Shown: in pieces, positions 1-64,000 of the stretch
Layout of the letters: each line of letters opens with the position of its first letter
Numbering within the stretch: position 1 is the first letter of the stretch
Origin: a virus
Taxonomy: Duplodnaviria > Caudoviricetes
DNA: 64,000 bases
IMG/VR virus record: IMGVR_UViG_3300028293_000005
Location: 9,874-73,873 of that record
Strand: one strand, 5' to 3'
Position numbers and translations under genes: made by a program
The notes under the pieces: generated by a model
Told to the model about the DNA's origin: nothing
The model's input: the letters and a program-made list of their open reading frames with translations, nothing else
Database searches by the model: none

Positions 1-16
1 GCACCCTGTTAAAGGG

Positions 17-1915
17 TTGTTGCGGGAGACCGCGAGACTGATTCACGGCGGTGACGTGTTCACTGCCGCGCGGCTGGTCCGTGCCTGGGCCGCGCAGAGC
101 AACCCGGAAATTTCCAAGCAGTCCGTCGAGACCAAGAAGAAATCTTACGAGATGCTCACGCTCCTGTTGCATTGGGCGCTGAACAACGGAGCGACCGAAG
201 AGGCCGCTCAACTTCTCTGGACCCCTAACCAGTTCGACCCCCGCCCGCACAACACGCAGCGGGTTTGGTCCGCGTTCGACGAGCAGGACTTTATTTTGCT
301 GATGGGCGCCGGCAAGCAGTCGAAGTCTTTTTCGATGGCAATCCGGCTTTTTCTGGAATGGGTCCGCGACCCGGAGTATACCTCGATTCGCGTGCTGGGG
401 CCTAGTGAAGACCACCTGGAGCAAAACCTTTTCTCGCACCTCGTCACGCTTCACCGGGAGTCCGCAATCCCTCTCCCGGGCGAGATTGGCAAGCTGTTCA
501 TCGGGCTAGACCAGCGCGCGAAGCGGGGCTCGATTACCGGCGTGGTGATTCCTCAAGGCAAGAAAGCCGCCGGCCGGCTGCAGGGTGTCGCGCGGTTTCG
601 GCGCAAGAAGCCTCATCCCCTGTTCGGCGAGACGTCGCGGCTGTTCGTGTTCGTCGATGAAATTTCGAACCTCCCGAAGGGGCTGTGGCACGACATCGAC
701 AACTTGCTGTCGAACGCTTCCGGCAAGGGCGGGCTGAAGGTGGCCGGCGCGTTCAACCCCTCGGACCGCAACGACGACGTGGGCGTGCGCGTGGAGCCAC
801 AGTTCGGCTGGGCCAGTTTTGACCCGGACTTGCATTTTGATTGGATGTCTACGCGCGGCTGGTGGACCGTCCGGCTGGACGCGATGCAGTCCGAAAACAT
901 CAAGCAAAAGCGCGAGGTGTATCCCGGCATGCAGACCTACGAGGGCATGCAGCAGATTATCGCCAACGCTGGCGGGCTCGACTCGCCCGGGTATTGGACG
1001 ATGGTGCGCGGCTGCTTCCCGCCGCTGGGCATGGTTCTCGCGGTGATTCCCTCGGGTCTCACCACAACCTGGAAAGCCGAACCGATTTGGTATGACACGC
1101 CCACGCCCGTCGGTGGCGCGGACTTGGCACTCGAAGGCGGCGACACGTGCGAATTCGCCAGCGGACTTTTCGGCCGCGCGTCCGCGGTGAAGATGCCCCC
1201 GAGCCTGGAGTTCCCCGGCGGACAGGTCGTGTGGTTCTACGACCGCAACGGGCACAAGGCGCCCCGGCACCTGCTCCTGGCACAAAAGATTTTTCACATT
1301 CCGAAAGGGGACACCTTCACGATGGGCGACGCGATTATGCGCCTCGCGCGGGAGCTGCATATCAAGCCGGAATACCTCGCGATAGACCGGACCGGCAACG
1401 GGCAGGGCGTGTTCGACTATATGAAGGTCAAGGGCTGGCGCTGCCACGGCGTGAACTTTTACGAGAGCGCCAGCGAGACGCGCATCATGGCCGAGGACGA
1501 AGCGACTGCGAAGGAACTCTACGACCGGGTGAACAGCGAGCTTTGGTTCGCGGTCAAGCGATGGCTGGAGTTTCGGTTCTTATACGTGGCCCTCGGCATG
1601 GACGTCGCGGACCTCACGGGGGAGTTGACGGACCGGCTGTTCCGGATGGTTGGGAAAAAGTCCCACGTCGAATCCAAGCGCGACTGGAAGTCTCGCCACG
1701 CCGGCAAGTCGCCGAACCTCGCCGACGCGTTTACGCTGTTGATTCACGCCGCGCGCAAGGGAAGCGGGTTCATCCCATCCATGGCCGGCGACGACTCGAT
1801 TGAACCCACAAATGTGCAATCCTCGGAATGGGACCCGCACGCCCGCGACCTGGGATGCGACCGGGTGAACCGGTTCTATGATTTGGATACCGCGGACGAG
1901 GATTTAGAATTGTGA
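17..1915 (+). CDS. terL: Terminase large subunit (probably 5'-truncated by the window edge)
   Basis: Walker A-like ILLMGAGKQSKS, Walker B LFVFVDE, coupling motif GAFNP, nuclease GGADLALEGGD; frame open back to base 2; upstream of portal. Confidence 0.85.
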   Translation: MLRETARLIHGGDVFTAARLVRAWAAQSNPEISKQSVETKKKSYEMLTLLLHWALNNGATEEAAQLLWTPNQFDPRPHNTQRVWSAFDEQDFILLMGAGKQSKSFSMAIRLFLEWVRDPEYTSIRVLGPSEDHLEQNLFSHLVTLHRESAIPLPGEIGKLFIGLDQRAKRGSITGVVIPQGKKAAGRLQGVARFRRKKPHPLFGETSRLFVFVDEISNLPKGLWHDIDNLLSNASGKGGLKVAGAFNPSDRNDDVGVRVEPQFGWASFDPDLHFDWMSTRGWWTVRLDAMQSENIKQKREVYPGMQTYEGMQQIIANAGGLDSPGYWTMVRGCFPPLGMVLAVIPSGLTTTWKAEPIWYDTPTPVGGADLALEGGDTCEFASGLFGRASAVKMPPSLEFPGGQVVWFYDRNGHKAPRHLLLAQKIFHIPKGDTFTMGDAIMRLARELHIKPEYLAIDRTGNGQGVFDYMKVKGWRCHGVNFYESASETRIMAEDEATAKELYDRVNSELWFAVKRWLEFRFLYVALGMDVADLTGELTDRLFRMVGKKSHVESKRDWKSRHAGKSPNLADAFTLLIHAARKGSGFIPSMAGDDSIEPTNVQSSEWDPHARDLGCDRVNRFYDLDTADEDLEL

Positions 1916-1921
1916 ATTTTT

Positions 1922-2221
1922 ATGGCTCTCAGATTTAACCGAGGTCTCTTTCCCCCAGGCGGTTGGGTGTATATAGACAGCACCGGCGTAACCCACTTGG
2001 GCAAGTCCTTCGCCCAGCTGGTCTCGCGCGTGATTAACTACCGTATCATCAACCGCTTGCCTGTGGGCGACCCCGCGGTGGAGATTGATGACCAGCTTTG
2101 CAAGAACTTTCCTGGTTATTGCAGAAGCTCCTCTGCCGCAAGCAGTCCCAAACGAGTCGTCCCCCAACCCGGTCCCGGATGCACGTCATGCAAAAAATCA
2201 AGGCGGTCAAAACCGCGATAA
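1922..2221 (+). CDS. Small Cys-containing hypothetical protein
   Basis: AT-rich spacer then ATG right after the terL stop; C-x6-C and CxxC. Confidence 0.55.
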   Translation: MALRFNRGLFPPGGWVYIDSTGVTHLGKSFAQLVSRVINYRIINRLPVGDPAVEIDDQLCKNFPGYCRSSSAASSPKRVVPQPGPGCTSCKKSRRSKPR

Positions 2222-2439
2222 AGGCCGTCAAGCGGGTGATTGTGGCCGCGGCCACCGGCTCCAAAGTATTCGTGGGGCCGGAGATAGCCGCCCAGCGATT
2301 GGACGCCTGCCACCGGTGCCCGCACTTCAAGCCGAAGACCCGGCAGTGCGGGCTGTGCCTTTGTTTTGTGGACACTAAGGCCAAGCTGACCACGGAGTCC
2401 TGTCCGGACCATCGATGGGTTATCACGAATGTAGGTTGA
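2179..2439 (+). CDS. Small Cys-rich protein, DUF6171-like
   Basis: RLDACHRCP..CGLCLCFVDTKAK...SCPDHRW pattern recalled from DUF6171. Confidence 0.65.
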   Translation: MHVMQKIKAVKTAIKAVKRVIVAAATGSKVFVGPEIAAQRLDACHRCPHFKPKTRQCGLCLCFVDTKAKLTTESCPDHRWVITNVG

Positions 2440-2464
2440 CAAATCAATGATTCTCAACACTTAT
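2436..2464 (+). promoter_or_regulatory. Phage-type promoter TTGACA-N16-CACTTAT
   Basis: TTGACA 2436-2441, 16-nt spacer, CACTTAT 2458-2464, ATG at 2472. Confidence 0.75.
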
Positions 2465-2471
2465 TAAGAAG

Positions 2472-2942
2472 ATGACCGAGACCGCAATCCAGAAATGTTC
2501 TAAGTGCGCCGTCGTCCTTACGGACGAAAACGGGTATCGAGTCAAGGCCACCGGCCGGTTCAATTATTATTGTTGCACATGCGCGGTCGAATATAACAAA
2601 GCGCGGTATCAACGGGACCCGGAACGGGAACGTCGTGAGCAACGAGAATATCGCAAGAAAAACCCGGAACAGATGCGGAAGCATCAGTTGAAACGTGACC
2701 ACAACACGACGCCCGAATGGGTCGAGCAAAAATCCTCGGAACAATGTGGATGTTGCGCCATTTGCTGGGAGCCGCTGCCTAAAAATCCGCCGGTAGACCA
2801 CGACCATAATACGGGCGAGAATCGCGGACTTCTGTGTTCGAAGTGTAATTTTGGGCTTGGCCAGTTTGACGACCAGCCGCAGCGCCTTTTGAGCGCGATA
2901 GAATATCTGAAAAAGTATGCCACTGGCACCTTCCCTTCCTGA
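2472..2942 (+). CDS. Endonuclease VII-type (His-Me) free-standing endonuclease
   Basis: CAIC..VDHDHNTGENRGLLCSKCNFGLG motif. Confidence 0.9.
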   Translation: MTETAIQKCSKCAVVLTDENGYRVKATGRFNYYCCTCAVEYNKARYQRDPERERREQREYRKKNPEQMRKHQLKRDHNTTPEWVEQKSSEQCGCCAICWEPLPKNPPVDHDHNTGENRGLLCSKCNFGLGQFDDQPQRLLSAIEYLKKYATGTFPS

Positions 2943-5076
2943 ACCGAGTTACGCAGGCGCGCCGCCGGGAGATTTCAAGGGCGCTGTTTCTCCTCCGGAC
3001 CTTAACAAGCAACTGAAGCCCGGCAATCGGGCAATTCGGGATGCTGTGCAAGCGAGGAACATTGTAATGGTTTTGCTTGCGGCCTCGCGGGAAAGGAATT
3101 TGAAAAATGCCCGGATACAGGCCAAAGTCAACAGCGAGAAACCGCACCGCACGGACGCGCTGGAGAACGAAGGCTTGTCTTGGAAAGCAAATTTTTCAAC
3201 CAAAGTCCTCGCGATGCTCGTCGAAAAGGTCGCCCCGCGATTCGTGCAGGCGATTGACGGTGTCAAATACCTCACCAACTCGAAACTTCCGGACGATATC
3301 GACGGCGCCGCGGTGAAAACCGAGGCCTTCCGGCGCGAAATTACCGCGCTGTGTCGCAACCGCGCCGGCTGGCGTGATTTTTTGGGTGACCTTGCACAGG
3401 AAAACGCACTTTTCGGCTGGGCAGTGGTCGCTTGGCTCGATGAATTCAGTTGGATGCCGAAGTTTTTCCGACAAGATTTCGCCGCGGTGCCCACCGGCAC
3501 GAAGCCAATCCCGGGAAAAGCGCAGGTCGTCTGTCTGAAAGAGGTTTTTTTGCTCCACGAGCTGTTCGAACTGATTAGCGACAAGAAAGCCGCCGAAACT
3601 CGCGGATGGAATCTCGAAAACACGGTCCAGATTATCAATTCCGCGATGCCGCAGGACCGCCGCTCGCAGTATTCCGCGTGGGAACGCGTTTACGAGGACC
3701 TGATTCGCGAATCGAACCTCGGACTATCGCACGAAAGCGGTGCGCGCGTGGTTGTCGTGTGGCATTTGCTCGCTACGGAGATTGACGGGCAGGTTTCCCA
3801 CTACATTTTCGAGGAAAAAACTTTCACCGAGCTGTTCACGAGCGAGGACCAGTATAAATCGATGGCGGACGCCGCCGCGTTCTTCACTTTTCAGCAGGGC
3901 AACGGCACCGTGCATGGTTCGAAGGGAATCGGACGCGAACTTTACTCCATCGCGGGCATCATTGACCGCTCGCGCAACGAAGTCGTGGACCGGTTGAACC
4001 TTTCCGGCAAGGTTATCATCCAGGCGGACGAAAAAGTCCTCAAACGCTTCCGAATGTCGGTCGTCGGCAACGCGATTCTCATTGCGCAAGGCTACAGCGT
4101 GCTCGAACGCAAGCTGGACGCCGCGGTGGAGCCCTTTATCGAGCTTGACCAGTTTCTGACCGGACTGCTCGACCAGATGGCCGGCGCTACGACGCCAAAA
4201 GCGTTGCAGGGCGAGCGCGTGACCAAGGCCGCGGTGGATTTTCTCGCCTCACGTGAAGAAGAGACCAAGGATAACGTCATCTCGCGGTTCCTCACGCAAT
4301 TTTCCGCGGCGATGACCACGATTCAGCGGCGCGCCTGCGACCCGGACACCTCCGAGGACGACGCGAAGGAAATGCAGAAGCGTCTTCTCATGGTCATGTC
4401 CAGGGAAGAACTGAAAATGATTTCGGAGATGCCCTCGACTGAGACCGTCAAGGACTACACCGAAATTAAACGGCAGCAGGTCGTCATCATCGCGCAGGAA
4501 GCCCGCGGCAACGCGCTCTACAACGCCAAAGAGATTGAACGGCGCAAACTTATCGCGCTCGTGGACGAAGAGTTCGCGAATTCGGTGTTGCTGCCAGACA
4601 ACGACCCGACGGAACAAGCCGAGCAGGCCCGTGCGCAGATGATTGAGCTGGCGTCTCTGATTATTCCGCAGGCAACAGAAGTTCCTGTGTCGCCGCGCGA
4701 CAATCACCTCATTCACCTGCAGATTGCGATGCCCGCGTTGGAGTCCACCGCGCAGCAAGCGGTCCAGGACCCGCACGCGCTGCCCGTGCTCATCGCGATT
4801 TTGAAGCACTGCGCCGCGCACGAGCAAATTGGTTTGCAGACCGGCGTGGACAAGGCGGCAATGAAACCTTTCTCGGACATTATCGCGAAGCTCACGGCGC
4901 AGATGCCGAAGCTCATCGAGTCCGCACAGCAACATGCGGCGATTCAGCAACGTCACGCGGAACTGGCAGCCGGGGCGCAGCCAGGGCCAACCGACGAAGC
5001 TGGCAACCCGATTCCGGGCGCGCCGCCACCGACAGAAATGCCACCAGAACCAGCTGCCCCCGCACCGACACCCTAG
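2917..5076 (+). CDS. Portal protein (putative)
   Basis: 719 aa, helical, Pro/Gln-rich C-tail; position between terL and scaffold/MCP. Confidence 0.7.
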   Translation: MPLAPSLPEPSYAGAPPGDFKGAVSPPDLNKQLKPGNRAIRDAVQARNIVMVLLAASRERNLKNARIQAKVNSEKPHRTDALENEGLSWKANFSTKVLAMLVEKVAPRFVQAIDGVKYLTNSKLPDDIDGAAVKTEAFRREITALCRNRAGWRDFLGDLAQENALFGWAVVAWLDEFSWMPKFFRQDFAAVPTGTKPIPGKAQVVCLKEVFLLHELFELISDKKAAETRGWNLENTVQIINSAMPQDRRSQYSAWERVYEDLIRESNLGLSHESGARVVVVWHLLATEIDGQVSHYIFEEKTFTELFTSEDQYKSMADAAAFFTFQQGNGTVHGSKGIGRELYSIAGIIDRSRNEVVDRLNLSGKVIIQADEKVLKRFRMSVVGNAILIAQGYSVLERKLDAAVEPFIELDQFLTGLLDQMAGATTPKALQGERVTKAAVDFLASREEETKDNVISRFLTQFSAAMTTIQRRACDPDTSEDDAKEMQKRLLMVMSREELKMISEMPSTETVKDYTEIKRQQVVIIAQEARGNALYNAKEIERRKLIALVDEEFANSVLLPDNDPTEQAEQARAQMIELASLIIPQATEVPVSPRDNHLIHLQIAMPALESTAQQAVQDPHALPVLIAILKHCAAHEQIGLQTGVDKAAMKPFSDIIAKLTAQMPKLIESAQQHAAIQQRHAELAAGAQPGPTDEAGNPIPGAPPPTEMPPEPAAPAPTP

Positions 5077-5100
5077 CATTCGGTCTAACCCTACAGACCC

Positions 5101-5409
5101 ATGATTTCAACTGAACCCAGCAAATGGGATAGCGACGACGCGAAGATTCTTAAAGACTTCCTCGCGAGCACGACCGGCGCTATCGCTCTGCAGCATGTGC
5201 TTTTCGCCATGCCTGCTTTTTCCGACGCGAACCCGCATGCGACTTTGGTGTCGTCCTGCCTACGCGAAGGCTACCAGCGCGCCGTCCAGGCGCTGTTGGA
5301 TTTACAGACCCATCAACCACCGCAGGCCGAGCCGGAATCCAATTACCCTAGTTTGGATGACGACAGCAAATGGAACGACGGAGTTCAACCGGCCGAAGAA
5401 ATTACATAA
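5101..5409 (+). CDS. Hypothetical head-associated protein
   Basis: Small ORF between portal and scaffold, a conserved slot in podoviruses. Confidence 0.6.
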   Translation: MISTEPSKWDSDDAKILKDFLASTTGAIALQHVLFAMPAFSDANPHATLVSSCLREGYQRAVQALLDLQTHQPPQAEPESNYPSLDDDSKWNDGVQPAEEIT

Positions 5410-5412
5410 CCT

Positions 5413-6708
5413 ATGGCAACCACAAACCCCAATGCATCCGGCGTGGACTTAAGCGGCAACCTGCCGTCCATTTCCGCCGAAACCTCTAGCGCGCTCGACG
5501 AGTTGTTGAAACAGCAGGACCAGGACAACGCTCCTCCGGTTCCTGGTGCAACAGGCCCCGCTACCGGCAACCCCGGTCCGACTGGACCGACCCCTGAAGC
5601 TATTGCTGCGGCCGACGCCTCCCGAGACCCGAAGACTGGGAAGTTCCTTCCAAAGACCGAGCCTGGGCCGTCTGGCCCTACAGGCCCCGGGGCACCGAAT
5701 GCCCCCGCGACCGATGCTTTTGCCGACGTGCAGGCCCCGCAACTGAAGGGCAAATCTGCCGAGGCTTTTGAAAACATCAAGCGGCTCGCGAACGAAAAGC
5801 TACTCACTCTGCAGACGGAGCGCGACACGTTCGAGAAGCAAATCAAGGAGCTGAATGAAAAGGTTGGCCGGCTGGACCCGAAGGTAGAAGCTGAGTTGAA
5901 GGACCTTCGCGAATTCCGGCGCAAGCTGGACGTTGAGGCCGACCCCGAGTTCAAGAAGTTCGACGACGAGTCAAATGCTCAGACCGAGTCGATTTACGGA
6001 AAGCTTTTATCTGTGGGGGTGCCGGACCACACCATCGAAAAAATTAAGTCGATGGGCGGCGTTTTCAAGGTGCAATGGGACCCGATTTTGGAGAAGCTGC
6101 CATCCGCCGCCAAGCGGTTTATCGAGGTGAAGCTGACCCAGCTCGAGGACCTCAAGGAGAAAAAGACCGCGGCTATCACAACGGCGAAGAAAAACTCCGA
6201 GGAATTTTTGACCCAGCGAGCCCAGGCTGGCGAGGTCGCAAAGAAAGAGTATCGCGAAAAGGCCGCGACAACGCTCGATTCCATGCTGCCGAAGCTGGAT
6301 TGGTTCGTGGAGAAAAAAGCCACGGACAAATCCACCGAGGCCGAGAAGGCGTCCATCACCGAACACAACAAGCTTTTGACCGAGACCAAGGAAGCCATTA
6401 AAGAGGCTATCGACGACGACAGCCCGGAGATGCGGGCGTTCCTGGCAGTTGGTCTGGCCCAGCTTATGAAGCTGCGCGCCGACTACTCGTCCGCGACTGC
6501 CGCGCACAAGTTCGAAGTCGAGAAGCTGAAGGCGGAACTCGCCGCGGCCAACACCCTGTTGGAAAAAGTGAAGAAGGGTTCCACGAATCGCCTTCGCGAC
6601 TCTGCGGCTGTTACGTCTATCGCTGCCGCCGGTGCCGGAAGTATCAACGAGAAACCCGCTGATGCGCTAGACCGGGCGCGGGCCGAGGTTGAAGCCCGAC
6701 GCGGCTAA
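5413..6708 (+). CDS. Scaffolding/prohead core protein (putative)
   Basis: Disordered P/G/T-rich N-terminus with RDPKTGKF motif, long E/K coiled coils; between portal and MCP. Confidence 0.6.
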   Translation: MATTNPNASGVDLSGNLPSISAETSSALDELLKQQDQDNAPPVPGATGPATGNPGPTGPTPEAIAAADASRDPKTGKFLPKTEPGPSGPTGPGAPNAPATDAFADVQAPQLKGKSAEAFENIKRLANEKLLTLQTERDTFEKQIKELNEKVGRLDPKVEAELKDLREFRRKLDVEADPEFKKFDDESNAQTESIYGKLLSVGVPDHTIEKIKSMGGVFKVQWDPILEKLPSAAKRFIEVKLTQLEDLKEKKTAAITTAKKNSEEFLTQRAQAGEVAKKEYREKAATTLDSMLPKLDWFVEKKATDKSTEAEKASITEHNKLLTETKEAIKEAIDDDSPEMRAFLAVGLAQLMKLRADYSSATAAHKFEVEKLKAELAAANTLLEKVKKGSTNRLRDSAAVTSIAAAGAGSINEKPADALDRARAEVEARRG

Positions 6709-7200
6709 GTGAAGACGACGTTTATTTATGCCTTGTGCGAACCGGGAACCCGGAAGGTCCGATACATCGGTAAATCGGACCATCCCAATAAACGGCTTCG
6801 TCGTCATCGGTTATATTCGCGCCGATTGAATTCGCATCTTGGGGCATGGCTGCGTTTAATTCATTCCAGGCAGGAACGGCCGGTTCTGATTGTCCTGGCT
6901 GAGGTTCCTTATTCCCAGTGGGAGGAAGAGGAGACCCGATATATTCGCGCAGCCCGATGTCTGGGGATGGACCTTGTGAACGCGACGGACGGAGGAGAAG
7001 GAGCAAATGGATTGTCGCCCGAGGCGCGGGCTCGATTGAGCGCGGCATTGAAAGGAAAGAAAAAATCACTGGAGCATTGTGCAGCGATTAGCGCGGGAAA
7101 AACCGGCGGGACTCGGGCCTTTTGCCGGGAAGAAACCCGAGAAAAGTCCCGCGCGCGGGCGATTCAAATGCCCAGAAATTCTTCTGGACAATTCATTTGA
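6709..7200 (+). CDS. GIY-YIG homing endonuclease with NUMOD3-like tail
   Basis: FIYALCEP..VRYIGKS..KRL..H..E..YI...NATDGGEG; KSLEHCAAIS repeat. Confidence 0.85.
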   Translation: MKTTFIYALCEPGTRKVRYIGKSDHPNKRLRRHRLYSRRLNSHLGAWLRLIHSRQERPVLIVLAEVPYSQWEEEETRYIRAARCLGMDLVNATDGGEGANGLSPEARARLSAALKGKKKSLEHCAAISAGKTGGTRAFCREETREKSRARAIQMPRNSSGQFI

Positions 7201-7208
7201 AAAATCCT

Positions 7209-8003
7209 GTGTCACAAGTTTGCATTTGTCTTCCTGCCTATAAATCAATGGAGCCGAGAATGGCTTTCAGCGTCATGGGGCTCATTCACAATGGCAGAGG
7301 GCGGACCGCGGAGATGTTGGACTTCGGGGATGCTTTTATTGTGCATTCCCGTAACAAGCTCGCCGCGGGATTTTTGCAGACCAACATGGAATGGATGCTG
7401 ACTATCGACGATGACATGGTCGTCCCTTGGGGAAATGCGAAACTTTTTAATTCGTTCACTCGTTTCAATCTGCCTGAGCGTTTTGCCGGATTTAACACTA
7501 TCGACCGGCTTTTATCTCATGGCAAGACTTTGGTTGGGGGCCTTTATTTTGGTCGCTGGCGCCATGGTAAGGCGATGTATGGCGAGGGTTCGGACCCGGA
7601 TGAGCTTCGCTACGCCAAGCGCGGACCGTATGACCTCACCAAGCCCACCCGATGGGTTGGGACCGGGTGCATGCTGATTCACCGTTCGGTCCTGCTCGAC
7701 ATCGAGAAAGAATTCCCGCATCTCGCGCGCGGGCGCGACGGCAAAGGCGGTCAGTGGTTCACGTCGAGCGAGCATGACCTGCGGCACGCCTTCGAGGTCG
7801 TCAAGGACTGGCCAGACGCCGCGGAGGCGATGAAGTATCTCCGCGCCGCGGCGGTAAAATCAAAACGGCATTCGAGTTTGGGAATGGGCGAGGACGTCCA
7901 GTTCTGCATCCGCGCCACGCAGGCCGGGCACACGCCGCACGTGGACATGGGCCTGCTTTGCGGGCACATTGGAAGCTACTGTTATGGTGAACCCGCCAAA
8001 TAA
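7209..8003 (+). CDS. Glycosyltransferase, GT-A (GT2-like)
   Basis: ICLPAY N-terminus, DxD in LTIDDDM, VGTGCMLIHRSV, GEDVQFC..GHIG; GTG start at 7209. Confidence 0.8.
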   Translation: MSQVCICLPAYKSMEPRMAFSVMGLIHNGRGRTAEMLDFGDAFIVHSRNKLAAGFLQTNMEWMLTIDDDMVVPWGNAKLFNSFTRFNLPERFAGFNTIDRLLSHGKTLVGGLYFGRWRHGKAMYGEGSDPDELRYAKRGPYDLTKPTRWVGTGCMLIHRSVLLDIEKEFPHLARGRDGKGGQWFTSSEHDLRHAFEVVKDWPDAAEAMKYLRAAAVKSKRHSSLGMGEDVQFCIRATQAGHTPHVDMGLLCGHIGSYCYGEPAK

Positions 8004-8736
8004 ACTTCTAATCTGCTTCACCTACTGGGCCGGCGACCGCGAACAGTCTGGCAAACTCGCCCGCCTCGTCGCGGACCTGGAGCCCCGTATATCGGAGAAC
8101 GCGGACGTGCTTTTCTCCGCGCGGTTCGATTGCACCCACGACGTCCCAACCATTGAATATGTTGCAAAGAAATTCCACGTTCACACGAACATTTGCCGGG
8201 GACGCCGGGGCATTGGCTGGCCGGCTGGGTGTAACGACATCGTTTTCGGAACTCTCGACTACGTTTACTCTCACGCCTCGGCCCGTCGCATCTCTCCTTA
8301 CAAGGCTGTGGCGTTGCTTGAAGCGGACAGTTCTCCGCTGCGTCCGGGCTGGATAGAAGAGTTGTCCAACGCGTGGGACGAGGCCAGCCGGCCGGGTCGC
8401 CCCCTGCGGGTGTTCGGGCCGCTCCTGCCCACGGGTGTGAAGGAAGCCGGGCACCAGCACATCAACGGGAACTGTCTGGTCTCTGGCGACATGGGTTTTC
8501 TGCATTGGTTCACCCGCAAAATCGGCGGCTGCAGCCCGCGGGCTGGTTGGGACTGGAGCATGGCGCCGCAGTTTAAGCGCATGGGCTGGGCGGACTGCAA
8601 GCAGATGAAGTCTTGGTGGCGCTGCCCGCAGGTGACGCAGGAACAATACGACCAGCTGTTGTCCGAGGGCGCTGTGTATCTCCACGGCTGCAAGACGGAC
8701 GACGTCTACAATTTGGTCCGGAAGCGGTGGCTATGA
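7969..8736 (+). CDS. Putative glycosyltransferase (divergent GT-A)
   Basis: ExD in ALLEADS, HINGN, C-terminal LHGCK; within glyco cluster. Confidence 0.5.
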   Translation: MEATVMVNPPNKLLICFTYWAGDREQSGKLARLVADLEPRISENADVLFSARFDCTHDVPTIEYVAKKFHVHTNICRGRRGIGWPAGCNDIVFGTLDYVYSHASARRISPYKAVALLEADSSPLRPGWIEELSNAWDEASRPGRPLRVFGPLLPTGVKEAGHQHINGNCLVSGDMGFLHWFTRKIGGCSPRAGWDWSMAPQFKRMGWADCKQMKSWWRCPQVTQEQYDQLLSEGAVYLHGCKTDDVYNLVRKRWL

Positions 8737-9284
8737 GCGACGAGTGCCCGCGCACTATGATTCCGACGGAATGCATCAGCTTCCCGCGGTGCGGGCATCA
8801 TGCGCTGACTGAAGTGCTGCGCGCCTACTTCGGTGAGAATTTTCACTACGGGGAGATTTATCGGGACGGAGCACGCATCGGTCCGGGCTCGAAGACCAAC
8901 TGGCAAAAGAATCACGACTTCAACCTGGATACGCCCGTCCTGCCGGACCGGAATTATATCGTGCAGATTCGAAACCCACTCGAAGCGATTGAGTCGTGGG
9001 AAAACCTGGACAAGCGCGTGGCCGGACGTGTCGTGGACACGTGCGAGAATCGGATTGAGTTTTATTCAAGGTTCGTCACGAAGTGGATTTATGGTCCCGT
9101 CCCGTGGCGGCTTGTGGTGTGGTATGAGGACTTGATGGCGAGACCGTTGCCGACGGTCACGAGTGTAATTCAATTTGTGACGCGGACGCAGAACGTAGAC
9201 GTCGCAAAACTTCAGGGGGCGCTGACTGCGTTTCCCCTGACACGGAGGACCCAAACATGCCCGACGAAATACAACAAAGCGTGA
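8733..9284 (+). CDS. Sulfotransferase-like protein
   Basis: 5'-PSB-like SFPRCGHH, KNH, 3'-PB-like IVQIRNPLEAIES, LVVWYEDL; ATG at 8733. Confidence 0.75.
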   Translation: MSDECPRTMIPTECISFPRCGHHALTEVLRAYFGENFHYGEIYRDGARIGPGSKTNWQKNHDFNLDTPVLPDRNYIVQIRNPLEAIESWENLDKRVAGRVVDTCENRIEFYSRFVTKWIYGPVPWRLVVWYEDLMARPLPTVTSVIQFVTRTQNVDVAKLQGALTAFPLTRRTQTCPTKYNKA

Positions 9285-9976
9285 AGAAAGTGGTCGTGAC
9301 CGTTCACGGTTACGCTGGCGACGCCCATCAAATTGGCGACCTGCGCCCGATGTATGAGCATCACAAGGTGCCCATCGTCGTGATGACGCCCGAGGACTCC
9401 CGTATCGAGACGTTCGGGCCGCACATCTGCCGCTTCGGCGGCAAGCGGCAATACATTGGCGAGGACAGCCTGAAGCGGCAGGTCCGCCATTGGGAAATGA
9501 TGCTCGACTTCAACGCGACCCACTTCCTATCGAATGATTCCGACAGCTTTTGTCTGGCCCCGGAACTTCCCGAGTATCTTTTCAAGCATGACGTGCTGTG
9601 GAGCAACGAAGTGTCCGATATGATGCACAAGCGGAAGCCGGATTACAAGTGGCCCCGCCTCGCGTTCCAGCCGCCATACTTTTGGTCGCGTGAGATTGTG
9701 GAGCGGTTGGTAAAAGCCGCGCCGCTGGTGCAGATTGACCAGCAGACGCCCTTCATAGATTGGTTCATGATGGCGGTCGCCGTGGCCGGCGGAATTCCGC
9801 ACAAGACCTTTCCGGACGGGTTCAGCTGTGGGACGGGATTCCCGCACGGGTTGAAGGTAATGACGGACCAAGTCTGGAACCGGGGGAAAATTTTCGTGCA
9901 CTCAGTCAAGAACGCGGCGATTCGGCGGCAGCTCGAATACGCGCGCGAACAGTTCCTCAAGAGGAAAAAGAAATGA
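9257..9976 (+). CDS. Putative glycosyltransferase (divergent GT-A)
   Basis: DxD in FLSNDSDS, C-terminal FVHSVK; loosely parallels 7969..8736. Confidence 0.5.
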   Translation: MPDEIQQSVKKVVVTVHGYAGDAHQIGDLRPMYEHHKVPIVVMTPEDSRIETFGPHICRFGGKRQYIGEDSLKRQVRHWEMMLDFNATHFLSNDSDSFCLAPELPEYLFKHDVLWSNEVSDMMHKRKPDYKWPRLAFQPPYFWSREIVERLVKAAPLVQIDQQTPFIDWFMMAVAVAGGIPHKTFPDGFSCGTGFPHGLKVMTDQVWNRGKIFVHSVKNAAIRRQLEYAREQFLKRKKK

Positions 9977-10911
9977 ACAAGGAATCCAAAATCTATGTGG
10001 CCGGTCACCGGGGGCTCGTGGGCGACGCCCTGTTTCGCCAGCTCGGGGCGCGCGGCTACCGGAACGTGGTCACAGCCACTCGGTCAGAAGTAGACCTCAC
10101 GGACCCGACGCAGGTGAAGTGGTTTTTCTCCGTGCACCGGCCCGAGTATGTTTTCCTGGCGGCTGCCCACGTCGGCGGCATCCTGGCCAACGACCAGAAC
10201 CGCGTGGACTTTCTCACGAAGAACCTCGCGATTCAAAACAACGTCATCCTGAACGCGGCCGAATACGGCGTGAAGAAGCTCCTCTTTCTGGGCAGCTCGT
10301 GCATATATCCGAAGGACTCCGCGCAGCCCATCAAACCCGAGGCGCTGTTGACCGGCGCGTTCGAGCCCACGACCGAGGCCTACGGAATTGCGAAGGTGGC
10401 CGGCATTCGCCTGTGCCAGTATCTGCGCGACGAGCGCGGGCTGAACTTCATCTGCGCGCAGCCGTGCAATTTATACGGCGGCGGGGACCGTTTTGACAGC
10501 GTCCGCTCGCACGTGGTGCCGGGGCTCCTGACCAGAATGCACACCGCCAAGAAAATCGGGATGCGGGAGCTGGACGTGTGGGGCGACGGCTCGGCCCAGC
10601 GGGAACTTCTCTATGCGGACGACTTGGCCCGCGCGTGCTTGGTCCTCATGCATGAATACGACGGGCGCGAGGTCGTGAATACCGGCAGCAGCGACGAATG
10701 GACTATCAAAGCGATTGCCGAGCAGGTGGCCGAGACCGTCGGATTCAAGGGCTGGCTGTTTTTCGATTCGTCCAAACCGACGGGCGTCCAGCGAAAAGTC
10801 CTCGACAACACCGTAATCCGGTCGCTGGGCTGGTCGCCGAAGGTGGCGTTCCCCGAGGGCCTGAAGCTGACCTACGCGCAGTATTTGCAGCGGCACGTGA
10901 ACGGGGCTTGA
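9973..10911 (+). CDS. fcl: GDP-L-fucose synthase
   Basis: GHRGLVG, FLAAAHVGGILAN, LGSSCIYPK, EAYGIAK, PCNLYG, SHVVP, VWGDGSAQRE all intact; ATG at 9973. Confidence 0.95.
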   Translation: MNKESKIYVAGHRGLVGDALFRQLGARGYRNVVTATRSEVDLTDPTQVKWFFSVHRPEYVFLAAAHVGGILANDQNRVDFLTKNLAIQNNVILNAAEYGVKKLLFLGSSCIYPKDSAQPIKPEALLTGAFEPTTEAYGIAKVAGIRLCQYLRDERGLNFICAQPCNLYGGGDRFDSVRSHVVPGLLTRMHTAKKIGMRELDVWGDGSAQRELLYADDLARACLVLMHEYDGREVVNTGSSDEWTIKAIAEQVAETVGFKGWLFFDSSKPTGVQRKVLDNTVIRSLGWSPKVAFPEGLKLTYAQYLQRHVNGA

Positions 10912-10936
10912 CATTTCCGGATTTTGTGGCACTGGT
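10908..10936 (+). promoter_or_regulatory. Phage-type promoter TTGACA-N16-CACTGGT
   Basis: Exact 16-nt spacer; ATG at 10946. Confidence 0.75.
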
Positions 10937-10945
10937 AATAGTGAC

Positions 10946-11329
10946 ATGAGACGGAAAAATACAGAGAACATGACGGAGGACCAGTGGTGGGACCACCAGA
11001 TGGACCGCGCCCTCAAACGCAACTGGCAACGCATTCTTCGCCATTACGGCCGCGAATGGGAGCCCTTCGAACCCGGGGACGACGTGAAGGTATCCGCCGG
11101 CCAGGAACATTTTTGGTGCGAGATACTTACCCGCGACCCGGATACGGGGGAATATCTGGCCGCGGTTTGTAACCATCTGGTTGCGGACCTGATGGGAGCC
11201 AAGAAAAAGCACTACATGCAATATGGGGACTTCTTGTTTTTACGGTCCTGTCAGGTGCGGGACGTAGTGCGAGAAGGGGCCAAAATTCGGGAAGAACGCG
11301 AGTCCAAAGACGGAGGGTTCGCGGAATGA
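10946..11329 (+). CDS. Hypothetical protein with DUF2314-like C-terminal part
   Basis: GDDVKV..EHFW.EI..GEY.A.VCN.L..YGD pattern; own promoter. Confidence 0.5.
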   Translation: MRRKNTENMTEDQWWDHQMDRALKRNWQRILRHYGREWEPFEPGDDVKVSAGQEHFWCEILTRDPDTGEYLAAVCNHLVADLMGAKKKHYMQYGDFLFLRSCQVRDVVREGAKIREERESKDGGFAE

Positions 11330-11778
11330 AGTGCCCCCGTTGTAATTGTGACAAGCCGCCAGAGGACTTCGGCAAGGACCGCAGCCGCCCGAATAGGCAT
11401 CAGACTTATTGCAAGCCTTGTGCGGTTGAAGTTCAAGAGGAGTATTTGGCACGCAATCCCGCCCAGGTCGAAGAAAATAAGCGGCGCGTTAAGGCGCGTC
11501 GCGATGAATTGGGCCGGAAGTTCAACCTTCTTAAAGCGGAACGCGGATGTTATGACTGTGGAGGACATTTTCCGCCGGAGGCCTTGGATTGGGACCATCG
11601 CCCAGGAACAGTCAAGCTGTTTCATGTTTCGGACTCTTATGGAACCCGAAGCTTTGAATCCATCGTGGATGAAATAGCAAAATGCGACCTCGTGTGCGCG
11701 TGTTGTCATAGGGTTAGAACGAAAAAGCGAATGGCACTTGACAAATCGATAAATTTCTTCACTTCTTCAGTGACCTAA
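11326..11778 (+). CDS. HNH-like endonuclease, type A (copy 1 of 3)
   Basis: CYDC..LDWDH..EIAKCDLVCACCHRVRT; N-terminal CxxC zinc finger. Confidence 0.8.
   Translation: MKCPRCNCDKPPEDFGKDRSRPNRHQTYCKPCAVEVQEEYLARNPAQVEENKRRVKARRDELGRKFNLLKAERGCYDCGGHFPPEALDWDHRPGTVKLFHVSDSYGTRSFESIVDEIAKCDLVCACCHRVRTKKRMALDKSINFFTSSVT
11738..11766 (+). promoter_or_regulatory. Phage-type promoter TTGACA-N16-CACTTCT for MCP
   Basis: Exact 16-nt spacer; inside the 3' end of the HNH gene, 143 nt before the MCP ATG. Confidence 0.75.
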
Positions 11779-11908
11779 GGGCTTCTTGGTCGGAAGCAAT
11801 CGGCCTAATCTGTCTGCGGCTGGCCGGCGCGGGCAGGGTAACTTCGCAGCCCCATTGCGAGGAAAAAACCGTAAGCGGTTCTGCCGCTTAAATTAGAAAG
11901 GCTCTCAA

Positions 11909-13189
11909 ATGAGTGCTGATTGCAATGCTCCGGACGTAATTTCCGAAATTGCTCAAAAAGACGTGTCCCGCCTCGTAGGGACGGTCGCCAAGACATTGGC
12001 CGCGAACAGCGTGTTCATCAATGTCATCGGCGGAGGTGTCTTCCCCTCAGGGGTTTCCGACGAGATTCGTTTCCCCGTTCAAATGCAGGCCGCTCCTGGC
12101 GACTCGCTGGCCCTCCCCACTTTTCAGTGCGACACTGAAGTTTGCGGAACCAACGGAATCCAGGATTTGACCGACGCGATTGATTTTACCGCCCGCTTGG
12201 AAACAAAGCGTGGTCGTGGTCCTCGCGTATGCGTAAAGAAAGGCTACAGCGCCTTTAAGTCTTCGTATCTCTCTGCGGAAGATTCACTTAGGAAGCTTGT
12301 CACGCAGTATGTCAACGCGGACATCCGCGCCCAGCTCTACCTGCGCAGCGCCTCGAAATTCAACGCCGTCGCCGGCTTTGATTTTGATTCTCTGTTCACT
12401 GGCGGTGTCGAAACGGACCTCGGCGTCCAGTTCGCCCCCCTGTTGCCAACGGGTCCGCTGAGCTTCAAGGCTCTGCACTACGTCACCCGGTTCGTCAAGG
12501 AAGCGTTGTTCGCCTCCATGTTCGACAGCGAAGGCAAAGGAATGCCCCACGCTCGTTTCATCGGCAGCTCCGACATCATCGAGAGTTTCCGTAACGAAAT
12601 CGGCGTGAAAGAAATCCTCATCGGTCTCACGACCGGCGGCTACAAGCTGGGCGAGCAATCGGTCAGCGCGTATCAGTTCGAGGAAGCTCCGGCCTACCGC
12701 GGCATCGCGTTTGGTGTTGACCAGCGCCCGTTGCGTGCGACCGGATTCGACGGTAACGGCAACCTGATTTTGGTTGACCCCGTCGTGAACGTCCCGAACC
12801 TCACCAAGAACACGGCTTACGCCAAGGTCAATCCCGCGTGGTTGGCTGCGGATTTTGAAGTCGGGTTCCTGATGTTCGACAACACCTTCAATCGGCTCGT
12901 GCCCGAGAAGTATGTTGGCGAAGGCACCTTCAAGTTTGCCCCTCAGCTTCACATGGGTGAGCTGGAATGGCATTACATCATCGACAACGACTGTAACCAG
13001 TTCGGTGACTTCGGTTGGCACAAGTATCAGATTACTCGTGCGTATCAGCCGATTCGGCCTCAGCACGTTGTTCCCATCCTGTATCGGCGCTGCCAAGCGG
13101 ACCTCGGTCTGCCGGACTGCACCGTGACGGACAGTTCGAGCTTCTCCGGAAGCGACTCGTTTGCCACCTTGGGAGTCTGCGACTCCTAA
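11909..13189 (+). CDS. Major capsid protein (putative)
   Basis: 426 aa, high-expression codon bias, dedicated promoter upstream and hairpin downstream, position after scaffold. Confidence 0.75.
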   Translation: MSADCNAPDVISEIAQKDVSRLVGTVAKTLAANSVFINVIGGGVFPSGVSDEIRFPVQMQAAPGDSLALPTFQCDTEVCGTNGIQDLTDAIDFTARLETKRGRGPRVCVKKGYSAFKSSYLSAEDSLRKLVTQYVNADIRAQLYLRSASKFNAVAGFDFDSLFTGGVETDLGVQFAPLLPTGPLSFKALHYVTRFVKEALFASMFDSEGKGMPHARFIGSSDIIESFRNEIGVKEILIGLTTGGYKLGEQSVSAYQFEEAPAYRGIAFGVDQRPLRATGFDGNGNLILVDPVVNVPNLTKNTAYAKVNPAWLAADFEVGFLMFDNTFNRLVPEKYVGEGTFKFAPQLHMGELEWHYIIDNDCNQFGDFGWHKYQITRAYQPIRPQHVVPILYRRCQADLGLPDCTVTDSSSFSGSDSFATLGVCDS

Positions 13190-13206
13190 GCTGGGTCTGT
13201 AGGGTC

Positions 13207-13238
13207 TTGCCGGCGAGACTAACCTCTCGCCGGCAAGT
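13207..13238 (+). terminator. Hairpin after MCP (terminator or processing site)
   Basis: CTTGCCGGCGAGA-ctaacc-TCTCGCCGGCAAG, 13-bp perfect stem; weak U-tract. Confidence 0.65.
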
Positions 13239-13262
13239 TAAACAATCAACCAACACAAAATT

Positions 13263-13463
13263 ATGACCTACGTTGAAGCTCAAGCTGCGCTGCTCGCACT
13301 CGGACACGACCTCAGCCTTACCGGGCTCGAAGGCCGCTCCGTCTCCGGGCTGTTGCAGGAAATTCTCATTGCCGGCGGGTCCGCTATCACGGACAAGAGC
13401 GTCGGCTCCGACTGGGATAATCAGCTCGTCACTGCCCTCGGCATTGACACGCCCATTACCTGA
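13263..13463 (+). CDS. Small virion-associated hypothetical protein
   Basis: A-rich leader then ATG; same codon bias as MCP. Confidence 0.65.
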   Translation: MTYVEAQAALLALGHDLSLTGLEGRSVSGLLQEILIAGGSAITDKSVGSDWDNQLVTALGIDTPIT

Positions 13464-13475
13464 CCAATTTGGGTT

Positions 13476-13503
13476 TGAGGGGTATTATATATAATACCCC
13501 TCA
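13476..13503. repeat. 28-bp perfect palindrome TGAGGGGTATTATATATAATACCCCTCA
   Basis: Read directly; extends by TTGGG/CCCAA arms and is followed by CCTTTTT. Confidence 0.9.
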
Positions 13504-13520
13504 CTCCCAACCTTTTTCTG

Positions 13521-13721
13521 ATGTTCGACAACATCAAAGTTTCCGGAGCCGCCCTGCTCGGGTTTGGTTCCCCTCTCGCAAACCTTTTCATCGACACGAG
13601 CATGCCATTTTTGAACGCGCTGGTGTTGGTCGGACAAATCTCCGTGGCCGCGGTGACCACGTGGTATATTTTCCGCAAGGCTCAAGCACTTCATCGCGAC
13701 AACAAAAAGGACAAGAAGTAA
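13521..13721 (+). CDS. Holin-like small membrane protein
   Basis: 66 aa, hydrophobic segments, basic C-terminus RDNKKDKK. Confidence 0.5.
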   Translation: MFDNIKVSGAALLGFGSPLANLFIDTSMPFLNALVLVGQISVAAVTTWYIFRKAQALHRDNKKDKK

Positions 13722-13924
13722 TGAACGCTTACAATGACCCCAAAGATATCGCTGGGGCAATCCTGGAGGCCGCTATCGGCATTACCTATAGCACCTCCGA
13801 TGATTACGTGAACTTGGCCCGCAAGACGGCCATCGCGCTTGGCGTGCCGGCTCACAAGGTGAACTACGCGGAACTCGGGACCATCCTGAACTTGATTAAG
13901 GAAGCGTCTCCAATCATCTCGTAA
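13721..13924 (+). CDS. Small hypothetical virion protein
   Basis: TAATG overlap with previous stop; 67 aa. Confidence 0.6.
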   Translation: MNAYNDPKDIAGAILEAAIGITYSTSDDYVNLARKTAIALGVPAHKVNYAELGTILNLIKEASPIIS

Positions 13925-14077
13925 ATGCTCTGGCCGGACCACAGCCCGAAGTGGGGCGACTCCGAGAACACACTTCTCGCGAAGTGGCTGGAGAGTCTCG
14001 GCGGCGAAGCCGAGCCCGGCGACTCGGACCACCGGCTCCTATACAAAATCGCGCTGCAGCTGAGCATCATGTTTTAA
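13925..14077 (+). CDS. 50-aa protein made of two PxxxD...LLxK modules (not in ORF track)
   Basis: Hand translation MLWPDHSPKWGDSENTLLAKWLESLGGEAEPGDSDHRLLYKIALQLSIMF; abuts both neighbours. Confidence 0.65.
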   Translation: MLWPDHSPKWGDSENTLLAKWLESLGGEAEPGDSDHRLLYKIALQLSIMF

Positions 14078-14081
14078 TCCT

Positions 14082-14858
14082 ATGGACACGACCCCTCGAT
14101 ACAACGACCCGGACAACACGCTGCTGAAGAAGATTTGTCTTCTGCTCCAAGGCGGGGTCGCGTCTGGCGTTCTCTCTTTCAACGCGCGCACCGGCGCGGT
14201 TTCGCTGACCTCCGGCGACGTGACCGGCGCTCTGGGCTACACTCCCGCGAACAAGGCCGGCGACACCTTTTCTGGCCCACTTACGGTGCCGGCGCTGACA
14301 TCCACCGGGGCCGTCACGGTCGGCGTGGACGGAACCGACAATGGAATCTTAGTTGTGGACCCCGACGCGGCGAGCCCGGTGTTGCTGACCCGTCACGTGG
14401 CGGATAACGCTCCGGCGATTCTTCGGATACAGAAGAAGGGCACGACTGGGAATGCGAACAACCCGGTGGCCGCGAACGACAACTTGGGCCGCATCGATTT
14501 TTATGGCTGGGACGGCACGGGATATTTTCCCGGTGCGGTGGTTCAGCTCACCGCGAACCAGACTTTTACCGGCTCGGCGCACGGCGGCCGGCTGACCGTC
14601 AATGTGGTCGCCAATGGCGCGACGGCTACCACGGAAATGGCCCGCTTCACCGCGGGCGCGCTGGACCTGCGGAACGGAGCCGTTCTGCAATCGGCCGGCA
14701 CCCAGGTCGTGGACTCCCGAAAGACGGGCTGGACCGCAGCCACGGGCACCGCGGCCCGCACGACTTTTGCTACCAGCACGGTGACGCTGGAAATCCTCGC
14801 TCAACACGTCAAGGCATTGATTGACGACTTAATCAGTCATGGGCTTATCGGAGCATAA
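14082..14858 (+). CDS. Fibre/spike protein
   Basis: VLSFNARTGAVSLTSGDVTGALGYTPANKAGDTF fibre repeat; C-terminal trimer-type helix VKALIDDLISHGLI. Confidence 0.7.
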   Translation: MDTTPRYNDPDNTLLKKICLLLQGGVASGVLSFNARTGAVSLTSGDVTGALGYTPANKAGDTFSGPLTVPALTSTGAVTVGVDGTDNGILVVDPDAASPVLLTRHVADNAPAILRIQKKGTTGNANNPVAANDNLGRIDFYGWDGTGYFPGAVVQLTANQTFTGSAHGGRLTVNVVANGATATTEMARFTAGALDLRNGAVLQSAGTQVVDSRKTGWTAATGTAARTTFATSTVTLEILAQHVKALIDDLISHGLIGA

Positions 14859-15385
14859 TGAAACTATTCGTCCTACTCACGACGGTTGCTCTGCTGGCCG
14901 GCTGCTCGATTCTTCCGCTGAAGCCCGGTAACGCGTCCATTACGGACGGTCACAAGGTGATTCAGGTTCATCAGTCGCAGAATCCGAAGGATTCGACGAT
15001 TCAGGATTACAAGCGCGTGACGGATTCCACCGGCGTAACGACTGAAGAAGTCCACACGAAAATCGGTGCCGCGCAAAAAGACACCGCGCGCGAAGTCGCC
15101 GCGAAGCTGTCTTCTCTCAAAGGAATCGTCTGGGTGGGCGTGCTGCTTTTCCTATTCGGCGCAGCCAGCGCGGTTTATCCGCCGCTGAAGCTTTTGGTGG
15201 GCGGCAGCGTGACGACCAGCGCGGTGATTGCTGCGGCCGGTCTTGCGCTCATCGTTTTGCCGACTCTGATTGTCGGACATGAACTGCTCATTCTCGCGAG
15301 CGCGGTGGGCTTGGCCGGATGGTGGTTCTTCGCCCATCGGCACGGAGTTTTGCGCGGGCAGGTGACGGAACTACTCAAGAAATAA
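14858..15385 (+). CDS. Lipoprotein with C-terminal transmembrane helices (spanin-like architecture)
   Basis: Signal with lipobox LAGC; about three hydrophobic helices at the C-terminus. Confidence 0.6.
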   Translation: MKLFVLLTTVALLAGCSILPLKPGNASITDGHKVIQVHQSQNPKDSTIQDYKRVTDSTGVTTEEVHTKIGAAQKDTAREVAAKLSSLKGIVWVGVLLFLFGAASAVYPPLKLLVGGSVTTSAVIAAAGLALIVLPTLIVGHELLILASAVGLAGWWFFAHRHGVLRGQVTELLKK

Positions 15386-15388
15386 TTT

Positions 15389-15853
15389 ATGCCTTACGCA
15401 GACCCAGTGGTTCGACGCAAAAAGGGAAACGAATACTCCAGAAAATGGAGGGCGAACAATCCTGAAAAAGTTACGAAAGGGCATCGTGCTTGGAGGAAAC
15501 GAAATTTGATTAGCCGGGCCGCATCCATGCAACTCTACAGGGACAGACATCCGTTGGTGTCGCAAGTTCGGTCGCGAATCGCGAATGTTTTGTCCGGGAG
15601 AACAAAAACCGCGTCAACTCTAGAACTTCTGGCAATGCCTTGGAAGGAGTATCGAATCTATTTGCAGGGCCAGTTTCATTCTGGAATGGCGTGGAATAAT
15701 TATGGTGTGCTGTGGGAAGTAGACCACGTCAGACCTTGCGCAAGTTTTGATTTAAAAGACCCGGCACAGCAGCGGGAATGTTTTCATTGGTCTAATACTC
15801 AGCCGATGCTGACCTCGGAAAATCGGAGCAAGGGGGCACGATATGTCATGTAA
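15389..15853 (+). CDS. HNH-like endonuclease, type B (copy 1 of 2)
   Basis: WEVDHVRPCASFDL..CFHWSNTQPM..ENRSKG. Confidence 0.8.
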   Translation: MPYADPVVRRKKGNEYSRKWRANNPEKVTKGHRAWRKRNLISRAASMQLYRDRHPLVSQVRSRIANVLSGRTKTASTLELLAMPWKEYRIYLQGQFHSGMAWNNYGVLWEVDHVRPCASFDLKDPAQQRECFHWSNTQPMLTSENRSKGARYVM

Positions 15854-17003
15854 TAATTGCAATGATTGTGATTGCGGCGGGTGCGGCGGCGCGGATTGCA
15901 ATACTACGTTTCCCTCGAATTGCGGGTCGCAATTACAAAATCCATGTCGTTCTTGTCCCCCGAACTCTGCGGACTGTGAAACTTTGCCAAGCGCACTTCA
16001 AAACTTTGTAGACGCTTTTTTCGGCTCCGTCACGAAGACGGAGATAAATGGGGAAGTGCGGTGGATTTTACCTTGTAATTTGGATATTGGACTGCCGGGG
16101 AACCCCCGAGCGGATGGGGAAGGTTTAAGTTGCTACTTTTTAAGATTATTTCGCGACGGCATCAATGGGCTCGAAGGCCCGACTGGTGCGCCCGGCGCGG
16201 CCGGCGCGGCTGGGCCGACTCCCTGGACAATTTTGCTTACGGCGTTCGTGCAGCCCTCCTCCGGCGGCACGGTGAACTTCAATATCGTGGACTCCCCCAC
16301 GGTGACCGTCGGCCAGACGGTTTTCATCCCCGGCTCCGGTTATTACATCGTGACGAGCCGAGTGTCGAACTCGGTCTTCGCGCAACTAATTTCCGCCGTC
16401 CCCTCGCCCAACGCGGTGACCGTGCCCGGCACGATTGTCATCCCGACGGGGCCACAGGGGCTCACGATTACCGGACCAACGGGCGCGCCGGGAACGCCGG
16501 GACCAAACGGCCCGCAAGGACCAACGGGGCCTACTGGCGCAGGCGGCGCCACTGGACCGACGGGGCCGACGGGAGCGGTGACCACGAACCAAAACGGTCA
16601 GGTCGTCATCACGGGCGCCACGGATTTTGCCGTGGACAACACGGACCAGAAAATTACGTTCGGAACGGACGACCCCGAGGTCAACCTTCCGGTCGCCGGG
16701 ACCTATTGGGTCATCGCGCGGTTCCGGTGTTTTAACGACGTCGGCAGCGGAAACAACCTGGGCTGGGATTTTTATCTGAACAACCAAACCACGGCGACTC
16801 CTGTGCCCGGCGGCGAGCACCCCGACGTGATTATTTTCAACACCGGCGGCTCGAACCACACGAACTACGTGCACATCTGGGCGCTGGTCACTACGTCCGC
16901 GGACAATCAAATCATCGACGTTCATGTTACGTCGGAGAGCGCAGATTCGCCACAAACGATTTTCCAGGACGGCTCGAACATCGCGTATATCCGATTGCAA
17001 TGA
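15843..17003 (+). CDS. Collagen-like virion fibre with Cys-rich N-terminus
   Basis: Cys-rich start, two Gly-X-Y tracts, C-terminal beta-sandwich-like domain. Confidence 0.75.
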   Translation: MSCNNCNDCDCGGCGGADCNTTFPSNCGSQLQNPCRSCPPNSADCETLPSALQNFVDAFFGSVTKTEINGEVRWILPCNLDIGLPGNPRADGEGLSCYFLRLFRDGINGLEGPTGAPGAAGAAGPTPWTILLTAFVQPSSGGTVNFNIVDSPTVTVGQTVFIPGSGYYIVTSRVSNSVFAQLISAVPSPNAVTVPGTIVIPTGPQGLTITGPTGAPGTPGPNGPQGPTGPTGAGGATGPTGPTGAVTTNQNGQVVITGATDFAVDNTDQKITFGTDDPEVNLPVAGTYWVIARFRCFNDVGSGNNLGWDFYLNNQTTATPVPGGEHPDVIIFNTGGSNHTNYVHIWALVTTSADNQIIDVHVTSESADSPQTIFQDGSNIAYIRLQ

Positions 17004-17209
17004 GCGACTGCACGCATCCAATTCAACGCGACCCGGAAAACGATTTGTCTTTCCCGTGCTCCAAGCGCGGCTCGACGAAGATTTTGCCCGGACGCACGCT
17101 GCCCGCGCGCATCATCGTCAACCAGACTGATGACGTGCTGCAGGACGAAGACGGCTTTCCGATTCTGGACGAGGTCACCGGCGAAACCATTCACGACGAT
17201 TTACGATAA
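17000..17209 (+). CDS. Small fibre adaptor-like protein
   Basis: ATGA overlap; acidic LQDEDGFPILDE motif typical of fibre attachment segments. Confidence 0.55.
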   Translation: MSDCTHPIQRDPENDLSFPCSKRGSTKILPGRTLPARIIVNQTDDVLQDEDGFPILDEVTGETIHDDLR

Positions 17210-18321
17210 TGAAAGTTAGCCAATACGTAAACGGCGCCGAAGCGAATCCCGAGGGGTGGCTTTTCATCGCGGAAAAGCAGCCGCCGGGCGCCCCGAAGCC
17301 TTACATCACGAAGAAAATTGCGCCTGACAAACTCGGTGCCGTGGGTCCAGCTGGGCCGCAAGGGCTGCCGGGCGCGGCCGGCGCTACCGGCCCTACCGGC
17401 GCGCAAGGCGCGAGCGGGGCTCCTGGTCCGACGGGCGCAACCGGCGCACAAGGCGCGGACAGCTCGGACGAGTGGGTGCACCCCGACGGGTTTTCGGTGG
17501 ACCTGTTCGAGGAATACCCGCAGGGTGCGATTGTCGCGCCCAACGGCGGGTTCGGCTGGGACACGGCCGGCGTTGTCTCGGGCGGAACCATCGTGCAACG
17601 CAACATCGCGAACGGCCGCACCGAAAAACGGCTGAGCCTAAACAACGGCGAGTTCGCGCGCAAGCTGTATATCGGCAGCGACTGGCACCGGCTACGCATC
17701 GCGCTTTTGCTACGCGTCAATGGCGCGACCACTTTTACTGCGAACGGATTCATCGGACTTTGCTCGGGCACCGCGAACCCCTTCGGGGGAAACACGGACA
17801 ACGCAATCGGGGCTTACTTCGACCCGGCTAGCGTCGGCTCATGGGTGTTCACGAACGGCGTGACAAAAGATTTTTTCGCGCAGAGCGTCAGCACGCGTTT
17901 CGTCACGAAGCGTGGAGTGGGCGCCCCGGTAGACCATGGAGTCGGCGCCGGGTCCGACGGTCGTCGATTCGCCTCTACCGAAGCTCTGCGCACGATGTTT
18001 TTCCTCGAAGTCGCGCGGCCGGTGTTCGCCACCTCGGCGACGTCAGTTGCGTATTCGTGGGGCATGCGCTCGACCAACGCGACCAACGCAGAATTTTCGC
18101 TCAGCAAGCGTTCGCTTTTCGATGTTGCGCTCGACAGCGCGAACAACAGCGGCTTGGCGCAGGACGACACAATCGTCACGGTGACGGGCTCCGGGTCCAC
18201 GACGGTCGCGGCCAGCTTTAACGACGACGAGAGCACGGGGGCTTTTGACACGCTCAACATTCGTTGGGACGGCACGCATCCGTTGGAAATCTGCGGCATG
18301 GCGGTCCACAAAATTTACTGA
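17209..18321 (+). CDS. Collagen-like fibre / receptor-binding protein 1
   Basis: Short Gly-X-Y tract then about 290-aa domain paralogous to the next gene. Confidence 0.75.
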
Positions 18322-19691
18322 TGAACTACGCATTAGAGGAATTTTACGAGACAGCGCCGCTAACCTCGGCGGACGACGGGCATATCCTGATTGGGAAGCT
18401 CAATGCGGGCGGCGTGATTCAACTTTTTCGGCTGCACGTAAACGACCTGAACCGGATTACCGGTCCGACGGGTCCGACGGGTCCGACAGGCCCGCCCGGA
18501 ACTAACGGAACGAACGGGACAAACGGCGCAACTGGGCCTACCGGACCTACCGGACCAACGGGACCAACTGGCGCGGTTGGGCCAACGGGAAGTAACGGGC
18601 CAACAGGCCCCACAGGCCCTACCGGAGCAAATGGCGCAAGCGGGCCTACCGGACCTACCGGACCAACGGGACCCACGGGAGCAAGCGGCGCGAGCGTGAC
18701 TGGGCCAACCGGCCCCACGGGTCCCACGGGTCCCACAGGTCCAACGGGGCCAACAGGGCCAACAGGCGCGAGCGTTACTGGGCCAACTGGACCTACGGGG
18801 CCAACAGGACCAACTGGGCCGACAGGCGCAAGTGGGTCAGGCGGCGCGGCCGGCGCGTCCTATACGAGCGATTCTTTTGCGCTCGATAATTTCGAGGATT
18901 ACGCGACTGGCGCAATCTCCAACTTCACGAGTGGCTCCGGATGGAGCGGCTCGGGTTCGGCGTCTGGCGCGACTATCGTGGCTGTCACGGGTTTTGCTGG
19001 CACCGATAAGCGGCTCTCGCTCGTCGGCCCTGGCGAATTCAAGCGCAAGATGGCGTGGGGAGAAAAGTGGAAGCGGCTTCGCATTGGCGTCCTTCTGCGA
19101 ATCAGTGGCGCGGCCACTATCACTGGCGACTTTGTTTTCGGCGTTTGCTCTGGTATTACGGACGGTGCCGGCAGCACGGGCTGCGCGAACTTCATCGGAG
19201 TGGGCTCGCGACCGACGAATACTAATCAATACACGTATTCGACCGGCAGCGACATGGCGACCTTCGCCGCGACGTTTGCCAGCGCCTCCACCAAGCACAA
19301 CACGACCTGGGGTGACGGCGGCGGGTTTACGTCCATGAAGGGCTACACCGCGGCCGGGTCTGCGGGGTTGGTCGTGAATATCTGCGACATCCGGCGCGTT
19401 CGGTTCGGGACCACAAGCAACAATTATGTATTGTTCGGATTGGGACCCTCTGGCTCTGGAACGGGTGCCGACGGGCCAGAAAAGGCTCTGGATTGGGGCT
19501 CGCTCCTCCAGGCGGTCGCTATTCCGGACAACGCTACGCTGCCCCTGAACTGGTTCTGGGACGGTAATGCGGCCACGAACACCATTTCGCATAGCGAAAC
19601 GAACGGGGCCTTGGACAGCATCAACATTTGGTGGCAACACGCCACCGTGCCGATTGAGGTGGCTGGAATAGCCGTCCTCAAACTCTATTGA
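18321..19691 (+). CDS. Collagen-like (GPT)n fibre / receptor-binding protein 2
   Basis: About 125-aa GPT-rich tract; C-domain paralogous to previous gene; TGATG coupling gives ATG at 18321. Confidence 0.8.
18458..18830 (+). repeat. Gly-Pro-Thr collagen repeat (degenerate 9-bp units)
   Basis: Tandem ggnccnacn units read directly. Confidence 0.9.
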
Positions 19692-19716
19692 CAAACGTCC
19701 GGAAAACTCCACTTAT
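19688..19716 (+). promoter_or_regulatory. Phage-type promoter TTGACA-N16-CACTTAT
   Basis: Exact 16-nt spacer; ATG at 19723. Confidence 0.75.
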
Positions 19717-19722
19717 TAAGGT

Positions 19723-20043
19723 ATGAAGACCCCTATTGATTTGGGCTACAACCTGGAGGGACCGACATCGGTCGCGTCCAGCCAGAAGAAAATTTTCCCG
19801 ACTCTCCATCTTGAATGGCCTACGAGCTATGACCTCCCGGAGTCTGGAGAGCTGACCGTCACGTTCCGGAAAACGCATGAGGCGAAGTCCAAGGACCAAA
19901 ACGGCAAGACCCGTTATACGGTGGACCTGGAAATCCAGTCCATTAACGACGTCGAGGAAGGTGAGTCCGAGGGGGAGACGATGGACGAGGAGTCTGGTTC
20001 GGACGCGCTCGACCGCTATAAGAAAGAAGCCGAAGGCGAATAA
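19723..20043 (+). CDS. Hypothetical acidic protein
   Basis: Own promoter; TAATG coupling to next gene. Confidence 0.65.
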   Translation: MKTPIDLGYNLEGPTSVASSQKKIFPTLHLEWPTSYDLPESGELTVTFRKTHEAKSKDQNGKTRYTVDLEIQSINDVEEGESEGETMDEESGSDALDRYKKEAEGE

Positions 20044-20762
20044 TGTCCGACAGGACTTTTATTTATGGATTGTGTGACCCTGATACCGGCGAGCTGCGGT
20101 ATGTCGGGAAAGCGGATAATCCGGAAAAGCGAGTAATCAGCCACCTTACGGAAGCGGCGAGAGGAAAAAATCGCTCGCACCGCGGGAATTGGCTTAGGAG
20201 TCTTTTGGCGCAATCAAAATCTCCGCGGCTTGTAGTGTTGTTGAACGTAGCCAAAACGGAATGGCAATTTTGGGAGCGTGACCTTATTAAGTTTTTCCGC
20301 GACGCGGGTGCTAATCTGGTAAACGAAACAGATGGGGGAGACGGGGTATTGGACATGACTGGTGTGGTCCGTGCAAAAATCCGAGCCGGATTAAAAAAGA
20401 AATTCGAGACGGACCCTGAATACCGCCTTCAAATGCGTCTGAAAAACGTGGGCAAGACACAATCTTCTGAGACGATAGAGAGACGCGCGAAAAAATTACG
20501 AGGGAAAATTCGGTCTGAAGCCAGCCGTCTTAAATATGCCGCCAGCAAACAAGGAGTAAAACGTGCCGGCAGCAGTCAGTATGTGGGTGTGAATTGGAAC
20601 AAGCGACTGCAAAAATGGTGCGCTGTTTTCAATACTCGGCATCTGGGGGTTTTTGAATGCGAAGAATCGGCAGCGCGAGCGTATGATAAGGCTGCCGTTG
20701 AGGCGCGTGGGCTAGAGGCGCGCGTTAATTTCCCGAAAGGAGAAACACATGTTTCAAGCTAA
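20043..20762 (+). CDS. GIY-YIG homing endonuclease with NUMOD3 and AP2 domains
   Basis: FIYGLCDP..LRYVGKA; NETDGGDG; SSQYVGVNW..KW..LGVFECEESAARAYD..NFP. Confidence 0.85.
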   Translation: MSDRTFIYGLCDPDTGELRYVGKADNPEKRVISHLTEAARGKNRSHRGNWLRSLLAQSKSPRLVVLLNVAKTEWQFWERDLIKFFRDAGANLVNETDGGDGVLDMTGVVRAKIRAGLKKKFETDPEYRLQMRLKNVGKTQSSETIERRAKKLRGKIRSEASRLKYAASKQGVKRAGSSQYVGVNWNKRLQKWCAVFNTRHLGVFECEESAARAYDKAAVEARGLEARVNFPKGETHVSS

Positions 20763-21696
20763 AGACGTGCTGGATGACATCCGCGATATCTTTGGCATTT
20801 GTCGCGAGGAAAAACTTTTCAGATATTTAACTGATGCTATCCGGCTGCTCGCAAACAAAGGAGAAATCGACCCTCTTGTCGGTGCAATCGACCTTTGCGT
20901 GCAGAACAAATGTATTACTCTGCCTTCTGAAATCGAGACCGTTCTCGCGGTGAATCTCGCGGGTCGTCCCGCGCTTGGACACAACGAACTTTTTTCCTGG
21001 CACCTGAACGGGCCGGGAGACCGCAAGACCCGATGTGACTATTCGTGGAGTGACGAGTTGCCCGCGGTGACCTATAAGGACCTTGTTTGCCCCGGCCGAT
21101 TAGTGGCTTTCGTGGACAAGCCGTCCGACTCCGGTCGCGAGCTTCGCGTGTTCGGATTCGATAAGCAAAATAAGCCGCTCCAGACGCTGGAGAATGGTGT
21201 GTGGACTGACGGGCTTTTGGTCCCTACAATTTTTGGATACGCCGTTCCCGCATCAAGCGACCCCGAAGTCGGTCGAATTACTCAAGTCATCAAAGAACGC
21301 TCCGATGGAATTATCAGACTTTCGACTTTTGATAATTCATCCAGCAGCGGCACGTTGATTGGGATTTACGACCCGGAAGAAACAGTGCCACGATACCGTC
21401 GTCTGAAAATTTCTCGCGGATGCCCGTGGGTCCGAGTTCTTTATCGGAAGAAATCTTTCGAAATTACTAGCCCGAATACGCGAATTCTTTTGCACAGCCG
21501 TCTCGCTTTACTTTTGGCGTGTAAAGCCCTGAAATTCTACTTGGATTCCGACGTGGCCAATGGCATGACCTTCGAGGCGCATGCTACACGAATTCTAACT
21601 GAACAGGAGAGCGTATTGGTCGGTCCGAATGCGCTACCCTTACAGGTTGAGGACCGCAATAGTATCGCAGTCAAAGATGACTGGGATGTTTCTTAA
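20749..21696 (+). CDS. Tail tubular protein A / head-tail adaptor (putative)
   Basis: Size and position before a nozzle-like gene in podoviral order. Confidence 0.55.
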   Translation: MFQAKDVLDDIRDIFGICREEKLFRYLTDAIRLLANKGEIDPLVGAIDLCVQNKCITLPSEIETVLAVNLAGRPALGHNELFSWHLNGPGDRKTRCDYSWSDELPAVTYKDLVCPGRLVAFVDKPSDSGRELRVFGFDKQNKPLQTLENGVWTDGLLVPTIFGYAVPASSDPEVGRITQVIKERSDGIIRLSTFDNSSSSGTLIGIYDPEETVPRYRRLKISRGCPWVRVLYRKKSFEITSPNTRILLHSRLALLLACKALKFYLDSDVANGMTFEAHATRILTEQESVLVGPNALPLQVEDRNSIAVKDDWDVS

Positions 21697-21700
21697 ATTT

Positions 21701-21889
21701 ATGAAGCAAGACAAAGGCATGCCTCCCTCTTCGGGAGCAGAAGAAAACGCGAAGACCAACGCGAACGTCCCCGCGCCGCAAGAAGTATTTCAATACTCCG
21801 ACGGCAAGTGCGAGGAACGCGACCTGATTGACCGCCTGAAAAACGGCCATGACAAGGGCAACTACAGCGAATACGTCGGCAGTCTTTAA
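21701..21889 (+). CDS. Small hypothetical protein
   Basis: TAAATTTATG start context; 62 aa. Confidence 0.5.
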   Translation: MKQDKGMPPSSGAEENAKTNANVPAPQEVFQYSDGKCEERDLIDRLKNGHDKGNYSEYVGSL

Positions 21890-21953
21890 CCGCTGAAAGG
21901 AGGACGCTATCACGCCCCGCACAGAGGACGGTGAGATTACATTCCTTGGTGGA

Positions 21954-23876
21954 ATGGACTCTATGTCTGACGCGAATCAACTCGCGCCGGGGTATTACGC
22001 ACGGTCAATGAACACCGTGAACCGCGGGGGTATAGTTCAATGCAGGCCGGGATACCAATGTCGTTTTGTCATGCCGCCGGGCAACCTGCAGGGCGGATTC
22101 GTTTTCCGGCCGAAGCTGGGAATAGAGTCGATTCTGTTCGCGGTGGACGGGAACGTGTATCTGTCCGAGTATCCTTACCGGACCTTTCGGCAGCTCTCGA
22201 TTCAATTTTCGGCGTCCGCGCGCCAGCTGTTCTTCGTCCAGGCCGAGCAGGCCGTGACGCGCAACGATGACGGCTCGCTCCGGCTCGTGCCGGCCGTCAA
22301 CCTCGTAATCATTCAGGACGGCGGGCTTACCGCGCCGGCCGTGTTCGACGGGTTTAACGCGGAACACGACGCGAATATCAAGCTCGGCGGACCGATGGCT
22401 TGGAGCGGGGACCGCCTATGGGTGGCCCAGGGCGCAAAACTTTTCGCTTCGGACTTGTATGACCCCCGACATTTCCTCGAACCCCAATACTTCGCGACCC
22501 TCGAAGCTTTCACGCTTCCTGGCGAAATTACGGCGCTGGCGGAACCGACGGCGAATGCGGAGCTGGCATCACTCTTTGTTTTCACCCAAGATTCCACGAC
22601 TCTAATCCAATCCGGAATCCGCGACCGCACGCTCTGGGCGACCACCACCAACTTTCAGTTTGTCCAGTTCCCCGAAGTGGGTTGCGTGGCGCCTCGGTCC
22701 GTGTCACTCCTGCACGGGTTGCTGTGGTGGTATTCCGCGCAAGGCCTGACCAATGTCAACGCCGCGATGCTTACGCGCCAGACGTCCATCACGCCCTACG
22801 AGGACAACGAAATGGCGGACAGCAAATCCCGGCTCGGGGATGACTTGAACGGAATCGCTTGCGGCTTTTTCGAGAATTACCTTTTGGTGTCCGTCCCTTA
22901 CTGCGACAAACACAACACCCACACGTGGTGCTTGGACGGAGCGACGCTGCAGCGGAAAGACCAGCAGTCGCCCTTCGCTTGGAACTCTTTCTGGACCGGC
23001 ACCCGTCCGGTGGAATGGTTTTACGGGCTGTTCGCAGGCGCGAACCGAATCTTTTATGCGAGCGTAGATTTTGACGGGCAAAATCGGCTGTGGGAGGCTT
23101 TCTCCCCGGACCGACTGGACGACGGTTGCCCAATTACTTGGTATGTCGAGACCCGCTCTTATGGCGCGGACGTCCCGCTCAAGGATAAAAAAATGCTGTA
23201 TGCGGACATCTTCCTGTCAGAGTTGGCAGGGACCGTTGACCTCGGGGTCTTCTGGGCTGGACCGCATCGGGGCCGGTATAAACGCATTCTCACGAAACGA
23301 ATTGAGTCGCCCCGCGGTTCGTTTCGCGTCGGTCACAACGTATCGAGTGACCAGAAAATCTTTGCTTTCAAAAAGCAGGTGCGGGCGCTGCGGACCCAGG
23401 ACGGACGGCTGCTCGCGTCGGACGAGGATTTGTCTTCATGCGACGTTGAAAGCATTAAGCTGGACTTCCTGGATGAATCTTTTCAACTTCTCATTGTTGG
23501 CTCTGGCCCTGGTGCTGTGCGTGGAGTTCGTCTCTACCTGGAACCCGCGCCGGGCAGCCCGGGCTCAGTCAGCCCGAACAAGGAACTCTCGGGCCGGTGC
23601 GAAGAAAACGAAGGCCCGGAACAAAACTTTGTGCGATTCGATGGCGCCGCCTCGGATTCAGTCGAAGCCCTAAACGCGAACATTCCGCTTTTCACGAGCA
23701 ACCAAACGGTGACGATTACTGAGCAGGGCATCACGGAAGTGGGCACTGGCTACGGGGAGTCCGTCATCAGCCAAGCGGACGCGGACAAAATCGCGACCAC
23801 GACCGCCCGGCGCAAGGCGGCGCGAAAACTCGAAGAGGCTCTGCCGATTCTTATCTCGACGGGACTCGGGCTATGA
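21954..23876 (+). CDS. Tail tubular protein B / nozzle (putative) with DUF5977-like C-terminus
   Basis: 640 aa, beta-rich; C-terminal GESVISQADADKIA motif. Confidence 0.6.
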   Translation: MDSMSDANQLAPGYYARSMNTVNRGGIVQCRPGYQCRFVMPPGNLQGGFVFRPKLGIESILFAVDGNVYLSEYPYRTFRQLSIQFSASARQLFFVQAEQAVTRNDDGSLRLVPAVNLVIIQDGGLTAPAVFDGFNAEHDANIKLGGPMAWSGDRLWVAQGAKLFASDLYDPRHFLEPQYFATLEAFTLPGEITALAEPTANAELASLFVFTQDSTTLIQSGIRDRTLWATTTNFQFVQFPEVGCVAPRSVSLLHGLLWWYSAQGLTNVNAAMLTRQTSITPYEDNEMADSKSRLGDDLNGIACGFFENYLLVSVPYCDKHNTHTWCLDGATLQRKDQQSPFAWNSFWTGTRPVEWFYGLFAGANRIFYASVDFDGQNRLWEAFSPDRLDDGCPITWYVETRSYGADVPLKDKKMLYADIFLSELAGTVDLGVFWAGPHRGRYKRILTKRIESPRGSFRVGHNVSSDQKIFAFKKQVRALRTQDGRLLASDEDLSSCDVESIKLDFLDESFQLLIVGSGPGAVRGVRLYLEPAPGSPGSVSPNKELSGRCEENEGPEQNFVRFDGAASDSVEALNANIPLFTSNQTVTITEQGITEVGTGYGESVISQADADKIATTTARRKAARKLEEALPILISTGLGL

Positions 23877-24292
23877 TGCAATATGATTCATTGCGCGCGA
23901 TTACGCGGCGAGCCCTGCGCATCAATTACAGGTCTCCGCTCATTTGCCAGCTCGGCCCCGAAGAAAGCGGCAGTGGTTCCGGAACCGACATCTCCGGATT
24001 TTTGCCGGTTGTCGCTCCCGCCGGCCCGACGAATTTGCAAGCGAGCGTGAGTGATTGCCCGCGAGTTGTGACGCTGACCTGGGATGCGGTGACCGGTGCC
24101 CTGGGATATAACGTTCTGCGCGCGGATGACCCGGTCGGCCCGTTTGTTTACCGGCAGTCGGTGGACACCCTGACGTTTTCCGAGGACGTGGAAGACGGCG
24201 TAACTTTTTATTATCAAGTCGTGGCGTTCGGCGAGTTTGGACAGTCGAACCCCTCGGAAACCCTGGCGGTCGTAGTGCCACTATGTGGATAA
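23873..24292 (+). CDS. Fibronectin type III domain virion protein
   Basis: PAGPTNLQA..VTLTWDAV..GYNVLR..YYQVVAF..SNPS. Confidence 0.8.
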   Translation: MMQYDSLRAITRRALRINYRSPLICQLGPEESGSGSGTDISGFLPVVAPAGPTNLQASVSDCPRVVTLTWDAVTGALGYNVLRADDPVGPFVYRQSVDTLTFSEDVEDGVTFYYQVVAFGEFGQSNPSETLAVVVPLCG

Positions 24293-24295
24293 TTT

Positions 24296-24610
24296 ATGGC
24301 GAATCCTAATCACGGCAAACCTAATCCGGACCAAGCGGTCAAAACCGTAGCGCGAACTGTCGAAGTGTTCGACCGCGAGTTCACGCGGCGCGACGGGCGA
24401 AAATACACGGTGGTGACAGCCGAGGCGCTCGACCAGTTCGAGGCGCTAGTCGCTGCGGGGGACGCGGATAAACTCGCTCTCTACATGGAAAACCCAGTCC
24501 AGATGATTATGTCGGTTCTATTCGGACTGCACTCGCGCGTGAAGTTGATTGAGAGCACGCTAATTGCGCTCTCGACCCGCGTCGATGCGCTCGAACGCCG
24601 CCCACACTAA
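24296..24610 (+). CDS. Hypothetical protein with C-terminal coiled coil
   Basis: LSTRVDALERR heptads. Confidence 0.6.
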   Translation: MANPNHGKPNPDQAVKTVARTVEVFDREFTRRDGRKYTVVTAEALDQFEALVAAGDADKLALYMENPVQMIMSVLFGLHSRVKLIESTLIALSTRVDALERRPH

Positions 24611-24613
24611 TTT

Positions 24614-25693
24614 ATGCCACTGCAAAAGACAAACTTGGTCATCGTCGCGGCACAGCTGCCGCCCGACTTCGAGGGAAATCCTCAGGAGTATTTTGCGGCC
24701 ATGCTGGAGCGCATGTCGATTCAATCGCCAGTGGGCATCAGCTTTTTCGTCATCGGCGACGTGGAGCCCGCGAGCAACTCCGGCCCGTGGTTCAAAAATG
24801 GGACGAAGTTGTATGTGTTCGACATCAACACCGGCCACTACGTCCCGCTGGATATCTCGGACTCGCTCTCGAAGTTCGCGTTCATTGGGCCGAATGACCC
24901 CGGCACGCCTGGAACGGCGGACCCGCTAATTTGGTTCCGTTCCGTCGGCAACCGGCCTCTCGGCTGGTATGGCTGGGACGGCAACTCGTGGGAAGCCGCG
25001 CCGAGCGTTCCACCGAGTGGTGACACGGCCAACCGTCCATCGAACCCGGCGGACCTGGAGCAGTATTTTGACACGGACATCAACGTCCTGATTCACTGGG
25101 AACGCAGCGCGTGGCGCACGGTCGCGGGCTCGCCCGGCGACGTCAAGGCGGTCACGGCGGATAACCTGACGCTGGCCCTGAAAGCAAATCCGGGCTGGTC
25201 GCTGCTTTTCGAAAATGACGAAAGCAAGCGTGGCCGGGCTATCGCTCAGGCGGCAAAAGACGCGGGCGCGTCACCGGACAACGCAGTGTCCACACCCGCG
25301 GGAATCACGCAGCGCGCGGCGAATGACGTGTTCGGTGAAGAACTCCACGTGCTGGGGTCGCTGGAAATCCAGCAGCACTCGCACATGATTGGTCACGCGA
25401 CGCTCCTCAACAGTGTCAACGGAAACGTTGTGCTGTTCCGGGTGGACGACGCGGACACGGAGATTTTGAACGCGGGCATCCCGGACAATCCGCCGCCGAA
25501 CTCACAGACGATTCGTCCGACACACACTGCGCCTAACGGCGGGTCTACGGGTGTCACGCTGGGCGGGACCGGCACGCAGATTATGACTAGCCGACAATTC
25601 ACGCTCGAAGACGCGCCGCACTACACGGCCGCGGCTGTGGGACACAACACGGTTCCGCCGAGCGTGTTCCTCTGGCATCTGGTGAAGGAATAA
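24614..25693 (+). CDS. Tail fibre/collar-like protein
   Basis: HVLGSLEIQQHSH and GHNTVPPSVFLWHLVK resemble collar/short-fibre C-termini. Confidence 0.6.
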   Translation: MPLQKTNLVIVAAQLPPDFEGNPQEYFAAMLERMSIQSPVGISFFVIGDVEPASNSGPWFKNGTKLYVFDINTGHYVPLDISDSLSKFAFIGPNDPGTPGTADPLIWFRSVGNRPLGWYGWDGNSWEAAPSVPPSGDTANRPSNPADLEQYFDTDINVLIHWERSAWRTVAGSPGDVKAVTADNLTLALKANPGWSLLFENDESKRGRAIAQAAKDAGASPDNAVSTPAGITQRAANDVFGEELHVLGSLEIQQHSHMIGHATLLNSVNGNVVLFRVDDADTEILNAGIPDNPPPNSQTIRPTHTAPNGGSTGVTLGGTGTQIMTSRQFTLEDAPHYTAAAVGHNTVPPSVFLWHLVKE

Positions 25694-25696
25694 CGC

Positions 25697-26155
25697 ATGA
25701 CGCAGGACCTGACCATAGCATATATCCCGCACACGAGCATCCGGGGCCTGGAACCCCTGTTCCGGGCTTACTTCGAGGACATCAAGTATCCCGGCAAAAT
25801 GAACCTCGACTTCTTCGAGCAGGTCTGGGCGCCGATGGTGCGGCGCGACCAAGCGGAGATTATCGTTGCGGCCGATGACGCGATTCGCGGACTCTGCGGC
25901 ATGACTTATTTTCGGGACGTGTTCAATGGTGAAATGACCGCCACCATAGTTTTGCTGTGGGTGGCGCCCGAATGCCGCGGGCAGGGAATCGGCGCTGCTC
26001 TTTTGAAACAAGCGGAAGAAAACGCTGAAGCCCGCGGGTGCATGTCGGTGGTTCACGGTCACCCGTTCACTGTTCAAAAGGACGGCGGGCGGGCGCTGTT
26101 CGAGAAGCGCGGCTATTCCGCCGTCGAACTTTATTTTCGGAAAAACTTGGAGTAA
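25697..26155 (+). CDS. GNAT-family acetyltransferase
   Basis: LWVAPECRGQGIGAALLKQAE acetyl-CoA motif A; LFEKRGY. Confidence 0.9.
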   Translation: MTQDLTIAYIPHTSIRGLEPLFRAYFEDIKYPGKMNLDFFEQVWAPMVRRDQAEIIVAADDAIRGLCGMTYFRDVFNGEMTATIVLLWVAPECRGQGIGAALLKQAEENAEARGCMSVVHGHPFTVQKDGGRALFEKRGYSAVELYFRKNLE

Positions 26156-26157
26156 CT

Positions 26158-27414
26158 ATGGGAAGCTCAATCGGAACAGTCCTCGGTGGCGGCGCCTCGC
26201 TCGCCGAACTCTTTACGGACTCGGCCGCGAACCGCAACGCGTATAACGAACAGAAGCGCGGGCTCGCGCAACAGCGCGCCCAACTCAAGGAGGATTATAA
26301 CCTGGACCGCGTGGCTGGACTCGTTCAGCAATACGACAAGGGTTATCTGGACCGTAAAGTCGCGCTGCAGAAAGAATACGAACCCGAACTTTACGCCCTC
26401 GGCCAAAAGGCACGGCAGGACTTACTCGCAGAGGCCGCGCGTCCGTCGTCCGCGTTGGAATCCACCCGGACGGCCAAGCAACTTTTTGCGGAGAACATCG
26501 ACCAGGACCCCGCGCTGAAAAAGCTCAAAGACACCGTCGTTCAGAAAGCGAACGATTTGCTGTCGATGGGTGGAACGCTTCCGCCTGAATATCAGGCCGA
26601 GCTGGTCCGCGCTGGAGTGGGTCAAGCCGCGCAGGCCGGCATCAAGCCGCAGTCGTCTTCGGTGGGCGGTGTTGTCTCGAATGTCTTGGGCAGCGCCGGC
26701 GAAAAGCTGCGGCAGGCCCGCACCGTCGAAGCCGCCGGCTTGGCGAGCACGGCGCAACAAATGACCGAATCGCGCGCGAAAATTCTTGGCTCGATTTTCC
26801 CCTCGATTCAAGCCTCCGAGCGGGCCAATCAGATGCGGACGCCGGGCTATCTCGGACTTGCTCAGTCACTGATGCCGGACGCCGCGACTGGGCTGACTGG
26901 CCGCGAGCTGTTAAATGTGGACTTCGCTGGGCGTCAGGCTCAGCGGAATATCGGAATGTCGCTGCACAATTTGAAGGCGCAACGAATTTTGGAACAGGCT
27001 CGTATTCTGGACAACACGCTGGACAAGCAGGCCGGCGGCATGGGCGGCAGCGCGCCGGGCTCCTACGGCAGCGGCAATCAGAACGCGGGTGGCGGGGGCG
27101 GAATGGACATCGGTTCCATCGTGGGAATCGCCGGCATGCTTTCGGACAAAAATTCCAAGGAGAATATCAAAAAGATTGACGAGTCGGAGGTCCTGGACAA
27201 GGTCTCTAAGCTCCCGGTCTCGAATTGGGAATATAAAAAGGACATCGAGGGCGTTCCTGCCGGCCGACACACCGGCCCCATGGCCCAAGACTGGTCTCGA
27301 CTCTTTGGAGACGGTTCTGGTAAAGAAACCACGATTCCCATCGTAGACGCGGTGGGGGTGACCTTAGCTAGTATCAAAGCCATCGTGAAACAATTGAAAG
27401 AGCTGCAGGCATGA
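26158..27414 (+). CDS. Ejection/pilot protein with C-terminal peptidase S74 chaperone domain
   Basis: Gly/Ala/Gln-rich helical body; SDKNSKENI..WEYK..HTGPMAQD; ATG at 26158. Confidence 0.7.
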   Translation: MGSSIGTVLGGGASLAELFTDSAANRNAYNEQKRGLAQQRAQLKEDYNLDRVAGLVQQYDKGYLDRKVALQKEYEPELYALGQKARQDLLAEAARPSSALESTRTAKQLFAENIDQDPALKKLKDTVVQKANDLLSMGGTLPPEYQAELVRAGVGQAAQAGIKPQSSSVGGVVSNVLGSAGEKLRQARTVEAAGLASTAQQMTESRAKILGSIFPSIQASERANQMRTPGYLGLAQSLMPDAATGLTGRELLNVDFAGRQAQRNIGMSLHNLKAQRILEQARILDNTLDKQAGGMGGSAPGSYGSGNQNAGGGGGMDIGSIVGIAGMLSDKNSKENIKKIDESEVLDKVSKLPVSNWEYKKDIEGVPAGRHTGPMAQDWSRLFGDGSGKETTIPIVDAVGVTLASIKAIVKQLKELQA

Positions 27415-27920
27415 CGCTATCTGCAAAAGAAAGAAATCGGATAGCCTGCGCGAAATACCGCGCAAAAAATCTGGAAGCTCGTAGAGCGGACGGCCGCCGA
27501 CGCGAGGCGGCTAGATATGCGAACAATCCAGAAAAGATGCGAACGCGTCGTAGAGACTGGCGAAAGGCGAATCCAGAACGGAGTCGAGAGACTTGGCATA
27601 AGTGGATGGGCACGCCGGCCAATCGAATCGCACACAACCTTCGTCATCGAATAAAAAGTGCCCTGAAGGGTCATTCCAAGAGTAGCTCAGCTAAAACACT
27701 ACTCGCAATGCCTTTGGAAGAATTCCGTATTTATATTCAGGGTCAGTTTCGTCCAGGGATGACCCGGGAAAATTATGGTAGCGTGTGGGAACTTGACCAC
27801 GTAATTCCGTGTGCAAGCTTTGACTTGACGGACCCCGCCCAGCAACGCGAATGTTTTCATTGGTCAAATCATCAGCCTCTTTTTGCGGCTGAAAACCGTT
27901 CGAAAGGAGCGAGGGTATAA
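27411..27920 (+). CDS. HNH-like endonuclease, type B (copy 2 of 2)
   Basis: WELDHVIPCASFDLTDPAQQRECFHWSNHQPL..ENRSKG. Confidence 0.8.
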   Translation: MTLSAKERNRIACAKYRAKNLEARRADGRRREAARYANNPEKMRTRRRDWRKANPERSRETWHKWMGTPANRIAHNLRHRIKSALKGHSKSSSAKTLLAMPLEEFRIYIQGQFRPGMTRENYGSVWELDHVIPCASFDLTDPAQQRECFHWSNHQPLFAAENRSKGARV

Positions 27921-27921
27921 T

Positions 27922-28224
27922 ATGGCTTTGGAAGTTCCATTGGTTCCGATTAACACAGACGCGCGAGTTTTCGAAGCGCAGAACGTGCTTCAAGAAGCGA
28001 TTAACAACCTGCGGTTCGCACAGCAGGCGCCGGCCAAGCCGCAACAGGCCAAGCAGGACCAAGCCGAAGACAAGGCCGCGAAGAAGTCCGCGACCCAGCA
28101 ACTTTTGGACGAGCGGTTTACGCCCGCAGAAGCTCAGCCAGGAGTTGCGAACACCCAGGCACCCTTTCAAGCGGCACCCATCGGGGACATGAATATCATG
28201 CCTGACCTCGGAGGTTTATCGTAA
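27922..28224 (+). CDS. Small Gln/Ala-rich internal virion protein (putative)
   Basis: In ejection cluster; ATG at 27922. Confidence 0.55.
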   Translation: MALEVPLVPINTDARVFEAQNVLQEAINNLRFAQQAPAKPQQAKQDQAEDKAAKKSATQQLLDERFTPAEAQPGVANTQAPFQAAPIGDMNIMPDLGGLS

Positions 28225-28226
28225 TT

Positions 28227-29534
28227 ATGCCAACCGAACGTTTTACTCTTCTCCGGCAGAAATATCTGAATGAGCTTCGCAACAAGCCCACGCGTGAGTT
28301 GCTAAACCAATTGGACTCCGAAGACCTGCTCCATTATCTGCAGTCCCGAAAAATGCTGCGCGAAGAAGCCACAGCCAGCTCGCTCGCGCCGTTGATGCAC
28401 GAGACCGCCGCCCGCGAGGCACGTCAGAAGTTGGAGAACCTTAAAGCCGGCGGGTCACACGAGGCAATCGCGAAGCTACACTCCGAGACGGCCGGACATG
28501 AAGGCATGGAACTGCCGATGCGGACCGATGGCGTTTTGGACGTGCCGGCGGCGCTGAAGAATATCCAGACCGCGATTCAATCCAAGGAACAGCGAGACCT
28601 GGACCGCCAGCTTTTGCTCAACGCACACGAGCAGACGCAGACCACGGTGGAACCCTCCGGCCGCGAGACCGTGACCGGTCAGATGGTCACCAAGCAAGGG
28701 ACGCCAGTGAGCCCGATGCGAACGGTCTCGACCAAGGACGTCAACGCCCCCAAGGCGATTGACGAGCTGGTCTCGCAGAAGGATAAGAAAAACCACGAGC
28801 GCGGGCTGGACGTTTCCATTGGGGCGCTGCGCACCGCGAAGAACGTTTTGTCGAACCCCGCACCTTCGAACGCCGAGGATGGCGTTTTGATTGACGCGTT
28901 CCTGAAGGTGGCGAACCCGTCCGCGGTCATCCGGCCGTCGATGATTGAGTTCGTGAACAAGCAATCCCCGCTCGCGGACCAGCTGCGGAAAAAGTGGGAC
29001 CAGTATCTTTCGAACCCGAGCCACGACCAACTGCCCAGCGGCGCTATTTTGACCGAGAACGACCGCCGGCAGATGGCCAAGGCCTTTCAGTCTTTTAACC
29101 AAGCCATTTCTGAAGACTCGCGCGACCACTATAGTTTCCTCAAGCGGCGCGCAGAGAAGCAGAACCTCGGGCAAGACCTGGACGAAATTTTTTCGGACGA
29201 AGAGATGAACGTCATCAACGGCAAAAACTTTGTGGACTTGCCCAATCGCGCGAAGCCCGGAACGACCGTGACTACGGCTGCCCCGACTCCCGCGCCTGCG
29301 GCGCAGCCAATGGCGCCAGTCCCGGCCGCTCAGCCTGCAGCCGCGCCAGCCGCCCCGGCACCGCAAGCCAGTGCTCAAGGGGTCACGCCCGCGGCTGCAG
29401 GCGAGAAGCTGACGCAGCAAATCCCCACGGTGAACTCGCCCGACGAGGCCCCCGAGGACGCACAGTTTTATTTTTCGCCGGACGGTCGGAAGTTCGTTAA
29501 TCGGAAATACAAACCGCCGGTCGCCACGCCATAA
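28227..29534 (+). CDS. Internal virion (ejection) protein (putative)
   Basis: 435 aa, helical, Pro/Ala linker; podoviral position. Confidence 0.6.
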   Translation: MPTERFTLLRQKYLNELRNKPTRELLNQLDSEDLLHYLQSRKMLREEATASSLAPLMHETAAREARQKLENLKAGGSHEAIAKLHSETAGHEGMELPMRTDGVLDVPAALKNIQTAIQSKEQRDLDRQLLLNAHEQTQTTVEPSGRETVTGQMVTKQGTPVSPMRTVSTKDVNAPKAIDELVSQKDKKNHERGLDVSIGALRTAKNVLSNPAPSNAEDGVLIDAFLKVANPSAVIRPSMIEFVNKQSPLADQLRKKWDQYLSNPSHDQLPSGAILTENDRRQMAKAFQSFNQAISEDSRDHYSFLKRRAEKQNLGQDLDEIFSDEEMNVINGKNFVDLPNRAKPGTTVTTAAPTPAPAAQPMAPVPAAQPAAAPAAPAPQASAQGVTPAAAGEKLTQQIPTVNSPDEAPEDAQFYFSPDGRKFVNRKYKPPVATP

Positions 29535-29537
29535 TTT

Positions 29538-32500
29538 ATGCCCGTTCTGGAGGACATCGCCAAAGGCGAGCAATTCACCGACGTCCCTCTTCAGCCCGGG
29601 GACGTCAAGCCGGTTTTGAGTCAGGAAGACCTGTCCACCGAGCATGCAAAAATGCGCGAGGCCTTTCGCGCCAAGGGTCTGCCCTTGCCGCCCCTGGCTC
29701 CGGGCGAGAAGGAGACAGTTAAACCCGCGGACCCTTTTGCCGCCGAGCAGCAGGTCCCTCACGACAAGTTCGCCGGGGAACAGCAAGTGCAGGACCCCTT
29801 CAAGGGTCAACGGCAGGCCGACGCCCTGGACGAGCGCACGCCCCAAGACTTGGCCAAGGACCCGAACTTTAAGATTCACGACTTCATTTTCGCGAATAAG
29901 GACAACATCTTTGGTGACCCTCAGCGATATCAAAAGGCGCTGGACACCTATCGCGAGTCGCAGGCCCAGGGAATCACGGCCGCGAAAACTATTGAGTCCG
30001 TCAAGAAGGAAACGATTCCCTTGCTGAAGGATATCATCAAGTCCATTCCGAAACGTTTGGAGAACATCAGCGACATTGCTGTCTCGCCGCTGATTGCTGA
30101 AGCCATTGGGAAAGTTCAAAGCCCTGAGAAGCGCGCCCAGTGGGAAGACATGGCGGAAGCGGACAAAGAAAAAGCCATTGCGGAGGCCATTGCCGGCACG
30201 CAGACTGCCGTGGGCTCGCTCCAGGACATGGTGCGACAAGGGACCCGCAAGCTGTTAGGCCCCGCTCTCGAATTCGGTGGCAAGAAAGACTGGCGCAAAA
30301 TTTCTGACGACGAAGTAAAAAATGAGCTATTCAAAGACCTCGGTTGGCGCGAAACCGTCGAAGGCCTCTCGCGCGGCGAAGGCGTCCAAGACCTCGTTGA
30401 CAAGGGTGTGCAGCTCAACCCGGAAAACATCAAGCTCCTCAGCCTCACAGACCCGATTACCTTGGTCGCCACTGGCGCGGGACTGAAAGCGGTCGGCGCG
30501 GCTGGCAAGGTTCTTTTTACTGCCGCGGATGAAGCCGGCGCGAACGCCGCTCTGGGCTACCTCGGTCGCCAAGCGGGAACCGCAGCGGCTAAGGGCGCAC
30601 AGCTCGCGGGCCGCGGGGCGGAAGTGACCGGTCAGGTCATCGGCAAGGCCGCTCACCTGCCGACGTTCACTGCCGCCGGTCTGGGCTCTGGCCACTTCTT
30701 CAAGGCAATGGCTGCGGCCGGCGCCGGAAAGCTGGCTGGCAAAATCATCGAGAAGGGCGGCACCCTCCTCCGCGAGGTTGGCGAAGCCGCTGGGGCGCCT
30801 GCCGAAGGCCAACTTTCGTTGGGCCTTGAACAGACGACCGGCGCAAAAGTTTTGAACGCGGCAAAAGCCGCGACTGCAGTTGTTGCACCGCCCGTGGTTG
30901 GCGCCGTCAAAGGCGCGGCAGCGACCGCTCCGCTTGCATTCGCCACCGACGAACCGCAAGGCGGTCTGCTCGGTGTCGGTGCGGTGGGCGGCGCTGTTCA
31001 CGGAACCGTCTCTGGCATCAAAGGCGCGGTGGCCGAGGCTGGAGCCAAGCGATATTTTGACCCCGGACAAATCACCTGGGAAAAGACGCCTTCGCCCGGG
31101 TATGACAACTTCTCGGCCATGAATGCGGTCCATGACCAAGTGGCCGCGAGCGCGCCCGAGAACGCGCGGAACATGGTGAACAGCCTTAGGGAGACTTTGC
31201 GCCCCTTCGGAAAGAAACTCTTTTTGGTAGACGACGCCACGTATCAAAAGGCAATCGAGAACGATGCCGTGCGCGCGAACGGTGGCCAGCCCTTGTCTCC
31301 CGAGCAGCAGGCCGCGGTCGCCGAGGAATCCAAGTCCCGCGGCGTCTCGAAGATTTTCATGGCCGATGACGCCGGCAAGGGAGAGATGGTCACGCTGGTC
31401 AAATCGACCGAGGACGCTCCGCATGAGGTCTCCCATGTTTTGGAATCCGTCCTGGCGCCCGACGCGCGAAAAGCGTTACACGATTCCGTCCGCGAAAATT
31501 ATTCCGGCGACGAACTGCAACAGCTCAAGGACCATTACGAATCCCAGCTCGGCCGGAAGATGACGCCCGATGAAGTTGAAAGCGAATTCATCGCGGACAA
31601 CTGGGCGAACCTGCTTTACAACACCTCACTCGAATCGCTGGGGCTTCCGGCTCCGCGCCGCGGGTTCAAGCAGGTGATGCTCGATGCGTCTTTAGCCCTA
31701 GGGAACGCGCTTGGCGCGGACATGACCGCCGGCCGGAAAACTCCTGGATTAGACATCCAGCCCTCGTATTCTTTGCGCAAGCGACTCGTCGAAGCGTCCG
31801 GGGACATTTTGAGCGAGAGCAACCGTCTCGCCGCACAGCAGGCCACAGCTCCCGAAGTGAAGCTAGCCGCCCCAGAGGCCGCGGCTACCGTCACACCCGA
31901 GGAAGTGAAACCCGCGGCCCCGCCGTCCGAAGTCAAAATCCAGACGCCCGTGGAACCTGCCGCGCAGGGCGAACTCAATTTCGAACCGTCGGCCAAACCC
32001 GAAGCGGCACCGGCTGCGCCCCCTCCCGCGCCGGCACCCGCAGAAGAGGCTCCACCGACGGTTCGTCCAGATAAATCCGCGCGCCGCGCAGAGGTGACCA
32101 ATACCGGGGTCGCCATGAAGTGGGCCGAGGACAAGCCCAACCGCGACGTCGTTGACACGGTCAACCAAGCCTTGGACGAAAAAGTCGGCCTAAAGGTGGA
32201 GCACTCCGGTGCGCCTACTGAGGTGTTCCAGCCCACGGAGCCAGAGCGCGAGGCTGAGATTGAAGCCGGCCGGGGGTTGCCTCCCGACTTGCGCGAGCAG
32301 CATTCCAAGGAACTCCGGCCAACCCGCTGGGAGACCATGAAGTCCGGCGAGCCGCAGCTCATTGCGCGCAGCACGGACAAAGTTTTGGCCAACGTTGACC
32401 GCGCGGTGCAATGGGCGAAAAGGACCGGCGAGACCGTGCCGTGGGAAACGGATGCCCAGGGCGCGCTGACTCCCGCTGGCGCAGACCAGCTTTTGGCGGA

Positions 32501-35500
32501 CCTGAACACATATTGGGATAACCAGGACCGCGGGTTCCGTGGCGGCGGTGAAAAACTCGTCCGCCCGCCCGCCAAACTGGGCGCGTCCATCCCCGCCGAA
32601 CAGGGCGAGGGCGTTCCTCTGGGCGCGGATAAGGAGCAATGGCTTAATCTTTTGCAGGGCAGGGAAACTGGCCCGCCCGTGACGGCGCGTGCTGGCAAGG
32701 GACTCCCAGCGAACATCAAGGCGCAGGAAATCCGCGCGGCCCAGGGATTGCCCAGCGAGCGCATTACCGGCGGCGTCAACATTCCGGTCTACCCGGAAAA
32801 GGTCACCGGCGGTCGTGGCGCGGTTGAGGTCAAGGAAACCAACCCCCTGCGCAACCGTCTACGGGCTGCAGGCATGCCGGTGGGCGACCTGCACACGGTC
32901 GTCGAGCGGCTGAATGCGACGGACCTTTTGAAGGCAGAACGCCGGCCAGAGCTGACCGGTCGCGGCGGCTCCACCGATATCACGCGCGCGGGATTTTTGA
33001 CAGAGAAGCCCGTGAGCGAAACCATCGACGAGGTGGTGAACGACTCGCCAAAACAATGGCAGAACCGATTTGGACCGAACGCGACCCTGACTGGCTCGGC
33101 GTATGACTTGGGGTTGGGTTTGAAAAACCCGGCGGACCTGAAGTCGCTGATGGACGCCCAGGACGCCGCGGTGAAAACCGCACAGGCGTCCATGGCCGAA
33201 GTGCGTGCTGGCAATTTCGACGCTTTGGACCGCGCGTCCGCTGACGCGACCAAGGCACAATTTTTCCGAGAAGCTGTCGAAGCGGCCACGGACTCCGGCT
33301 CGGCTGCCGGTCCAGCCGGTTGGCGTCGTTCACGGCCGAACAGTCAACCGCCATTCGCCACGCCGGAGTCCCGCAAGGGGTTCCTGACCGAGGAAAAGCC
33401 GGCCGAAGGCGAGCCCGATGCAATCAAGCAAGCGTCCATCCGCACCAAAGGCGGGCAGGTATTCACCGGCTCGTGGCACGGAGAAGCCTTGGACAATTTT
33501 TACGAAGCGGCGCGCAAGGGCGAGGTCAAAGACCTGCCCGCAGGCACGAACCTGACGGACCCTGACCCTTCAGGTTTGTATTCGTCCGGCTACCTGACCG
33601 ACGGATTCAACACGAAGTCCGGAAAATTTTTGGACCGCGCCCAGGCCCTGGAGCATTCCGTCAAAATCGGACAGTTCAAACCAGCCGATAAGGGCAACAT
33701 CGCGCGCACAGGCGAACTCGAAGCGAATGAGTTCACTGGACGCCGGGCTTTTCTCACGCCGGAGCCGTTGAAAAAAATTCAAGAGGGAGAAGACGGCACG
33801 GGCGAGACCTTCGACCGTCGCGGAAAAGTGAAGGACATTGCCGGCAAGCCATTGCTCGTGGTGACCTTGAGCAGCCGAGACGTCCCGCGGAGTCTTCTGT
33901 CGAACAAGGACCTGATTGATTCTTTCAAAGATGTTCCTGGGCACGTTCCCAACGTGGCCCTCGGCGTTTTTAACATCGCTCGACGGGGACCCAAAGGAGA
34001 ACCGTTGACCTCGGTTGATTTGAATGTTTTGGTTCCCAAAGAACACTTGGAGAACGCAATCAAGTTCGCGCGCGACAACAATCAAGAATCCATCTGGGAT
34101 GCGGAGAAGAGTGAACTGATTCCCACTGGCGGAACCGGGGAATCGAAATTGCGGGCCGAAGACTTTCCTGACGTGGCTCAAAAACTTGTGAAGGGTGAGC
34201 CTATTGACGTGGAAGCGCGCGGCGGCAACCTGACCGAGACGCCGGTTCCGGAAATTCCGACGGACGAAGAAATCACGGACGCCCTGTCCGTGGACAAGCG
34301 TCCCTTTGTCGGAGAACACCGTGACCTGGACCCCGGCACTCCCGTCGGTGTCCGCATCGACATTCCCGCGTATAACCGCACGGGCAAGTTCGTGCAGACG
34401 ATTCACGAAAAGGCCAGCGGTGGTCAAGTCGGCAAGCGCATTGGCTACGATTCGATTGTCACGCTCGATGACCCAACCTTTTTCAGCAACGAGAAGGGCG
34501 CCCGCAAAATCAAAGAGGGCGCTGCGAAGTTTCCGATTGCGACTGTCGAGGGCAAGTTTAATCCGGACCGGGAAGTTCCGGCGGACCTGGAAGATTGGAC
34601 CGCGGTCGGATTCAACCCCACGAAGCACTCCTACTTTTACGACAAGGCTACGGACGAGCCTGTGACGGGCGGCAGCAAGGCCGTCTCTGTGGGCAACACG
34701 GTGTATGTCAAAGACGCCACGTTCGGGACCAAAGCCGAGGTGCAGGCGCGCGGGGGTTACCTGACCCCGGAGAACACCAACGTCACGCAGAAAAAGAAAC
34801 CCGGGACGCCGGAATACAACGATTACGTCACGAACAAAATCGAGAAGTCCAAGCAGTTCCCCGAGGCGCACCCGTTGCAGTTCGTGACGGACGATAAGGG
34901 CGACTACATGGCCCAGTGGGACGGCGAACCACTACCAATCAAGCGGCCCTACGATTTGTTTCACTCGGATTTGGCAGAAAAATCCGGGTCAAAAGAAGCG
35001 TATCGCAAGGACCTCGCCGCGAAAGTTGACGCTGCTTATCTCGAAGCGAAAAAGAACCCGGACGTCCATGCCGGCGAGACTTGGTATTCGGAATATCGGG
35101 CCAAGGCCAAAAATCTTTTGGGCGACGACATGCAACTTTTCGCCGAACTGTTGGGCGCTACGTCTCCGCAACAGCTCGTCGGCCCGAACTTCAAGGACGC
35201 GCTTGCTGCGTATAACGAATTCCGGAAGGGCGCCTACGATGACATGCTCAAGAAGTATCAGGAAGGCAAACAGAAGTATGCCGCCGGAGATATTTCCGAT
35301 TACATGGAAGCCAAGACGCGCGAGAAACAAGAGCGGCTGGTAGCGAAGCGCGACGCGGGCAAGCTTTCCGCCGAGGAGTTCGCGGCCCAGGAAGCCAAGA
35401 ACAAAAAGAAGGGCATCGAGGAGCCAACCAAACAGGCTTACCTGAACTGGTGGCAAGAAACGAACAACCTGATTCCGACGAAGGAGACGGGGAAAAAGTT

Positions 35501-35993
35501 CGGCATGAACTCGCGCGCCGTGCTTCGCGTGCTGGGCCGCTCCTGGTTGCAAGGTGTCGAGGGTCCGAAGACCCCGAACTTCACTGGGAACCTCTCAGGT
35601 GCGTCTTTCAAGGCAACCATTGACGTGTGGGCCATGCGTCTGTTGCACCGTCTCTCCAATGAGGAATCCGGCAAGCCCTGGCGCATTCAATCCGCCAACG
35701 AGACGGGTATCGCTGACCCGGAATTTTTCTTCGGCCAGGACGTGATGCAGGACGTCGCCGACAAGCACGGAATCCAGGCCGACGCGCTGCAGGCAATCCT
35801 TTGGTTCGCGGAGAAGGACCATTACGAGAAGAACGGCTGGGTCAAGTCCGCCGGCAAGGAGAAGTCCGATTACAACTCGCTCATCGCGAAGACGACCAAA
35901 ACACCCGAGGGCTTCCTCTCGCTGAAAGAGGTTGAAAAGAAGCCGAAAGGTGGTAAAGTAAAGAAGGCCGTTTTACCCGAGACCACACCATGA
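29538..35993 (+). CDS. Large polyvalent internal virion protein (2151 aa) with HExxH metallopeptidase and serial cargo modules
   Basis: HEVSH at 31422-31436 with downstream EFIAD; repeated RxG(F/Y/N)LT linkers; last large gene of ejection cluster. Confidence 0.7.
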   Translation: MPVLEDIAKGEQFTDVPLQPGDVKPVLSQEDLSTEHAKMREAFRAKGLPLPPLAPGEKETVKPADPFAAEQQVPHDKFAGEQQVQDPFKGQRQADALDERTPQDLAKDPNFKIHDFIFANKDNIFGDPQRYQKALDTYRESQAQGITAAKTIESVKKETIPLLKDIIKSIPKRLENISDIAVSPLIAEAIGKVQSPEKRAQWEDMAEADKEKAIAEAIAGTQTAVGSLQDMVRQGTRKLLGPALEFGGKKDWRKISDDEVKNELFKDLGWRETVEGLSRGEGVQDLVDKGVQLNPENIKLLSLTDPITLVATGAGLKAVGAAGKVLFTAADEAGANAALGYLGRQAGTAAAKGAQLAGRGAEVTGQVIGKAAHLPTFTAAGLGSGHFFKAMAAAGAGKLAGKIIEKGGTLLREVGEAAGAPAEGQLSLGLEQTTGAKVLNAAKAATAVVAPPVVGAVKGAAATAPLAFATDEPQGGLLGVGAVGGAVHGTVSGIKGAVAEAGAKRYFDPGQITWEKTPSPGYDNFSAMNAVHDQVAASAPENARNMVNSLRETLRPFGKKLFLVDDATYQKAIENDAVRANGGQPLSPEQQAAVAEESKSRGVSKIFMADDAGKGEMVTLVKSTEDAPHEVSHVLESVLAPDARKALHDSVRENYSGDELQQLKDHYESQLGRKMTPDEVESEFIADNWANLLYNTSLESLGLPAPRRGFKQVMLDASLALGNALGADMTAGRKTPGLDIQPSYSLRKRLVEASGDILSESNRLAAQQATAPEVKLAAPEAAATVTPEEVKPAAPPSEVKIQTPVEPAAQGELNFEPSAKPEAAPAAPPPAPAPAEEAPPTVRPDKSARRAEVTNTGVAMKWAEDKPNRDVVDTVNQALDEKVGLKVEHSGAPTEVFQPTEPEREAEIEAGRGLPPDLREQHSKELRPTRWETMKSGEPQLIARSTDKVLANVDRAVQWAKRTGETVPWETDAQGALTPAGADQLLADLNTYWDNQDRGFRGGGEKLVRPPAKLGASIPAEQGEGVPLGADKEQWLNLLQGRETGPPVTARAGKGLPANIKAQEIRAAQGLPSERITGGVNIPVYPEKVTGGRGAVEVKETNPLRNRLRAAGMPVGDLHTVVERLNATDLLKAERRPELTGRGGSTDITRAGFLTEKPVSETIDEVVNDSPKQWQNRFGPNATLTGSAYDLGLGLKNPADLKSLMDAQDAAVKTAQASMAEVRAGNFDALDRASADATKAQFFREAVEAATDSGSAAGPAGWRRSRPNSQPPFATPESRKGFLTEEKPAEGEPDAIKQASIRTKGGQVFTGSWHGEALDNFYEAARKGEVKDLPAGTNLTDPDPSGLYSSGYLTDGFNTKSGKFLDRAQALEHSVKIGQFKPADKGNIARTGELEANEFTGRRAFLTPEPLKKIQEGEDGTGETFDRRGKVKDIAGKPLLVVTLSSRDVPRSLLSNKDLIDSFKDVPGHVPNVALGVFNIARRGPKGEPLTSVDLNVLVPKEHLENAIKFARDNNQESIWDAEKSELIPTGGTGESKLRAEDFPDVAQKLVKGEPIDVEARGGNLTETPVPEIPTDEEITDALSVDKRPFVGEHRDLDPGTPVGVRIDIPAYNRTGKFVQTIHEKASGGQVGKRIGYDSIVTLDDPTFFSNEKGARKIKEGAAKFPIATVEGKFNPDREVPADLEDWTAVGFNPTKHSYFYDKATDEPVTGGSKAVSVGNTVYVKDATFGTKAEVQARGGYLTPENTNVTQKKKPGTPEYNDYVTNKIEKSKQFPEAHPLQFVTDDKGDYMAQWDGEPLPIKRPYDLFHSDLAEKSGSKEAYRKDLAAKVDAAYLEAKKNPDVHAGETWYSEYRAKAKNLLGDDMQLFAELLGATSPQQLVGPNFKDALAAYNEFRKGAYDDMLKKYQEGKQKYAAGDISDYMEAKTREKQERLVAKRDAGKLSAEEFAAQEAKNKKKGIEEPTKQAYLNWWQETNNLIPTKETGKKFGMNSRAVLRVLGRSWLQGVEGPKTPNFTGNLSGASFKATIDVWAMRLLHRLSNEESGKPWRIQSANETGIADPEFFFGQDVMQDVADKHGIQADALQAILWFAEKDHYEKNGWVKSAGKEKSDYNSLIAKTTKTPEGFLSLKEVEKKPKGGKVKKAVLPETTP

Positions 35994-36163
35994 AAGAACT
36001 AACTTTGGAAGACTTCGACCTCACTCCCGAGGAACTCGCCCGGCTTGTGGCCGGCGCCCAGCGGCACTTCCCCGCGCGCGATGACGACGGCAACCTGTCG
36101 GACACCAGCCCGGATGAGGCGCAAAGCCCCATTGACAACTCAGACATTCACCCCACTTCTTAA
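35990..36163 (+). CDS. 57-aa acidic protein (not in ORF track)
   Basis: ATGA overlap with the polyvalent gene stop; hand translation MKELTLEDFDLTPEELARL... Confidence 0.45.
   Translation: MKELTLEDFDLTPEELARLVAGAQRHFPARDDDGNLSDTSPDEAQSPIDNSDIHPTS
36132..36160 (+). promoter_or_regulatory. Phage-type promoter TTGACA-N16-CACTTCT
   Basis: Exact 16-nt spacer; ATG at 36166. Confidence 0.75.
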
Positions 36164-36165
36164 TT

Positions 36166-36804
36166 ATGGTCAGTCCCAATGACATTCAGCCCGTCGCCGA
36201 CACCTCCGCGCCGGCACCCATCGAACCCCAGGCCGCGGCGCCCGCTCCCGAGGCCCCGGCGCCGGAGGAAAAGTCCGTGCTGCCTGAGGCCGTCCTGAAG
36301 ATTCCAGCCATGAACGCGCTTTTGCAGGGTTCCCCGCCGGCCACCTACGCGCCGCTCAAGTCGAAAACGCCTGAGATTGAAACACTTTCGAAAAACGCCG
36401 AGGCGCTGAAGAAGGCCGGATTCGCTGCTTTCAAGTCCGAGTCGAAGCCCGGTAATTTCATCATGTTCAATGGGTTAGCCATTAAACCGGACGAAATTGT
36501 CCAGGCCGATAAGTCCGGCCAGCTCGACTCCGTGGCCGTCCCATTTGACCAGTTGCTGCAGTCCTTCGAGCAGGCCCGAAACGACGCTCAACCCACCGAC
36601 GGGGAGGGGGCGCCCGCTGCGCAGGCTGCCCCAGGCGGGGCGAGCGCACCTCCGGTAGGGTCTGAGGTCCCCCCGCTACCCGCGGGCGCCCAGAAGCGCG
36701 CCATGAGCGCGCGGGTGGCCAATCTAGTCCCAGGGGGACCCACCAGCGGGCCGGCTCCGGGCCGGGGTCGCATTCTCAATGCGATATCAACTCCGGTCGT
36801 GTAG
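36166..36804 (+). CDS. Hypothetical Pro/Ala-rich protein, last + strand gene
   Basis: Own promoter; converges with the early arm. Confidence 0.65.
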   Translation: MVSPNDIQPVADTSAPAPIEPQAAAPAPEAPAPEEKSVLPEAVLKIPAMNALLQGSPPATYAPLKSKTPEIETLSKNAEALKKAGFAAFKSESKPGNFIMFNGLAIKPDEIVQADKSGQLDSVAVPFDQLLQSFEQARNDAQPTDGEGAPAAQAAPGGASAPPVGSEVPPLPAGAQKRAMSARVANLVPGGPTSGPAPGRGRILNAISTPVV

Positions 36805-37270
36805 CCGGAGGCGGGAAATTTAGGGCTTCAGGGAAGAAGCCGGCGGCCAGGGCCGCGGCGTCATACGCCCTGGCAGCGTCTTCTTCAGATTCGAAAAGTC
36901 CGAGGTGTTTCCTCGCAATCTTTACCTTCCATTTGCCGGCCGGGGGATGCCAAAATACACCTCGGAACCTGCTTGTAGCGCCCGGGGTTTTTCGCCTGAA
37001 TGCCCGGTTGTTTTGACATGGAGCGGCGGGTCGAAGATTATCCCGCCGGTTGTCCAGCCCGTCCCCGTTGACATGGTCAACCCCCGGGTGCCCTAAAAGG
37101 GTTTGATGCAAATATACGTGCTTTTTGCCTATCCGTCGGGATGCATAAAACAGCCGCCACCCACAACGCACCGCATGCCATTTGAACCGGCCGACAAGCT
37201 CAAAATCGGCGAAGTCGATAATGGCCACCTTCCCTTGCGTCAGGGGTAGAAAAACAATCGCATCACTCAT
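36776..37270 (-). CDS. HNH-AP2 homing endonuclease
   Basis: VDHVNGDGLDNRRDNLR; SRFRGVFW..HLGLFESEEDAARAYD. Confidence 0.9.
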   Translation of the reverse strand: MSDAIVFLPLTQGKVAIIDFADFELVGRFKWHAVRCGWRLFYASRRIGKKHVYLHQTLLGHPGVDHVNGDGLDNRRDNLRPAAPCQNNRAFRRKTPGATSRFRGVFWHPPAGKWKVKIARKHLGLFESEEDAARAYDAAALAAGFFPEALNFPPPATRPELISH

Positions 37271-38352
37271 AACGTTTCCCAGCCTCGGTTCCAAAGAGTT
37301 TCCAGCCGCCGAAAATAAGTCTCATATCTGTGTTTGATGGTCTCCATTGAATACTCCCGGATTGCTCTGTTCCGGATGTATCGCCGGTCCAGTGTTTCAA
37401 CGTCTCGAACAGCCTGCACAAATTCACCCAGCATGGTGCAATGAAAGCCAGTCCTTCCGTGCTCGACCGTTTCTATCATTCCGCCCCAAGGCGTGGAAAT
37501 AACCGGAGTGCCACAAAGCTGGGCCTCCACTGCAACACACCCGAATGGCTCCAAATATAGAGTTGGGCAAAATACAGCCTTGGCCCGCGCCATGAGTTGA
37601 TTCCGGACCTGCCAACTCACCGGCCCGAGGAACTCGTGACCGCCGGCCGGCGGCATGGCGTTCGCATCGTGCCCGATGATTTTCAACTTCACCCCCGCCG
37701 CCGTGGCCGCTTGGCAGGCAATCCCCACGCCCTTCTCATATATGAGGCGCCCGACGAACAGGCAATAATCTTCGTGCCGGTCACAAAAGGGGAACCGGTT
37801 TGTATCAAAAAACACCGGGATGACAGTATCGAAAAAACGACCGTTGAGAATGTTCTGGGCGCCATAGGCGACATGTCTCCACGCATGGCTCTCGAACACC
37901 CGGCAGGGAGCGAAGTTGCCGACGTAGCCAATAGAATATTCCACGCCGAGCATTTGCCGTTGCTCCAGGTTCAGGCACGCGTCAAAAATTGGTTTCTGCG
38001 CCAGCCCGCCGATGGTCAACAGCATGTCCTTGTGCTGTTGGCGGGCCTGAATTTCGCGAATTGCGTTCGCATTGGAGACTTGAAAGAGTGCGGTCTTGTA
38101 ATCGATGCGGGCGTGCTGGTAAGCGGACTTCCCCAGGAGTTTTTTCCGCACGTCGTCGGCGATTATGGGAACGAACTCGTCGCACGGAATATCGGAGCCC
38201 GCGGCCCCGTAAAACGTGACGTGATGCCCGAGGTCCTTCATCATCCGGCAGAACCGTCCGCCGGCCGCGGAGAACCCACAGAGGGAAAACGCATCGTCCC
38301 GAGTGACCGGCGCGTTAGGAAGACCCAAAATATGTAGCCGGAGGGGTGCCAT
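37267..38352 (-). CDS. Glycosyltransferase family 4 (GT-B)
   Basis: LFVGRLIYEKG; EPFGCVAVEAQLCGTPVI..GGMIETVEHGRTGF. Confidence 0.9.
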   Translation of the reverse strand: MAPLRLHILGLPNAPVTRDDAFSLCGFSAAGGRFCRMMKDLGHHVTFYGAAGSDIPCDEFVPIIADDVRKKLLGKSAYQHARIDYKTALFQVSNANAIREIQARQQHKDMLLTIGGLAQKPIFDACLNLEQRQMLGVEYSIGYVGNFAPCRVFESHAWRHVAYGAQNILNGRFFDTVIPVFFDTNRFPFCDRHEDYCLFVGRLIYEKGVGIACQAATAAGVKLKIIGHDANAMPPAGGHEFLGPVSWQVRNQLMARAKAVFCPTLYLEPFGCVAVEAQLCGTPVISTPWGGMIETVEHGRTGFHCTMLGEFVQAVRDVETLDRRYIRNRAIREYSMETIKHRYETYFRRLETLWNRGWETL

Positions 38353-38518
38353 AAGGTCGCAATTCACAAGAACACGGCAAGGTAATTCCGCCTAGGCCGG
38401 GCTCACAGTGCGGGGCCGGGCTCATGCCTTCGCGATATAGCCAGTAAGTTGCCCAGCGTCGGTGAGCGTGACACCAAAACTTGAACCGGGTAGTATTTTT
38501 CTCGTAGCGGGGCTTCAT
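38315..38518 (-). CDS. Small Cys/His hypothetical protein
   Basis: ATGA coupling to upstream gene. Confidence 0.45.
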   Translation of the reverse strand: MKPRYEKNTTRFKFWCHAHRRWATYWLYREGMSPAPHCEPGLGGITLPCSCELRPYGTPPATYFGSS

Positions 38519-38712
38519 GTGGTCAGTGCAGCAGAAACGTCTTCGAAACTTCCACCGTCTTCGTGATGCTGGAAGTAATGCCTCCCGATGCAAACCTCGC
38601 CGGCCTCTTCCCAGCCATAATGGCCCTGGTCATAACGACGAACGACCATCGGGACGTCTCCGTATTGAGCCTTGAGATTTTCCAGCTCCGCGATTACTTC
38701 ACTAATTTTCAT
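38515..38712 (-). CDS. Small hypothetical protein
   Basis: MKISEVIAELENLKAQYGDVPMVV, a common phage small-protein start. Confidence 0.65.
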   Translation of the reverse strand: MKISEVIAELENLKAQYGDVPMVVRRYDQGHYGWEEAGEVCIGRHYFQHHEDGGSFEDVSAALTT

Positions 38713-39130
38713 CGGGGAAAAGGTCAGCGATTTTCCGCGGTTCCCGACGAACCGGGCCGTCCTCGCTCGTCATCCACAGGAACCTGCCGAAGGCGCCCGC
38801 AACGCAGTTCACGCAACCCAGTTCGGTTTTGCCGTCCACGCGGCACGCCCGAGTGCGTTGGTTGTCCATGTAATAAAGCCGGCCTTCCCATTTGAACAGA
38901 ACGGCAGCGTGATAGCCGCGGGCGCCGCCGTATTGCGACCAGCCGTAAATGATGCGGTGCGCCGGGATGCCCTGGGCGCGCAAGAACGCGGTGGCGGACG
39001 CGCTGAATGGGTCGCACTGGTCTGGCGTCATGTAGTTCGGGATTTGCTTGAACGACGGCAGGGGTGAGGCGAGCGCGGTCCAGGCGAACAGGAGGGAAGC
39101 CAGCCAGATTAAAACGAGGTGCTTTTTCAC
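38702..39130 (-). CDS. Secreted transglutaminase/papain-like protein
   Basis: Signal peptide; QCDPFS, YHAAV, YYMDN give a Cys-His-Asp order. Confidence 0.6.
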   Translation of the reverse strand: MKKHLVLIWLASLLFAWTALASPLPSFKQIPNYMTPDQCDPFSASATAFLRAQGIPAHRIIYGWSQYGGARGYHAAVLFKWEGRLYYMDNQRTRACRVDGKTELGCVNCVAGAFGRFLWMTSEDGPVRREPRKIADLFPDEN

Positions 39131-39405
39131 TCCGCATCCCTCCCGGCCACGAAGGCGAAGCGCAGGGTTGCATCGACGAGGTAGACGACCGTATCATCTG
39201 GGAAGTGGTAAAGGGCATCGCGGTCGAAAGACCACGCATTCACCCCGCACTCGAAATAATGGTCCTTGCGTCCGACGTCCAGGGCCGGGCGCCCGCACAG
39301 TTTCATAAACACGCGACCGTTGTCGGAAGTGGAAAAGGCCTGACCGACGTTCAAGTCGCCGAATTTGCTCTCAGCGTGAATTTTGTATTCTTGATATAAG
39401 TTCAT
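39127..39405 (-). CDS. Hypothetical protein
   Basis: ATG at 39405; coupled to next gene. Confidence 0.55.
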   Translation of the reverse strand: MNLYQEYKIHAESKFGDLNVGQAFSTSDNGRVFMKLCGRPALDVGRKDHYFECGVNAWSFDRDALYHFPDDTVVYLVDATLRFAFVAGRDAE

Positions 39406-39445
39406 TTGAATCGCGCGGGCCGTCCGTAGCCCGCGTAGTGTGGTC

Positions 39446-39820
39446 CTACTGTCCTTCAGACTCGCACTTAGACGTTTCGGCCGCTTCAGGGTATAACAAC
39501 CCGCCCGCGTCCGTGAGTGTGGCAGCCGCATCCACCAGCTGGCGGTGCAGGTCGTTCAGCTTGAAGTTCACGGTGCCGCCATTCAGCGGCAGCGCGTAGA
39601 ACCCCTCCGGGATGCTGATGGTTTTCTTCAACAAACCGATTGCCGCGCCCAGCTGTTCGGCGATGCGAACGAGGTCCTTGAACAGCTCCTCGCGCGCGAT
39701 GTTTTTGTCCTTCGTTGAGAAGCAACGAAAGGACTCGGCCAGCTGCGCCTGCAGCTCCGGTCCGAGGACCGCGGTGCGGGTGCCGATGTGGTGGAGTTCC
39801 TTGATGAACTGGTCGCTCAT
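39446..39820 (-). CDS. Hypothetical protein
   Basis: Tightly packed, GC3-rich codons. Confidence 0.6.
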   Translation of the reverse strand: MSDQFIKELHHIGTRTAVLGPELQAQLAESFRCFSTKDKNIAREELFKDLVRIAEQLGAAIGLLKKTISIPEGFYALPLNGGTVNFKLNDLHRQLVDAAATLTDAGGLLYPEAAETSKCESEGQ

Positions 39821-39821
39821 G

Positions 39822-40226
39822 TTAGTTATTGTGGTGGTTATGGGAACCAGCGTCGTTGACCGTGGTGGAGTTGTTGACGGGACCCGTGGTCACATTCACC
39901 GCGCCGCTTCCGCCGCCGGACTGTTCGACGTTGGTGTTCGAACGGGCCGGGCGAAGCAACGCCGCGCCGCCGGCAATGCCGCCAGCGTTGGCAACCGCGG
40001 GAACGAACCCGGGACCGCCGGTCTGGTTCAGCACGCCTTCGATGGTGCCGGGCTTCTTCGGGTCGAACACCACGATGGTCGTCGTGCTGGGCGCGAAAAC
40101 GCCGGCCGTCTTGATGCGGACGACCTTCAAACCGTTGATTTCACCGATGATTTTGGTGCCAGCCTTGGCAGGAGTAACCGACGCTAAAACCAGCGCCGCC
40201 AGCATGAGTGTAATGATTTGCTTCAT
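39822..40226 (-). CDS. Secreted/exported hypothetical protein
   Basis: Signal peptide MKQIITLMLAALVLASVTPAKA; first gene after a canonical promoter. Confidence 0.65.
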   Translation of the reverse strand: MKQIITLMLAALVLASVTPAKAGTKIIGEINGLKVVRIKTAGVFAPSTTTIVVFDPKKPGTIEGVLNQTGGPGFVPAVANAGGIAGGAALLRPARSNTNVEQSGGGSGAVNVTTGPVNNSTTVNDAGSHNHHNN

Positions 40227-40235
40227 TATGTCTGT

Positions 40236-40264
40236 AGGTTACGACAGGGGGTTTGTTCTGTCAA
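40236..40264 (-). promoter_or_regulatory. Canonical sigma-70 promoter TTGACA-N17-TAACCT
   Basis: Read on - strand; ATG 10 nt downstream. Confidence 0.7.
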
Positions 40265-40265
40265 A

Positions 40266-41534
40266 TTATATTCCCGGCAAAGCGTAGGGCCGCGTTTCGG
40301 TGACTTCGGCGAACTTCAGCGAAAGGCTATAGCTGGCGGTCTGCCCATATTTTGGGTGCATGAGGAAAAACGTTTGTGAGGGGTCCACGGGCGAGAAGCC
40401 CTCGGCCAGAGCGTAGCCGTCAATGCCGGGGAAGCCGCCGTTGACGATGAACTTGCCTTTGGCATGCGGCAGCACAATGTCCCGGTGCAGGTGACCACAC
40501 AGATAGTAGTCCGGAGCGCGTTGCCCGTGCTTGGTGAACAGCTGCGTGGTGCTGGAAATGTGCCGGCCCACCGCGTGGTTGGGAATGCCCAGCGCACGGT
40601 CACCGCCACGGAGCGTGTCGCCATGAAGCAACTGGAAGAGGAACCCCTGCACCTCGAACAGGGCCGAGGGCTGCCGGTCCAGGGTCCACTTCGCGTTCGT
40701 GATGCCGCTGGTCAGGGCTTCGGTGTAAGCCAGACAAAACATATCCAGGTTCGAGTAGCGGTTTTCCGTGGGCATGCGTTTCTGATTGGCGAACCGCGGA
40801 TGGTTGCCCACCGTTCCGACAATGCGCACCGATGGGAATACCGGCGCGACGTTCCGGATGAACTGACCGAACGCGTGGCCGGCCGCATAGCATTGTTCGA
40901 ACAGCGTCATCTTTTGCGCGGCTTCAGCTCCGTGGTTCAACGCGCCGTGGATAAGGTCACCGCCGAAACAGATTACCAGCTCGTCCACTTTCGTCGTGGT
41001 GTGTTTGGTGACAATGGACGTGATAGCGGTTTCCACGGTCTTGAGGCGCGCCAGGAAAACATCCAGGTCATACCCGCCAAACCCCAGGGTCTGGTCAGGC
41101 GTGATAACCTGCCCGACGTGCGTGTCGCTCAGCAACAGAACCGCAGACTGAGAGCAGTCGGACCCAACCTTTGACGGGATGACCGCGGGAAGCGGGCTAT
41201 ACGACACTGGCGCGATTTCTCGGGCCAGCTCCACCAGCTGTTCGGACACGGCCGCATGAGCCACGGCGCGTTCGTATTTCTTTTCGAGGACCTTGTATTC
41301 GCGCTTCCAAAACTCGTCCGACTTGCGTGCTTTGTCCTGCTCGAACGTGGTCGGCACAGCCGGCACGGCTGGCGGCAGCTGACGGCGATACTTCACGCTC
41401 TCCGGCGCAAAACGCTGGCGAGCGCGCCGGATGGCCGGTTCGCTGCAATGGAAAACACTTGCGAGATAAGCATCACTCTGACCTTTGCTGACGCCGTCGC
41501 GAAGGGCTTCGATTTCTAAGGCGGTCCAGTTCAC
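40266..41534 (-). CDS. Calcineurin-like metallophosphoesterase with N-terminal HTH
   Basis: LLSDTHVG, GGDLIHG, GNH, LLHGD, CGHLH. Confidence 0.85.
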   Translation of the reverse strand: MNWTALEIEALRDGVSKGQSDAYLASVFHCSEPAIRRARQRFAPESVKYRRQLPPAVPAVPTTFEQDKARKSDEFWKREYKVLEKKYERAVAHAAVSEQLVELAREIAPVSYSPLPAVIPSKVGSDCSQSAVLLLSDTHVGQVITPDQTLGFGGYDLDVFLARLKTVETAITSIVTKHTTTKVDELVICFGGDLIHGALNHGAEAAQKMTLFEQCYAAGHAFGQFIRNVAPVFPSVRIVGTVGNHPRFANQKRMPTENRYSNLDMFCLAYTEALTSGITNAKWTLDRQPSALFEVQGFLFQLLHGDTLRGGDRALGIPNHAVGRHISSTTQLFTKHGQRAPDYYLCGHLHRDIVLPHAKGKFIVNGGFPGIDGYALAEGFSPVDPSQTFFLMHPKYGQTASYSLSLKFAEVTETRPYALPGI

Positions 41535-42097
41535 TTTGATTTGTTCTTCTTTGGGTTGGGGGTCTCGTCTTGCTCGACTTCGACCCTAAATTGGTCGTTC
41601 GCCAGACGCTTAAATGCCAGATTGAAGTCGTGCAGGGCTGCCTCTGGCGTGTGGCCTCGCCCTACAAGGTGTCCCGACGCGATTGCCGGGTCGCCGTAAA
41701 TGGCGAGGAAAATTCCGCCGTGCTGGAAAATGGACGGCTTGAGTTGCGTGCTGGGGAGCAGGGCATTCTCCGCGACTTTTGTCTGCGCAGCCAACAGCCG
41801 CTGTTGTTTGGCCTGGGTCTTGACCAACGAGCTGTAGAGTTCATTCGTCTTGTCGAGGTTCCACCGGGACGCGTCCGCGAGCAGTTCATCGAGTCGCTTG
41901 CAAGCGTTGCAGAAGGTTACCGTCGCCGCGGCGAGCGCACCGCCGTCCAGCTCGGGGTGCGGGCTGGACGGGTCGAACTCCCGATGCGAGCCTAGCAGAT
42001 AGGCCTGCAATGCGTTCGTGATGTGCAGCAACGTGTGGACTTGTGCTGTGGCGACGGTCTCCCGGTTCGACACAAGCATAGGCGCGGAGTCATTCAT
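41531..42097 (-). CDS. Hypothetical protein with HicB-like C-terminal motif
   Basis: VGRGHTPEAALHDF; own phage-type promoter. Confidence 0.55.
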   Translation of the reverse strand: MNDSAPMLVSNRETVATAQVHTLLHITNALQAYLLGSHREFDPSSPHPELDGGALAAATVTFCNACKRLDELLADASRWNLDKTNELYSSLVKTQAKQQRLLAAQTKVAENALLPSTQLKPSIFQHGGIFLAIYGDPAIASGHLVGRGHTPEAALHDFNLAFKRLANDQFRVEVEQDETPNPKKNKSK

Positions 42098-42105
42098 CTA
42101 CTTAT

Positions 42106-42134
42106 ACCAGTGCAGGTTTTTCCCGAAATGTTAA
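42106..42134 (-). promoter_or_regulatory. Phage-type promoter TTAACA-N16-CACTGGT
   Basis: Exact 16-nt spacer; ATG at 42097. Confidence 0.75.
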
Positions 42135-42619
42135 GAGGAGAATTGTGCCTCGGCCCAGTGCAGCAGGTGCCACGCGTCGATGGCATTGTCGTCCAGCGGC
42201 GCTTGGTCTGGCCGGCACCCGGTCTTCTCGTAGTAAGCCAGGGCCATCGCGTCCTTGTCCGCGTTCCCGTGACCCGTGGCAAACTTTTTCAGCGTCTGAA
42301 CGGGGCAGCAGATTATCGGGGTTCCGGTGTCATACGCAAAAAGCCACAGGATGGCCCTGAAGCCGGACCAAAGGTGCGCCTGGGCCTGGGACCGGACGAA
42401 CTTCACGTCCTCGTATGCCAGCAGGTCGATGCCCGAACTGCCGTAAAAGTCGCGCAGCTCGTTACGCAAAAGAACGAGCCGCTGGTCGATGATGCAGCAA
42501 CTCGATTTTTTCTTCTGCGTGAAGTCCCAGGTGCCGGCCTTGACCGCGTGGCACGGGCCGATTGCAAGTTTGTTGGCCCAGCCGGTCTTCGTGCCCAAAT
42601 CTAAAGCTAAGATGTTCAT
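42131..42619 (-). CDS. RuvC-like Holliday junction resolvase
   Basis: ILALDLGTKTGWA, YEDV, LKKFATGHGNADK, DDNAIDA. Confidence 0.85.
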   Translation of the reverse strand: MNILALDLGTKTGWANKLAIGPCHAVKAGTWDFTQKKKSSCCIIDQRLVLLRNELRDFYGSSGIDLLAYEDVKFVRSQAQAHLWSGFRAILWLFAYDTGTPIICCPVQTLKKFATGHGNADKDAMALAYYEKTGCRPDQAPLDDNAIDAWHLLHWAEAQFSS

Positions 42620-43095
42620 GGAAAATTAAGAGCCGCGGCGCTACCAAAATACTTTTTTGCGGCCATGTCCCGGACGCGCGCCGCCTCCACAGGACAAGTG
42701 AAATGACCCAAAAATATCCCTTTCCGGCCCACCGCGATTTGCGCGATGAAGATTTTTCTGTGCGCAGAAAAGGTAACCCCCCGAAACCCCGACGTATTAT
42801 TTCTGTTGAGCCGAGAGCGGTTGGCCTGATTAAGGGCGGGAGTCAGAAACCGCAGGTTGAGCCGGCAGTTATTTAGACCATCCCCGTCCACATGGTCCAG
42901 GTGCAGGCCCTGGCGCTTGCCCATGACTTCGTGATGGAGATAGACCGCCGGGCCATCAGAGCGGCTCCGTCTTGCATATTTTCGTCCTCCCTTTGCCACC
43001 GTATACCATGTATAGCCGCGCACCCGTTCGAAGTCCGCGAAGTCCACCACGGTCACTTGACCGTGGGTTAACGGAATAAACACCACGCAGCTCAT
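42616..43095 (-). CDS. HNH-AP2 homing endonuclease
   Basis: LDHVDGDGLNNCRLNLR; NTSGFRGV..FLGHF..EAARVRD. Confidence 0.9.
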   Translation of the reverse strand: MSCVVFIPLTHGQVTVVDFADFERVRGYTWYTVAKGGRKYARRSRSDGPAVYLHHEVMGKRQGLHLDHVDGDGLNNCRLNLRFLTPALNQANRSRLNRNNTSGFRGVTFSAHRKIFIAQIAVGRKGIFLGHFTCPVEAARVRDMAAKKYFGSAAALNFP

Positions 43096-43099
43096 AAAA

Positions 43100-43873
43100 C
43101 TAAACCTCACCCCTTTCGTCCACGCCGGCCTTCTTGAACGCGCGACGCAACTTTTCGACTGCTCCATTATGAATTTGATGCACGCGCGCCCGCGTAATGC
43201 CGAGCGTGTCGCCGATTTCGCGGAGGTTCAGGTCCTGTTCGTAAAACATGCGCAAGACTTTCGCTTCCTTGGCGGTCAGCACGCGCTTGGACTGCTCCAG
43301 GCACCGCAGGATTAACTCCTTGCTGTCGCCTTCCACGTCCGGCTGCACCACGCCCTCGTCCTCGTCCAGCAACAAGAGCGTTTCCCCAGCTTCGTCGTCC
43401 GGGTAGTTCCCGTGGTAGTCCACGATATCCTTGGACCGCCACAGAGACTTGATTTCGGACTGAATGTAGGGCTTGGCGTAAGCCGCAAACCGGGTGCCGC
43501 GCTTGTGGTCGAATGCCTCAAAAGCCTTCATCAGGCCGAAGTTCGCCGCACTCACGACTTCGTTGTCCGGCAGCTTTCCGCGGACCAGCTTGCGCGCGTA
43601 GGTCATCGCGAACAGCAGGTGGTTCGTGATGATAAACTCGCGGGCGTCGTCGGCCTTTTGGCCGCGGCAGCCCTTTGCGGAGTTGAACAGTTGAGTTTCT
43701 TCCTCGGCGGTCAGAAGTTTGAATTTCAGGTCCGTCCCAGGTCCGTAGTAGTTGGTTGTGTCGTTCACGTTGAAATAGTGAGGGTGTAGCGGCATGCAGC
43801 TTCCAAACCGAGAAGAGAAGTCCTCCGTCTCTTTCGGTGTTGGAATTTCCACGCCCATGAAGGTGAAGTTCAT
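43100..43873 (-). CDS. Phage sigma-70-family sigma factor (regions 1.2, 2 and 4; region 3 reduced)
   Basis: LLTAEEETQL; NHLLFAMTYARK; GLMKAFEAFDHKRGTRFAAYA; LNLREIGDTLGITRARVHQI. Confidence 0.9.
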   Translation of the reverse strand: MNFTFMGVEIPTPKETEDFSSRFGSCMPLHPHYFNVNDTTNYYGPGTDLKFKLLTAEEETQLFNSAKGCRGQKADDAREFIITNHLLFAMTYARKLVRGKLPDNEVVSAANFGLMKAFEAFDHKRGTRFAAYAKPYIQSEIKSLWRSKDIVDYHGNYPDDEAGETLLLLDEDEGVVQPDVEGDSKELILRCLEQSKRVLTAKEAKVLRMFYEQDLNLREIGDTLGITRARVHQIHNGAVEKLRRAFKKAGVDERGEV

Positions 43874-46095
43874 TGCTTGGTGTATGGGTTGTCTTTGGTT
43901 TCCGCCACGGGTTTCGCTCCGTTCTTCGGATAACGTCGCCCGCGGCAAATTGTGAAAAGCCGGCGAAGGTCATTCCCCTGGACCTTGATGTCGAAACCCT
44001 TCATGGCTAAAACGGGCAGCATTTTGCCCAGCTGGTCCGCGCTGGTGCGGCCAATAGCTTCGCCCATGTTGCAGTCCGTCATCATCGATTTGAAAAGCTG
44101 ATAGGCGGTGCCTTCCCAGCAGTCGTGAGACGGATGCTTTTCGGTGAAGTAGATTCGCATCCATTCGTCCACCTGTTCGCCCATGCCGGCGGCTTGGGAC
44201 GACTGGTTCGCTTCGGTGATGACGGAGGGGTCGTGATAGACTTTCGGACCGTAGCGTTTTTCCGGCGTCAGCAACCGCTCCGGGATTTCGTAGTCCATGA
44301 GATATTTTGCGAAGTAGGGCAGCTCCCTCGCCAGCGTTTTGATGATGACCGGCCGCTCCGGGAAAATGAACCCATCGGTGCGGGTCGGGACGCAGCGAAA
44401 CAGGTTCAGCTTGTCCAGGTTTCCCATCCCGATTTCCGGGATGGCCCTGAGGCTGTCCGGGTCATCGTTGCACGAGGCCAAAATGCGACCGGCCCAGTCC
44501 ACCAGACTCGCGGCGCGGTATTTTTCGTTCGAGCGGAAGGCCTGATTCGCGCAGGCGCGCTTCAACATTTCCGTCATCAGCCGGTGCGTGCGTTGGTCAA
44601 GCCCCAGCGAATTATCATCTAATGCCCAAATGAACACCTGCCACAGCTCGCTATTAAAAGAGTCGCGTCCCATAATCCAGTCCTGGCACTCGGCGTATCC
44701 GTTAAACAGGGCTCCGATAATATAGCGCGTATTCAGAGTTTTGCCACAACAAGGTGGCCCAATGAAGTAAGAAACTGGACCGGGCTGCGGGTCGCGGTTG
44801 TAGGCGCAGCGATAGGCATACGCCGCGTAGGAGATAAAGGAGTCAAGCGCGTCGCCGCTGGTCAGCCAGCCGTCATAAAACTTCGCGATGAAGGGGAACT
44901 TGTCTCCCCACTTTTGTGTTCCGGGCGCTGGCGGCAGAACGTCGATGGTGTGCACGTTCAGGAACCGCTTTCCTTGATATGGCATGAGTCCTTTGGGATA
45001 GAAGGCAAAGCTGCCTGCCGAGGCAATTTGCCCATGGTTACGTATGTGAATGATTGCCTCGTCCAGGGGTGAGTAGTGACCGCCCTTTGGCCGGCGGTCC
45101 GAGATACCGCGCTCCACGCGCAAGTGGCGGGACAGGGAGTCCGTAGTGTCGAACATCCATTCCCCCTTGAGATTTTTGTAGATGAACTGGTGATTGTCGA
45201 AAAAGATTCCGTCCACCGCGGCGCCCATCTGTTTTGTCTGGAACTCCTTTACAAAGGGGACGCCGAAGAAGTCGGCCCAGGTCATGTATGCGTGATGCGA
45301 CGCGTGCGAGGCAAAAGAGCGGATGCCCTTGGTGTCGGCGATGGCGGATTTTTTACTCGTGGACTCCGGCTCCCAAAACGTCGGCCCCATGGAGTCAACC
45401 ACAAAGTCGCCTTCCCAGTCCGCGAAGCGTGGATACTTTTCCTTGAGCAGCGGCGCGACAATTTCGAGCGGGATTTCAACCAGCTCGGGACCCTGGAATG
45501 AAAACTTTTTCGAGCAGGCCATTTCCCAGCCGAGGACCAAGTCCGCCGGCACGGGCTCGTCGTGGATTTTCTCCCACCGGCAGCCGTTGGTATAATAGCG
45601 CGTGCAGGACTCCACCGCGCCCTCGTCGATGTTCGGCACCTGCCGATACGGTATCAGCTCGTGCAGCTTCCCAAGCAGGAACTTCGCATACTCAGCGCGG
45701 CCCAAAAAGTTGATGGGTCGCCCGAGTATCCACACCAGCCGGAAGTGACCGCTGAATGTGGTTTCAATGTAATTCGGCCGCAGCTTGCCCATCCGTTCGA
45801 GCGCGCCGTCCAGCTCTGCGCGCGTCAGCTTGCAGTCCACGTCGATGGGGACCACCTGACACTCGTGCGCGGGGTTTTCCTTGTTGATGCGCAGGTTCGG
45901 GTTCAAGCCTGCAATACCCGAATACATCTGGTGGACTGTGGCCGGGGTGTTCGCCCACTTGTCGCGCAGCTTTTTATCCGCGAAACAGTCCGGCGGAACC
46001 TTGGCGAGGTTGTCCGCCGGATATTCCCACGGCAGGCACTCCGTAATTTCGTGGCTACAAAGGTTCCGCAGCGCGAAGCACTTTATTTGATTCAT
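43870..46095 (-). CDS. Primase-helicase (primase-like N-terminus plus DUF5906/D5-like SF3 ATPase)
   Basis: IDVD and ETTFSGHFRLVW; Walker A GPPCCGKT; WALDD; EKYR. Confidence 0.75.
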   Translation of the reverse strand: MNQIKCFALRNLCSHEITECLPWEYPADNLAKVPPDCFADKKLRDKWANTPATVHQMYSGIAGLNPNLRINKENPAHECQVVPIDVDCKLTRAELDGALERMGKLRPNYIETTFSGHFRLVWILGRPINFLGRAEYAKFLLGKLHELIPYRQVPNIDEGAVESCTRYYTNGCRWEKIHDEPVPADLVLGWEMACSKKFSFQGPELVEIPLEIVAPLLKEKYPRFADWEGDFVVDSMGPTFWEPESTSKKSAIADTKGIRSFASHASHHAYMTWADFFGVPFVKEFQTKQMGAAVDGIFFDNHQFIYKNLKGEWMFDTTDSLSRHLRVERGISDRRPKGGHYSPLDEAIIHIRNHGQIASAGSFAFYPKGLMPYQGKRFLNVHTIDVLPPAPGTQKWGDKFPFIAKFYDGWLTSGDALDSFISYAAYAYRCAYNRDPQPGPVSYFIGPPCCGKTLNTRYIIGALFNGYAECQDWIMGRDSFNSELWQVFIWALDDNSLGLDQRTHRLMTEMLKRACANQAFRSNEKYRAASLVDWAGRILASCNDDPDSLRAIPEIGMGNLDKLNLFRCVPTRTDGFIFPERPVIIKTLARELPYFAKYLMDYEIPERLLTPEKRYGPKVYHDPSVITEANQSSQAAGMGEQVDEWMRIYFTEKHPSHDCWEGTAYQLFKSMMTDCNMGEAIGRTSADQLGKMLPVLAMKGFDIKVQGNDLRRLFTICRGRRYPKNGAKPVAETKDNPYTKQ

Positions 46096-46553
46096 CGAAA
46101 ATTCCTTTGGGCGAAGTCGCCAAAGAGCCGCTGGCTTGCTTCGTTGTAGGCTTGCTGCGCGTCGGCCTTGTTGTTAAACAGTCCGAGATAAACACCTTTT
46201 TGATTGTGCACCAACCGGGCCATCCACTTTTTCGCTGCCTTGTGCCAGTAAACCCCGCGGGACCCCCGCTGCACGCAGTCATGTCGATAGCCCATTTGAT
46301 TCTGCGCGCGTGTAGCCACGCGCAGATTGTCACGCTGGTTGTTCAATCCATTGCCGTCCTTGTGGTCTACTTGTTCTCCGGGACCCGCTGAGACGAGAAG
46401 TCGGTGCATGTAGACATACTTCTTTCCTTCATATCGCGCCGCGTGAAAGGTGTGCTTTCGCTTTTGTGCGGTCCACCTGAATTTCGACAACGCTTCAAAG
46501 TCGCCATCATCCAAGAGAACTTGTTGACCGCCGGAGATGGGAAGAATTTTCAT
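46092..46553 (-). CDS. HNH-AP2 homing endonuclease
   Basis: VDHKDGNGLNNQRDNLR; RGVYWHK..YLGLF..AQQAYN. Confidence 0.9.
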   Translation of the reverse strand: MKILPISGGQQVLLDDGDFEALSKFRWTAQKRKHTFHAARYEGKKYVYMHRLLVSAGPGEQVDHKDGNGLNNQRDNLRVATRAQNQMGYRHDCVQRGSRGVYWHKAAKKWMARLVHNQKGVYLGLFNNKADAQQAYNEASQRLFGDFAQRNFR

Positions 46554-47476
46554 TTTTCGTAACAGGGAACTTCTTTGGCTTCCGCCGTAACAGGACACCC
46601 AGCCAGCCACGGGGGAGTAATGGACATGATATTCTGAACATCCCGAGCTGAAATGTGAGACGCACATTCACAGACGACTTCGTCGTGTATCGACCAAAGG
46701 ACGTGTATACCCGGAGTTTCATGTAATTTCAAAAGGTGAAAAGCAAAAACATCGCGTGCGGTCGCCTGCACGAGGTTTTCTGTAAGCAGCCCGCCATACA
46801 GGGTGGACCGCATGCCGCCGACGTCGGCGGTGAAACACAGCTTGCGCTTGAACCCGAGCGGCGTGTCGTCGCCGGGACGTCGCGCGCTGATGTTGGAGTC
46901 GTCATCGGTCACCGGCACCAACTTCCATTCGGACCGGACGTCCTTATACGTCATCACTCGGCCCGAAGGCAATTGCAGTTTGAAGTCGCCGCCCACCGCA
47001 CTCTTGAAGTCCTCGTCCAGGCGGCGCCAGAGGCCAGTCACGCCGGGGTTGCTGTCCCGATAGTCCTTGACGATGCGCCGGGAGTTTTGACCGTAGCCCG
47101 AAACCATTTTCTGAGTGCCGTCCGCGTTGATGACGGGGTCCCCGTCGCGCGTCAGCGCGGGTTCCCATTCGGGGTCCCCCGCGGTGATATCCAGGCCAGC
47201 CATGGACTGCGCCATGGTGATGAACTTGCGCCAGCCGGCGCCGTAACCCAGCCCGAGAATACGAACCTTGGCCAGGGCGTATTTGATGGGGTCCTCCTTT
47301 TTCAGGTCACCCTTCACCCATCGAGGGCTGCCAGGATTCCAATCCATGGACGCCTTGGCGTGCGCGACGTATGGCGAGTCACCCGCGGCCATGGCTGCTA
47401 GGGCCACCTTGTCTTTGACCAGCCATGCGAGAACGCGGGGTTCAATTTGCGAGAGGTCGGAAACTATCATCTTCAT
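46550..47476 (-). CDS. polA: DNA polymerase family A, C-terminal (polymerase) half
   Basis: Motif A VSDLSQIEPRVLAWL, motif B AKVRILGLGYGAG, ENLVQATARD, motif C IHDEVV. Confidence 0.9.
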   Translation of the reverse strand: MKMIVSDLSQIEPRVLAWLVKDKVALAAMAAGDSPYVAHAKASMDWNPGSPRWVKGDLKKEDPIKYALAKVRILGLGYGAGWRKFITMAQSMAGLDITAGDPEWEPALTRDGDPVINADGTQKMVSGYGQNSRRIVKDYRDSNPGVTGLWRRLDEDFKSAVGGDFKLQLPSGRVMTYKDVRSEWKLVPVTDDDSNISARRPGDDTPLGFKRKLCFTADVGGMRSTLYGGLLTENLVQATARDVFAFHLLKLHETPGIHVLWSIHDEVVCECASHISARDVQNIMSITPPWLAGCPVTAEAKEVPCYEK

Positions 47477-48546
47477 ACAGCGTCAGGGCGGGGAATAATG
47501 AGGCGGCGCACGTCGAGCGCGTGCACGGCGAGGTTCTTGTCTTCAGTCAGCCCGCCTTCAGCGGTTGCATAGATGGGCACCTTTCGAAAATTCTGGAAGT
47601 TCAGCCCCGCGTCGCCGGACCAGCGCCCGGTGTGCGCGCCAAAATACTTCAGGCCGAAGGGTAACGTGCCGTCGTCTTTCAGACGGGTCTTGATGGTCTT
47701 CAGCGTGCCGTGAAACTTGTTCAGCTGCCGATACGCGATGACGGCCTGTATCCACGGGAACCGCGGCGCGTATTCGGCCTCCCACTTCTCGAACGCGCCC
47801 ACGCCTTCCTTAGACTTGACCGGCGGGCAGGGGATGTTTTCCTTGCGGCAGGCCTCGGCCATGGCCTTGGGGCTCGTCGGCTTGGCGCCGGCAGACACCC
47901 AGGGCAACGCGTGCAGGGCGACTATCATCATCGTGTCGGTGATGCGCAGGTATTCATTCAGCAATTCCGTGTCGATTTGCACGCCCCGCATGCCCTGCTC
48001 GATGGTGAGGTTCGACAACTGCCGCTCATGCTCCGGCCACAGGTGCCCAAACTTGTCCCAGAGTTGCCAGCAATGAAACGCGTCGCTGCGCGCATAAGCC
48101 AGCATGCGCTCCCGTCCAGCCTTGTCTTCGCGCAACTGGTCCGATGTTTTCCCATTCGCGTCGTTGCGCGTGGACTTGTCGAGCGTGATGCCGAGCAAAA
48201 ACTGGCAGGCGTCGTCGAGCGCGCGACGGTTGCAGAGGTAACTGGAAAGATTGGCTGAACAATGCCACGCAGAAAATTTCACCTGTGGCGCCCAGCCCCG
48301 TTTCACCATCTCGTTGTAAACCGTCCTATCGAACTGAGCATTGTGCGAAACCAAAACTTGGTTTTCGAGCGCGCCCCAGTTGAAGTCCGCCGGTTTTCCG
48401 GCCCAGCAATTTTTCCCGTCACAGACCGATATCAGGTAAGGGTCAAAACGGTCGTCTCTGACGTATCTTTCTGCCCCCAAGTCCTGAATGCTATAATCCA
48501 GCTTGGTGGCGTAATAGGTTTCGAAGTCTACTGCGATACTTTTCAT
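47473..48546 (-). CDS. polA: DNA polymerase family A, N-terminal (3'-5' exonuclease/thumb) half
   Basis: Exo I AVDFET, Exo II SHNAQFD, Exo III YARSD, HTGRWSG..NFQNF. Confidence 0.9.
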   Translation of the reverse strand: MKSIAVDFETYYATKLDYSIQDLGAERYVRDDRFDPYLISVCDGKNCWAGKPADFNWGALENQVLVSHNAQFDRTVYNEMVKRGWAPQVKFSAWHCSANLSSYLCNRRALDDACQFLLGITLDKSTRNDANGKTSDQLREDKAGRERMLAYARSDAFHCWQLWDKFGHLWPEHERQLSNLTIEQGMRGVQIDTELLNEYLRITDTMMIVALHALPWVSAGAKPTSPKAMAEACRKENIPCPPVKSKEGVGAFEKWEAEYAPRFPWIQAVIAYRQLNKFHGTLKTIKTRLKDDGTLPFGLKYFGAHTGRWSGDAGLNFQNFRKVPIYATAEGGLTEDKNLAVHALDVRRLIIPRPDAV

Positions 48547-48887
48547 ACTTTTCGTGGACGGCCTTTCGCCGCCTTTCTTTTCCATGTTCGAAGCCGGTGA
48601 CAACAGGCACACACAAGGTCACATTTGGCTATCTCGGCAAAAAGCTTTTTCAACGAGTGGCTCCAACCTTGGGCCACACAAAACCGCTTTCGCCCCCGCA
48701 CATGGTCAAACTCCATGCAGGCGGGATGAAATGTTTTTCCGCAGTCCACGCATGGGTCTTTTTTAAGCTCGTCGATTATCCTTCTCCGGCGGGCATAATG
48801 CTTAACTTGGTTTTGACGCGAACCCCGACGAGCCTTCTTGCGATTCCTCTCGCGCCATTCCTTGGAGTATTGCGCAGCGGATTTCAT
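48543..48887 (-). CDS. HNH-like endonuclease, type A (copy 2 of 3)
   Basis: PCVDC..MEFDHV..EIAKCDLVCACCHRLRT. Confidence 0.8.
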   Translation of the reverse strand: MKSAAQYSKEWRERNRKKARRGSRQNQVKHYARRRRIIDELKKDPCVDCGKTFHPACMEFDHVRGRKRFCVAQGWSHSLKKLFAEIAKCDLVCACCHRLRTWKRKAAKGRPRKV

Positions 48888-48896
48888 TCTGCTAAT

Positions 48897-48925
48897 ACCA
48901 GTGGAGGGATTTTGCAGAATGTTAA
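48897..48925 (-). promoter_or_regulatory. Phage-type promoter TTAACA-N16-CACTGGT
   Basis: Exact 16-nt spacer; ATG at 48887; would drive HNH-polA-primase-sigma. Confidence 0.75.
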
Positions 48926-49152
48926 GTGCGTTCCCGGCAGGGATGAATGCAGAAGCGGTGTTCCGAAGCGAACCTCAAGACGCCGCCGGCTGTGTAAACT
49001 TGACTAAGGTTGTCCAACGTCATCCCATGTTCCTTCATGTATTCGTGCCCGGTGTTAGTCGGGCCGAACGAAAAAATTTCTTGGTTGAGAATGGAAAAAC
49101 CGAAATAGGTCAATCCTCCGATGCGCAGCTGGTAGTAGGTCAGTCGGTTCAT
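48922..49152 (-). CDS. Small hypothetical protein
   Basis: ATGA coupling at 49152. Confidence 0.5.
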   Translation of the reverse strand: MNRLTYYQLRIGGLTYFGFSILNQEIFSFGPTNTGHEYMKEHGMTLDNLSQVYTAGGVLRFASEHRFCIHPCRERT

Positions 49153-49460
49153 AGGGTGACGCCGCAAGACGGCGTATGTTGGACCTTGTTGGCCATGATT
49201 TTTCGGACCGCGATTTCGAGGCGGTCGCGGCACTTCTCCAGCGCGTAGCCGGTAGTGCAGCGCAAAGCCTCAGGGCACGGCGGCAGGTCGTGCAACGGTG
49301 TGGGCACCTTCGATTCGATTTGCCGAATGACGGTGTCCACCATTGCTTCTACCTCGTTAATGGTTTCTTTTGACACGCGCTTGAATTTGTCCGCGCGGTT
49401 GGTTTTGGAGCACAGCAGGAGATACTCCCGGCAATGGCTCTCGATGATTAGGTCACTCAT
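49149..49460 (-). CDS. Putative histone-fold protein
   Basis: LIIESHCREYL, FKRVSKETINEVEAMVD and PSCGVTL parallel helix 1, L1/helix 2 and L2 of minimal bacterial histones. Confidence 0.5.
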   Translation of the reverse strand: MSDLIIESHCREYLLLCSKTNRADKFKRVSKETINEVEAMVDTVIRQIESKVPTPLHDLPPCPEALRCTTGYALEKCRDRLEIAVRKIMANKVQHTPSCGVTL

Positions 49461-49578
49461 GGTTGCAACACAAGTAAATGACGCCGGCGGCGCAGAACAT
49501 CAAGAGCGCCGCGGGACCTTCGCCACACGCCCAGATGAAAAGCGCGGCCCCGAAAAAAATGGCAGCGAGGATTCTCAT
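49453..49578 (-). CDS. 41-aa two-TM membrane peptide (not in ORF track)
   Basis: Hand translation MRILAAIFFGAALFIWACGEGPAALLMFCAAGVIYLCCNHE; overlaps both neighbours. Confidence 0.5.
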   Translation of the reverse strand: MRILAAIFFGAALFIWACGEGPAALLMFCAAGVIYLCCNHE

Positions 49579-49781
49579 GTGAGTGCGGGTCCGCGGTAGA
49601 CGATTGAAATAATGCTGCAGCCCGGCCGATTCCGCTTGAAAACCAGCAGCGCCTCTTCAATGGTCGCGGCGACGACGGTCTCCGGCGATGACGCCTCAGC
49701 CGTGGCCAACAGGCACTTAATAGACGGCGCGGGGCCGGTGGTATATTGCGGTTGAACGAACTTGAATTCGAAAATGTTCAT
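49575..49781 (-). CDS. Small hypothetical protein
   Basis: Coupled overlaps at both ends. Confidence 0.5.
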   Translation of the reverse strand: MNIFEFKFVQPQYTTGPAPSIKCLLATAEASSPETVVAATIEEALLVFKRNRPGCSIISIVYRGPALT

Positions 49782-49996
49782 CGGGGTGATTGGTGTTCGG
49801 GATTGATGTGGTGTCCGAGTTTCTTCGCGATTGCCGGGCCGGAGGCACCGACTTTTGCGTATTTGGTTTTGCGGGGCTTGGCGCCCACATGCTCGGCCTG
49901 GGCTTCATCTGCCGGCAAAGACCGGCGTTGCTGCTTGAGACGCCCGAAGGCATCGCGCGCGGCTTCTTTCCGTCTCGTGCTGTTCTTATTCGCCAT
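49778..49996 (-). CDS. Small basic hypothetical protein
   Basis: K/R-rich; coupled overlaps. Confidence 0.5.
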   Translation of the reverse strand: MANKNSTRRKEAARDAFGRLKQQRRSLPADEAQAEHVGAKPRKTKYAKVGASGPAIAKKLGHHINPEHQSPR

Positions 49997-50108
49997 GTGT
50001 GTTCTTCTTGTTTTCGGCCCGGCTATACGCCTTGGCCGAGGGTTTGACTTTGGTTACCGGACGCAGGTTTCCCCACGTCTTACGAATCTTGATTGGCCTC
50101 GGTTTCAC
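49986..50108 (-). CDS. 40-aa basic peptide (not in ORF track)
   Basis: GTG 6 nt after a -10 box; KIRKTWGNLRPVTKVKPSAKAYSR. Confidence 0.55.
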   Translation of the reverse strand: MKPRPIKIRKTWGNLRPVTKVKPSAKAYSRAENKKNTHGE

Positions 50109-50114
50109 GCCGCC

Positions 50115-50143
50115 AATCTCGCACACGGTCGTTCTTTTGTCAA
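50115..50143 (-). promoter_or_regulatory. Canonical-type promoter TTGACA-N17-GAGATT
   Basis: Immediately after a terminator; leaderless start follows. Confidence 0.6.
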
Positions 50144-50154
50144 ACAACGAAAAA

Positions 50155-50188
50155 GCGGACCGAGGGGAAGAACGAACCCCCGGTCCGC
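50155..50188 (-). terminator. Intrinsic terminator after the SSB-like gene
   Basis: GCGGACCGGGGG-loop-CCCCTCGGTCCGC followed by TTTTT on - strand. Confidence 0.8.
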
Positions 50189-50206
50189 CCGTGGCGAACG
50201 GAGCCC

Positions 50207-51025
50207 TTAGGCGCCGATGATTGATTTCAGGAACGTCTGGAACAGGTCGCTATTACGCGCCGAAGGCCGAAGCTTGGGCACGAAATAATAGTTGTCGTCC
50301 TTGCTCTCCTTCTTCGTGGTGAGCGTCCAGGCGTGCGCGAGGTAGGTCTTGCGCAGGGAACCGCAAGCCCGTTGGGTGCGGATGACTTTCGCTCCCTTGG
50401 TATAGGCGCTGCCCTTCATGCCCCAGAGTGCGAGCGCGAAGTAACGGGGAGGAGTATTCTCGTCCGGCTGGAACGAATACGGGAAAACGTATTGGTCCGG
50501 GTCGGCGAAGTCCGCAGGTTTTTCCACCAGCACTAAGGCAGTGGCCAGGGTCTGGAAGTAGGCGAGCGGCTTGCCGCTGGCCTTGGACGCGTCCCATTCT
50601 TTCCAGTTCAGCGTGCCGTTGTTTTTCACAACGTCATTCTCGCTGTTGAAAAGACGGCCTTGTTTCCCGCCGGCCAGTTTCTCCGCGTATTGCAGCGGGC
50701 GAAAACCGAGCACGGTGAGCGATAGCGGCGCGGGCTGCTCCTCGTCCTTGATGGGCGCGGGGAGGATTTCCTGCTCGCCGGCCAGCGTCACGCTGCCGGG
50801 GGTGAACCCGCCTTCAGCCATCAGTTTGCCGACGAACTGGATAATGTTCAGCCGGGGAAAAGCGATGTCCTCGTAGCGAATTGCGTCCTCGTCGAAGTAG
50901 CTGGACTGCGCCGGGCGCGCCACTTCGTTGCCGGTCGGTTCAGCCGCCGACGGTGCGGGTTCCGGGGTTACCGGAGTCGTGGAGTCTTCGACCCCATCAC
51001 GAACGAAACTAACGGTGTCACTCAT
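50207..51025 (-). CDS. Putative ssDNA-binding/annealing protein
   Basis: EDIAFPRLNIIQ..G..PG pattern; slot between nuclease and polymerase; followed by terminator. Confidence 0.5.
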   Translation of the reverse strand: MSDTVSFVRDGVEDSTTPVTPEPAPSAAEPTGNEVARPAQSSYFDEDAIRYEDIAFPRLNIIQFVGKLMAEGGFTPGSVTLAGEQEILPAPIKDEEQPAPLSLTVLGFRPLQYAEKLAGGKQGRLFNSENDVVKNNGTLNWKEWDASKASGKPLAYFQTLATALVLVEKPADFADPDQYVFPYSFQPDENTPPRYFALALWGMKGSAYTKGAKVIRTQRACGSLRKTYLAHAWTLTTKKESKDDNYYFVPKLRPSARNSDLFQTFLKSIIGA

Positions 51026-51359
51026 TTTGGTTTTTGGTTTTGGTTTGTTTTCTACGATTCGCCGTGCGAAGGCGGTGGCAACAAGCACACACAATTTCGC
51101 ACTTTGAAATTTCTTCTTTTAACCGGGAGAGTCCCGTCATTGTTTTTACGCGGTCACTTATTGACCAGGACTTGTCCCGCAAGTGGTCAAAGTCCATGCA
51201 CACGGCCGGGAAAAATTGCCCGCAATCCGCGCATGGAGATGCTTCTTTAATGGCGTTGACCATCGCCTTATTTCTTTGAATTAGACGTGACCGATAGGCC
51301 TTGAACTTCGCCGGATTTTTCCGACGGTATCCGCGGTGATAGGTTCGGCGCGATTTCAT
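51018..51359 (-). CDS. HNH-like endonuclease, type A (copy 3 of 3)
   Basis: PCADC..MDFDHL..EISKCEIVCACCHRLRT. Confidence 0.8.
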   Translation of the reverse strand: MKSRRTYHRGYRRKNPAKFKAYRSRLIQRNKAMVNAIKEASPCADCGQFFPAVCMDFDHLRDKSWSISDRVKTMTGLSRLKEEISKCEIVCACCHRLRTANRRKQTKTKNQNE

Positions 51360-52519
51360 TTCCGCTTTCCTCGCGTGTCCATTTTCAAATACGCGAAAGG
51401 TTCAGACTCATCCACGGCTCCGGCCTCCAGAAGGTCCTTACCGAACTGCTCAACCGTATCCTCCTTTGAACCGCGGGGCGCCTCGACCGAAATTAAGGAT
51501 TCAACTGGCCCGATTGGAATTTCAAAGAGCGCCATCAACAGGGGCCATTTATCCTCGGGAAGATACCGCTTGGCGACTTCCACCAGCCCCGCCGCGCTGC
51601 GAACCGAACGACGCGTAGCCGAAACAAGTCGGTAACCCTCGGGAAGAAAACCATCCTCCATGATTGCCTTATTCGTTGCCTGCGCACGATACGCCTCGCT
51701 CCATGCTTTCAGGACTTGCGCGACTTGAAGCCCAAGGCCAACCATTCGGGGGTCTTGCATCAGCGAGGGAGTCAAAGAGTCCGGGATATCAATGGGCCTA
51801 TATTTACGACCCACTCGAAGGGCAAGTTCCGCGACCTTCGGGCACCGCCCCAGCTGTCCGCAGAATGAACATGCGGACACGCTGGGCGATGCCATCAAAA
51901 AGTCTCCCGCACGATTAGCCTGGACCGCCCTGTGCACGACTGTTTTTATGCGCAGCAATAAAGCATCAGCACTACTCAGGTCGATTGTGTGCGAGTCGAG
52001 TTCATCTCGATGCGGAAGAATAAAAGTCACACTGCAGTCTTGCAGCGTTGGAAAACGTTTGAGTAGGCCGAGCGCATAGGCCAAGCCCTGGAGATTGTTG
52101 TCCGCAGACTCCACAGCATGTTGACCCATCTTGAAGTCTACGATTTCGCCGTGCAGGCCGTCCGCGGTCACGAGCGAGAAGTCCGCGAAGCCGGCTGTCG
52201 TGCCATCGAAAACAGTGCCGTCCGGCGCAATAATTTTCTCGTCATCTACTGGTAGATATTGCTCACGGAGGACGGCGCAACCGGGGAATTTTTTCGCGAG
52301 GTCGTCACAGAAAAGCACACATTGAGCAACCGCGGCTGCCTGGGCATCAGACAGCCGCGGGTCATCCATCCTTGTTTCGGCAGCCTCGTGCTGGCGTGTG
52401 CCTGCTTCTGCCGCCGTGTTGGTTCCACCAGTGGGCATCCAGCACGGACAAGCTTCGCGGGCTTGTAACGTGCTCGGGGAGTAACAATGGTGTTGCTTCG
52501 TCTCAGGCATATCTCTCAC
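51356..52519 (-). CDS. DUF2800-like PD-(D/E)xK (Cas4-like) exonuclease
   Basis: YSPS..CP..AEAGTRQHE; GFADF; IVDFKMG; NLQGLAYALG; CSFC..CP. Confidence 0.8.
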   Translation of the reverse strand: MRDMPETKQHHCYSPSTLQAREACPCWMPTGGTNTAAEAGTRQHEAAETRMDDPRLSDAQAAAVAQCVLFCDDLAKKFPGCAVLREQYLPVDDEKIIAPDGTVFDGTTAGFADFSLVTADGLHGEIVDFKMGQHAVESADNNLQGLAYALGLLKRFPTLQDCSVTFILPHRDELDSHTIDLSSADALLLRIKTVVHRAVQANRAGDFLMASPSVSACSFCGQLGRCPKVAELALRVGRKYRPIDIPDSLTPSLMQDPRMVGLGLQVAQVLKAWSEAYRAQATNKAIMEDGFLPEGYRLVSATRRSVRSAAGLVEVAKRYLPEDKWPLLMALFEIPIGPVESLISVEAPRGSKEDTVEQFGKDLLEAGAVDESEPFAYLKMDTRGKRK

Positions 52520-52523
52520 TCTA

Positions 52524-52552
52524 ACCAGTGGAGACTTTTCCGGAAATGTTAA
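52524..52552 (-). promoter_or_regulatory. Phage-type promoter TTAACA-N16-CACTGGT
   Basis: Exact 16-nt spacer; GTG at 52519. Confidence 0.75.
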
Positions 52553-52734
52553 GAGCCCATCACTCTTTTCTTCATCTTCTCGTGCCGAGGATGAAAGTCC
52601 GGGTTGTGTTCAACCGCGTTCAACAGGCGTTCCTGCGCCTTGGCTTTTGCCTTGGTCGTGTGCTTGGCTTTAACGCCGCCGGGAGTCCGGACGGAGTAAG
52701 AGCCGCCTTTGTTCTTGCTGATTTTTACTGGCAT
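52549..52734 (-). CDS. Small basic hypothetical protein
   Basis: VRTPGGVKAKHTTKAKAKAQERLLNAVEH. Confidence 0.65.
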   Translation of the reverse strand: MPVKISKNKGGSYSVRTPGGVKAKHTTKAKAKAQERLLNAVEHNPDFHPRHEKMKKRVMGS

Positions 52735-52946
52735 GATTTTTCACCACCTTTCTTCGGGGTCAAACCAAATGTGACCCCGTCGTATTCGCTGTCCCTCTTC
52801 GGAACATAAAACCATTGCATGACGCCGCAGGCATCTGTGTAACATTCCCAATCTGTGTAACATTCCCAATAGCCCCCGCGCTTCCCCAGCGCCACCCAGG
52901 CGGGGTTCAGTCGCGCGTGTGCGCGATATTGCATACAAGGCCACAT
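52725..52946 (-). CDS. Small hypothetical protein containing a duplicated WECYTD
   Basis: Packed between neighbours. Confidence 0.4.
   Translation of the reverse strand: MWPCMQYRAHARLNPAWVALGKRGGYWECYTDWECYTDACGVMQWFYVPKRDSEYDGVTFGLTPKKGGEKSCQ
52833..52868. repeat. Perfect 18-bp tandem duplication ATCTGTGTAACATTCCCA x2
   Basis: Read directly. Confidence 0.9.
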
Positions 52947-52948
52947 AA

Positions 52949-53143
52949 TCAAAGAGGAAGTTCGAATTGTTCGGGACAATCGGGCAAGTCCTGCCATCGT
53001 CGCACGATTTGGTCACCACGAACATAAGCGCGACCATTCCAACGCCAGCCATTGGCCAGGGCATTTTTAATTCGTCGGGTTTGCGCGGAGGTCAGCCCCG
53101 ATGGGTCAGTATTCGAGTCGGATGACTTCGATTGACCCTTCAT
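52949..53143 (-). CDS. Small hypothetical protein
   Basis: ATG at 53143; ends EQFELPL. Confidence 0.45.
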   Translation of the reverse strand: MKGQSKSSDSNTDPSGLTSAQTRRIKNALANGWRWNGRAYVRGDQIVRRWQDLPDCPEQFELPL

Positions 53144-53693
53144 AAATAAAGGACGCAACCGGTGCGAATTTTGCCGTCTGTGGTTCGAAGAAGAACACCT
53201 CGCCGTCGTTGCGGACGATGAAAATTATAACGTGGAGCCCGGTCACCCACGGCTCGTCGTCGCGAAAGAGCGAGTAAGGCCCGTCCAGCTTCACGTAGGC
53301 CTTGCCTACGAGCGCGCCGGGCAGCTCGCCATGCCAATGACGCACGGACCAGCAGGACGCGAGGTATTTGAATTCGGTTGCTTTGTCGTCGCAATCGAAG
53401 ACCTCCTCTATCCACGGAAACATTTCCTTGCGCGCCGCCCAAAACTTCACGAGGTCCTCGATTTCCGCTTGGGTCAGGGTCATGTAAGTTCCGTCCTCCG
53501 GCCCCAGCAGATACGGATTGGGGTCCGGCGGGCACCAGTTGACCTTTTTGCCCAGCAGAGATTCCGCTTCCTCCCAGGTCATATACAGGGGCGAGTCTTG
53601 CGGCGCTCGCGGCACATTGCAGAGGATGGGAGAAGGAGGGTCGTCGGCCAGGAGTGTCCCCGCCGCCAGGAGCAAAGCTAAAAATGTCTTCAC
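53106..53693 (-). CDS. Secreted papain-like protein (DCDD...H...EPQ family)
   Basis: Signal peptide MKTFLALLLAAGTLLA; FDCDDKA, LHVIIF, FFFEPQT. Confidence 0.65.
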   Translation of the reverse strand: MKTFLALLLAAGTLLADDPPSPILCNVPRAPQDSPLYMTWEEAESLLGKKVNWCPPDPNPYLLGPEDGTYMTLTQAEIEDLVKFWAARKEMFPWIEEVFDCDDKATEFKYLASCWSVRHWHGELPGALVGKAYVKLDGPYSLFRDDEPWVTGLHVIIFIVRNDGEVFFFEPQTAKFAPVASFIYEGSIEVIRLEY

Positions 53694-53707
53694 GTTCTTT
53701 CATAGAA

Positions 53708-53736
53708 AGAAGTGGCGGCAGAGGCAGTTTTGTCAA
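53708..53736 (-). promoter_or_regulatory. Phage-type promoter TTGACA-N16-CACTTCT
   Basis: Exact 16-nt spacer; GTG at 53693. Confidence 0.7.
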
Positions 53737-54041
53737 GACATATAATTGCGAAGTGCCTCATACACTCCGCGGCGATTCATCTCCGTCAAAATTCGAAGGT
53801 GCAGCTCGAACCATTCTCGCTTGTGGTTCGGGTATCGCAGGTGTGCCAGCTCGTGCGACAAGGTGTCAATGAGGTGATACGGATAGATGCGGTAGCCATG
53901 GCGCCGAAGCTGGATTCGAATGCGCCCATTTTTGCAGTCCCCGAAAAACTTCCGGCGCGGCCCGAGCCAGCCAACCTTCTTCAAGGGCAGACCGAAAAGG
54001 TGCGCGAAGTCGCACAGGATGTCTTCGACGTAGTCCTTCAT
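53733..54041 (-). CDS. Small zincin metallopeptidase (WLM/YgjP-like)
   Basis: TLSHELAHLRYPNH..WF. Confidence 0.75.
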   Translation of the reverse strand: MKDYVEDILCDFAHLFGLPLKKVGWLGPRRKFFGDCKNGRIRIQLRRHGYRIYPYHLIDTLSHELAHLRYPNHKREWFELHLRILTEMNRRGVYEALRNYMS

Positions 54042-54289
54042 GCGCCAGGAACGTGGATTTTGCCATGCACCACGCGGCCGTCCGCGCAGCGGGTGATGCC
54101 GTGCTCCGCGCTGTAGATACCGGCCTTGGGTGCCGGCGCCACCTTCGCGTTGTGAGCGTAGGGGTCCCAACGGGGCCACAGCTTTTCCGAGAGCCACTGG
54201 CTGGGCCAGAGCAGCATGAGCAACTCTTTCGGATTCGGGATGCCGAAGTGACGATAGAAAAATTTGATTCGTGACCATGCCGCTTTCAT
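54038..54289 (-). CDS. Small hypothetical protein
   Basis: Coupled overlaps at both ends. Confidence 0.45.
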   Translation of the reverse strand: MKAAWSRIKFFYRHFGIPNPKELLMLLWPSQWLSEKLWPRWDPYAHNAKVAPAPKAGIYSAEHGITRCADGRVVHGKIHVPGA

Positions 54290-55215
54290 CAGCTTTTTTC
54301 GGTAAGTTGTTTCAGCAGCGGAGCAACGTTGCCGCTTTTGTTTCGGTCGTCGATAAGCTTGCCACACGCCTTGGCGTCAAGCTTGATTGCCATGCACGCC
54401 ATTATATGGGCCTCGTGCGGCAGGCCGGACTCCTCGTCAAGGTCCTGCCCATCGAGCACGGCGAACAGGTGCCGTAAGGCAGCCTCGTCGTAGACCGTTG
54501 CGCGCACCGCGGCGTCTCGCCAATTCCAAGGCCCATATTTTTTCGCGCCGAGGGCCATTACTTTCGCAAGGTAGACGAGCCCGATGGTCGGCAGCAGTCG
54601 CAGTGGTGGCTTCTTGGTGCCGGCAATGTCCTTGGGGTTGGACGAAACCGTGGGCGGCTTGTCGTTGGGCACCTGCACAAACATGCCGTGAGCGTCGGCT
54701 TCAAAACGCTTCGCGCAGCGCCAGTCGAAAACAGCCTTCTCCGCTTGCGCACCCTTAGACTTTTCGTAGCCCGGGAGCGCAACGTAGCCGGCGCAGGACA
54801 GGATGGCGCGCAGGTCCCGACGCACGACCTGCTCCGCGTCCATGCCGTCGGGATATTTCGTGAAGTCGTGGTCCTTGGCCAACGACTCGATTCGAAAACC
54901 GTCCTGGCGGTCCAGCTCGGCCGGGTTCACCGGGTCGTAGCCGGCGTTCTTGAGTCTCGCGGCCATTTCGTAAAAGGCCGGGAAGTTGTATTGGTCATGC
55001 CCTCGCATCGGGCCGAGGATATAAATGGCCAAGGGGTTCACTCGCGTCGGTAACGCCAGCGAGTCGCTTCCATTCGGCGAACCATGCGCTGTCGTGCCAG
55101 GGTTCGTGATACCCGCGCCGAGGTCGGCCGGAGCTATCGGGATAAAAGCCGTTTCCCTCGTCGCATTTTCTGTTTTCAGTTTGGTCACAAGTTCGTGCAG
55201 TTCTTGGAAGTTCAT
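54289..55215 (-). CDS. Fusion of DUF4406 (deoxyribosyltransferase-like) and DUF5664 (dATP/dGTP diphosphohydrolase)
   Basis: IYILGPMRG..NFPAF..NPAE..LPGYEKSKGA.AE; NPKD..KPPLRLLP..GAKKYGPWNWR..RH..DEESGLPHEAH. Confidence 0.8.
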   Translation of the reverse strand: MNFQELHELVTKLKTENATRETAFIPIAPADLGAGITNPGTTAHGSPNGSDSLALPTRVNPLAIYILGPMRGHDQYNFPAFYEMAARLKNAGYDPVNPAELDRQDGFRIESLAKDHDFTKYPDGMDAEQVVRRDLRAILSCAGYVALPGYEKSKGAQAEKAVFDWRCAKRFEADAHGMFVQVPNDKPPTVSSNPKDIAGTKKPPLRLLPTIGLVYLAKVMALGAKKYGPWNWRDAAVRATVYDEAALRHLFAVLDGQDLDEESGLPHEAHIMACMAIKLDAKACGKLIDDRNKSGNVAPLLKQLTEKS

Positions 55216-55430
55216 TAGCAGGTTGGTCCGGTGACGTCATTGTCGGAGTGGGGTTGAGAGACACGAGGGCGGTCGAGCGATGGCATACACGCGAGACGGG
55301 GGTCGGCCTCGCCGCAGGTCGCAATGAGACGGCCGTTCCAATTTGCACAGACCGCATCCACGAATTGTTGGTTGCGACGATGCGCTTCGAGCACAAGGTC
55401 GCGGAGGTCACGATAGAATTTTTGGTTCAT
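55215..55430 (-). CDS. Small hypothetical protein
   Basis: TAATG coupling. Confidence 0.5.
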   Translation of the reverse strand: MNQKFYRDLRDLVLEAHRRNQQFVDAVCANWNGRLIATCGEADPRLACMPSLDRPRVSQPHSDNDVTGPTC

Positions 55431-55463
55431 TTTGATTTTGGTTTTGGTTCGAAAAAATTTTCA

Positions 55464-55856
55464 TTACAGCGATTTTGCCAACCGCTGAATGCGCTTCGGC
55501 CGGGAGTCCCTTTTGGCCGGCGTCAAGGTCCGTTTTGCTATAACTCCTTCAACGATAGCGAGTAAGCGTTGCCAGCGCGCCGCGTCGTGTTGCACCATCC
55601 GGCCCACGGCGGACGCGTCGCCCCCATATTCGGCAGACAACCGGTCCGCATTTCGCAGGAGACACTTCAGCCGGCGCTGAAAGCGGCCCAGGTAAACAAT
55701 GCCGCGACGTTCCAGCCGGGCGAGAAAACTTTCCTCGCTGAAGTGTGTCGGAAATAGACGGCAGGGCCGGCGGACCCGCGCCGCGCGTTCGGCTTTCGCC
55801 TGCCTCTTTAAATAAAGAGCGCGTGCAATGACTGGGCAGGTGGTCTCAGCGTGCAT
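55464..55856 (-). CDS. Basic hypothetical protein
   Basis: ATG at 55856. Confidence 0.5.
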   Translation of the reverse strand: MHAETTCPVIARALYLKRQAKAERAARVRRPCRLFPTHFSEESFLARLERRGIVYLGRFQRRLKCLLRNADRLSAEYGGDASAVGRMVQHDAARWQRLLAIVEGVIAKRTLTPAKRDSRPKRIQRLAKSL

Positions 55857-56073
55857 TATGGGCTCCTTTCTTCGTGGTCGGCCCTCCGAACCCTCCCAGC
55901 GCGTAATTGCGCCGCAGAGCGGCAATGGCGGCTTCCTGCGTGGCACCGCAGCCGGACAGGTCCAGCTTAGTTTCCTGTTCGGTGACTATCCAGCATCGGC
56001 CGAATTCCGGCTTGCACCGGCCTATTCCCTCAACCGTTATGGTTGTGTCCTTCTTTTCGTTTGTCGGTCTCAT
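55846..56073 (-). CDS. Small hypothetical protein
   Basis: ATG at 56073; GCGATQEAA HicB-like motif. Confidence 0.45.
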   Translation of the reverse strand: MRPTNEKKDTTITVEGIGRCKPEFGRCWIVTEQETKLDLSGCGATQEAAIAALRRNYALGGFGGPTTKKGAHNAR

Positions 56074-56266
56074 GTTTTGGTTGTTCGTTCGCCATGGCCA
56101 CAGCGTTGGCGCACACCTCGCAAAAGCGAAGGCGCCGGCGCGTGACTGAATCAATTATCGTGAACTGCCGGAATTCGACTTCCTGCATGCCAATCATTCG
56201 GCGCAGCCGGTTGCTGTCCCCGGCTTCCATGTGACAGCCGCAAAGGGCGTTCTCGCAAAACTTCAC
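56030..56266 (-). CDS. Small zinc-finger-like protein
   Basis: CENALC and FCEVC. Confidence 0.5.
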   Translation of the reverse strand: MKFCENALCGCHMEAGDSNRLRRMIGMQEVEFRQFTIIDSVTRRRLRFCEVCANAVAMANEQPKHETDKRKEGHNHNG

Positions 56267-56754
56267 TTGATGCGCAGCGTTAATTCCCGTGCCGTGGAAC
56301 CCAGCAGCGTCGTGATGGACTCCGCGAGGTTAGCCGCCAGGGAGCCCCCCAGGACAAAACCTCCGGTGATGTTGACCGGCGTCCCCCGCAGGCGGTCGCG
56401 CAGCGTGATGTGGCAGCGGTCCTGGCCGCGGGAAAACCGCAGCACGATATCGCACGATGCGCCGTGAAAGAACACCTGTCCAACGTGCAGCGCCAGCGAC
56501 TTCTCGTCCCCGTCGTGCGGGAATAACTGCCGGACCGTCTGCCCGTCCGTCAAGCGAATGGCGGCGTTCTCGCGTTTCTCGATTTTCGAACCGACGCGCC
56601 GAACGCTCTGGGCGCCGGGGAAGAGTTTATACACCTCGGCTTCCAGCGCCGCGTAGGTATCGCGGGCGGACGCGCCGGGTTTGCCGCAGGGAACCTCGAC
56701 AGTGACCAAGCCACCATCGACCATAAAAGAGCCAAGCATGACGTTTGAATTCAT
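56263..56754 (-). CDS. Hypothetical protein
   Basis: Own phage-type promoter. Confidence 0.6.
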   Translation of the reverse strand: MNSNVMLGSFMVDGGLVTVEVPCGKPGASARDTYAALEAEVYKLFPGAQSVRRVGSKIEKRENAAIRLTDGQTVRQLFPHDGDEKSLALHVGQVFFHGASCDIVLRFSRGQDRCHITLRDRLRGTPVNITGGFVLGGSLAANLAESITTLLGSTARELTLRIK

Positions 56755-56764
56755 TCTATCTAAT

Positions 56765-56793
56765 ACCAGTGGAAGCCTTTTTCGATTTGTATA
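56765..56793 (-). promoter_or_regulatory. Phage-type promoter TATACA-N16-CACTGGT
   Basis: Exact 16-nt spacer; ATG at 56754. Confidence 0.65.
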
Positions 56794-56796
56794 GGG

Positions 56797-57003
56797 TTAT
56801 TCCACCTTGAACTGACAGGCGTAAATTTTTTGGTGCCCTGGCTGCCGGTAGTCCACCACGAGCGTGTGCCCGTGATAGAACAGGCCCAGCGCCTCGACAA
56901 TTCTTTCCCGCTGCGCGCCGACGATGGCGACGTTGTCCGGCTCGGGGAAGCCCACTTCTTTCAGCCGCGCGTCGATTTGTTTTTCTAGTTCGGATTTTTT
57001 CAT
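56797..57003 (-). CDS. Small hypothetical protein
   Basis: ATGA coupling at 57003. Confidence 0.5.
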   Translation of the reverse strand: MKKSELEKQIDARLKEVGFPEPDNVAIVGAQRERIVEALGLFYHGHTLVVDYRQPGHQKIYACQFKVE

Positions 57004-57176
57004 GTGCAGATTGTGTATACTGTTCCGTCGCGGCGGGAAGTCACGCCGACTTCCCAAGTGAACCACTGCGGATATTTCCCGCGATATTTTTTCACACTGA
57101 CCACGCGAGCCTCAGAGTTGAACCATGTCGGGAACTTCTGGCCTATGCGCGGGCGTTTCGGTCGTATCGTTTTCAC
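57000..57176 (-). CDS. 58-aa protein (not in ORF track)
   Basis: Hand translation includes KYRGKYPQWFTWEVGVT; 4-nt overlaps at both ends. Confidence 0.5.
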   Translation of the reverse strand: MKTIRPKRPRIGQKFPTWFNSEARVVSVKKYRGKYPQWFTWEVGVTSRRDGTVYTICT

Positions 57177-59179
57177 GCGGCCCCCTTTGCCAGCTCGGCC
57201 TTCAATTCCGCGATGAACGCGGCGCCCAGCTGGCGGTGGTATTTGAAAAGGATACGCGCACCCAGAGCGGCCTGCTTTTGCGTGATGGTTGCCCGGTGCG
57301 CCAACGCGTGCCCGATTCGCACGTCCACGGCGGCGAAGCCCACGTCATCGAGTTTGCGCGCACCATCGCACACACCCGCGAGAGTCTTCATTCCCAGGTG
57401 CACCAATTCCGCGCAGCGGTCCGTCACCAGCCGCGCCTCAGCCGCCACCTTCTCGAACGTCAGGCGGACGTTCGTCACGGGTTCGACTTCTTCCACCTCG
57501 GCCTCGGCCCAGTCCGTTACTTTGTCCAGGCAGGCATCGATGACCGCGAGTTTTTCCACGATGGTGCGGGCCATGTGCGAGTCCAGCGAACCCTCAAGCA
57601 CGAGGTAAGAGCAAAGCACGCTGTCCTTCTGGCCGATGCGGTGCGCGCGGTCTTCCATCTGCGCGTGCTTGCCCGGCACCCATTGCATTTCGACAAAGAC
57701 CACATGAGTCCCAGCGGTGAGCGTCAGCCCCTCGGCCGCGGCGAGGTTGCCCACGAAAACATTGCACTCCGCGTCGTTTTGGAAGCGGTCAACCTGTTCC
57801 ATCCGCTTGTGTGCCGGCGTTTCTCCGGTGATGACCGCGGCCTGCGGGAACTGCGCGACAATCTGCGCGACCACGTCCAGGTGATGGGCGAACACCAAAA
57901 CTTTTCCGGACTCCAGGGCGTCTTCGATGAACGCGAGACATTGCGGCAGTTTCGCCAGCGCGACCTTGTGCCGGATTTCGGCCATGTCTTCGAACGCGGC
58001 GCCTTGCCCGCGGCGCAGCGCGTGGACGGCCTCGGCGTATTCCTCGCGGCTTTCGCCAGCGCGGGCCAGCTCAACACGAGCGCGCAATTCAACTAGCGCG
58101 GCCTCGCGTTCGGCCACCATTGACTCCTCCAGTTCAAGCAATTCTTTGCAGCCGGCCGCGTCCAGCTCGATGACTTGGCGCTGCTTGGCCGGCAATTCGG
58201 TCAGCACGTCCTTTTTCAGGCGGCGGACCATAATGGTTGAGCGGAGTTTATGCTGCAGTTCGGCCTCATTGCTGTGGCCGGAAAAGTCCCAACCGAAACC
58301 GTTTTGCTTAGCGGCGCAATAGCGGCGCGCAAACTGGAAAAAGTTTGTCTTCGGCCAGCTGACGGGGTCCAGGTCGTTCAACACGGGCCAGACTTCAATC
58401 GGGCGGTTCTCGATGGGCGTTCCGGTCAGCGATACCTTGCGCGCGGCCCGCGTGGATAACGTCGCCTTGGTGCGGCGCGCCTTGGGGTTCTTCACGTATT
58501 GGCTTTCGTCGCATACGCGCAGGTCCCAGGTGCGGTCCGCAATGTTCGGCAGGAACTTGTGGATTGTGTCATAATTCACAATCACGATATCGGCGCGGGA
58601 AAACGGCTTGTTGCTGTATTGCACCTCGACTGTCATCGGGCGAGTAAGCCACTTTTTTAGTTCGCGCGCCCAGTTCAGCTTGAGCGTATTCGGGCACACA
58701 ATCAAAACGGACTTGATGTTGGGGTCCAGGTTAATGAGGCCGATTGCCTGGATGGTTTTGCCAAGTCCCATTTCGTCGCCGATAAGGGCGCCGCGGCCCA
58801 CGGACCAGCACTGGCGCGCGTAGGCGATGCCGGCGCGTTGGTAGGGCAGATACTCCAGGCCGGCGGGGCGGGGGATATCGAGCGCCGCGTCTTGGGCACG
58901 GGAGGCTTCGACCGCGACGGCGCGCTTTTCTTGGTCCGCCTTGGCCGCGACCGGGTCAACGTGCGCCCACCAGTTGATGACCCAAGAGCCGTCGTTTTGG
59001 CGTTTCGGCGCTATCCCGGCGGCGCGGAGAGTTTCCTTGTTCTGTTTCCACGCGTCCCAGAACGAAGCCGGAACAGTGAAAGACACGCGTAGAATCCGGT
59101 CCGTCCCATCCTGGAGCCGAACCTTTTTGGGCGCGCCCCAAGGAAGAAGTTTTTCGAGGTCAACAATTTTTTCGTTCAT
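57173..59179 (-). CDS. SNF2-family helicase (SMARCAL1/HARP-like)
   Basis: LPYQ, GDEMGLGKT, CDESQ, LTGTP, VRRLKKDVLTELP, QMEDRAHRIGQ. Confidence 0.9.
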   Translation of the reverse strand: MNEKIVDLEKLLPWGAPKKVRLQDGTDRILRVSFTVPASFWDAWKQNKETLRAAGIAPKRQNDGSWVINWWAHVDPVAAKADQEKRAVAVEASRAQDAALDIPRPAGLEYLPYQRAGIAYARQCWSVGRGALIGDEMGLGKTIQAIGLINLDPNIKSVLIVCPNTLKLNWARELKKWLTRPMTVEVQYSNKPFSRADIVIVNYDTIHKFLPNIADRTWDLRVCDESQYVKNPKARRTKATLSTRAARKVSLTGTPIENRPIEVWPVLNDLDPVSWPKTNFFQFARRYCAAKQNGFGWDFSGHSNEAELQHKLRSTIMVRRLKKDVLTELPAKQRQVIELDAAGCKELLELEESMVAEREAALVELRARVELARAGESREEYAEAVHALRRGQGAAFEDMAEIRHKVALAKLPQCLAFIEDALESGKVLVFAHHLDVVAQIVAQFPQAAVITGETPAHKRMEQVDRFQNDAECNVFVGNLAAAEGLTLTAGTHVVFVEMQWVPGKHAQMEDRAHRIGQKDSVLCSYLVLEGSLDSHMARTIVEKLAVIDACLDKVTDWAEAEVEEVEPVTNVRLTFEKVAAEARLVTDRCAELVHLGMKTLAGVCDGARKLDDVGFAAVDVRIGHALAHRATITQKQAALGARILFKYHRQLGAAFIAELKAELAKGAA

Positions 59180-59183
59180 GGAA

Positions 59184-59345
59184 CTATTCGCGGGTTCGGA
59201 TGCGGTCTGCAATTCTATCCGCCATTCTCTCCTCTTCTTTATTCCAACACCATCCGAGAAACATCAAAAGTCCGAGAAAAGGAAGGGCGGACATAAATAA
59301 TTCCACGCCCCAGATTAACAAGCCACCTAATATCTTGACGTCCAT
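59184..59345 (-). CDS. Small membrane protein
   Basis: Hydrophobic N-half, charged tail. Confidence 0.45.
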   Translation of the reverse strand: MDVKILGGLLIWGVELFMSALPFLGLLMFLGWCWNKEEERMADRIADRIRTRE

Positions 59346-59349
59346 ATAA

Positions 59350-59604
59350 TTAAAGCGTTTCGAGCACCAGGAAATTGCTGTCCTTGGGAAACAGTGTGAG
59401 CCGGCCCCAGTCGGCGCGGTCCAGCGTGGCATAGACCGGCACCTTGCCGGCGGGGAAGTATTCGACCTTGACGGTCTGGTCACGCAGCGGAATGTTGGTA
59501 ATGCGGGCCTCCACAATCCTGGCGCTGTAGCTGCCGCCGTCAAATCCGGCGAACACTACTACCGCGCCGATGTCTTTCTTGCTGAATTGATATGTTTTAT
59601 TCAT
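59350..59604 (-). CDS. Small hypothetical protein
   Basis: Leaderless start after canonical promoter. Confidence 0.6.
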   Translation of the reverse strand: MNKTYQFSKKDIGAVVVFAGFDGGSYSARIVEARITNIPLRDQTVKVEYFPAGKVPVYATLDRADWGRLTLFPKDSNFLVLETL

Positions 59605-59609
59605 GGCTG

Positions 59610-59638
59610 AATATAAGGCCGGTCGTTGCGTTTGTCAA
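59610..59638 (-). promoter_or_regulatory. Canonical sigma-70 promoter TTGACA-N17-TATATT
   Basis: Read on - strand; ATG at 59604. Confidence 0.75.
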
Positions 59639-59643
59639 ATCGG

Positions 59644-60024
59644 TCAGCTAACTTTTTCCAAAACGGACAAGGCGGCAGCCGCCGGGCATTCCGCGTCGAA
59701 CACCTGGACCGCGGCGGACCGCACCAGCAGCCCCCGGTCGTTCACAAGCTGGACCGTCACGAAGTCGAAGTCCTCGGCGCGGTCTTCCAGCAGGCGGCTA
59801 ATGGCGCGCCGGACGGCGCCGCGAAAGAACGTCACGCCCACTTCGATGGTCAACTTGCCACCGTATTGGCGCGCCCGCGCGTAGCCGCGGTTCAGGGCCA
59901 GCTGCCGGACGTCGGCGCCCGTGTTGTCGTGGATATCCGTGTTGGCCTCCAGCCATTCCTCGTGACACAGGCCGTCCAGCGCCGCAAACTTTCCGCCGGG
60001 CAAAATCCAGCCGGAGATAGTCAC
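59644..60024 (-). CDS. Hypothetical protein (GWILPxG...H family)
   Basis: SGWILPGGK..HEEW..ALNRG. Confidence 0.55.
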   Translation of the reverse strand: MTISGWILPGGKFAALDGLCHEEWLEANTDIHDNTGADVRQLALNRGYARARQYGGKLTIEVGVTFFRGAVRRAISRLLEDRAEDFDFVTVQLVNDRGLLVRSAAVQVFDAECPAAAALSVLEKVS

Positions 60025-60183
60025 AGGGACCCCGCTTTCAGCAGAAGATAAAGGAACGCAAGAAACGCCAGCCCAATAAGCATGGGAAACAAAAACGAGT
60101 CCAGAAAATCGCGCCGGCCGGTCAGTGGGTTTTTATCGAATAGATTCATCGTGGTGGTAGTGTCGCACCGGCGCGGCGCGGTG

Positions 60184-60549
60184 TCAAGGCGCCTGCACAT
60201 ATTTTTTTCGGTCCAGGCTCCGGTGATTATCGTCCGCTCTGTTCACCCAAACCGTCCTCACGAGCATGTCTGGCACGCCGATTGCTAGGACCAGATGCAG
60301 CCGCGGGTCGCATTGCATCGGCCGGCGCACCAGGATTCCCGAGGCGCGGCCCGCGGTGGTCTCGACCTGGATTAACGCCCAGTCGGCCAGCAGTAATGAC
60401 CGCGGCAGTTCCCGCGGCGGCACGCAGTCATCCAGAGCCGCAAAGCGCGCATGCTTACCATAGCGCAACATGGCGAAGTCGTGGCACTGGACGGCCGCAA
60501 CAAGGTCCGCCGGCAGGTAAATGTCCCGGTGATAGACGCGCGGTGTCAT
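60184..60549 (-). CDS. Hypothetical protein
   Basis: VYHRDIYLP..YGKHA..TVWVN..DNHRSLD. Confidence 0.6.
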   Translation of the reverse strand: MTPRVYHRDIYLPADLVAAVQCHDFAMLRYGKHARFAALDDCVPPRELPRSLLLADWALIQVETTAGRASGILVRRPMQCDPRLHLVLAIGVPDMLVRTVWVNRADDNHRSLDRKKYVQAP

Positions 60550-60552
60550 GGC

Positions 60553-60726
60553 TTAGCGCGATTGGATGACCTGCCCAGTGGTCGCGTCCACAATTTGATA
60601 GTGGTCGCTGTGCGTGGCGAAAACATGGTTCTGTGCCTCTTCGAGGGCGTCATACGACGCCGCGAAGTCGCTCCATCCGCCGGATGGATACCAGCGGTCG
60701 AAGGTGAAAACGAGAAAGCGTTTCAT
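60553..60726 (-). CDS. Small hypothetical protein
   Basis: FLVFTFDRWYPSGGWSDF. Confidence 0.65.
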   Translation of the reverse strand: MKRFLVFTFDRWYPSGGWSDFAASYDALEEAQNHVFATHSDHYQIVDATTGQVIQSR

Positions 60727-60730
60727 GATG

Positions 60731-60967
60731 TTAGTCTCCCAGCGACCGCCAGCCTTCAGCAATCGCGGTTTGCTCCACATGGTTGAGCACGCCAGCCAAA
60801 AGTTCCGGGTGTATCTGTTCGTGCACATACGCGCGCACGATGTAAGCGGTTGGTTCCTCGCGGCGAAACTTGGCCAAGGCATCCGCCAGACTGGGCATGT
60901 CGTCTAGGTCGCGGCGAAAAGTTACCGCTCCGTTTTCTCGAATCTTCCAAACAATCGAATAGTTCAT
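60731..60967 (-). CDS. Small hypothetical protein
   Basis: Leaderless start after promoter. Confidence 0.55.
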   Translation of the reverse strand: MNYSIVWKIRENGAVTFRRDLDDMPSLADALAKFRREEPTAYIVRAYVHEQIHPELLAGVLNHVEQTAIAEGWRSLGD

Positions 60968-60972
60968 GGTAT

Positions 60973-61001
60973 ACTGTCGCGCAGGTGGCGCGGTTTGTCA
61001 A
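60973..61001 (-). promoter_or_regulatory. Canonical-type promoter TTGACA-N17-GACAGT
   Basis: ATG at 60967. Confidence 0.6.
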
Positions 61002-61197
61002 CTCACGTATGCAGTTAGTTCGTAACGTCCTGAATCCGAACGGTAAAGGACAACGTGAAAATACTTGCGGGTGCGTCGGTCGCGCAGCAGTTCAATCGAG
61101 AACGCGCCAGTTTATGCGTGCACGCGCGATTAGGGTTTGAGCGAAGACGTCTTGAGCGGGTTGGAGAACGTTTCGTTGGAGAATGTTTTTCATGGGA

Positions 61198-61563
61198 TTA
61201 AATATCGTCGCAGCGATTGCTGTAGCAGGACTTGCAAAGCACTGCGGGCACGTTGGGGTCGTTATAAACATCCGCGGCATACGGGCACGTAGTCTCGACA
61301 ACATCGTCATTCGTCGAACCGCACGATTCGCAAACCAGAACCTTCTTACGCCGGCGGCGCGGCTTGGCTGGCGCGGCCACTGCCGGCGGCGCGTCACAAC
61401 CGGCCACAGGTTGGCCTACGCTGACCGCTTTAGCCAGCGAGTCCTGCAGGATGCCGGCGGACGCGCCACAGAGGCGCTGCTGCATGGCAACGCTGATGGT
61501 TGCCATTTTCGCGAACCATTCGGCCAGTTCAGCGGTGGGGAAGGTGATGGTGACAGTGTGCAT
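61198..61563 (-). CDS. Hypothetical protein with C-terminal zinc finger
   Basis: CESC, TCPY, LCKSC..RCDDI. Confidence 0.6.
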   Translation of the reverse strand: MHTVTITFPTAELAEWFAKMATISVAMQQRLCGASAGILQDSLAKAVSVGQPVAGCDAPPAVAAPAKPRRRRKKVLVCESCGSTNDDVVETTCPYAADVYNDPNVPAVLCKSCYSNRCDDI

Positions 61564-61725
61564 GATGTTACTTAGTGAGGGTGTAGACAAGGATGGCAAT
61601 CGGCGCGCCAATCAGGGCGCCGAACAATAGGCAGGCGAAAAATCCCACCAGATTGCCGATAAAAGATTCGAGGTCAAAATTCATTGGAAAAATTCGGGGG
61701 CGTCCCTTCCCCCTAGCATTAGGAA

Positions 61726-61917
61726 TTAGTTTTGGATGCCGCAGGCGGCGAGAAACCGCCGGTCGTCGAACCGCGGATTGTCGTTGGCGCAGGCACGCGC
61801 GATGCTGCCGGCCAGCCGAGCGATAGCGGCGCGGGCCTCGACGTTGTCTGCGTCCACGGCCAGCTGATAGTTTTCCGCGATTGCCGCGGCCAGTGCTTCG
61901 AAGTGTTTTCTGCTCAT
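61726..61917 (-). CDS. Small hypothetical protein
   Basis: MSRKHFEALA..NPRFDDRRFLAAC, a common phage early-protein pattern. Confidence 0.7.
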   Translation of the reverse strand: MSRKHFEALAAAIAENYQLAVDADNVEARAAIARLAGSIARACANDNPRFDDRRFLAACGIQN

Positions 61918-61954
61918 GTTCGTTTGAATCTAAGTTTAAGTTTACCGACAGGAT

Positions 61955-61983
61955 ATTATCGGCCCTCCGTGGCCGGTTGTCAA
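61955..61983 (-). promoter_or_regulatory. Canonical-type promoter TTGACA-N17-GATAAT
   Basis: Read on - strand upstream of 61917. Confidence 0.7.
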
Positions 61984-61985
61984 AT

Positions 61986-62420
61986 TTATTTCGCAGCTTT
62001 TTTCGCCTCGAAAAAGGCCTGCAGTCCAGCCTGTCCAGGCTCGCACAGCCGACACAAGTCCACGATGGTGTCCAGGTCCACTTCCACGCCGTGGTCTTCC
62101 AGGGTGCAGAAAACGCCGTCGGGGTCTGAAGGCATCAAGTTAATGGCCTCGGCTAACATCCAACGATGCCGGCGGTCTACAGCCGCGCACAGGCCGCGCA
62201 CGAACGCGTCGTGGTTGGGACAAGCAGCGCGGCGGGTGTTGAAGGATTCCGTTCGCAGGCGCGCCAGCTCGGCGCCCGTGACGCCCGGCTTGGCTTTGCG
62301 GTAGCACTTCCAGCCGTGCCCGTCGTTGCGCAAAACGTGCCCGTCTTCCATGACGACCAAGGAGTGAGTTACGTATTCGAATCGGGCCAATTCAGCCCCG
62401 TGTTTTTTCAGTGTAGCCAT
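61986..62420 (-). CDS. Hypothetical protein
   Basis: A-rich leader then ATG; ORF ends beside a promoter. Confidence 0.6.
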   Translation of the reverse strand: MATLKKHGAELARFEYVTHSLVVMEDGHVLRNDGHGWKCYRKAKPGVTGAELARLRTESFNTRRAACPNHDAFVRGLCAAVDRRHRWMLAEAINLMPSDPDGVFCTLEDHGVEVDLDTIVDLCRLCEPGQAGLQAFFEAKKAAK

Positions 62421-62444
62421 TTGTCGTTCTTCAGTTTAGGTTTA

Positions 62445-62578
62445 TCGGTTGAGAGTGCCGCAGGTTAACGCGTGGAGGGGTTCCGTTTCGAGCGGACCGG
62501 AGCGCGCCTAGGTTTATCTTCACGCTACGTGGCCCATGCCATGTTACCCTCACCGCGTCCTGCGGCGTTCTCAACCGA
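62445..62578. ncRNA. Candidate structured RNA or ssDNA element (long closing stem, multibranch loop)
   Basis: 18/20 inverted repeat 62445-62464 vs 62559-62578, a second inner stem and internal hairpins, in a 215-nt intergenic gap. Confidence 0.5.
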
Positions 62579-62635
62579 CGCCCCAACATACCACAGCCAG
62601 GGAGGACCGCAAGCAGAACCAACCCCTAAAGAAGA

Positions 62636-62896
62636 CTAGGGGATTTCCTTATTCAAGAGGGGAGCCCCTTCTTGCAGGGCATGGAAAATAAAACTGGCTT
62701 CAGAAAACTCGGCTTGCGCCTTGGGAACCTGCGCCAGGATTTTCAGATATACATCGGTAGTGTTAGCCCAGCCAGCGGTTGCGGCTGTCCGGCCTGCAAG
62801 ATGATTATTAAAGCGTCGTCTCGGGTCTTCGGTTTTTCCGATGTAGCGCAGAGTGTCCGTTTCAAAGTCAAACAATCCGTAAATAAAAACTTTCAT
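62636..62896 (-). CDS. Minimal GIY-YIG endonuclease
   Basis: VFIYGLFDF..LRYIGKT..RRRFNNH..E..I..LLN. Confidence 0.75.
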   Translation of the reverse strand: MKVFIYGLFDFETDTLRYIGKTEDPRRRFNNHLAGRTAATAGWANTTDVYLKILAQVPKAQAEFSEASFIFHALQEGAPLLNKEIP

Positions 62897-63240
62897 AGTA
62901 TTCTTGCGAGAAGGTAGTCCTCGTCCCGGCGGGTAAAGTGCCGCCGGACCGGGCAAAACTCGAACACGTTCGCCTCGCGCCCGGCGCGCTCGAAGAAGGG
63001 CTGCAGTGCTTGATACACGTAGCCGGGAACCCGGTGAGGGTTGTCGAGCGTGAACAGCGCGACCCCACAAAACTGCGCGGCCTCAGTCGCTGGCAATGGG
63101 AACGAATGAAAAGTCGAGATGCCGCCGGCCAGCCGCCAATACGCTTCTATATCTGCGCAGGGAGTTACAACGTAAACGTCAACGCGCTGTTCGGTTGGTA
63201 TCGGCAGCGCCTTGGCCTTTAATTCGTCAGCGAGTTCCAT
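62893..63240 (-). CDS. Hypothetical protein
   Basis: ATGA coupling to next gene. Confidence 0.5.
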   Translation of the reverse strand: MELADELKAKALPIPTEQRVDVYVVTPCADIEAYWRLAGGISTFHSFPLPATEAAQFCGVALFTLDNPHRVPGYVYQALQPFFERAGREANVFEFCPVRRHFTRRDEDYLLARIL

Positions 63241-63276
63241 GCGATGCGAGCGCGCACAACAGCGCGGCGGAAAAAA

Positions 63277-63504
63277 TTAGGACAAGTAGCCACATGCACC
63301 ATATATCTTAACGTAGCGCCCGGGTTTGGTATGCTTGAAGGCAGAATCTTTGCTGGCTGGAAGACGTGAGAATGCCACCTCTTCCAGGTTCTTTGCATAC
63401 GCGACTGAATCGGTTGTGCGATTACGACTTCCCTTGCCGTTTGCACCATGTAAACCGATATCGCGGCTGCTTCCCCGGAGTCCGGACTTTATATTTTTGT
63501 TCAT
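63277..63504 (-). CDS. Small basic hypothetical protein
   Basis: NGKGSRNR..YAKN motif. Confidence 0.5.
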   Translation of the reverse strand: MNKNIKSGLRGSSRDIGLHGANGKGSRNRTTDSVAYAKNLEEVAFSRLPASKDSAFKHTKPGRYVKIYGACGYLS

Positions 63505-63971
63505 GGAAAATTTAATTTGGCAAATTCTCCAAACACTTCTCGTGCTTTGGAGTCATACGTGCGAGCCGCCGCTTCTTCGGTGTCGAAATATCCCAAATGG
63601 GTGCTGTCGAGTTGGGCTCGCCATTTTCCAGTAGACGCGAGACTAACGCCCTTGAAAGAGGAAGAACGTCCCGATTGTTTCTTTTGATTGCTCAAGTTTT
63701 GTCGATGGGAACAAGACCGCAAATTGTGCCGTCGATTGTTCAATCCATCGCCATCCTTGTGGTCTACTTCTGAGCCCTCTTTTTCTTCAAGAAGAAAGCG
63801 ATGCATCCGCACGACTTTACGGCTGCGACCTTTTCCTATGTGGGTGGCTGCATACCACGTATTATGAATACGGTCGGCATACCAACTAAAGCCGCGGACT
63901 TTTTCAAAGTCTTCGAAGTCCACCACCGCGACCTTGCCTTGCGACAAAGGAATGAATACCTCTGCATTCAT
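63501..63971 (-). CDS. HNH-AP2 homing endonuclease
   Basis: VDHKDGDGLNNRRHNLR; SSSFKGV..HLGYFDTEEAAARTYD..LNFP. Confidence 0.9.
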   Translation of the reverse strand: MNAEVFIPLSQGKVAVVDFEDFEKVRGFSWYADRIHNTWYAATHIGKGRSRKVVRMHRFLLEEKEGSEVDHKDGDGLNNRRHNLRSCSHRQNLSNQKKQSGRSSSFKGVSLASTGKWRAQLDSTHLGYFDTEEAAARTYDSKAREVFGEFAKLNFP

Positions 63972-64000
63972 CGCTTAAAAAGTCCTTTGGAAAAATGCCA

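Follow-up and report, generated by a model that had tools for sequence, protein, structure and literature searches.

Phage sigma cascades are textbook regulation, and to our knowledge the phage sigmas with a known promoter specificity are few, nearly all of them found in cultured phages that infect E. coli, Salmonella, or Bacillus. In phiEco32 and 7-11, a distant homologue of sigma is phage-encoded (gp36 and gp47, respectively), early genes are transcribed from host sigma70 promoters, and middle and late genes from a small number of rigid promoters specific to the phage sigma (PMC8948821, PMC12276001, PMC4331800). These phage-sigma promoters occupy similar genome positions in the two phages, with different sequences (PMC8948821), the 7-11 promoter being bipartite with a 16-nt gap (GTAAtg-N16-aCTA) (PMC8948821, PMC12276001, PMC4331800). 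Also, the Bacillus phage SPO1 (gp28, gp33/gp34) has a temporal cascade in which phage sigma displaces host sigma, each promoter class having its own consensus (PMC13401047).

The window analyzed here, 64,000 nt of DNA from an uncultured phage, spans positions 9874-73873 of a virus record of 73,873 bp. We propose, with a probability of about 0.72, that its TTGACA-N16-CACT sites are promoters recognized by the host's core RNA polymerase together with the two-domain sigma that the phage encodes. The ten TTGACA-like-N16-CACTnnT sites listed in an earlier note on this DNA, whose minus-strand coordinates give the 5' end of the -35 hexamer, are all exact in position (Table 1). A scan against shuffled sequence, as suggested there, retrieves 10 matches to the looser pattern TWDACA-N16-CACTKVT in the window against 0.02 expected, with at most one in any of 100 shuffles, and TTGACA-N16-CACTNNT gives 6 matches against 0.01 expected. 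Six further sites are found in the remaining 9.8 kb of the record, and the complete 73.9-kb genome thus holds 14 strict CACT sites (0.20 expected) and 2 with a weaker -35, all 16 in the orientation of the following gene. A start codon lies within about 14 nt at 14 of these 16, the other two being followed by a long leader. In the window, the placement described earlier also holds, as the last T of CACTnnT is 4-13 nt from the next ATG at nine sites, and the tenth, at 11738, precedes the leader of the capsid-like gene that begins at 11909. However, only the CACT core of the proposed CACTnnT box is conserved, since CACTGGG and CACTTAA occur in relatives.

The CACT sites split into two subclasses, a division that the earlier note missed. 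Class A (CACTGG(T/G)) is mostly located ahead of replication genes and class B (CACTT(C/A)N) mostly ahead of virion genes. A further population of sites, TTGACA-N17-(G/T)AnnnT, clusters ahead of small early genes and looks like ordinary promoters of the host. The five sites of this form listed earlier exist, 40264 (TTGACA-N17-TAACCT) being outside the pattern TTGACA-N17-KANANT, which has 5 matches in the window against 0.08 expected, among them one at 60187 that had not been listed. Moreover, ordinary TAnnnT sites with a variable -10 are present in 7/7 genomes, with 4-12 each against less than one expected, and cluster before small ORFs, a distribution in line with host sigma handing over to phage sigma.

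Table 1. Promoter-like sites and sigma-region genes in the window (window coordinates).
Feature	Sequence	Position	Strand	Context
Class A	TTGACA-N16-CACTGGT	10908..10936	+	Plus arm; ATG 9 nt on
Class A	TTAACA-N16-CACTGGT	42106..42134	-	ATG 8 nt on; TAA stop of upstream gene within -35 hexamer
Class A	TTAACA-N16-CACTGGT	48897..48925	-	Heads DNA polymerase/primase-helicase/sigma unit
Class A	TTAACA-N16-CACTGGT	52524..52552	-	Before DUF2800 nuclease operon
Class A, weak -35	TATACA-N16-CACTGGT	56765..56793	-	Orthologous site in G001: TTAACA
Class B	TTGACA-N16-CACTTAT	2436..2464	+	Before endonuclease VII gene and 719-aa portal-like gene
Class B	TTGACA-N16-CACTTCT	11738..11766	+	~140-nt leader, then 426-aa capsid-like gene
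Class B	TTGACA-N16-CACTTAT	19688..19716	+	After tail-fibre genes; ATG 6 nt on
Class B	TTGACA-N16-CACTTCT	36132..36160	+	ATG 5 nt on
Class B	TTGACA-N16-CACTTCT	53708..53736	-	Sole class B site on minus arm; before 195-aa protein; kept in G001, G002, G006
Ordinary type	TTGACA-N17-TAACCT	40236..40264	-	Kept in G002
Ordinary type	TTGACA-N17-GAGATT	50115..50143	-	Host-type site closest upstream of sigma unit
Ordinary type	TTGACA-N17-TATATT	59610..59638	-	ATG 5 nt on; leaderless design
Ordinary type	TTGACA-N17-GACACT	60159..60187	-	Pattern match
Ordinary type	TTGACA-N17-GACAGT	60973..61001	-	ATG 5 nt on
Ordinary type	TTGACA-N17-GATAAT	61955..61983	-	Pattern match
Sigma factor gene, 257 aa		43100..43873	-	Start overlaps primase-helicase stop (ATGA)
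Primase-helicase-like gene (DUF5906)		43870..46095	-	Directly upstream of sigma; common transcription unit

The sigma factor gene recognized earlier is real. Its product carries both region 2 and region 4 of the sigma-70 family (Sigma70_r2, PF04542, 36.7 bits, 3.6e-9, cut-off 24 bits; Sigma70_r4, PF04545, 52.6 bits, 3.2e-14, cut-off 24.1 bits), and as the single Sigma70_r4 match in the complete genome it is the only sigma of the phage. It scores 76 bits with the generic TIGR02937 (cut-off 42.9), and 57-79 bits at best with the NCBIfam equivalog and subfamily models for RpoH, RpoS, FliA/WhiG, SigB/F/G, and SigK/E, all below their cut-offs of 189-394. SigA, RpoS, RpoH, and WhiG lead the Foldseek matches, and the protein aligns to RpoS, RpoD, FliA, and RpoH chains, resembling RpoS, RpoH, and FliA about equally. 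In the AF2 model, of moderate confidence (pLDDT 70-90 in the domains), sigma2 helices (residues 56-147) are joined by a disordered linker of 33 residues (148-180) to sigma4 (181-248), sigma3 being absent. Region 2.2 (GLMKAfeaF) is conserved, and binding to core RNA polymerase is predicted on this basis. The segments YAKPYIQSEIK and TRARVHQ, taken earlier as the counterparts of the sigma70 promoter-reading motifs, do line up with YATWWIRQ.. and TRERVRQ in RpoS and RpoD chains of solved structure. The equivalent of R588 is also changed, to His, which had been missed. Homologues are 247-265 aa long, the family, seen in metagenomes only, has about 14 close homologues, and the order polymerase, primase-helicase, sigma is kept in all relatives.

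A search for the motif in related phages, another suggestion of the earlier note, finds CACT with close sigmas and other boxes with divergent ones. Three relatives keep CACT (G001, G006, and G002, with sigmas 83%, 67%, and 68% identical and 13, 13, and 14 sites, respectively), although their spacers cannot be aligned; the four genomes with a YAKPYI(Q/R)SEI sigma, that of the window included, thus have 13-14 CACT sites each. In contrast, no CACT site is found in the complete genomes of G008, G007, and G009, relatives of 70-74 kb that share the gene order and have sigmas 32-38% identical. In these, the N16 spacing leads to GACCTT (G008, n=10), AACTTT (G007, n=5), or AACCTT (G009, n=4), each near-private to its own genome except for one AACCTT site in G007, and an unbiased k-mer count after TTGACW recovers the same boxes. 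Their sigmas read FLRPFIRG.I or FLIPYVRAAI, and the residues equivalent to 430-440 of sigma70 (region 2.4) differ between the box groups. For three further relatives, G011-G013 (sigma 35-40% identical), no rigid box anchored on TTGACW was found, a point against the covariation.

Moreover, position is kept while the box changes. For example, the capsid-like gene has the same leader at the orthologous site, with the box being GACCTTT in G008, AACTTTC in G007, and AACCTTG in G009. Also, the endonuclease VII/portal-like promoter (2436) is replaced at its orthologous position by GACCTTT in G008 and AACTTT in G007, and the nuclease operon promoter (52552) by AACTTT in G007 and GACCTT in G008. The -10 box therefore tracks the region 2.4 equivalent across about four clades, which agrees with the previous suggestion that the altered phage sigma would read CACT. 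A similar relation is observed for the -35 box. In the two genomes with TRARVHQ, its third base is G in 16, A in 11, and T in 2 sites, against 27 G and 1 T for the pair of genomes with TRERIRQ, a contrast that amounts to one evolutionary event, not many. Relaxation confined to the TRARVHQ clade is what would be expected if, as proposed earlier, a sigma with E585 changed to Ala tolerates G, A, or T at this base.

The cascade that we infer, with its holoenzymes, transcription start points, and timing, would begin with the host primary sigma acting on TTGACA-N17-(G/T)AnnnT promoters ahead of small early ORFs. Since the sigma gene sits behind a CACT promoter, the first sigma would have to arise by read-through from an ordinary promoter across the co-directional replication module, the site at 50115..50143(-) being the likely source of this mRNA; a terminator scan gave a signal at background level. 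The phage sigma would then switch on the replication and nucleotide-metabolism genes behind class A, with positive feedback because one class A promoter precedes its own operon, and also the virion genes behind class B. Sigma4, with its sigma70-like recognition helix, would read the common TTGACA box, E585A and R588H (E. coli numbering) would relax the third -35 base in the clade of the window, and the altered region 2.3/2.4 (YAKPYIQSEIK) would read CACT instead of TAnnnT. In most class B and ordinary promoters an ATG coincides with the predicted start point, so their mRNAs would be leaderless, and class A transcripts would keep a leader of a few nucleotides. That one sigma serves two subclasses is a point against the model, no discriminating mechanism being known.

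The host-type TTGACA and the 16-nt spacer, which puts the A of CACTNN at -11, would also suit the host primary sigma, either alone or once a small protein of the phage has remodelled it, as AsiA/MotA do in T4; many early ORFs of no known function could encode such an appropriator, and the phage sigma would have another or a minor role. However, the T at -7 is missing, the CACT box is rigid, unlike the degenerate TAnnnT sites of the same genome, and it varies by clade with region 2.4 of the phage sigma while the ordinary class stays constant. Moreover, the only sigma of the phage would be left without candidate promoters, and we consider this explanation unlikely. The same difficulty of a conserved phage sigma without targets affects the idea that CACT is read by an alternative sigma of the host, such as a factor for stress or stationary phase, and that each phage clade has adapted to that of its host. 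The comparable likeness of the phage sigma to RpoS, RpoH, and FliA would be in line with it, but the replication and virion genes of every clade would then hang on a conditionally expressed host factor, and the -35 relaxation tracks residues of the phage sigma4, making this quite improbable. Different hosts for each phage clade may be an alternative source of the clade-specific boxes.

On the other hand, the proximity of the sites to start codons and the palindrome-like TTTCCGGAAAA within class A spacers could indicate operators recognized by a DNA-binding protein of the phage, or else RNA-level signals at gene starts. This is very improbable, given that class B spacers are not conserved and that the exact 16-nt gap to TTGACA, the strict co-orientation with genes, and the layout shared with ordinary promoters correspond to sigma70-family promoter design.

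If the CACT sites are promoters of the phage sigma, the family might represent a naturally evolved series of specificities built on a minimal sigma of two domains, in which TTGACA and the 16-nt spacer are fixed and the -10 (CACT, GACCTT, AACTTT, AACCTT) is rewritten together with a dozen region 2.3/2.4 residues. In the clade of the window, the box keeps the A at -11 but lacks the T at -7 that is nearly universal elsewhere, and its recognition and melting would then have to proceed in a way that has yet to be described. Also in this clade, the trinucleotide following CACT (GGT or TCT) and the spacer could act as a second code that separates middle from late promoters of one sigma, possibly read through a clade-specific N-terminal extension of 45 residues or a partner protein. 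We regard this extended proposal, taken as a whole, as doubtful. The comparison predicts the specificity of a sigma family seen in metagenomes only, with three or four sister specificities at matching promoter positions, a ready set for matching -10 bases to the sigma2 residues that read them and a possible source of orthogonal sigma/promoter pairs for synthetic biology. Moreover, early, middle, and late genes could be assigned in a phage group that otherwise defies annotation, its virion genes mostly lacking a Pfam or PHROG match, and the leaderless design without Shine-Dalgarno narrows the range of candidate hosts.

Compared with phiEco32 and 7-11, the phage of the window likewise combines a sigma, host-type early promoters, and a rigid motif before non-early genes, and among its relatives the motif changes with the sigma at kept positions; its sites are also bipartite with a 16-nt gap, as in 7-11. 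However, the -35 is here the host-type TTGACA, instead of a phage-specific one, the -10 is CACT, and there are two subclasses and a mostly leaderless transcript design. No sequence relationship to phiEco32 or 7-11 is detectable, no match was found in GenBank phages, and no gp79-like factor was identified in the window phage.

In SPO1, two phage sigmas act in succession on wholly different -35 and -10 boxes. The proposed temporal replacement of host sigma by phage sigma is common to both phages, although the window phage has one sigma gene and one common core motif with two subclasses. In T4, the sigma-like factor gp55 drives late transcription at a short and rigid box of the -10 type, without a -35 box and with the need for gp33 and the sliding clamp; here, a phage-encoded sigma-like factor and such a box are also present, but the sites have a -35 box as an integral part, at a fixed distance. 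The arrangement of sigma2, linker, and sigma4 without sigma3 (AF2 model) is that of ECF (group 4) sigmas, whose promoters have an AAC-containing -35 and a CGT-like -10, unlike the TTGACA-N16-CACT candidates, and the sequence resembles RpoS, RpoH, and FliA. In contrast to group 3 and group 4 factors, this sigma is encoded in a phage replication operon and, among the NCBIfam models, exceeds the cut-off of the generic TIGR02937 only.

Finally, of the candidate new transcription switch put forward in the earlier note, the early-to-middle/late cascade is supported in silico, whereas "new" is an overstatement, since cascades built around a phage sigma on the same logic are already known (PMC8948821, PMC12276001). 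Judged from sequence, these comparisons support that the CACT/sigma system would be a cascade of the phiEco32/7-11/SPO1 type with a new specificity and not a cascade of a new kind.

All ten non-canonical promoters that the earlier note had listed are exactly present in the window, and a motif scan against shuffled sequence confirms the motif: TWDACA-N16-CACTKVT gives 10 matches with 0.02 expected, being one at most in each of 100 shuffles, and TTGACA-N16-CACTNNT gives 6 matches in the window against 0.01 expected. The virus record (73,873 bp, the window being bases 9874-73873) is rated complete by CheckV, and the 9.8 kb beyond the window hold 6 further sites, giving 14 strict sites and 2 with a weaker -35 hexamer in the whole genome. 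All of these (16/16) are co-directed with the next gene, and a start codon lies within about 14 nt at 14/16; the remaining two are followed by a long untranslated stretch, before the 426-aa capsid-like gene and a terminase-like gene. Also, the -35 hexamer often contains the stop codon of the upstream gene (T-TGA-CA or T-TAA-CA).

No relative is found among GenBank phages, by either DNA or protein match; relatives are present in IMG/VR and other metagenome collections. The sigma family is small, with 14 homologues at 59-98% identity before the next falls to 33%. A comparison of seven complete or nearly complete genomes shows that the box changes in step with the sigma, and the same boxes are recovered without prior choice by unbiased 5-mer counts at fixed offsets after TTGACW.

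Rigid boxes in seven complete or nearly complete phage genomes (G000, the window's own phage; G001, G006 and G002, relatives with the CACT box; G008, G007 and G009, distant relatives); shuffle means are 0.10-0.37 for CACT and 0.00-0.10 for the other three boxes
Genome	Sigma identity to G000	CACT	GACCTT	AACTTT	AACCTT
G000	100% (reference)	14	0	0	0
G001	83%	13	0	0	0
G006	67%	13	0	0	0
G002	68%	14	0	0	0
G008	38%	0	10	0	0
G007	36%	0	0	5	1
G009	32%	0	0	0	4

Moreover, the boxes occupy orthologous positions across genomes. For example, the capsid-like gene is preceded by CACTTCT in G000, GACCTTT in G008, AACTTTC in G007 and AACCTTG in G009, followed in each case by a common leader start (CACAGAGCTAA-like), and the portal-like gene by CACTT(A/C)N, GACCTTT or AACTTT. 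The small gene heading the nuclease operon has CACTGGT in G000, AACTTTT in G007 and GACCTTT in G008, the first of these being class A; the window's clade thus has two rigid classes where a single one is seen in each distant clade. The segment equivalent to sigma70 430-440 follows the box, being YAKPYI(Q/R)SEI wherever the box is CACT, FLRPFIRGRI in G008, FLRPFIRGAI in G007 and FLIPYVRAAI in G009. No relative lacking the sigma gene is found: of the family members inspected for this gene, 12/12 have it. A 19-kb fragment, whose sigma shows 44% identity across 40% of its length, lacks CACT sites and has only 2-3 ACTTT-like ones, too few to count. Three further relatives show no rigid box after TTGACW, and the specificity series is therefore incomplete across the family. 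In one of these (G013, L101-L104), the 9-mer CGTTTACAC occurs 14 times on both strands, within and between genes, and its flanks are not conserved.

That the phage encodes a sigma factor is borne out by Pfam. The protein passes the generic TIGR02937 model only, with no equivalog model passed, and aligns to solved RpoS, RpoD, FliA and RpoH chains; Foldseek likewise returns sigma factors. In the AlphaFold model of the protein, 47 disordered residues precede a helical sigma2 (56-147), a disordered linker of 33 residues and sigma4 (181-248), and there is no sigma3. Good conservation is seen in region 2.2 (GLMKAfeaF), the main segment for binding core. According to the E. coli RpoD coordinates in the structure-chain search, YAKPYIQSEIK corresponds to sigma70 430-440, and the changes that the earlier note had claimed at the WW, Q437 and T440 equivalents are present: W433 is changed to P, W434 to Y, Q437 to S and T440 to K. 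Y430 is kept, and R436 is changed as well, to Q. For region 4.2 (TRARVHQ against TRERIRQ), whose E. coli numbering we take from established knowledge, the claim stands that R584 is kept and E585 replaced by Ala, and is to be amended in that Q589 is kept too and R588 is also changed, to His. The proposed tolerance at -33 is consistent with the third base of the -35 hexamer, which is G 16, A 11 and T 2 times in two TRARVHQ genomes against G 27 and T 1 in two TRERIRQ genomes, a pattern only suggestive because each genome pair is closely related and it amounts to one evolutionary event. The N-terminal extension is kept in all CACT-clade sigmas and absent from those of the three distant relatives and the 19-kb fragment. 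No other Sigma70_r4 match is found in the genome. A search for a phage RNA polymerase gives no PF00940 match in the genome, a weak negative since the control genomes are equally silent; for the 2151-aa virion protein, Pfam shows no RNA polymerase domain and the PDB no relative.

When every TTGACA in the genome is listed, another population appears, namely TTGACA-N17-(G/T)AnnnT, whose -10 hexamer varies (TATATT, GATAAT, GACAGT, GAGATT). In the window, TTGACA-N17-KANANT has 5 matches against 0.08 expected, four of which fall inside 2.4 kb, ahead of small ORFs where the minus-strand arm begins, and at most of these ordinary sites the hexamer is followed by an ATG at exactly 5 nt, a leaderless design. 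This class is present in 7/7 genomes compared, with 4-12 sites each against shuffle means of 0.3-0.9. The earlier proposal of a cascade from host sigma to phage sigma is thus supported by comparative genomics, the ordinary class being constant and the rigid box clade-specific. On sequence comparison, the simplest reading would be that the host primary sigma reads the degenerate TAnnnT class, the same in every clade, that the phage sigma reads the rigid clade-specific class, and that promoters and sigma changed together. The reversed assignment, with the host reading CACT and the phage sigma TAnnnT, is rejected because the TAnnnT class is equal in every clade and it is the rigid box that changes with the phage sigma. 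It is also quite improbable that a host alternative sigma reads the CACT sites, each phage clade being adapted to that of its own host, as the phage sigma would then have no targets. With the rigid class assigned to the phage sigma, the comparison predicts a new specificity at -10 for this metagenome-only sigma family, and putative sister specificities that form a natural series.

The genes for polymerase, primase-helicase and sigma form an array in every genome; a phage-type promoter precedes it, and ordinary promoters are placed further upstream. In the window, the start codon of the sigma gene overlaps the primase-helicase stop codon (ATGA). With this arrangement, the first sigma would have to come from read-through, after which it would reinforce its own expression. 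Intrinsic terminators are near the shuffle level (33 found against 27 expected), so that transcription-unit ends cannot be set and the scan speaks neither for nor against read-through.

The CACT sites fall into two subclasses. Class A has TT(G/A)ACA, a TTTcCGGAAAA-rich spacer (TTTCCGGAAAA), CACTGG(T/G) and an ATG 10-14 nt on, and is found mostly ahead of genes for replication (those of DNA polymerase, primase-helicase, sigma and the DUF2800 nuclease). Class B has TTGACA-A-N15-CACTT(C/A)N, usually then TAAG or TAGG; its ATG typically lies 6-9 nt beyond CACTTN, and it stands mostly before plus-arm genes, tail fibres among them. Among sites from four genomes, the first spacer base is T in 19/27 of class A against 6/30 of class B (P = 2e-4), and the distance to the ATG also differs (P = 6e-5). 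The palindrome-like element common to class A spacers and lacking in class B may serve as the operator of a timing factor, or may be a feature of DNA shape. Candidates for discrimination between A and B by one sigma are the bases after CACT, another factor bound to the class A spacer, or the N-terminal extension. An extended -10 reading of class A (TGGTAWWAGT) is rejected, since TTGACA would stand 22 nt off and neither the invariant CAC nor class B is accounted for. A -10 role for the TAGAAT that precedes the ATG of class A is rejected too, there being no -35 box at a usable distance.

Coordinates of the features in the window
Feature	Position (strand)	Observation
Sigma-70-family gene	43100-43873 (-)	Sigma70_r2 and Sigma70_r4 (Pfam)
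Sigma residues 1-45	43739-43873 (-)	N-terminal extension SRFG..MPLHPHYFN..D, predicted disordered
426-aa capsid-like gene	11909 (+)	
Leader	11767-11908 (+)	About 140 nt, between class B promoter and capsid-like gene
Class A spacer palindromes (examples)	52530-52545 (-); 42112-42127 (-)	TTT(T/C)CGGAAAA
195-aa gene	53106-53693 (-)	The one gene on the minus arm that follows a class B (virion-type) promoter; weak Agglutinin_C match
Family-A DNA polymerase	46550-48612 (-)	Split in the gene calls: a 379-aa ORF with the exonuclease domain, followed by one of 308 aa
Two-domain nucleotide protein	54289-55215 (-)	DUF4406 (nucleoside deoxyribosyltransferase-like), then dATP/dGTP diphosphohydrolase N-terminal domain (MazZ-like, PF18909, 4.9e-28)
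Group-1 glycosyltransferase and GDP-L-fucose-synthase-like epimerase	37267-38367 (-) and 9760-10911 (+)	

The 426-aa protein has no Pfam or PHROG match, and its AF2 model (pLDDT 37.5) is too poor for use. Its Atlas look-alikes carry capsid families (Phage_capsid_3/4, Gp13-like) on 11-40% of neighbouring-cluster members, which gives a lead only to a capsid identity. Long stretches of the leader before it are kept in G001, G002 and G006, and the first ~12 nt even in distant clades. Rfam gives no match for it or elsewhere in the window, and its folding energy is ordinary (z = -1.35). In relatives, the 195-aa gene has an internal ATG at which a hydrophobic signal-like N-terminus begins. The DNA polymerase is a single gene of 669-681 aa in the three distant relatives. 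The DUF4406 and MazZ-like protein hints at nucleotide-pool manipulation or base modification. As the genome lacks a PurZ-like adenylosuccinate synthetase, a Z-genome pathway is not indicated. The glycosyltransferase and epimerase genes mean that the phage carries glycan-modifying genes.

Only about 13 of the 90 called genes in the window carry GGAG, GAGG or AGGA in the 20 nt that precede the start, and many are joined by ATGA overlaps or start at the predicted transcription start. The few Shine-Dalgarno sequences, together with the leaderless design, point to a host with SD-independent initiation, which probably does not rely on Shine-Dalgarno pairing. The phage has no tRNA genes, and neither a fucose synthase scan nor a primase-helicase alignment scan of bacterial genome contigs gives a host lead.

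Finally, a bioinformatic study of phages phiEco32 and 7-11 describes phage-sigma promoters as typically well conserved and of low copy number (PMC4331800). In these phages, early genes use sigma70 and later genes the phage sigma, as shown experimentally, and between the two, promoter positions are kept and sequences differ (PMC8948821, PMC12276001). On the reading given above, the phage family described here would follow the same pattern of promoters and sigma, in this case as judged by comparing sequences.

Follow-up and report, generated by a model that had tools for sequence, protein, structure and literature searches.

The junction motifs of a 2151-aa phage protein mark the units that have been shuffled during evolution, and within any one protein they change together at all of the junctions. 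The kind of protein is already known (i.e. the polyvalent proteins of Iyer et al. 2017), whereas an explicit, co-evolving junction site is new. We regard it as evenly balanced whether this protein is a polyprotein-like effector array that is processed at its junction motifs, most likely by its own peptidase.

Domain layout and junction motifs

The ORF that was called for this polyvalent virion-type protein (P0001) occupies positions 29538-35993 of the window (the whole stretch of 64,000 nucleotides that was analysed), on the + strand, as do all parts of the protein described below. In the 73,873-bp virus genome (a 73.9-kb record) it is the last gene of a + strand tail-fibre gene block, and this context, together with the precedent of phi24B gp47 (a 2811-aa polyvalent protein that is abundant in virions), suggests that it may be a virion component that is injected along with the DNA. 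The phage lineage is uncultivated; among 50,697 phage records, cultured relatives gave only two weak matches, both to the gp82 module. A total of 198 cluster representatives have the same core as this ORF.

AF2 models divide the polypeptide into at least seven separately folded domains, as is typical of the giant multidomain polyvalent proteins of phages. In the proposed layout, a carrier (aa 1-510), a putative peptidase (aa 516-726) and a core domain (to aa 1149) would precede five unrelated cargo modules. The N-terminal region (aa 1-510; 29538-31067) is Gly/Ala-rich, shows three moderately hydrophobic segments in a hydropathy scan (aa 298-327, 438-467 and 476-494), and is collinear and conserved among relatives; its role may be incorporation or translocation. 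Between the zincin-like domain (treated further below) and the second conserved core domain lies a Pro/Ala-rich spacer (~aa 790-870; 31905-32147), recognised as disordered from its sequence and a pLDDT below 50. The second core domain itself (aa 861-1149; 32118-32984), delimited by alignment, model and VIA, ends in T-D-x-x-R-x-G-F throughout the family and holds an Sm/WYL-like beta-barrel, for which PafBC, BrxR, DriD and CapW were matched over ~85 aa (Z 7-8 in VIA).

The initial annotation had reported five copies of R-x-[GA]-[FYN]-L-T-[EP] downstream of an HEVSH sequence at 31422-31436, and a motif scan recovered all of these in place, the first copy starting at 32985, one base from the reported 32984. 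They are RAGFLTE at junction 1 (aa 1150; 32985-33005), RKGFLTE at junction 2 (aa 1279; 33372-33392), RRAFLTP at junction 3 (aa 1402; 33741-33761), RGGNLTE at junction 4 (aa 1561; 34218-34238) and RGGYLTP at junction 5 (aa 1738; 34749-34769). Structure prediction, which had been proposed as a check on whether the motifs fall between domains, places all five between folded domains and none inside one (AF2, aa 1100-2151; mean pLDDT 80, 11% of residues below 50). In this model they coincide with, respectively, a coil gap at 40-56, a low-pLDDT gap at 184-192, and gaps at 299-305, 461-494 and 642-652, thereby overlapping the main internal coil segments with a pLDDT below 50, i.e. the linker position that characterises effector arrays. 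In an alignment of relatives, R1150 and G1152 of junction 1 are invariant and F1153 almost so, while at junction 4, where Asn replaces the aromatic residue, relatives read RKGYLTPE at the equivalent position.

The strict motif occurs five times against 0.0011 expected, with a maximum of one in any of 20,000 protein shuffles, by which chance or composition is ruled out as its origin. It is found in none of the six frames elsewhere in the 73,873-bp genome, and a general capsid-maturation site was rejected on the same ground. Another candidate was a type IV prepilin-like site (G-F-T-L-I-E, divided between G and F), which was discarded since a hydrophobic helix is lacking downstream of the motif and the lineage variants FLP, FSV and FMP do not fit. 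The motif copies use different codons (TTG, CTG and CTC for Leu; ACA, ACC and ACG for Thr), from which it follows that the repeat is maintained at the protein level and not at the DNA level.

The modules that follow the junctions measure 122, 116, 152, 170 and 407 aa (A to E), and the earlier description of the segments between the motifs as mutually unrelated holds, since there is no significant similarity between them (best pair B and C, E = 0.06). Module A (aa 1157-1278; 33006-33371) is helical in the model and shuffles as one unit in relatives. Modules B (aa 1286-1401; 33393-33740) and C (aa 1409-1560; 33762-34217) are alpha/beta, both being delimited by the model and by mosaic homology; the orthologues of module B have the C-terminus ...EF..xRxF, followed by LTP, LP or SV/SA/SP depending on the clade. 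The only Pfam domains of the protein itself are found in the last two modules. The beta-rich module D (aa 1568-1737; 34239-34748) matches Phage_L5_gp82 (PF25735, 1.4e-6), and the AF2 model is matched by free-standing phage proteins of 114-155 aa in BFVD (e.g. U5Q1I1 of Bacillus phage Staley, 135 aa, TMt 0.71), which, judging from their size, are probably its counterparts. The helical module E (aa 1745-2151; 34770-35990) matches DUF7178 (PF23802, 9.7e-9) and has an HhH-GPD glycosylase-like fold in VIA, with Tm1821 AGOG at Z 8.6 (184/209 aa) and further matches to OGG1, EndoIII, MagIII and MutY at Z 6-7. A standalone GNAT gene in the window (25697-26155) was considered as a free counterpart of the GNAT modules that are fused in relatives, and was dismissed because BLAST found no similarity.

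Module shuffling and concerted change of the motif in relatives

A motif search in homologues, also proposed at the outset, located equivalent motifs at the module junctions of relatives, where their median spacing is 164 aa. Among ~100 mosaic relatives, 152 of the 248 BLAST HSP endpoints fall within 15 aa of a motif, compared to 15% expected from the span. The GNAT, ART-PolyVal, gp82 and DUF7178 Pfam domains of relatives all lie between consecutive motifs and none is interrupted by one, and in the flanking frames of relatives the motif is 5-30 times rarer. Proteins of the FLP clade carry tandem motif pairs, 14 aa apart. The domain vocabulary is that of polyvalent proteins, with PF18760, PF18834, PF18857, PF18858, PF00583 and methyltransferases present in relatives. 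The gp82 and DUF7178 modules of the 2151-aa protein are 62% identical to those of FSx-clade proteins, against an identity of only 30% between the cores, and the junctions that flank these exchanged modules bear each protein's own flavour of the motif. Peptidase-less forms were sought among the relatives, which yielded no informative case; the N-terminally short relative that was traced (P0019) is truncated by the edge of its contig (L027). The other N-terminally short relatives start at the same alignment point as P0019.

The full seven-residue motif applies to the closest clade only; what is found family-wide is an aromatic residue followed by x-(P/T/V), with the R, G and E positions being clade-specific. 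At least seven lineage flavours of this junction core can be distinguished (FLP, FMP, FSV/FSP, FLT, FAP and FQP), each tripeptide being ~10-fold enriched in its own proteins, and the flavours are mutually exclusive between proteins. In an exhaustive search of 63 further relatives, FLP occurred 0.18 times per 1000 aa before the end of the core and 2.12 times after it, and FMP 0.03 and 1.00 times, respectively. FNP and FDP, which are enriched in two proteins (P0068 and P0099), lie inside domains and were hence not taken as junctions.

At junction 1, which is alignable, the dipeptide behind the aromatic residue is predictive of the later junctions in the same protein. When the junction-1 dipeptide is set against the later ones, the diagonal values are 4.08 for LP, 3.18 for MP, 2.33 for SV, 2.29 for LT, 3.5 for AP, 3.67 for QP and 4.0 for SP, compared to mostly below 0.8 off the diagonal; flavour is concordant in 51 of 102 proteins, while permutation gives 19.2 on average and 29 at most. 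The prediction persists even where lineages have exchanged the flanking modules. In the core tree FLP is widespread, FSx and FLT form nested clades, and mixed-flavour proteins are located within or adjoining these. At least three clade switches of flavour can be placed on this tree, in line with one specificity per protein, for which the peptidase is a candidate reader only. Since flavour follows phylogeny with few independent switches, co-evolution with the peptidase in cis is indistinguishable from co-evolution with another phage or host factor.

These data bear directly on whether the repeat could be functionless, i.e. a product of chance, of linker composition bias, or of a recombination scar or microhomology. 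The linkers are indeed compositionally biased (polar and Pro-rich) and the modules clearly recombine, but five copies were observed where 0.001 were expected, and the copies differ in their codons. A DNA repeat or recombination site was rejected for the latter reason and because junctions next to exchanged modules carry the flavour of the recipient. This conversion to the recipient's flavour and the flavour diagonal in 102 proteins both demand selection at the protein level, and we consider a functionless repeat to be very improbable.

The zincin-like domain and candidate readers of the motif

The zincin-like metallopeptidase domain (aa 516-726; 31083-31715) is modelled by AF2 at a pLDDT of 85-95. 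Its HEVSH sequence (H629, E630, H633; 31422-31436) is situated on a predicted active-site helix, and E683 (31584-31586), on a later helix (SEFIADNW), is the candidate third zinc ligand according to alignments and model; the two helices span 133-143 and 183-200 of the model. H629, H633 and E683 are invariant in alignments of 43 and 23 sequences, which gives the combination of HExxH with a Glu on a later helix. VIA places the domain nearest to the lethal factor catalytic domain (1yqy_A, Z 5.9, 162 aa), PPEP-2 (6fpc_A, Z 5.3, 155/185 aa), PPEP-3 (9g0j_A, Z 4.9) and PprI (Z 4.6), which agree with one another but have scores in the middling range, and Foldseek retrieves lethal factor at E 0.07-0.2, with no match in the PDB at E <= 0.001 for either model. 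No Pfam peptidase family (MPTase-PolyVal included) matches at E <= 1, and profile searches found neither a PHROG match nor a PDB sequence relative at E <= 0.001. Of the initial reading of HExxH as a zincin, the conserved zincin-like domain stands, by its invariant residues, but no peptidase family is matched in sequence, and the assignment is a modest one, as are the structural scores that suggest it (Z 4.9-5.9; Foldseek E ~0.07). As a lead and nothing more, the ESM Atlas positions the HExxH region beside clusters of LPD23 and LPD1.

In the mechanism that we infer, [FY]-x-[P/T/V] at each junction (here R-x-G-[FY]-L-T-[E/P]), presented in an exposed unstructured linker, would be both the recognition and the cleavage site through which the modules are freed as separate proteins. 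The most probable cutter would be the peptidase domain of the protein itself, working once assembly is complete or once the protein has been delivered into the host. Gluzincins usually prefer a large hydrophobic residue at P1', and our guess is therefore that the bond would be cut just N-terminal to the aromatic residue (i.e. aromatic = P1'). The reading offered in the initial annotation, of a motif that releases about five cargo domains from an injected polyprotein, is partly borne out, as both computational checks proposed with it turned out favourably. Given its concerted change at all junctions from one phage lineage to another, the motif is so far the strongest candidate for the long-predicted cut site that would free the domains. 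A more specific version, in which the family amounts to a matched library of proteases and sites (an M34-like zincin whose aromatic-x-P/T/V specificity was re-tuned at least seven times, each time moving all 5-10 junctions), is put forward tentatively, as something rather less probable than processing as such. Covariation of residues in the active-site helix with flavour, inspected by eye only, followed no simple rule.

H[ED]xxH is kept in 100 of the 102 full-length relatives, with Glu as the general base in 76 and Asp in 24. The HDxxH relatives (HDAGH) speak against processing in cis, as does the Asn in place of an aromatic residue at junction 4. Because they retain full sets of junction motifs (4-10 per protein), a strict dependence on the canonical Glu is weakened; either Asp is competent as general base, or a different enzyme reads the junction sites.

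Such an enzyme could be a phage prohead protease that cuts the sites in trans within the capsid, or a host protease that does so after entry, in which case the H[ED]xxH domain would serve otherwise, for instance by cutting host targets or peptidoglycan; indeed, the phi24B authors proposed that the peptidase domain in their polyvalent protein degrades peptidoglycan. Besides the retention of motifs in the HDxxH clade, three of the five sites read L-T-E, matching the L/I-x-E rule of T4 gp21, and the flavours might track a host or maturation protease no less readily than the cis domain. However, Glu is missing from most flavours (FLP, FMP, FSV), nearly all relatives keep the cis domain, and Pfam and PHROGs detected no prohead protease family in 30 structural-region ORFs (which are very divergent). 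Maturation proteases normally also cut capsid, scaffold and portal proteins, whereas the candidate capsid, scaffold and portal ORFs, like the rest of the genome, are free of the motif. Cutting in trans thus seems distinctly unlikely to us.

Somewhat less unlikely, and still a minority view, is that the motif is not cut at all, being instead a linear docking or handling motif for one partner (the capsid interior, the portal or ejection machinery, a chaperone or a host factor) or a domain-capping hinge for threading the chain through the tail. A single reader that is not a protease would suffice for the concerted change of flavour, and cutting the tandem pairs would free a useless 14-aa-spaced peptide, while such pairs would permit bivalent binding. 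Moreover, N4 vRNAP, ArdC and TraC1, whose peptidase domains are related, are reportedly delivered in uncleaved form (PMC5512222), which counts against processing in cis and, in the case of the giant N4 vRNAP, in favour of docking. On the other hand, docking hardly explains a motif that is present at every module boundary yet absent from the first 1100 aa, and it leaves no obvious substrate for the embedded protease domain, whose metal ligands are intact; the match in size between modules and small free-standing proteins of other phages is consistent with release.

Relation to known systems and significance

Like the polyvalent proteins with a zincin-like MPTase, for which processing by the peptidase was predicted (Iyer, Burroughs, Anand, de Souza and Aravind 2017; PMC5512222), this is a giant multidomain phage protein whose relatives fuse ART-PolyVal, GNAT, methyltransferase and LPD domains, and the nearest solved fold of its HExxH domain, anthrax lethal factor, is the template used there too. 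That paper names no cleavage site and nowhere uses the word 'linker', whereas here a junction motif, its positions and its lineage variants are defined; unlike MPTase-PolyVal, the peptidase domain of the 2151-aa protein matches no Pfam model.

The M34-type zincins (lethal factor, PPEP-1/-2/-3) share the combination of HExxH with a downstream Glu on a later helix. PPEP substrates bear the cleavage site repeated in linkers. The M34-type enzymes recognise an extended linear motif, about six residues long and often Pro-containing; for PPEPs it comprises six, from P3 to P3' (PMC12828418). The differences are that no sequence relationship was detected and that the present domain is embedded in its presumed substrate; instead of the Pro-Pro of PPEPs the junction motif is aromatic-x-Pro/Thr, and HDxxH is found in a quarter of the members.

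MARTX and large clostridial toxins likewise combine a carrier or translocation part, a protease in cis and a series of effector modules that are unrelated and exchangeable, and in these toxins the unstructured segments between effectors hold the processing residue Leu (PMC2900308). The protease is, however, a Cys protease there and a putative metallo enzyme here, no InsP6 switch is expected in bacteria, and the target cell is bacterial and delivery would be via the phage tail, so that the likeness is one of analogy, not homology. The proposed release of modules also has an operational likeness to RNA-virus polyproteins.

Among injected phage proteins, the T4 IPs and Alt are cut by gp21 at L/I-x-E, and inner-body proteins of phiKZ by gp175 at S/A/G-x-E; prohead-protease sites are common to capsid and scaffold proteins and are read by a trans serine protease. 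Short consensus sites in a presumably injected protein (with L-T-E at three of them) are shared, but the motif is restricted here to a single protein and occurs in no other ORF, most flavours are without Glu, and no prohead protease was detected in structural ORFs whose divergence puts them beyond the reach of most HMMs.

Polyvalent proteins occur widely among phages and plasmids, and their self-dismantling has been assumed since 2017, with the site undefined and the few studied examples conflicting. The junction motif provides exact predictions of cut sites, five in the 2151-aa protein and hundreds in the 198 related clusters, and its natural specificity variants are built-in controls. If cleavage were refuted, something would still have to read a junction motif that changes in concert, and a packaging or ejection step not yet known would be indicated. 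If it were confirmed, this would explain how one gene delivers several independent anti-host activities, effector boundaries in metagenomic giants could be annotated from sequence alone, and short orthogonal pairs of protease and site would become available as tools. Should the tentative matched-library version also be true, a processing code would for the first time be defined for the polyvalent proteins of phages, and phage effector cocktails would be delivered as timed, self-dismantling polyproteins.

Placement and lineage flavours of the junction motifs

The five heptapeptides listed in the initial annotation were all found in the polyvalent-protein ORF (29538-35993, + strand, 2151 aa), with RAGFLTE at aa 1150, RKGFLTE at aa 1279, RRAFLTP at aa 1402, RGGNLTE at aa 1561 and RGGYLTP at aa 1738 (junctions 1 to 5). 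In 20,000 shuffles of the protein the pattern was matched 0.0011 times on average and once at most, compared to the five matches observed, and a six-frame scan of the whole 73,873-bp genome located it only in this ORF. Codons vary among the five copies, so it is the protein sequence of the repeat that is being maintained. The motif-delimited segments (122, 116, 152, 170 and 407 aa) have no detectable relatedness when compared with each other, and the only Pfam matches in the protein are Phage_L5_gp82 (aa 1626-1721) and DUF7178 (aa 2001-2091).

An AlphaFold2 (AF2) model covering aa 1100-2151, with 42 homologues as input (mean pLDDT 80), contains coil segments with a pLDDT below 50 between well-folded blocks, at model positions 40-56, 184-192, 299-305, 461-494 and 642-652. 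Residues below pLDDT 50 make up only 11% of the model, and each of the motifs (model positions 51-57, 180-186, 303-309, 462-468 and 639-645) overlaps one such gap. The motifs thus lie between, not inside, folded domains, as had been proposed from the sequence.

A word-indexed search yielded 103 relatives, mostly of 1400-3700 aa and on 70-75-kb viral contigs, which are mosaics fusing ART-PolyVal, GNAT, methyltransferase and LPD domains. Internal BLAST HSP endpoints between the query and these relatives lie no more than 15 aa from the centre of a motif in 152 of 248 cases (15% expected), and in four scanned relatives successive junction motifs bracket every Pfam domain and interrupt none. Structural matches in BFVD include free-standing phage proteins of 114-155 aa and about 200 aa, sizes that fit the gp82-type and DUF7178-type modules. 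The gp82 and DUF7178 modules of the query share 62% identity with their counterparts in FS-clade proteins (with F-S-[V/P/A] junctions), while the cores of the same proteins are only 30% identical, from which it follows that the modules moved between clades; the junctions flanking them bear the flavour of the protein now carrying them.

The exact heptapeptide is limited to the closest clade, its equivalents elsewhere being x-x-x-F-L-P, F-S-[V/P/A] or F-M-P, and each flavour tripeptide exceeds expectation about tenfold in the proteins of its flavour and stays at background level in the rest. The core end, T-D-x-x-R-x-G-F, varies little or not at all across the family and is followed by LT, LP, MP, SV, AP, QP or SP, and the orthologous end of module B (EF..xRxF) by LTP, LP or SV/SA/SP, depending on the clade. 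In 63 proteins of an exhaustive phmmer search with core aa 511-1156 (198 cluster representatives), FLP occurs 0.18 times per 1000 aa upstream of the core end and 2.12 times downstream of it, and FMP 0.03 and 1.00 times. The median spacing between junction sites is 164 aa. In a set of 102 proteins, the two residues that follow the aromatic position of the first junction predict those at later junctions: nearly all of the matrix lies on its diagonal, and the top dipeptides agree in 51 of 102 (permuted mean 19, maximum 29). On the core tree, FLP is widespread and paraphyletic, FS[VPA] forms one nested clade with a mixed sister, F/Y-L-T forms another with mixed members inside, and FMP occurs on further branches.

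Since exchanged modules nevertheless have junctions of the host protein's own flavour, the pattern points to a single reader for each protein, or for each phage, that recognises all junctions. Chance and recombination scars are ruled out as sources of the repeat by the motif statistics and the flavour conversion, and that the repeat has no function at all is highly improbable. A role as junction markers and recognition sites is well supported.

Many FLP-clade proteins (P0013, P0025-27, P0032, P0033, P0035, P0040, P0041 and P0047) have two motifs only 14 aa apart directly after the core (FLP-G-x-E-T-D-x-A-x-R-x-G-FLP-D), which could serve as a bivalent site or give rise to a released mini-peptide.

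A candidate reader and its alternatives

HEVSH is located at aa 629. Alignments of 43 and 23 sequences show no variation at H629, H633, Y667 and E683, and hardly any at H532 and R551; H[ED]xxH is kept at the equivalent place in 100 of 102 full-length relatives. In an AF2 model of aa 495-1160, aa 515-735 are folded (pLDDT 85-95), with a predicted order of three strands, the HEVSH helix and a later helix with E683. Foldseek matches to this domain are weak, with anthrax lethal factor at the top; independently, VIA matched the lethal factor catalytic domain (Z 5.9 over 162 aa), PPEP-2 (Z 5.3 over 155/185 aa), PPEP-3 (Z 4.9), Certhrax and PprI. Lethal factor was also the template obtained by Iyer et al. 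for polyvalent-protein MPTases (PMC5512222), and PPEPs recognise six residues, P3 to P3' (PMC12828418). Because no sequence model recognises the domain, it is described as having a predicted zincin-like fold, nearest to M34, rather than being assigned to a curated family. In 24 of 102 relatives, forming one FLP-flavour subclade (e.g. P0009, P0010, P0013, P0020-29, L023, L026, L038, L042 and L043), the general-base Glu is Asp (HDAGH), an unusual substitution for a zincin; these proteins retain both His residues and the distal Glu, and their junction motifs are undiminished.

Processing of the motifs in cis by the protein's own HExxH peptidase is the favoured reading, at about even odds. The interpretation in the initial annotation is partly supported: the marker and recognition role is well supported, while the proposed HExxH cleavage is plausible and stays putative. 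A non-cleaved docking, handling or recognition motif, although somewhat unlikely, accounts for the concerted flavour change as well, and is favoured by the tandem sites and by the reported intact delivery of some peptidase-bearing giants (PMC5512222). Reading by a maturation protease acting in trans is quite improbable, as the motif is confined to the polyvalent protein and no such protease was detected in the structural ORFs, a weak negative since these sequences are divergent.

The second core domain (aa 861-1145, window 32118-32972), adjoining the peptidase, contains an Sm/WYL-like beta-barrel (VIA matches to PafBC, BrxR, DriD and CapW, Z 7-8 over about 85 aa). WYL domains in defence regulators bind ssDNA or small ligands, and this domain could be a regulatory or substrate-holding module. 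The C-terminal DUF7178 module (window 35010-35873, aa 1825-2112) is widely conserved and has a predicted HhH-GPD DNA-glycosylase-like helical fold, matching Tm1821 AGOG (Z 8.6 over 184/209 aa) and, at Z 6-7.8, ROS1, OGG1, EndoIII, MagIII, MutY and the queuine-salvage DUF2419. The matches suggest an effector acting on DNA or nucleobases, at scores where helical folds can match by chance.

Genomic setting

The source record is rated complete and is mostly covered by the window. The same strand carries, upstream of the ORF, a run of three collagen-repeat tail-fibre genes (15843-19691), followed at 26038-27414 by an endosialidase-chaperone fibre (Peptidase_S74 intramolecular chaperone domain). Endonuclease VII-like genes are also present upstream, as is, 3.4 kb from the polyvalent gene, a free-standing GNAT acetyltransferase gene (25697-26155; PF00583, 1.5e-12). 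In several relatives a GNAT is instead fused as an internal module, and BLAST detects no similarity between the free-standing and fused forms. The nuclease-type genes scattered through the structural block (2472-2942, 6709-7200, 20043-20762 and 27411-27920, all +) are probably homing endonucleases; two are endonuclease VII-like (PF02945 at 5e-18; phrog_1035) and two GIY-YIG-like, one with a fused AP2 DNA-binding domain. A nucleotide-sugar epimerase-like gene (9760-10911, +; phrog_540, 4.5e-67) lies within the head and tail block. Directly before the window, a serine recombinase (8461-9270 of the full genome, L004; Resolvase PF00239, 1.5e-23), upstream of a 643-aa ORF that crosses the window start, hints at a temperate or invertible element. 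Most structural ORFs are without any family match, and only two GenBank phage records have at least one module in common with the protein, so the lineage is an uncultivated one.

Relation to known systems

Polyvalent proteins were published as a class in 2017, with embedded zincins proposed to free domains as in RNA-virus polyproteins; no cleavage site was defined in that paper (PMC5512222), nor in later literature according to full-text searches. In phi24B virions a polyvalent giant is abundant. The closest operational analogue of the junction-separated array is the MARTX toxin, in which effectors are set apart by unstructured segments holding a processing Leu that is read by a cis protease (PMC2900308). 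The new elements are an explicit junction code, the location of this code and its concerted lineage-specific variation, which refine the known class and render the hypothesis of polyvalent-protein processing directly testable.
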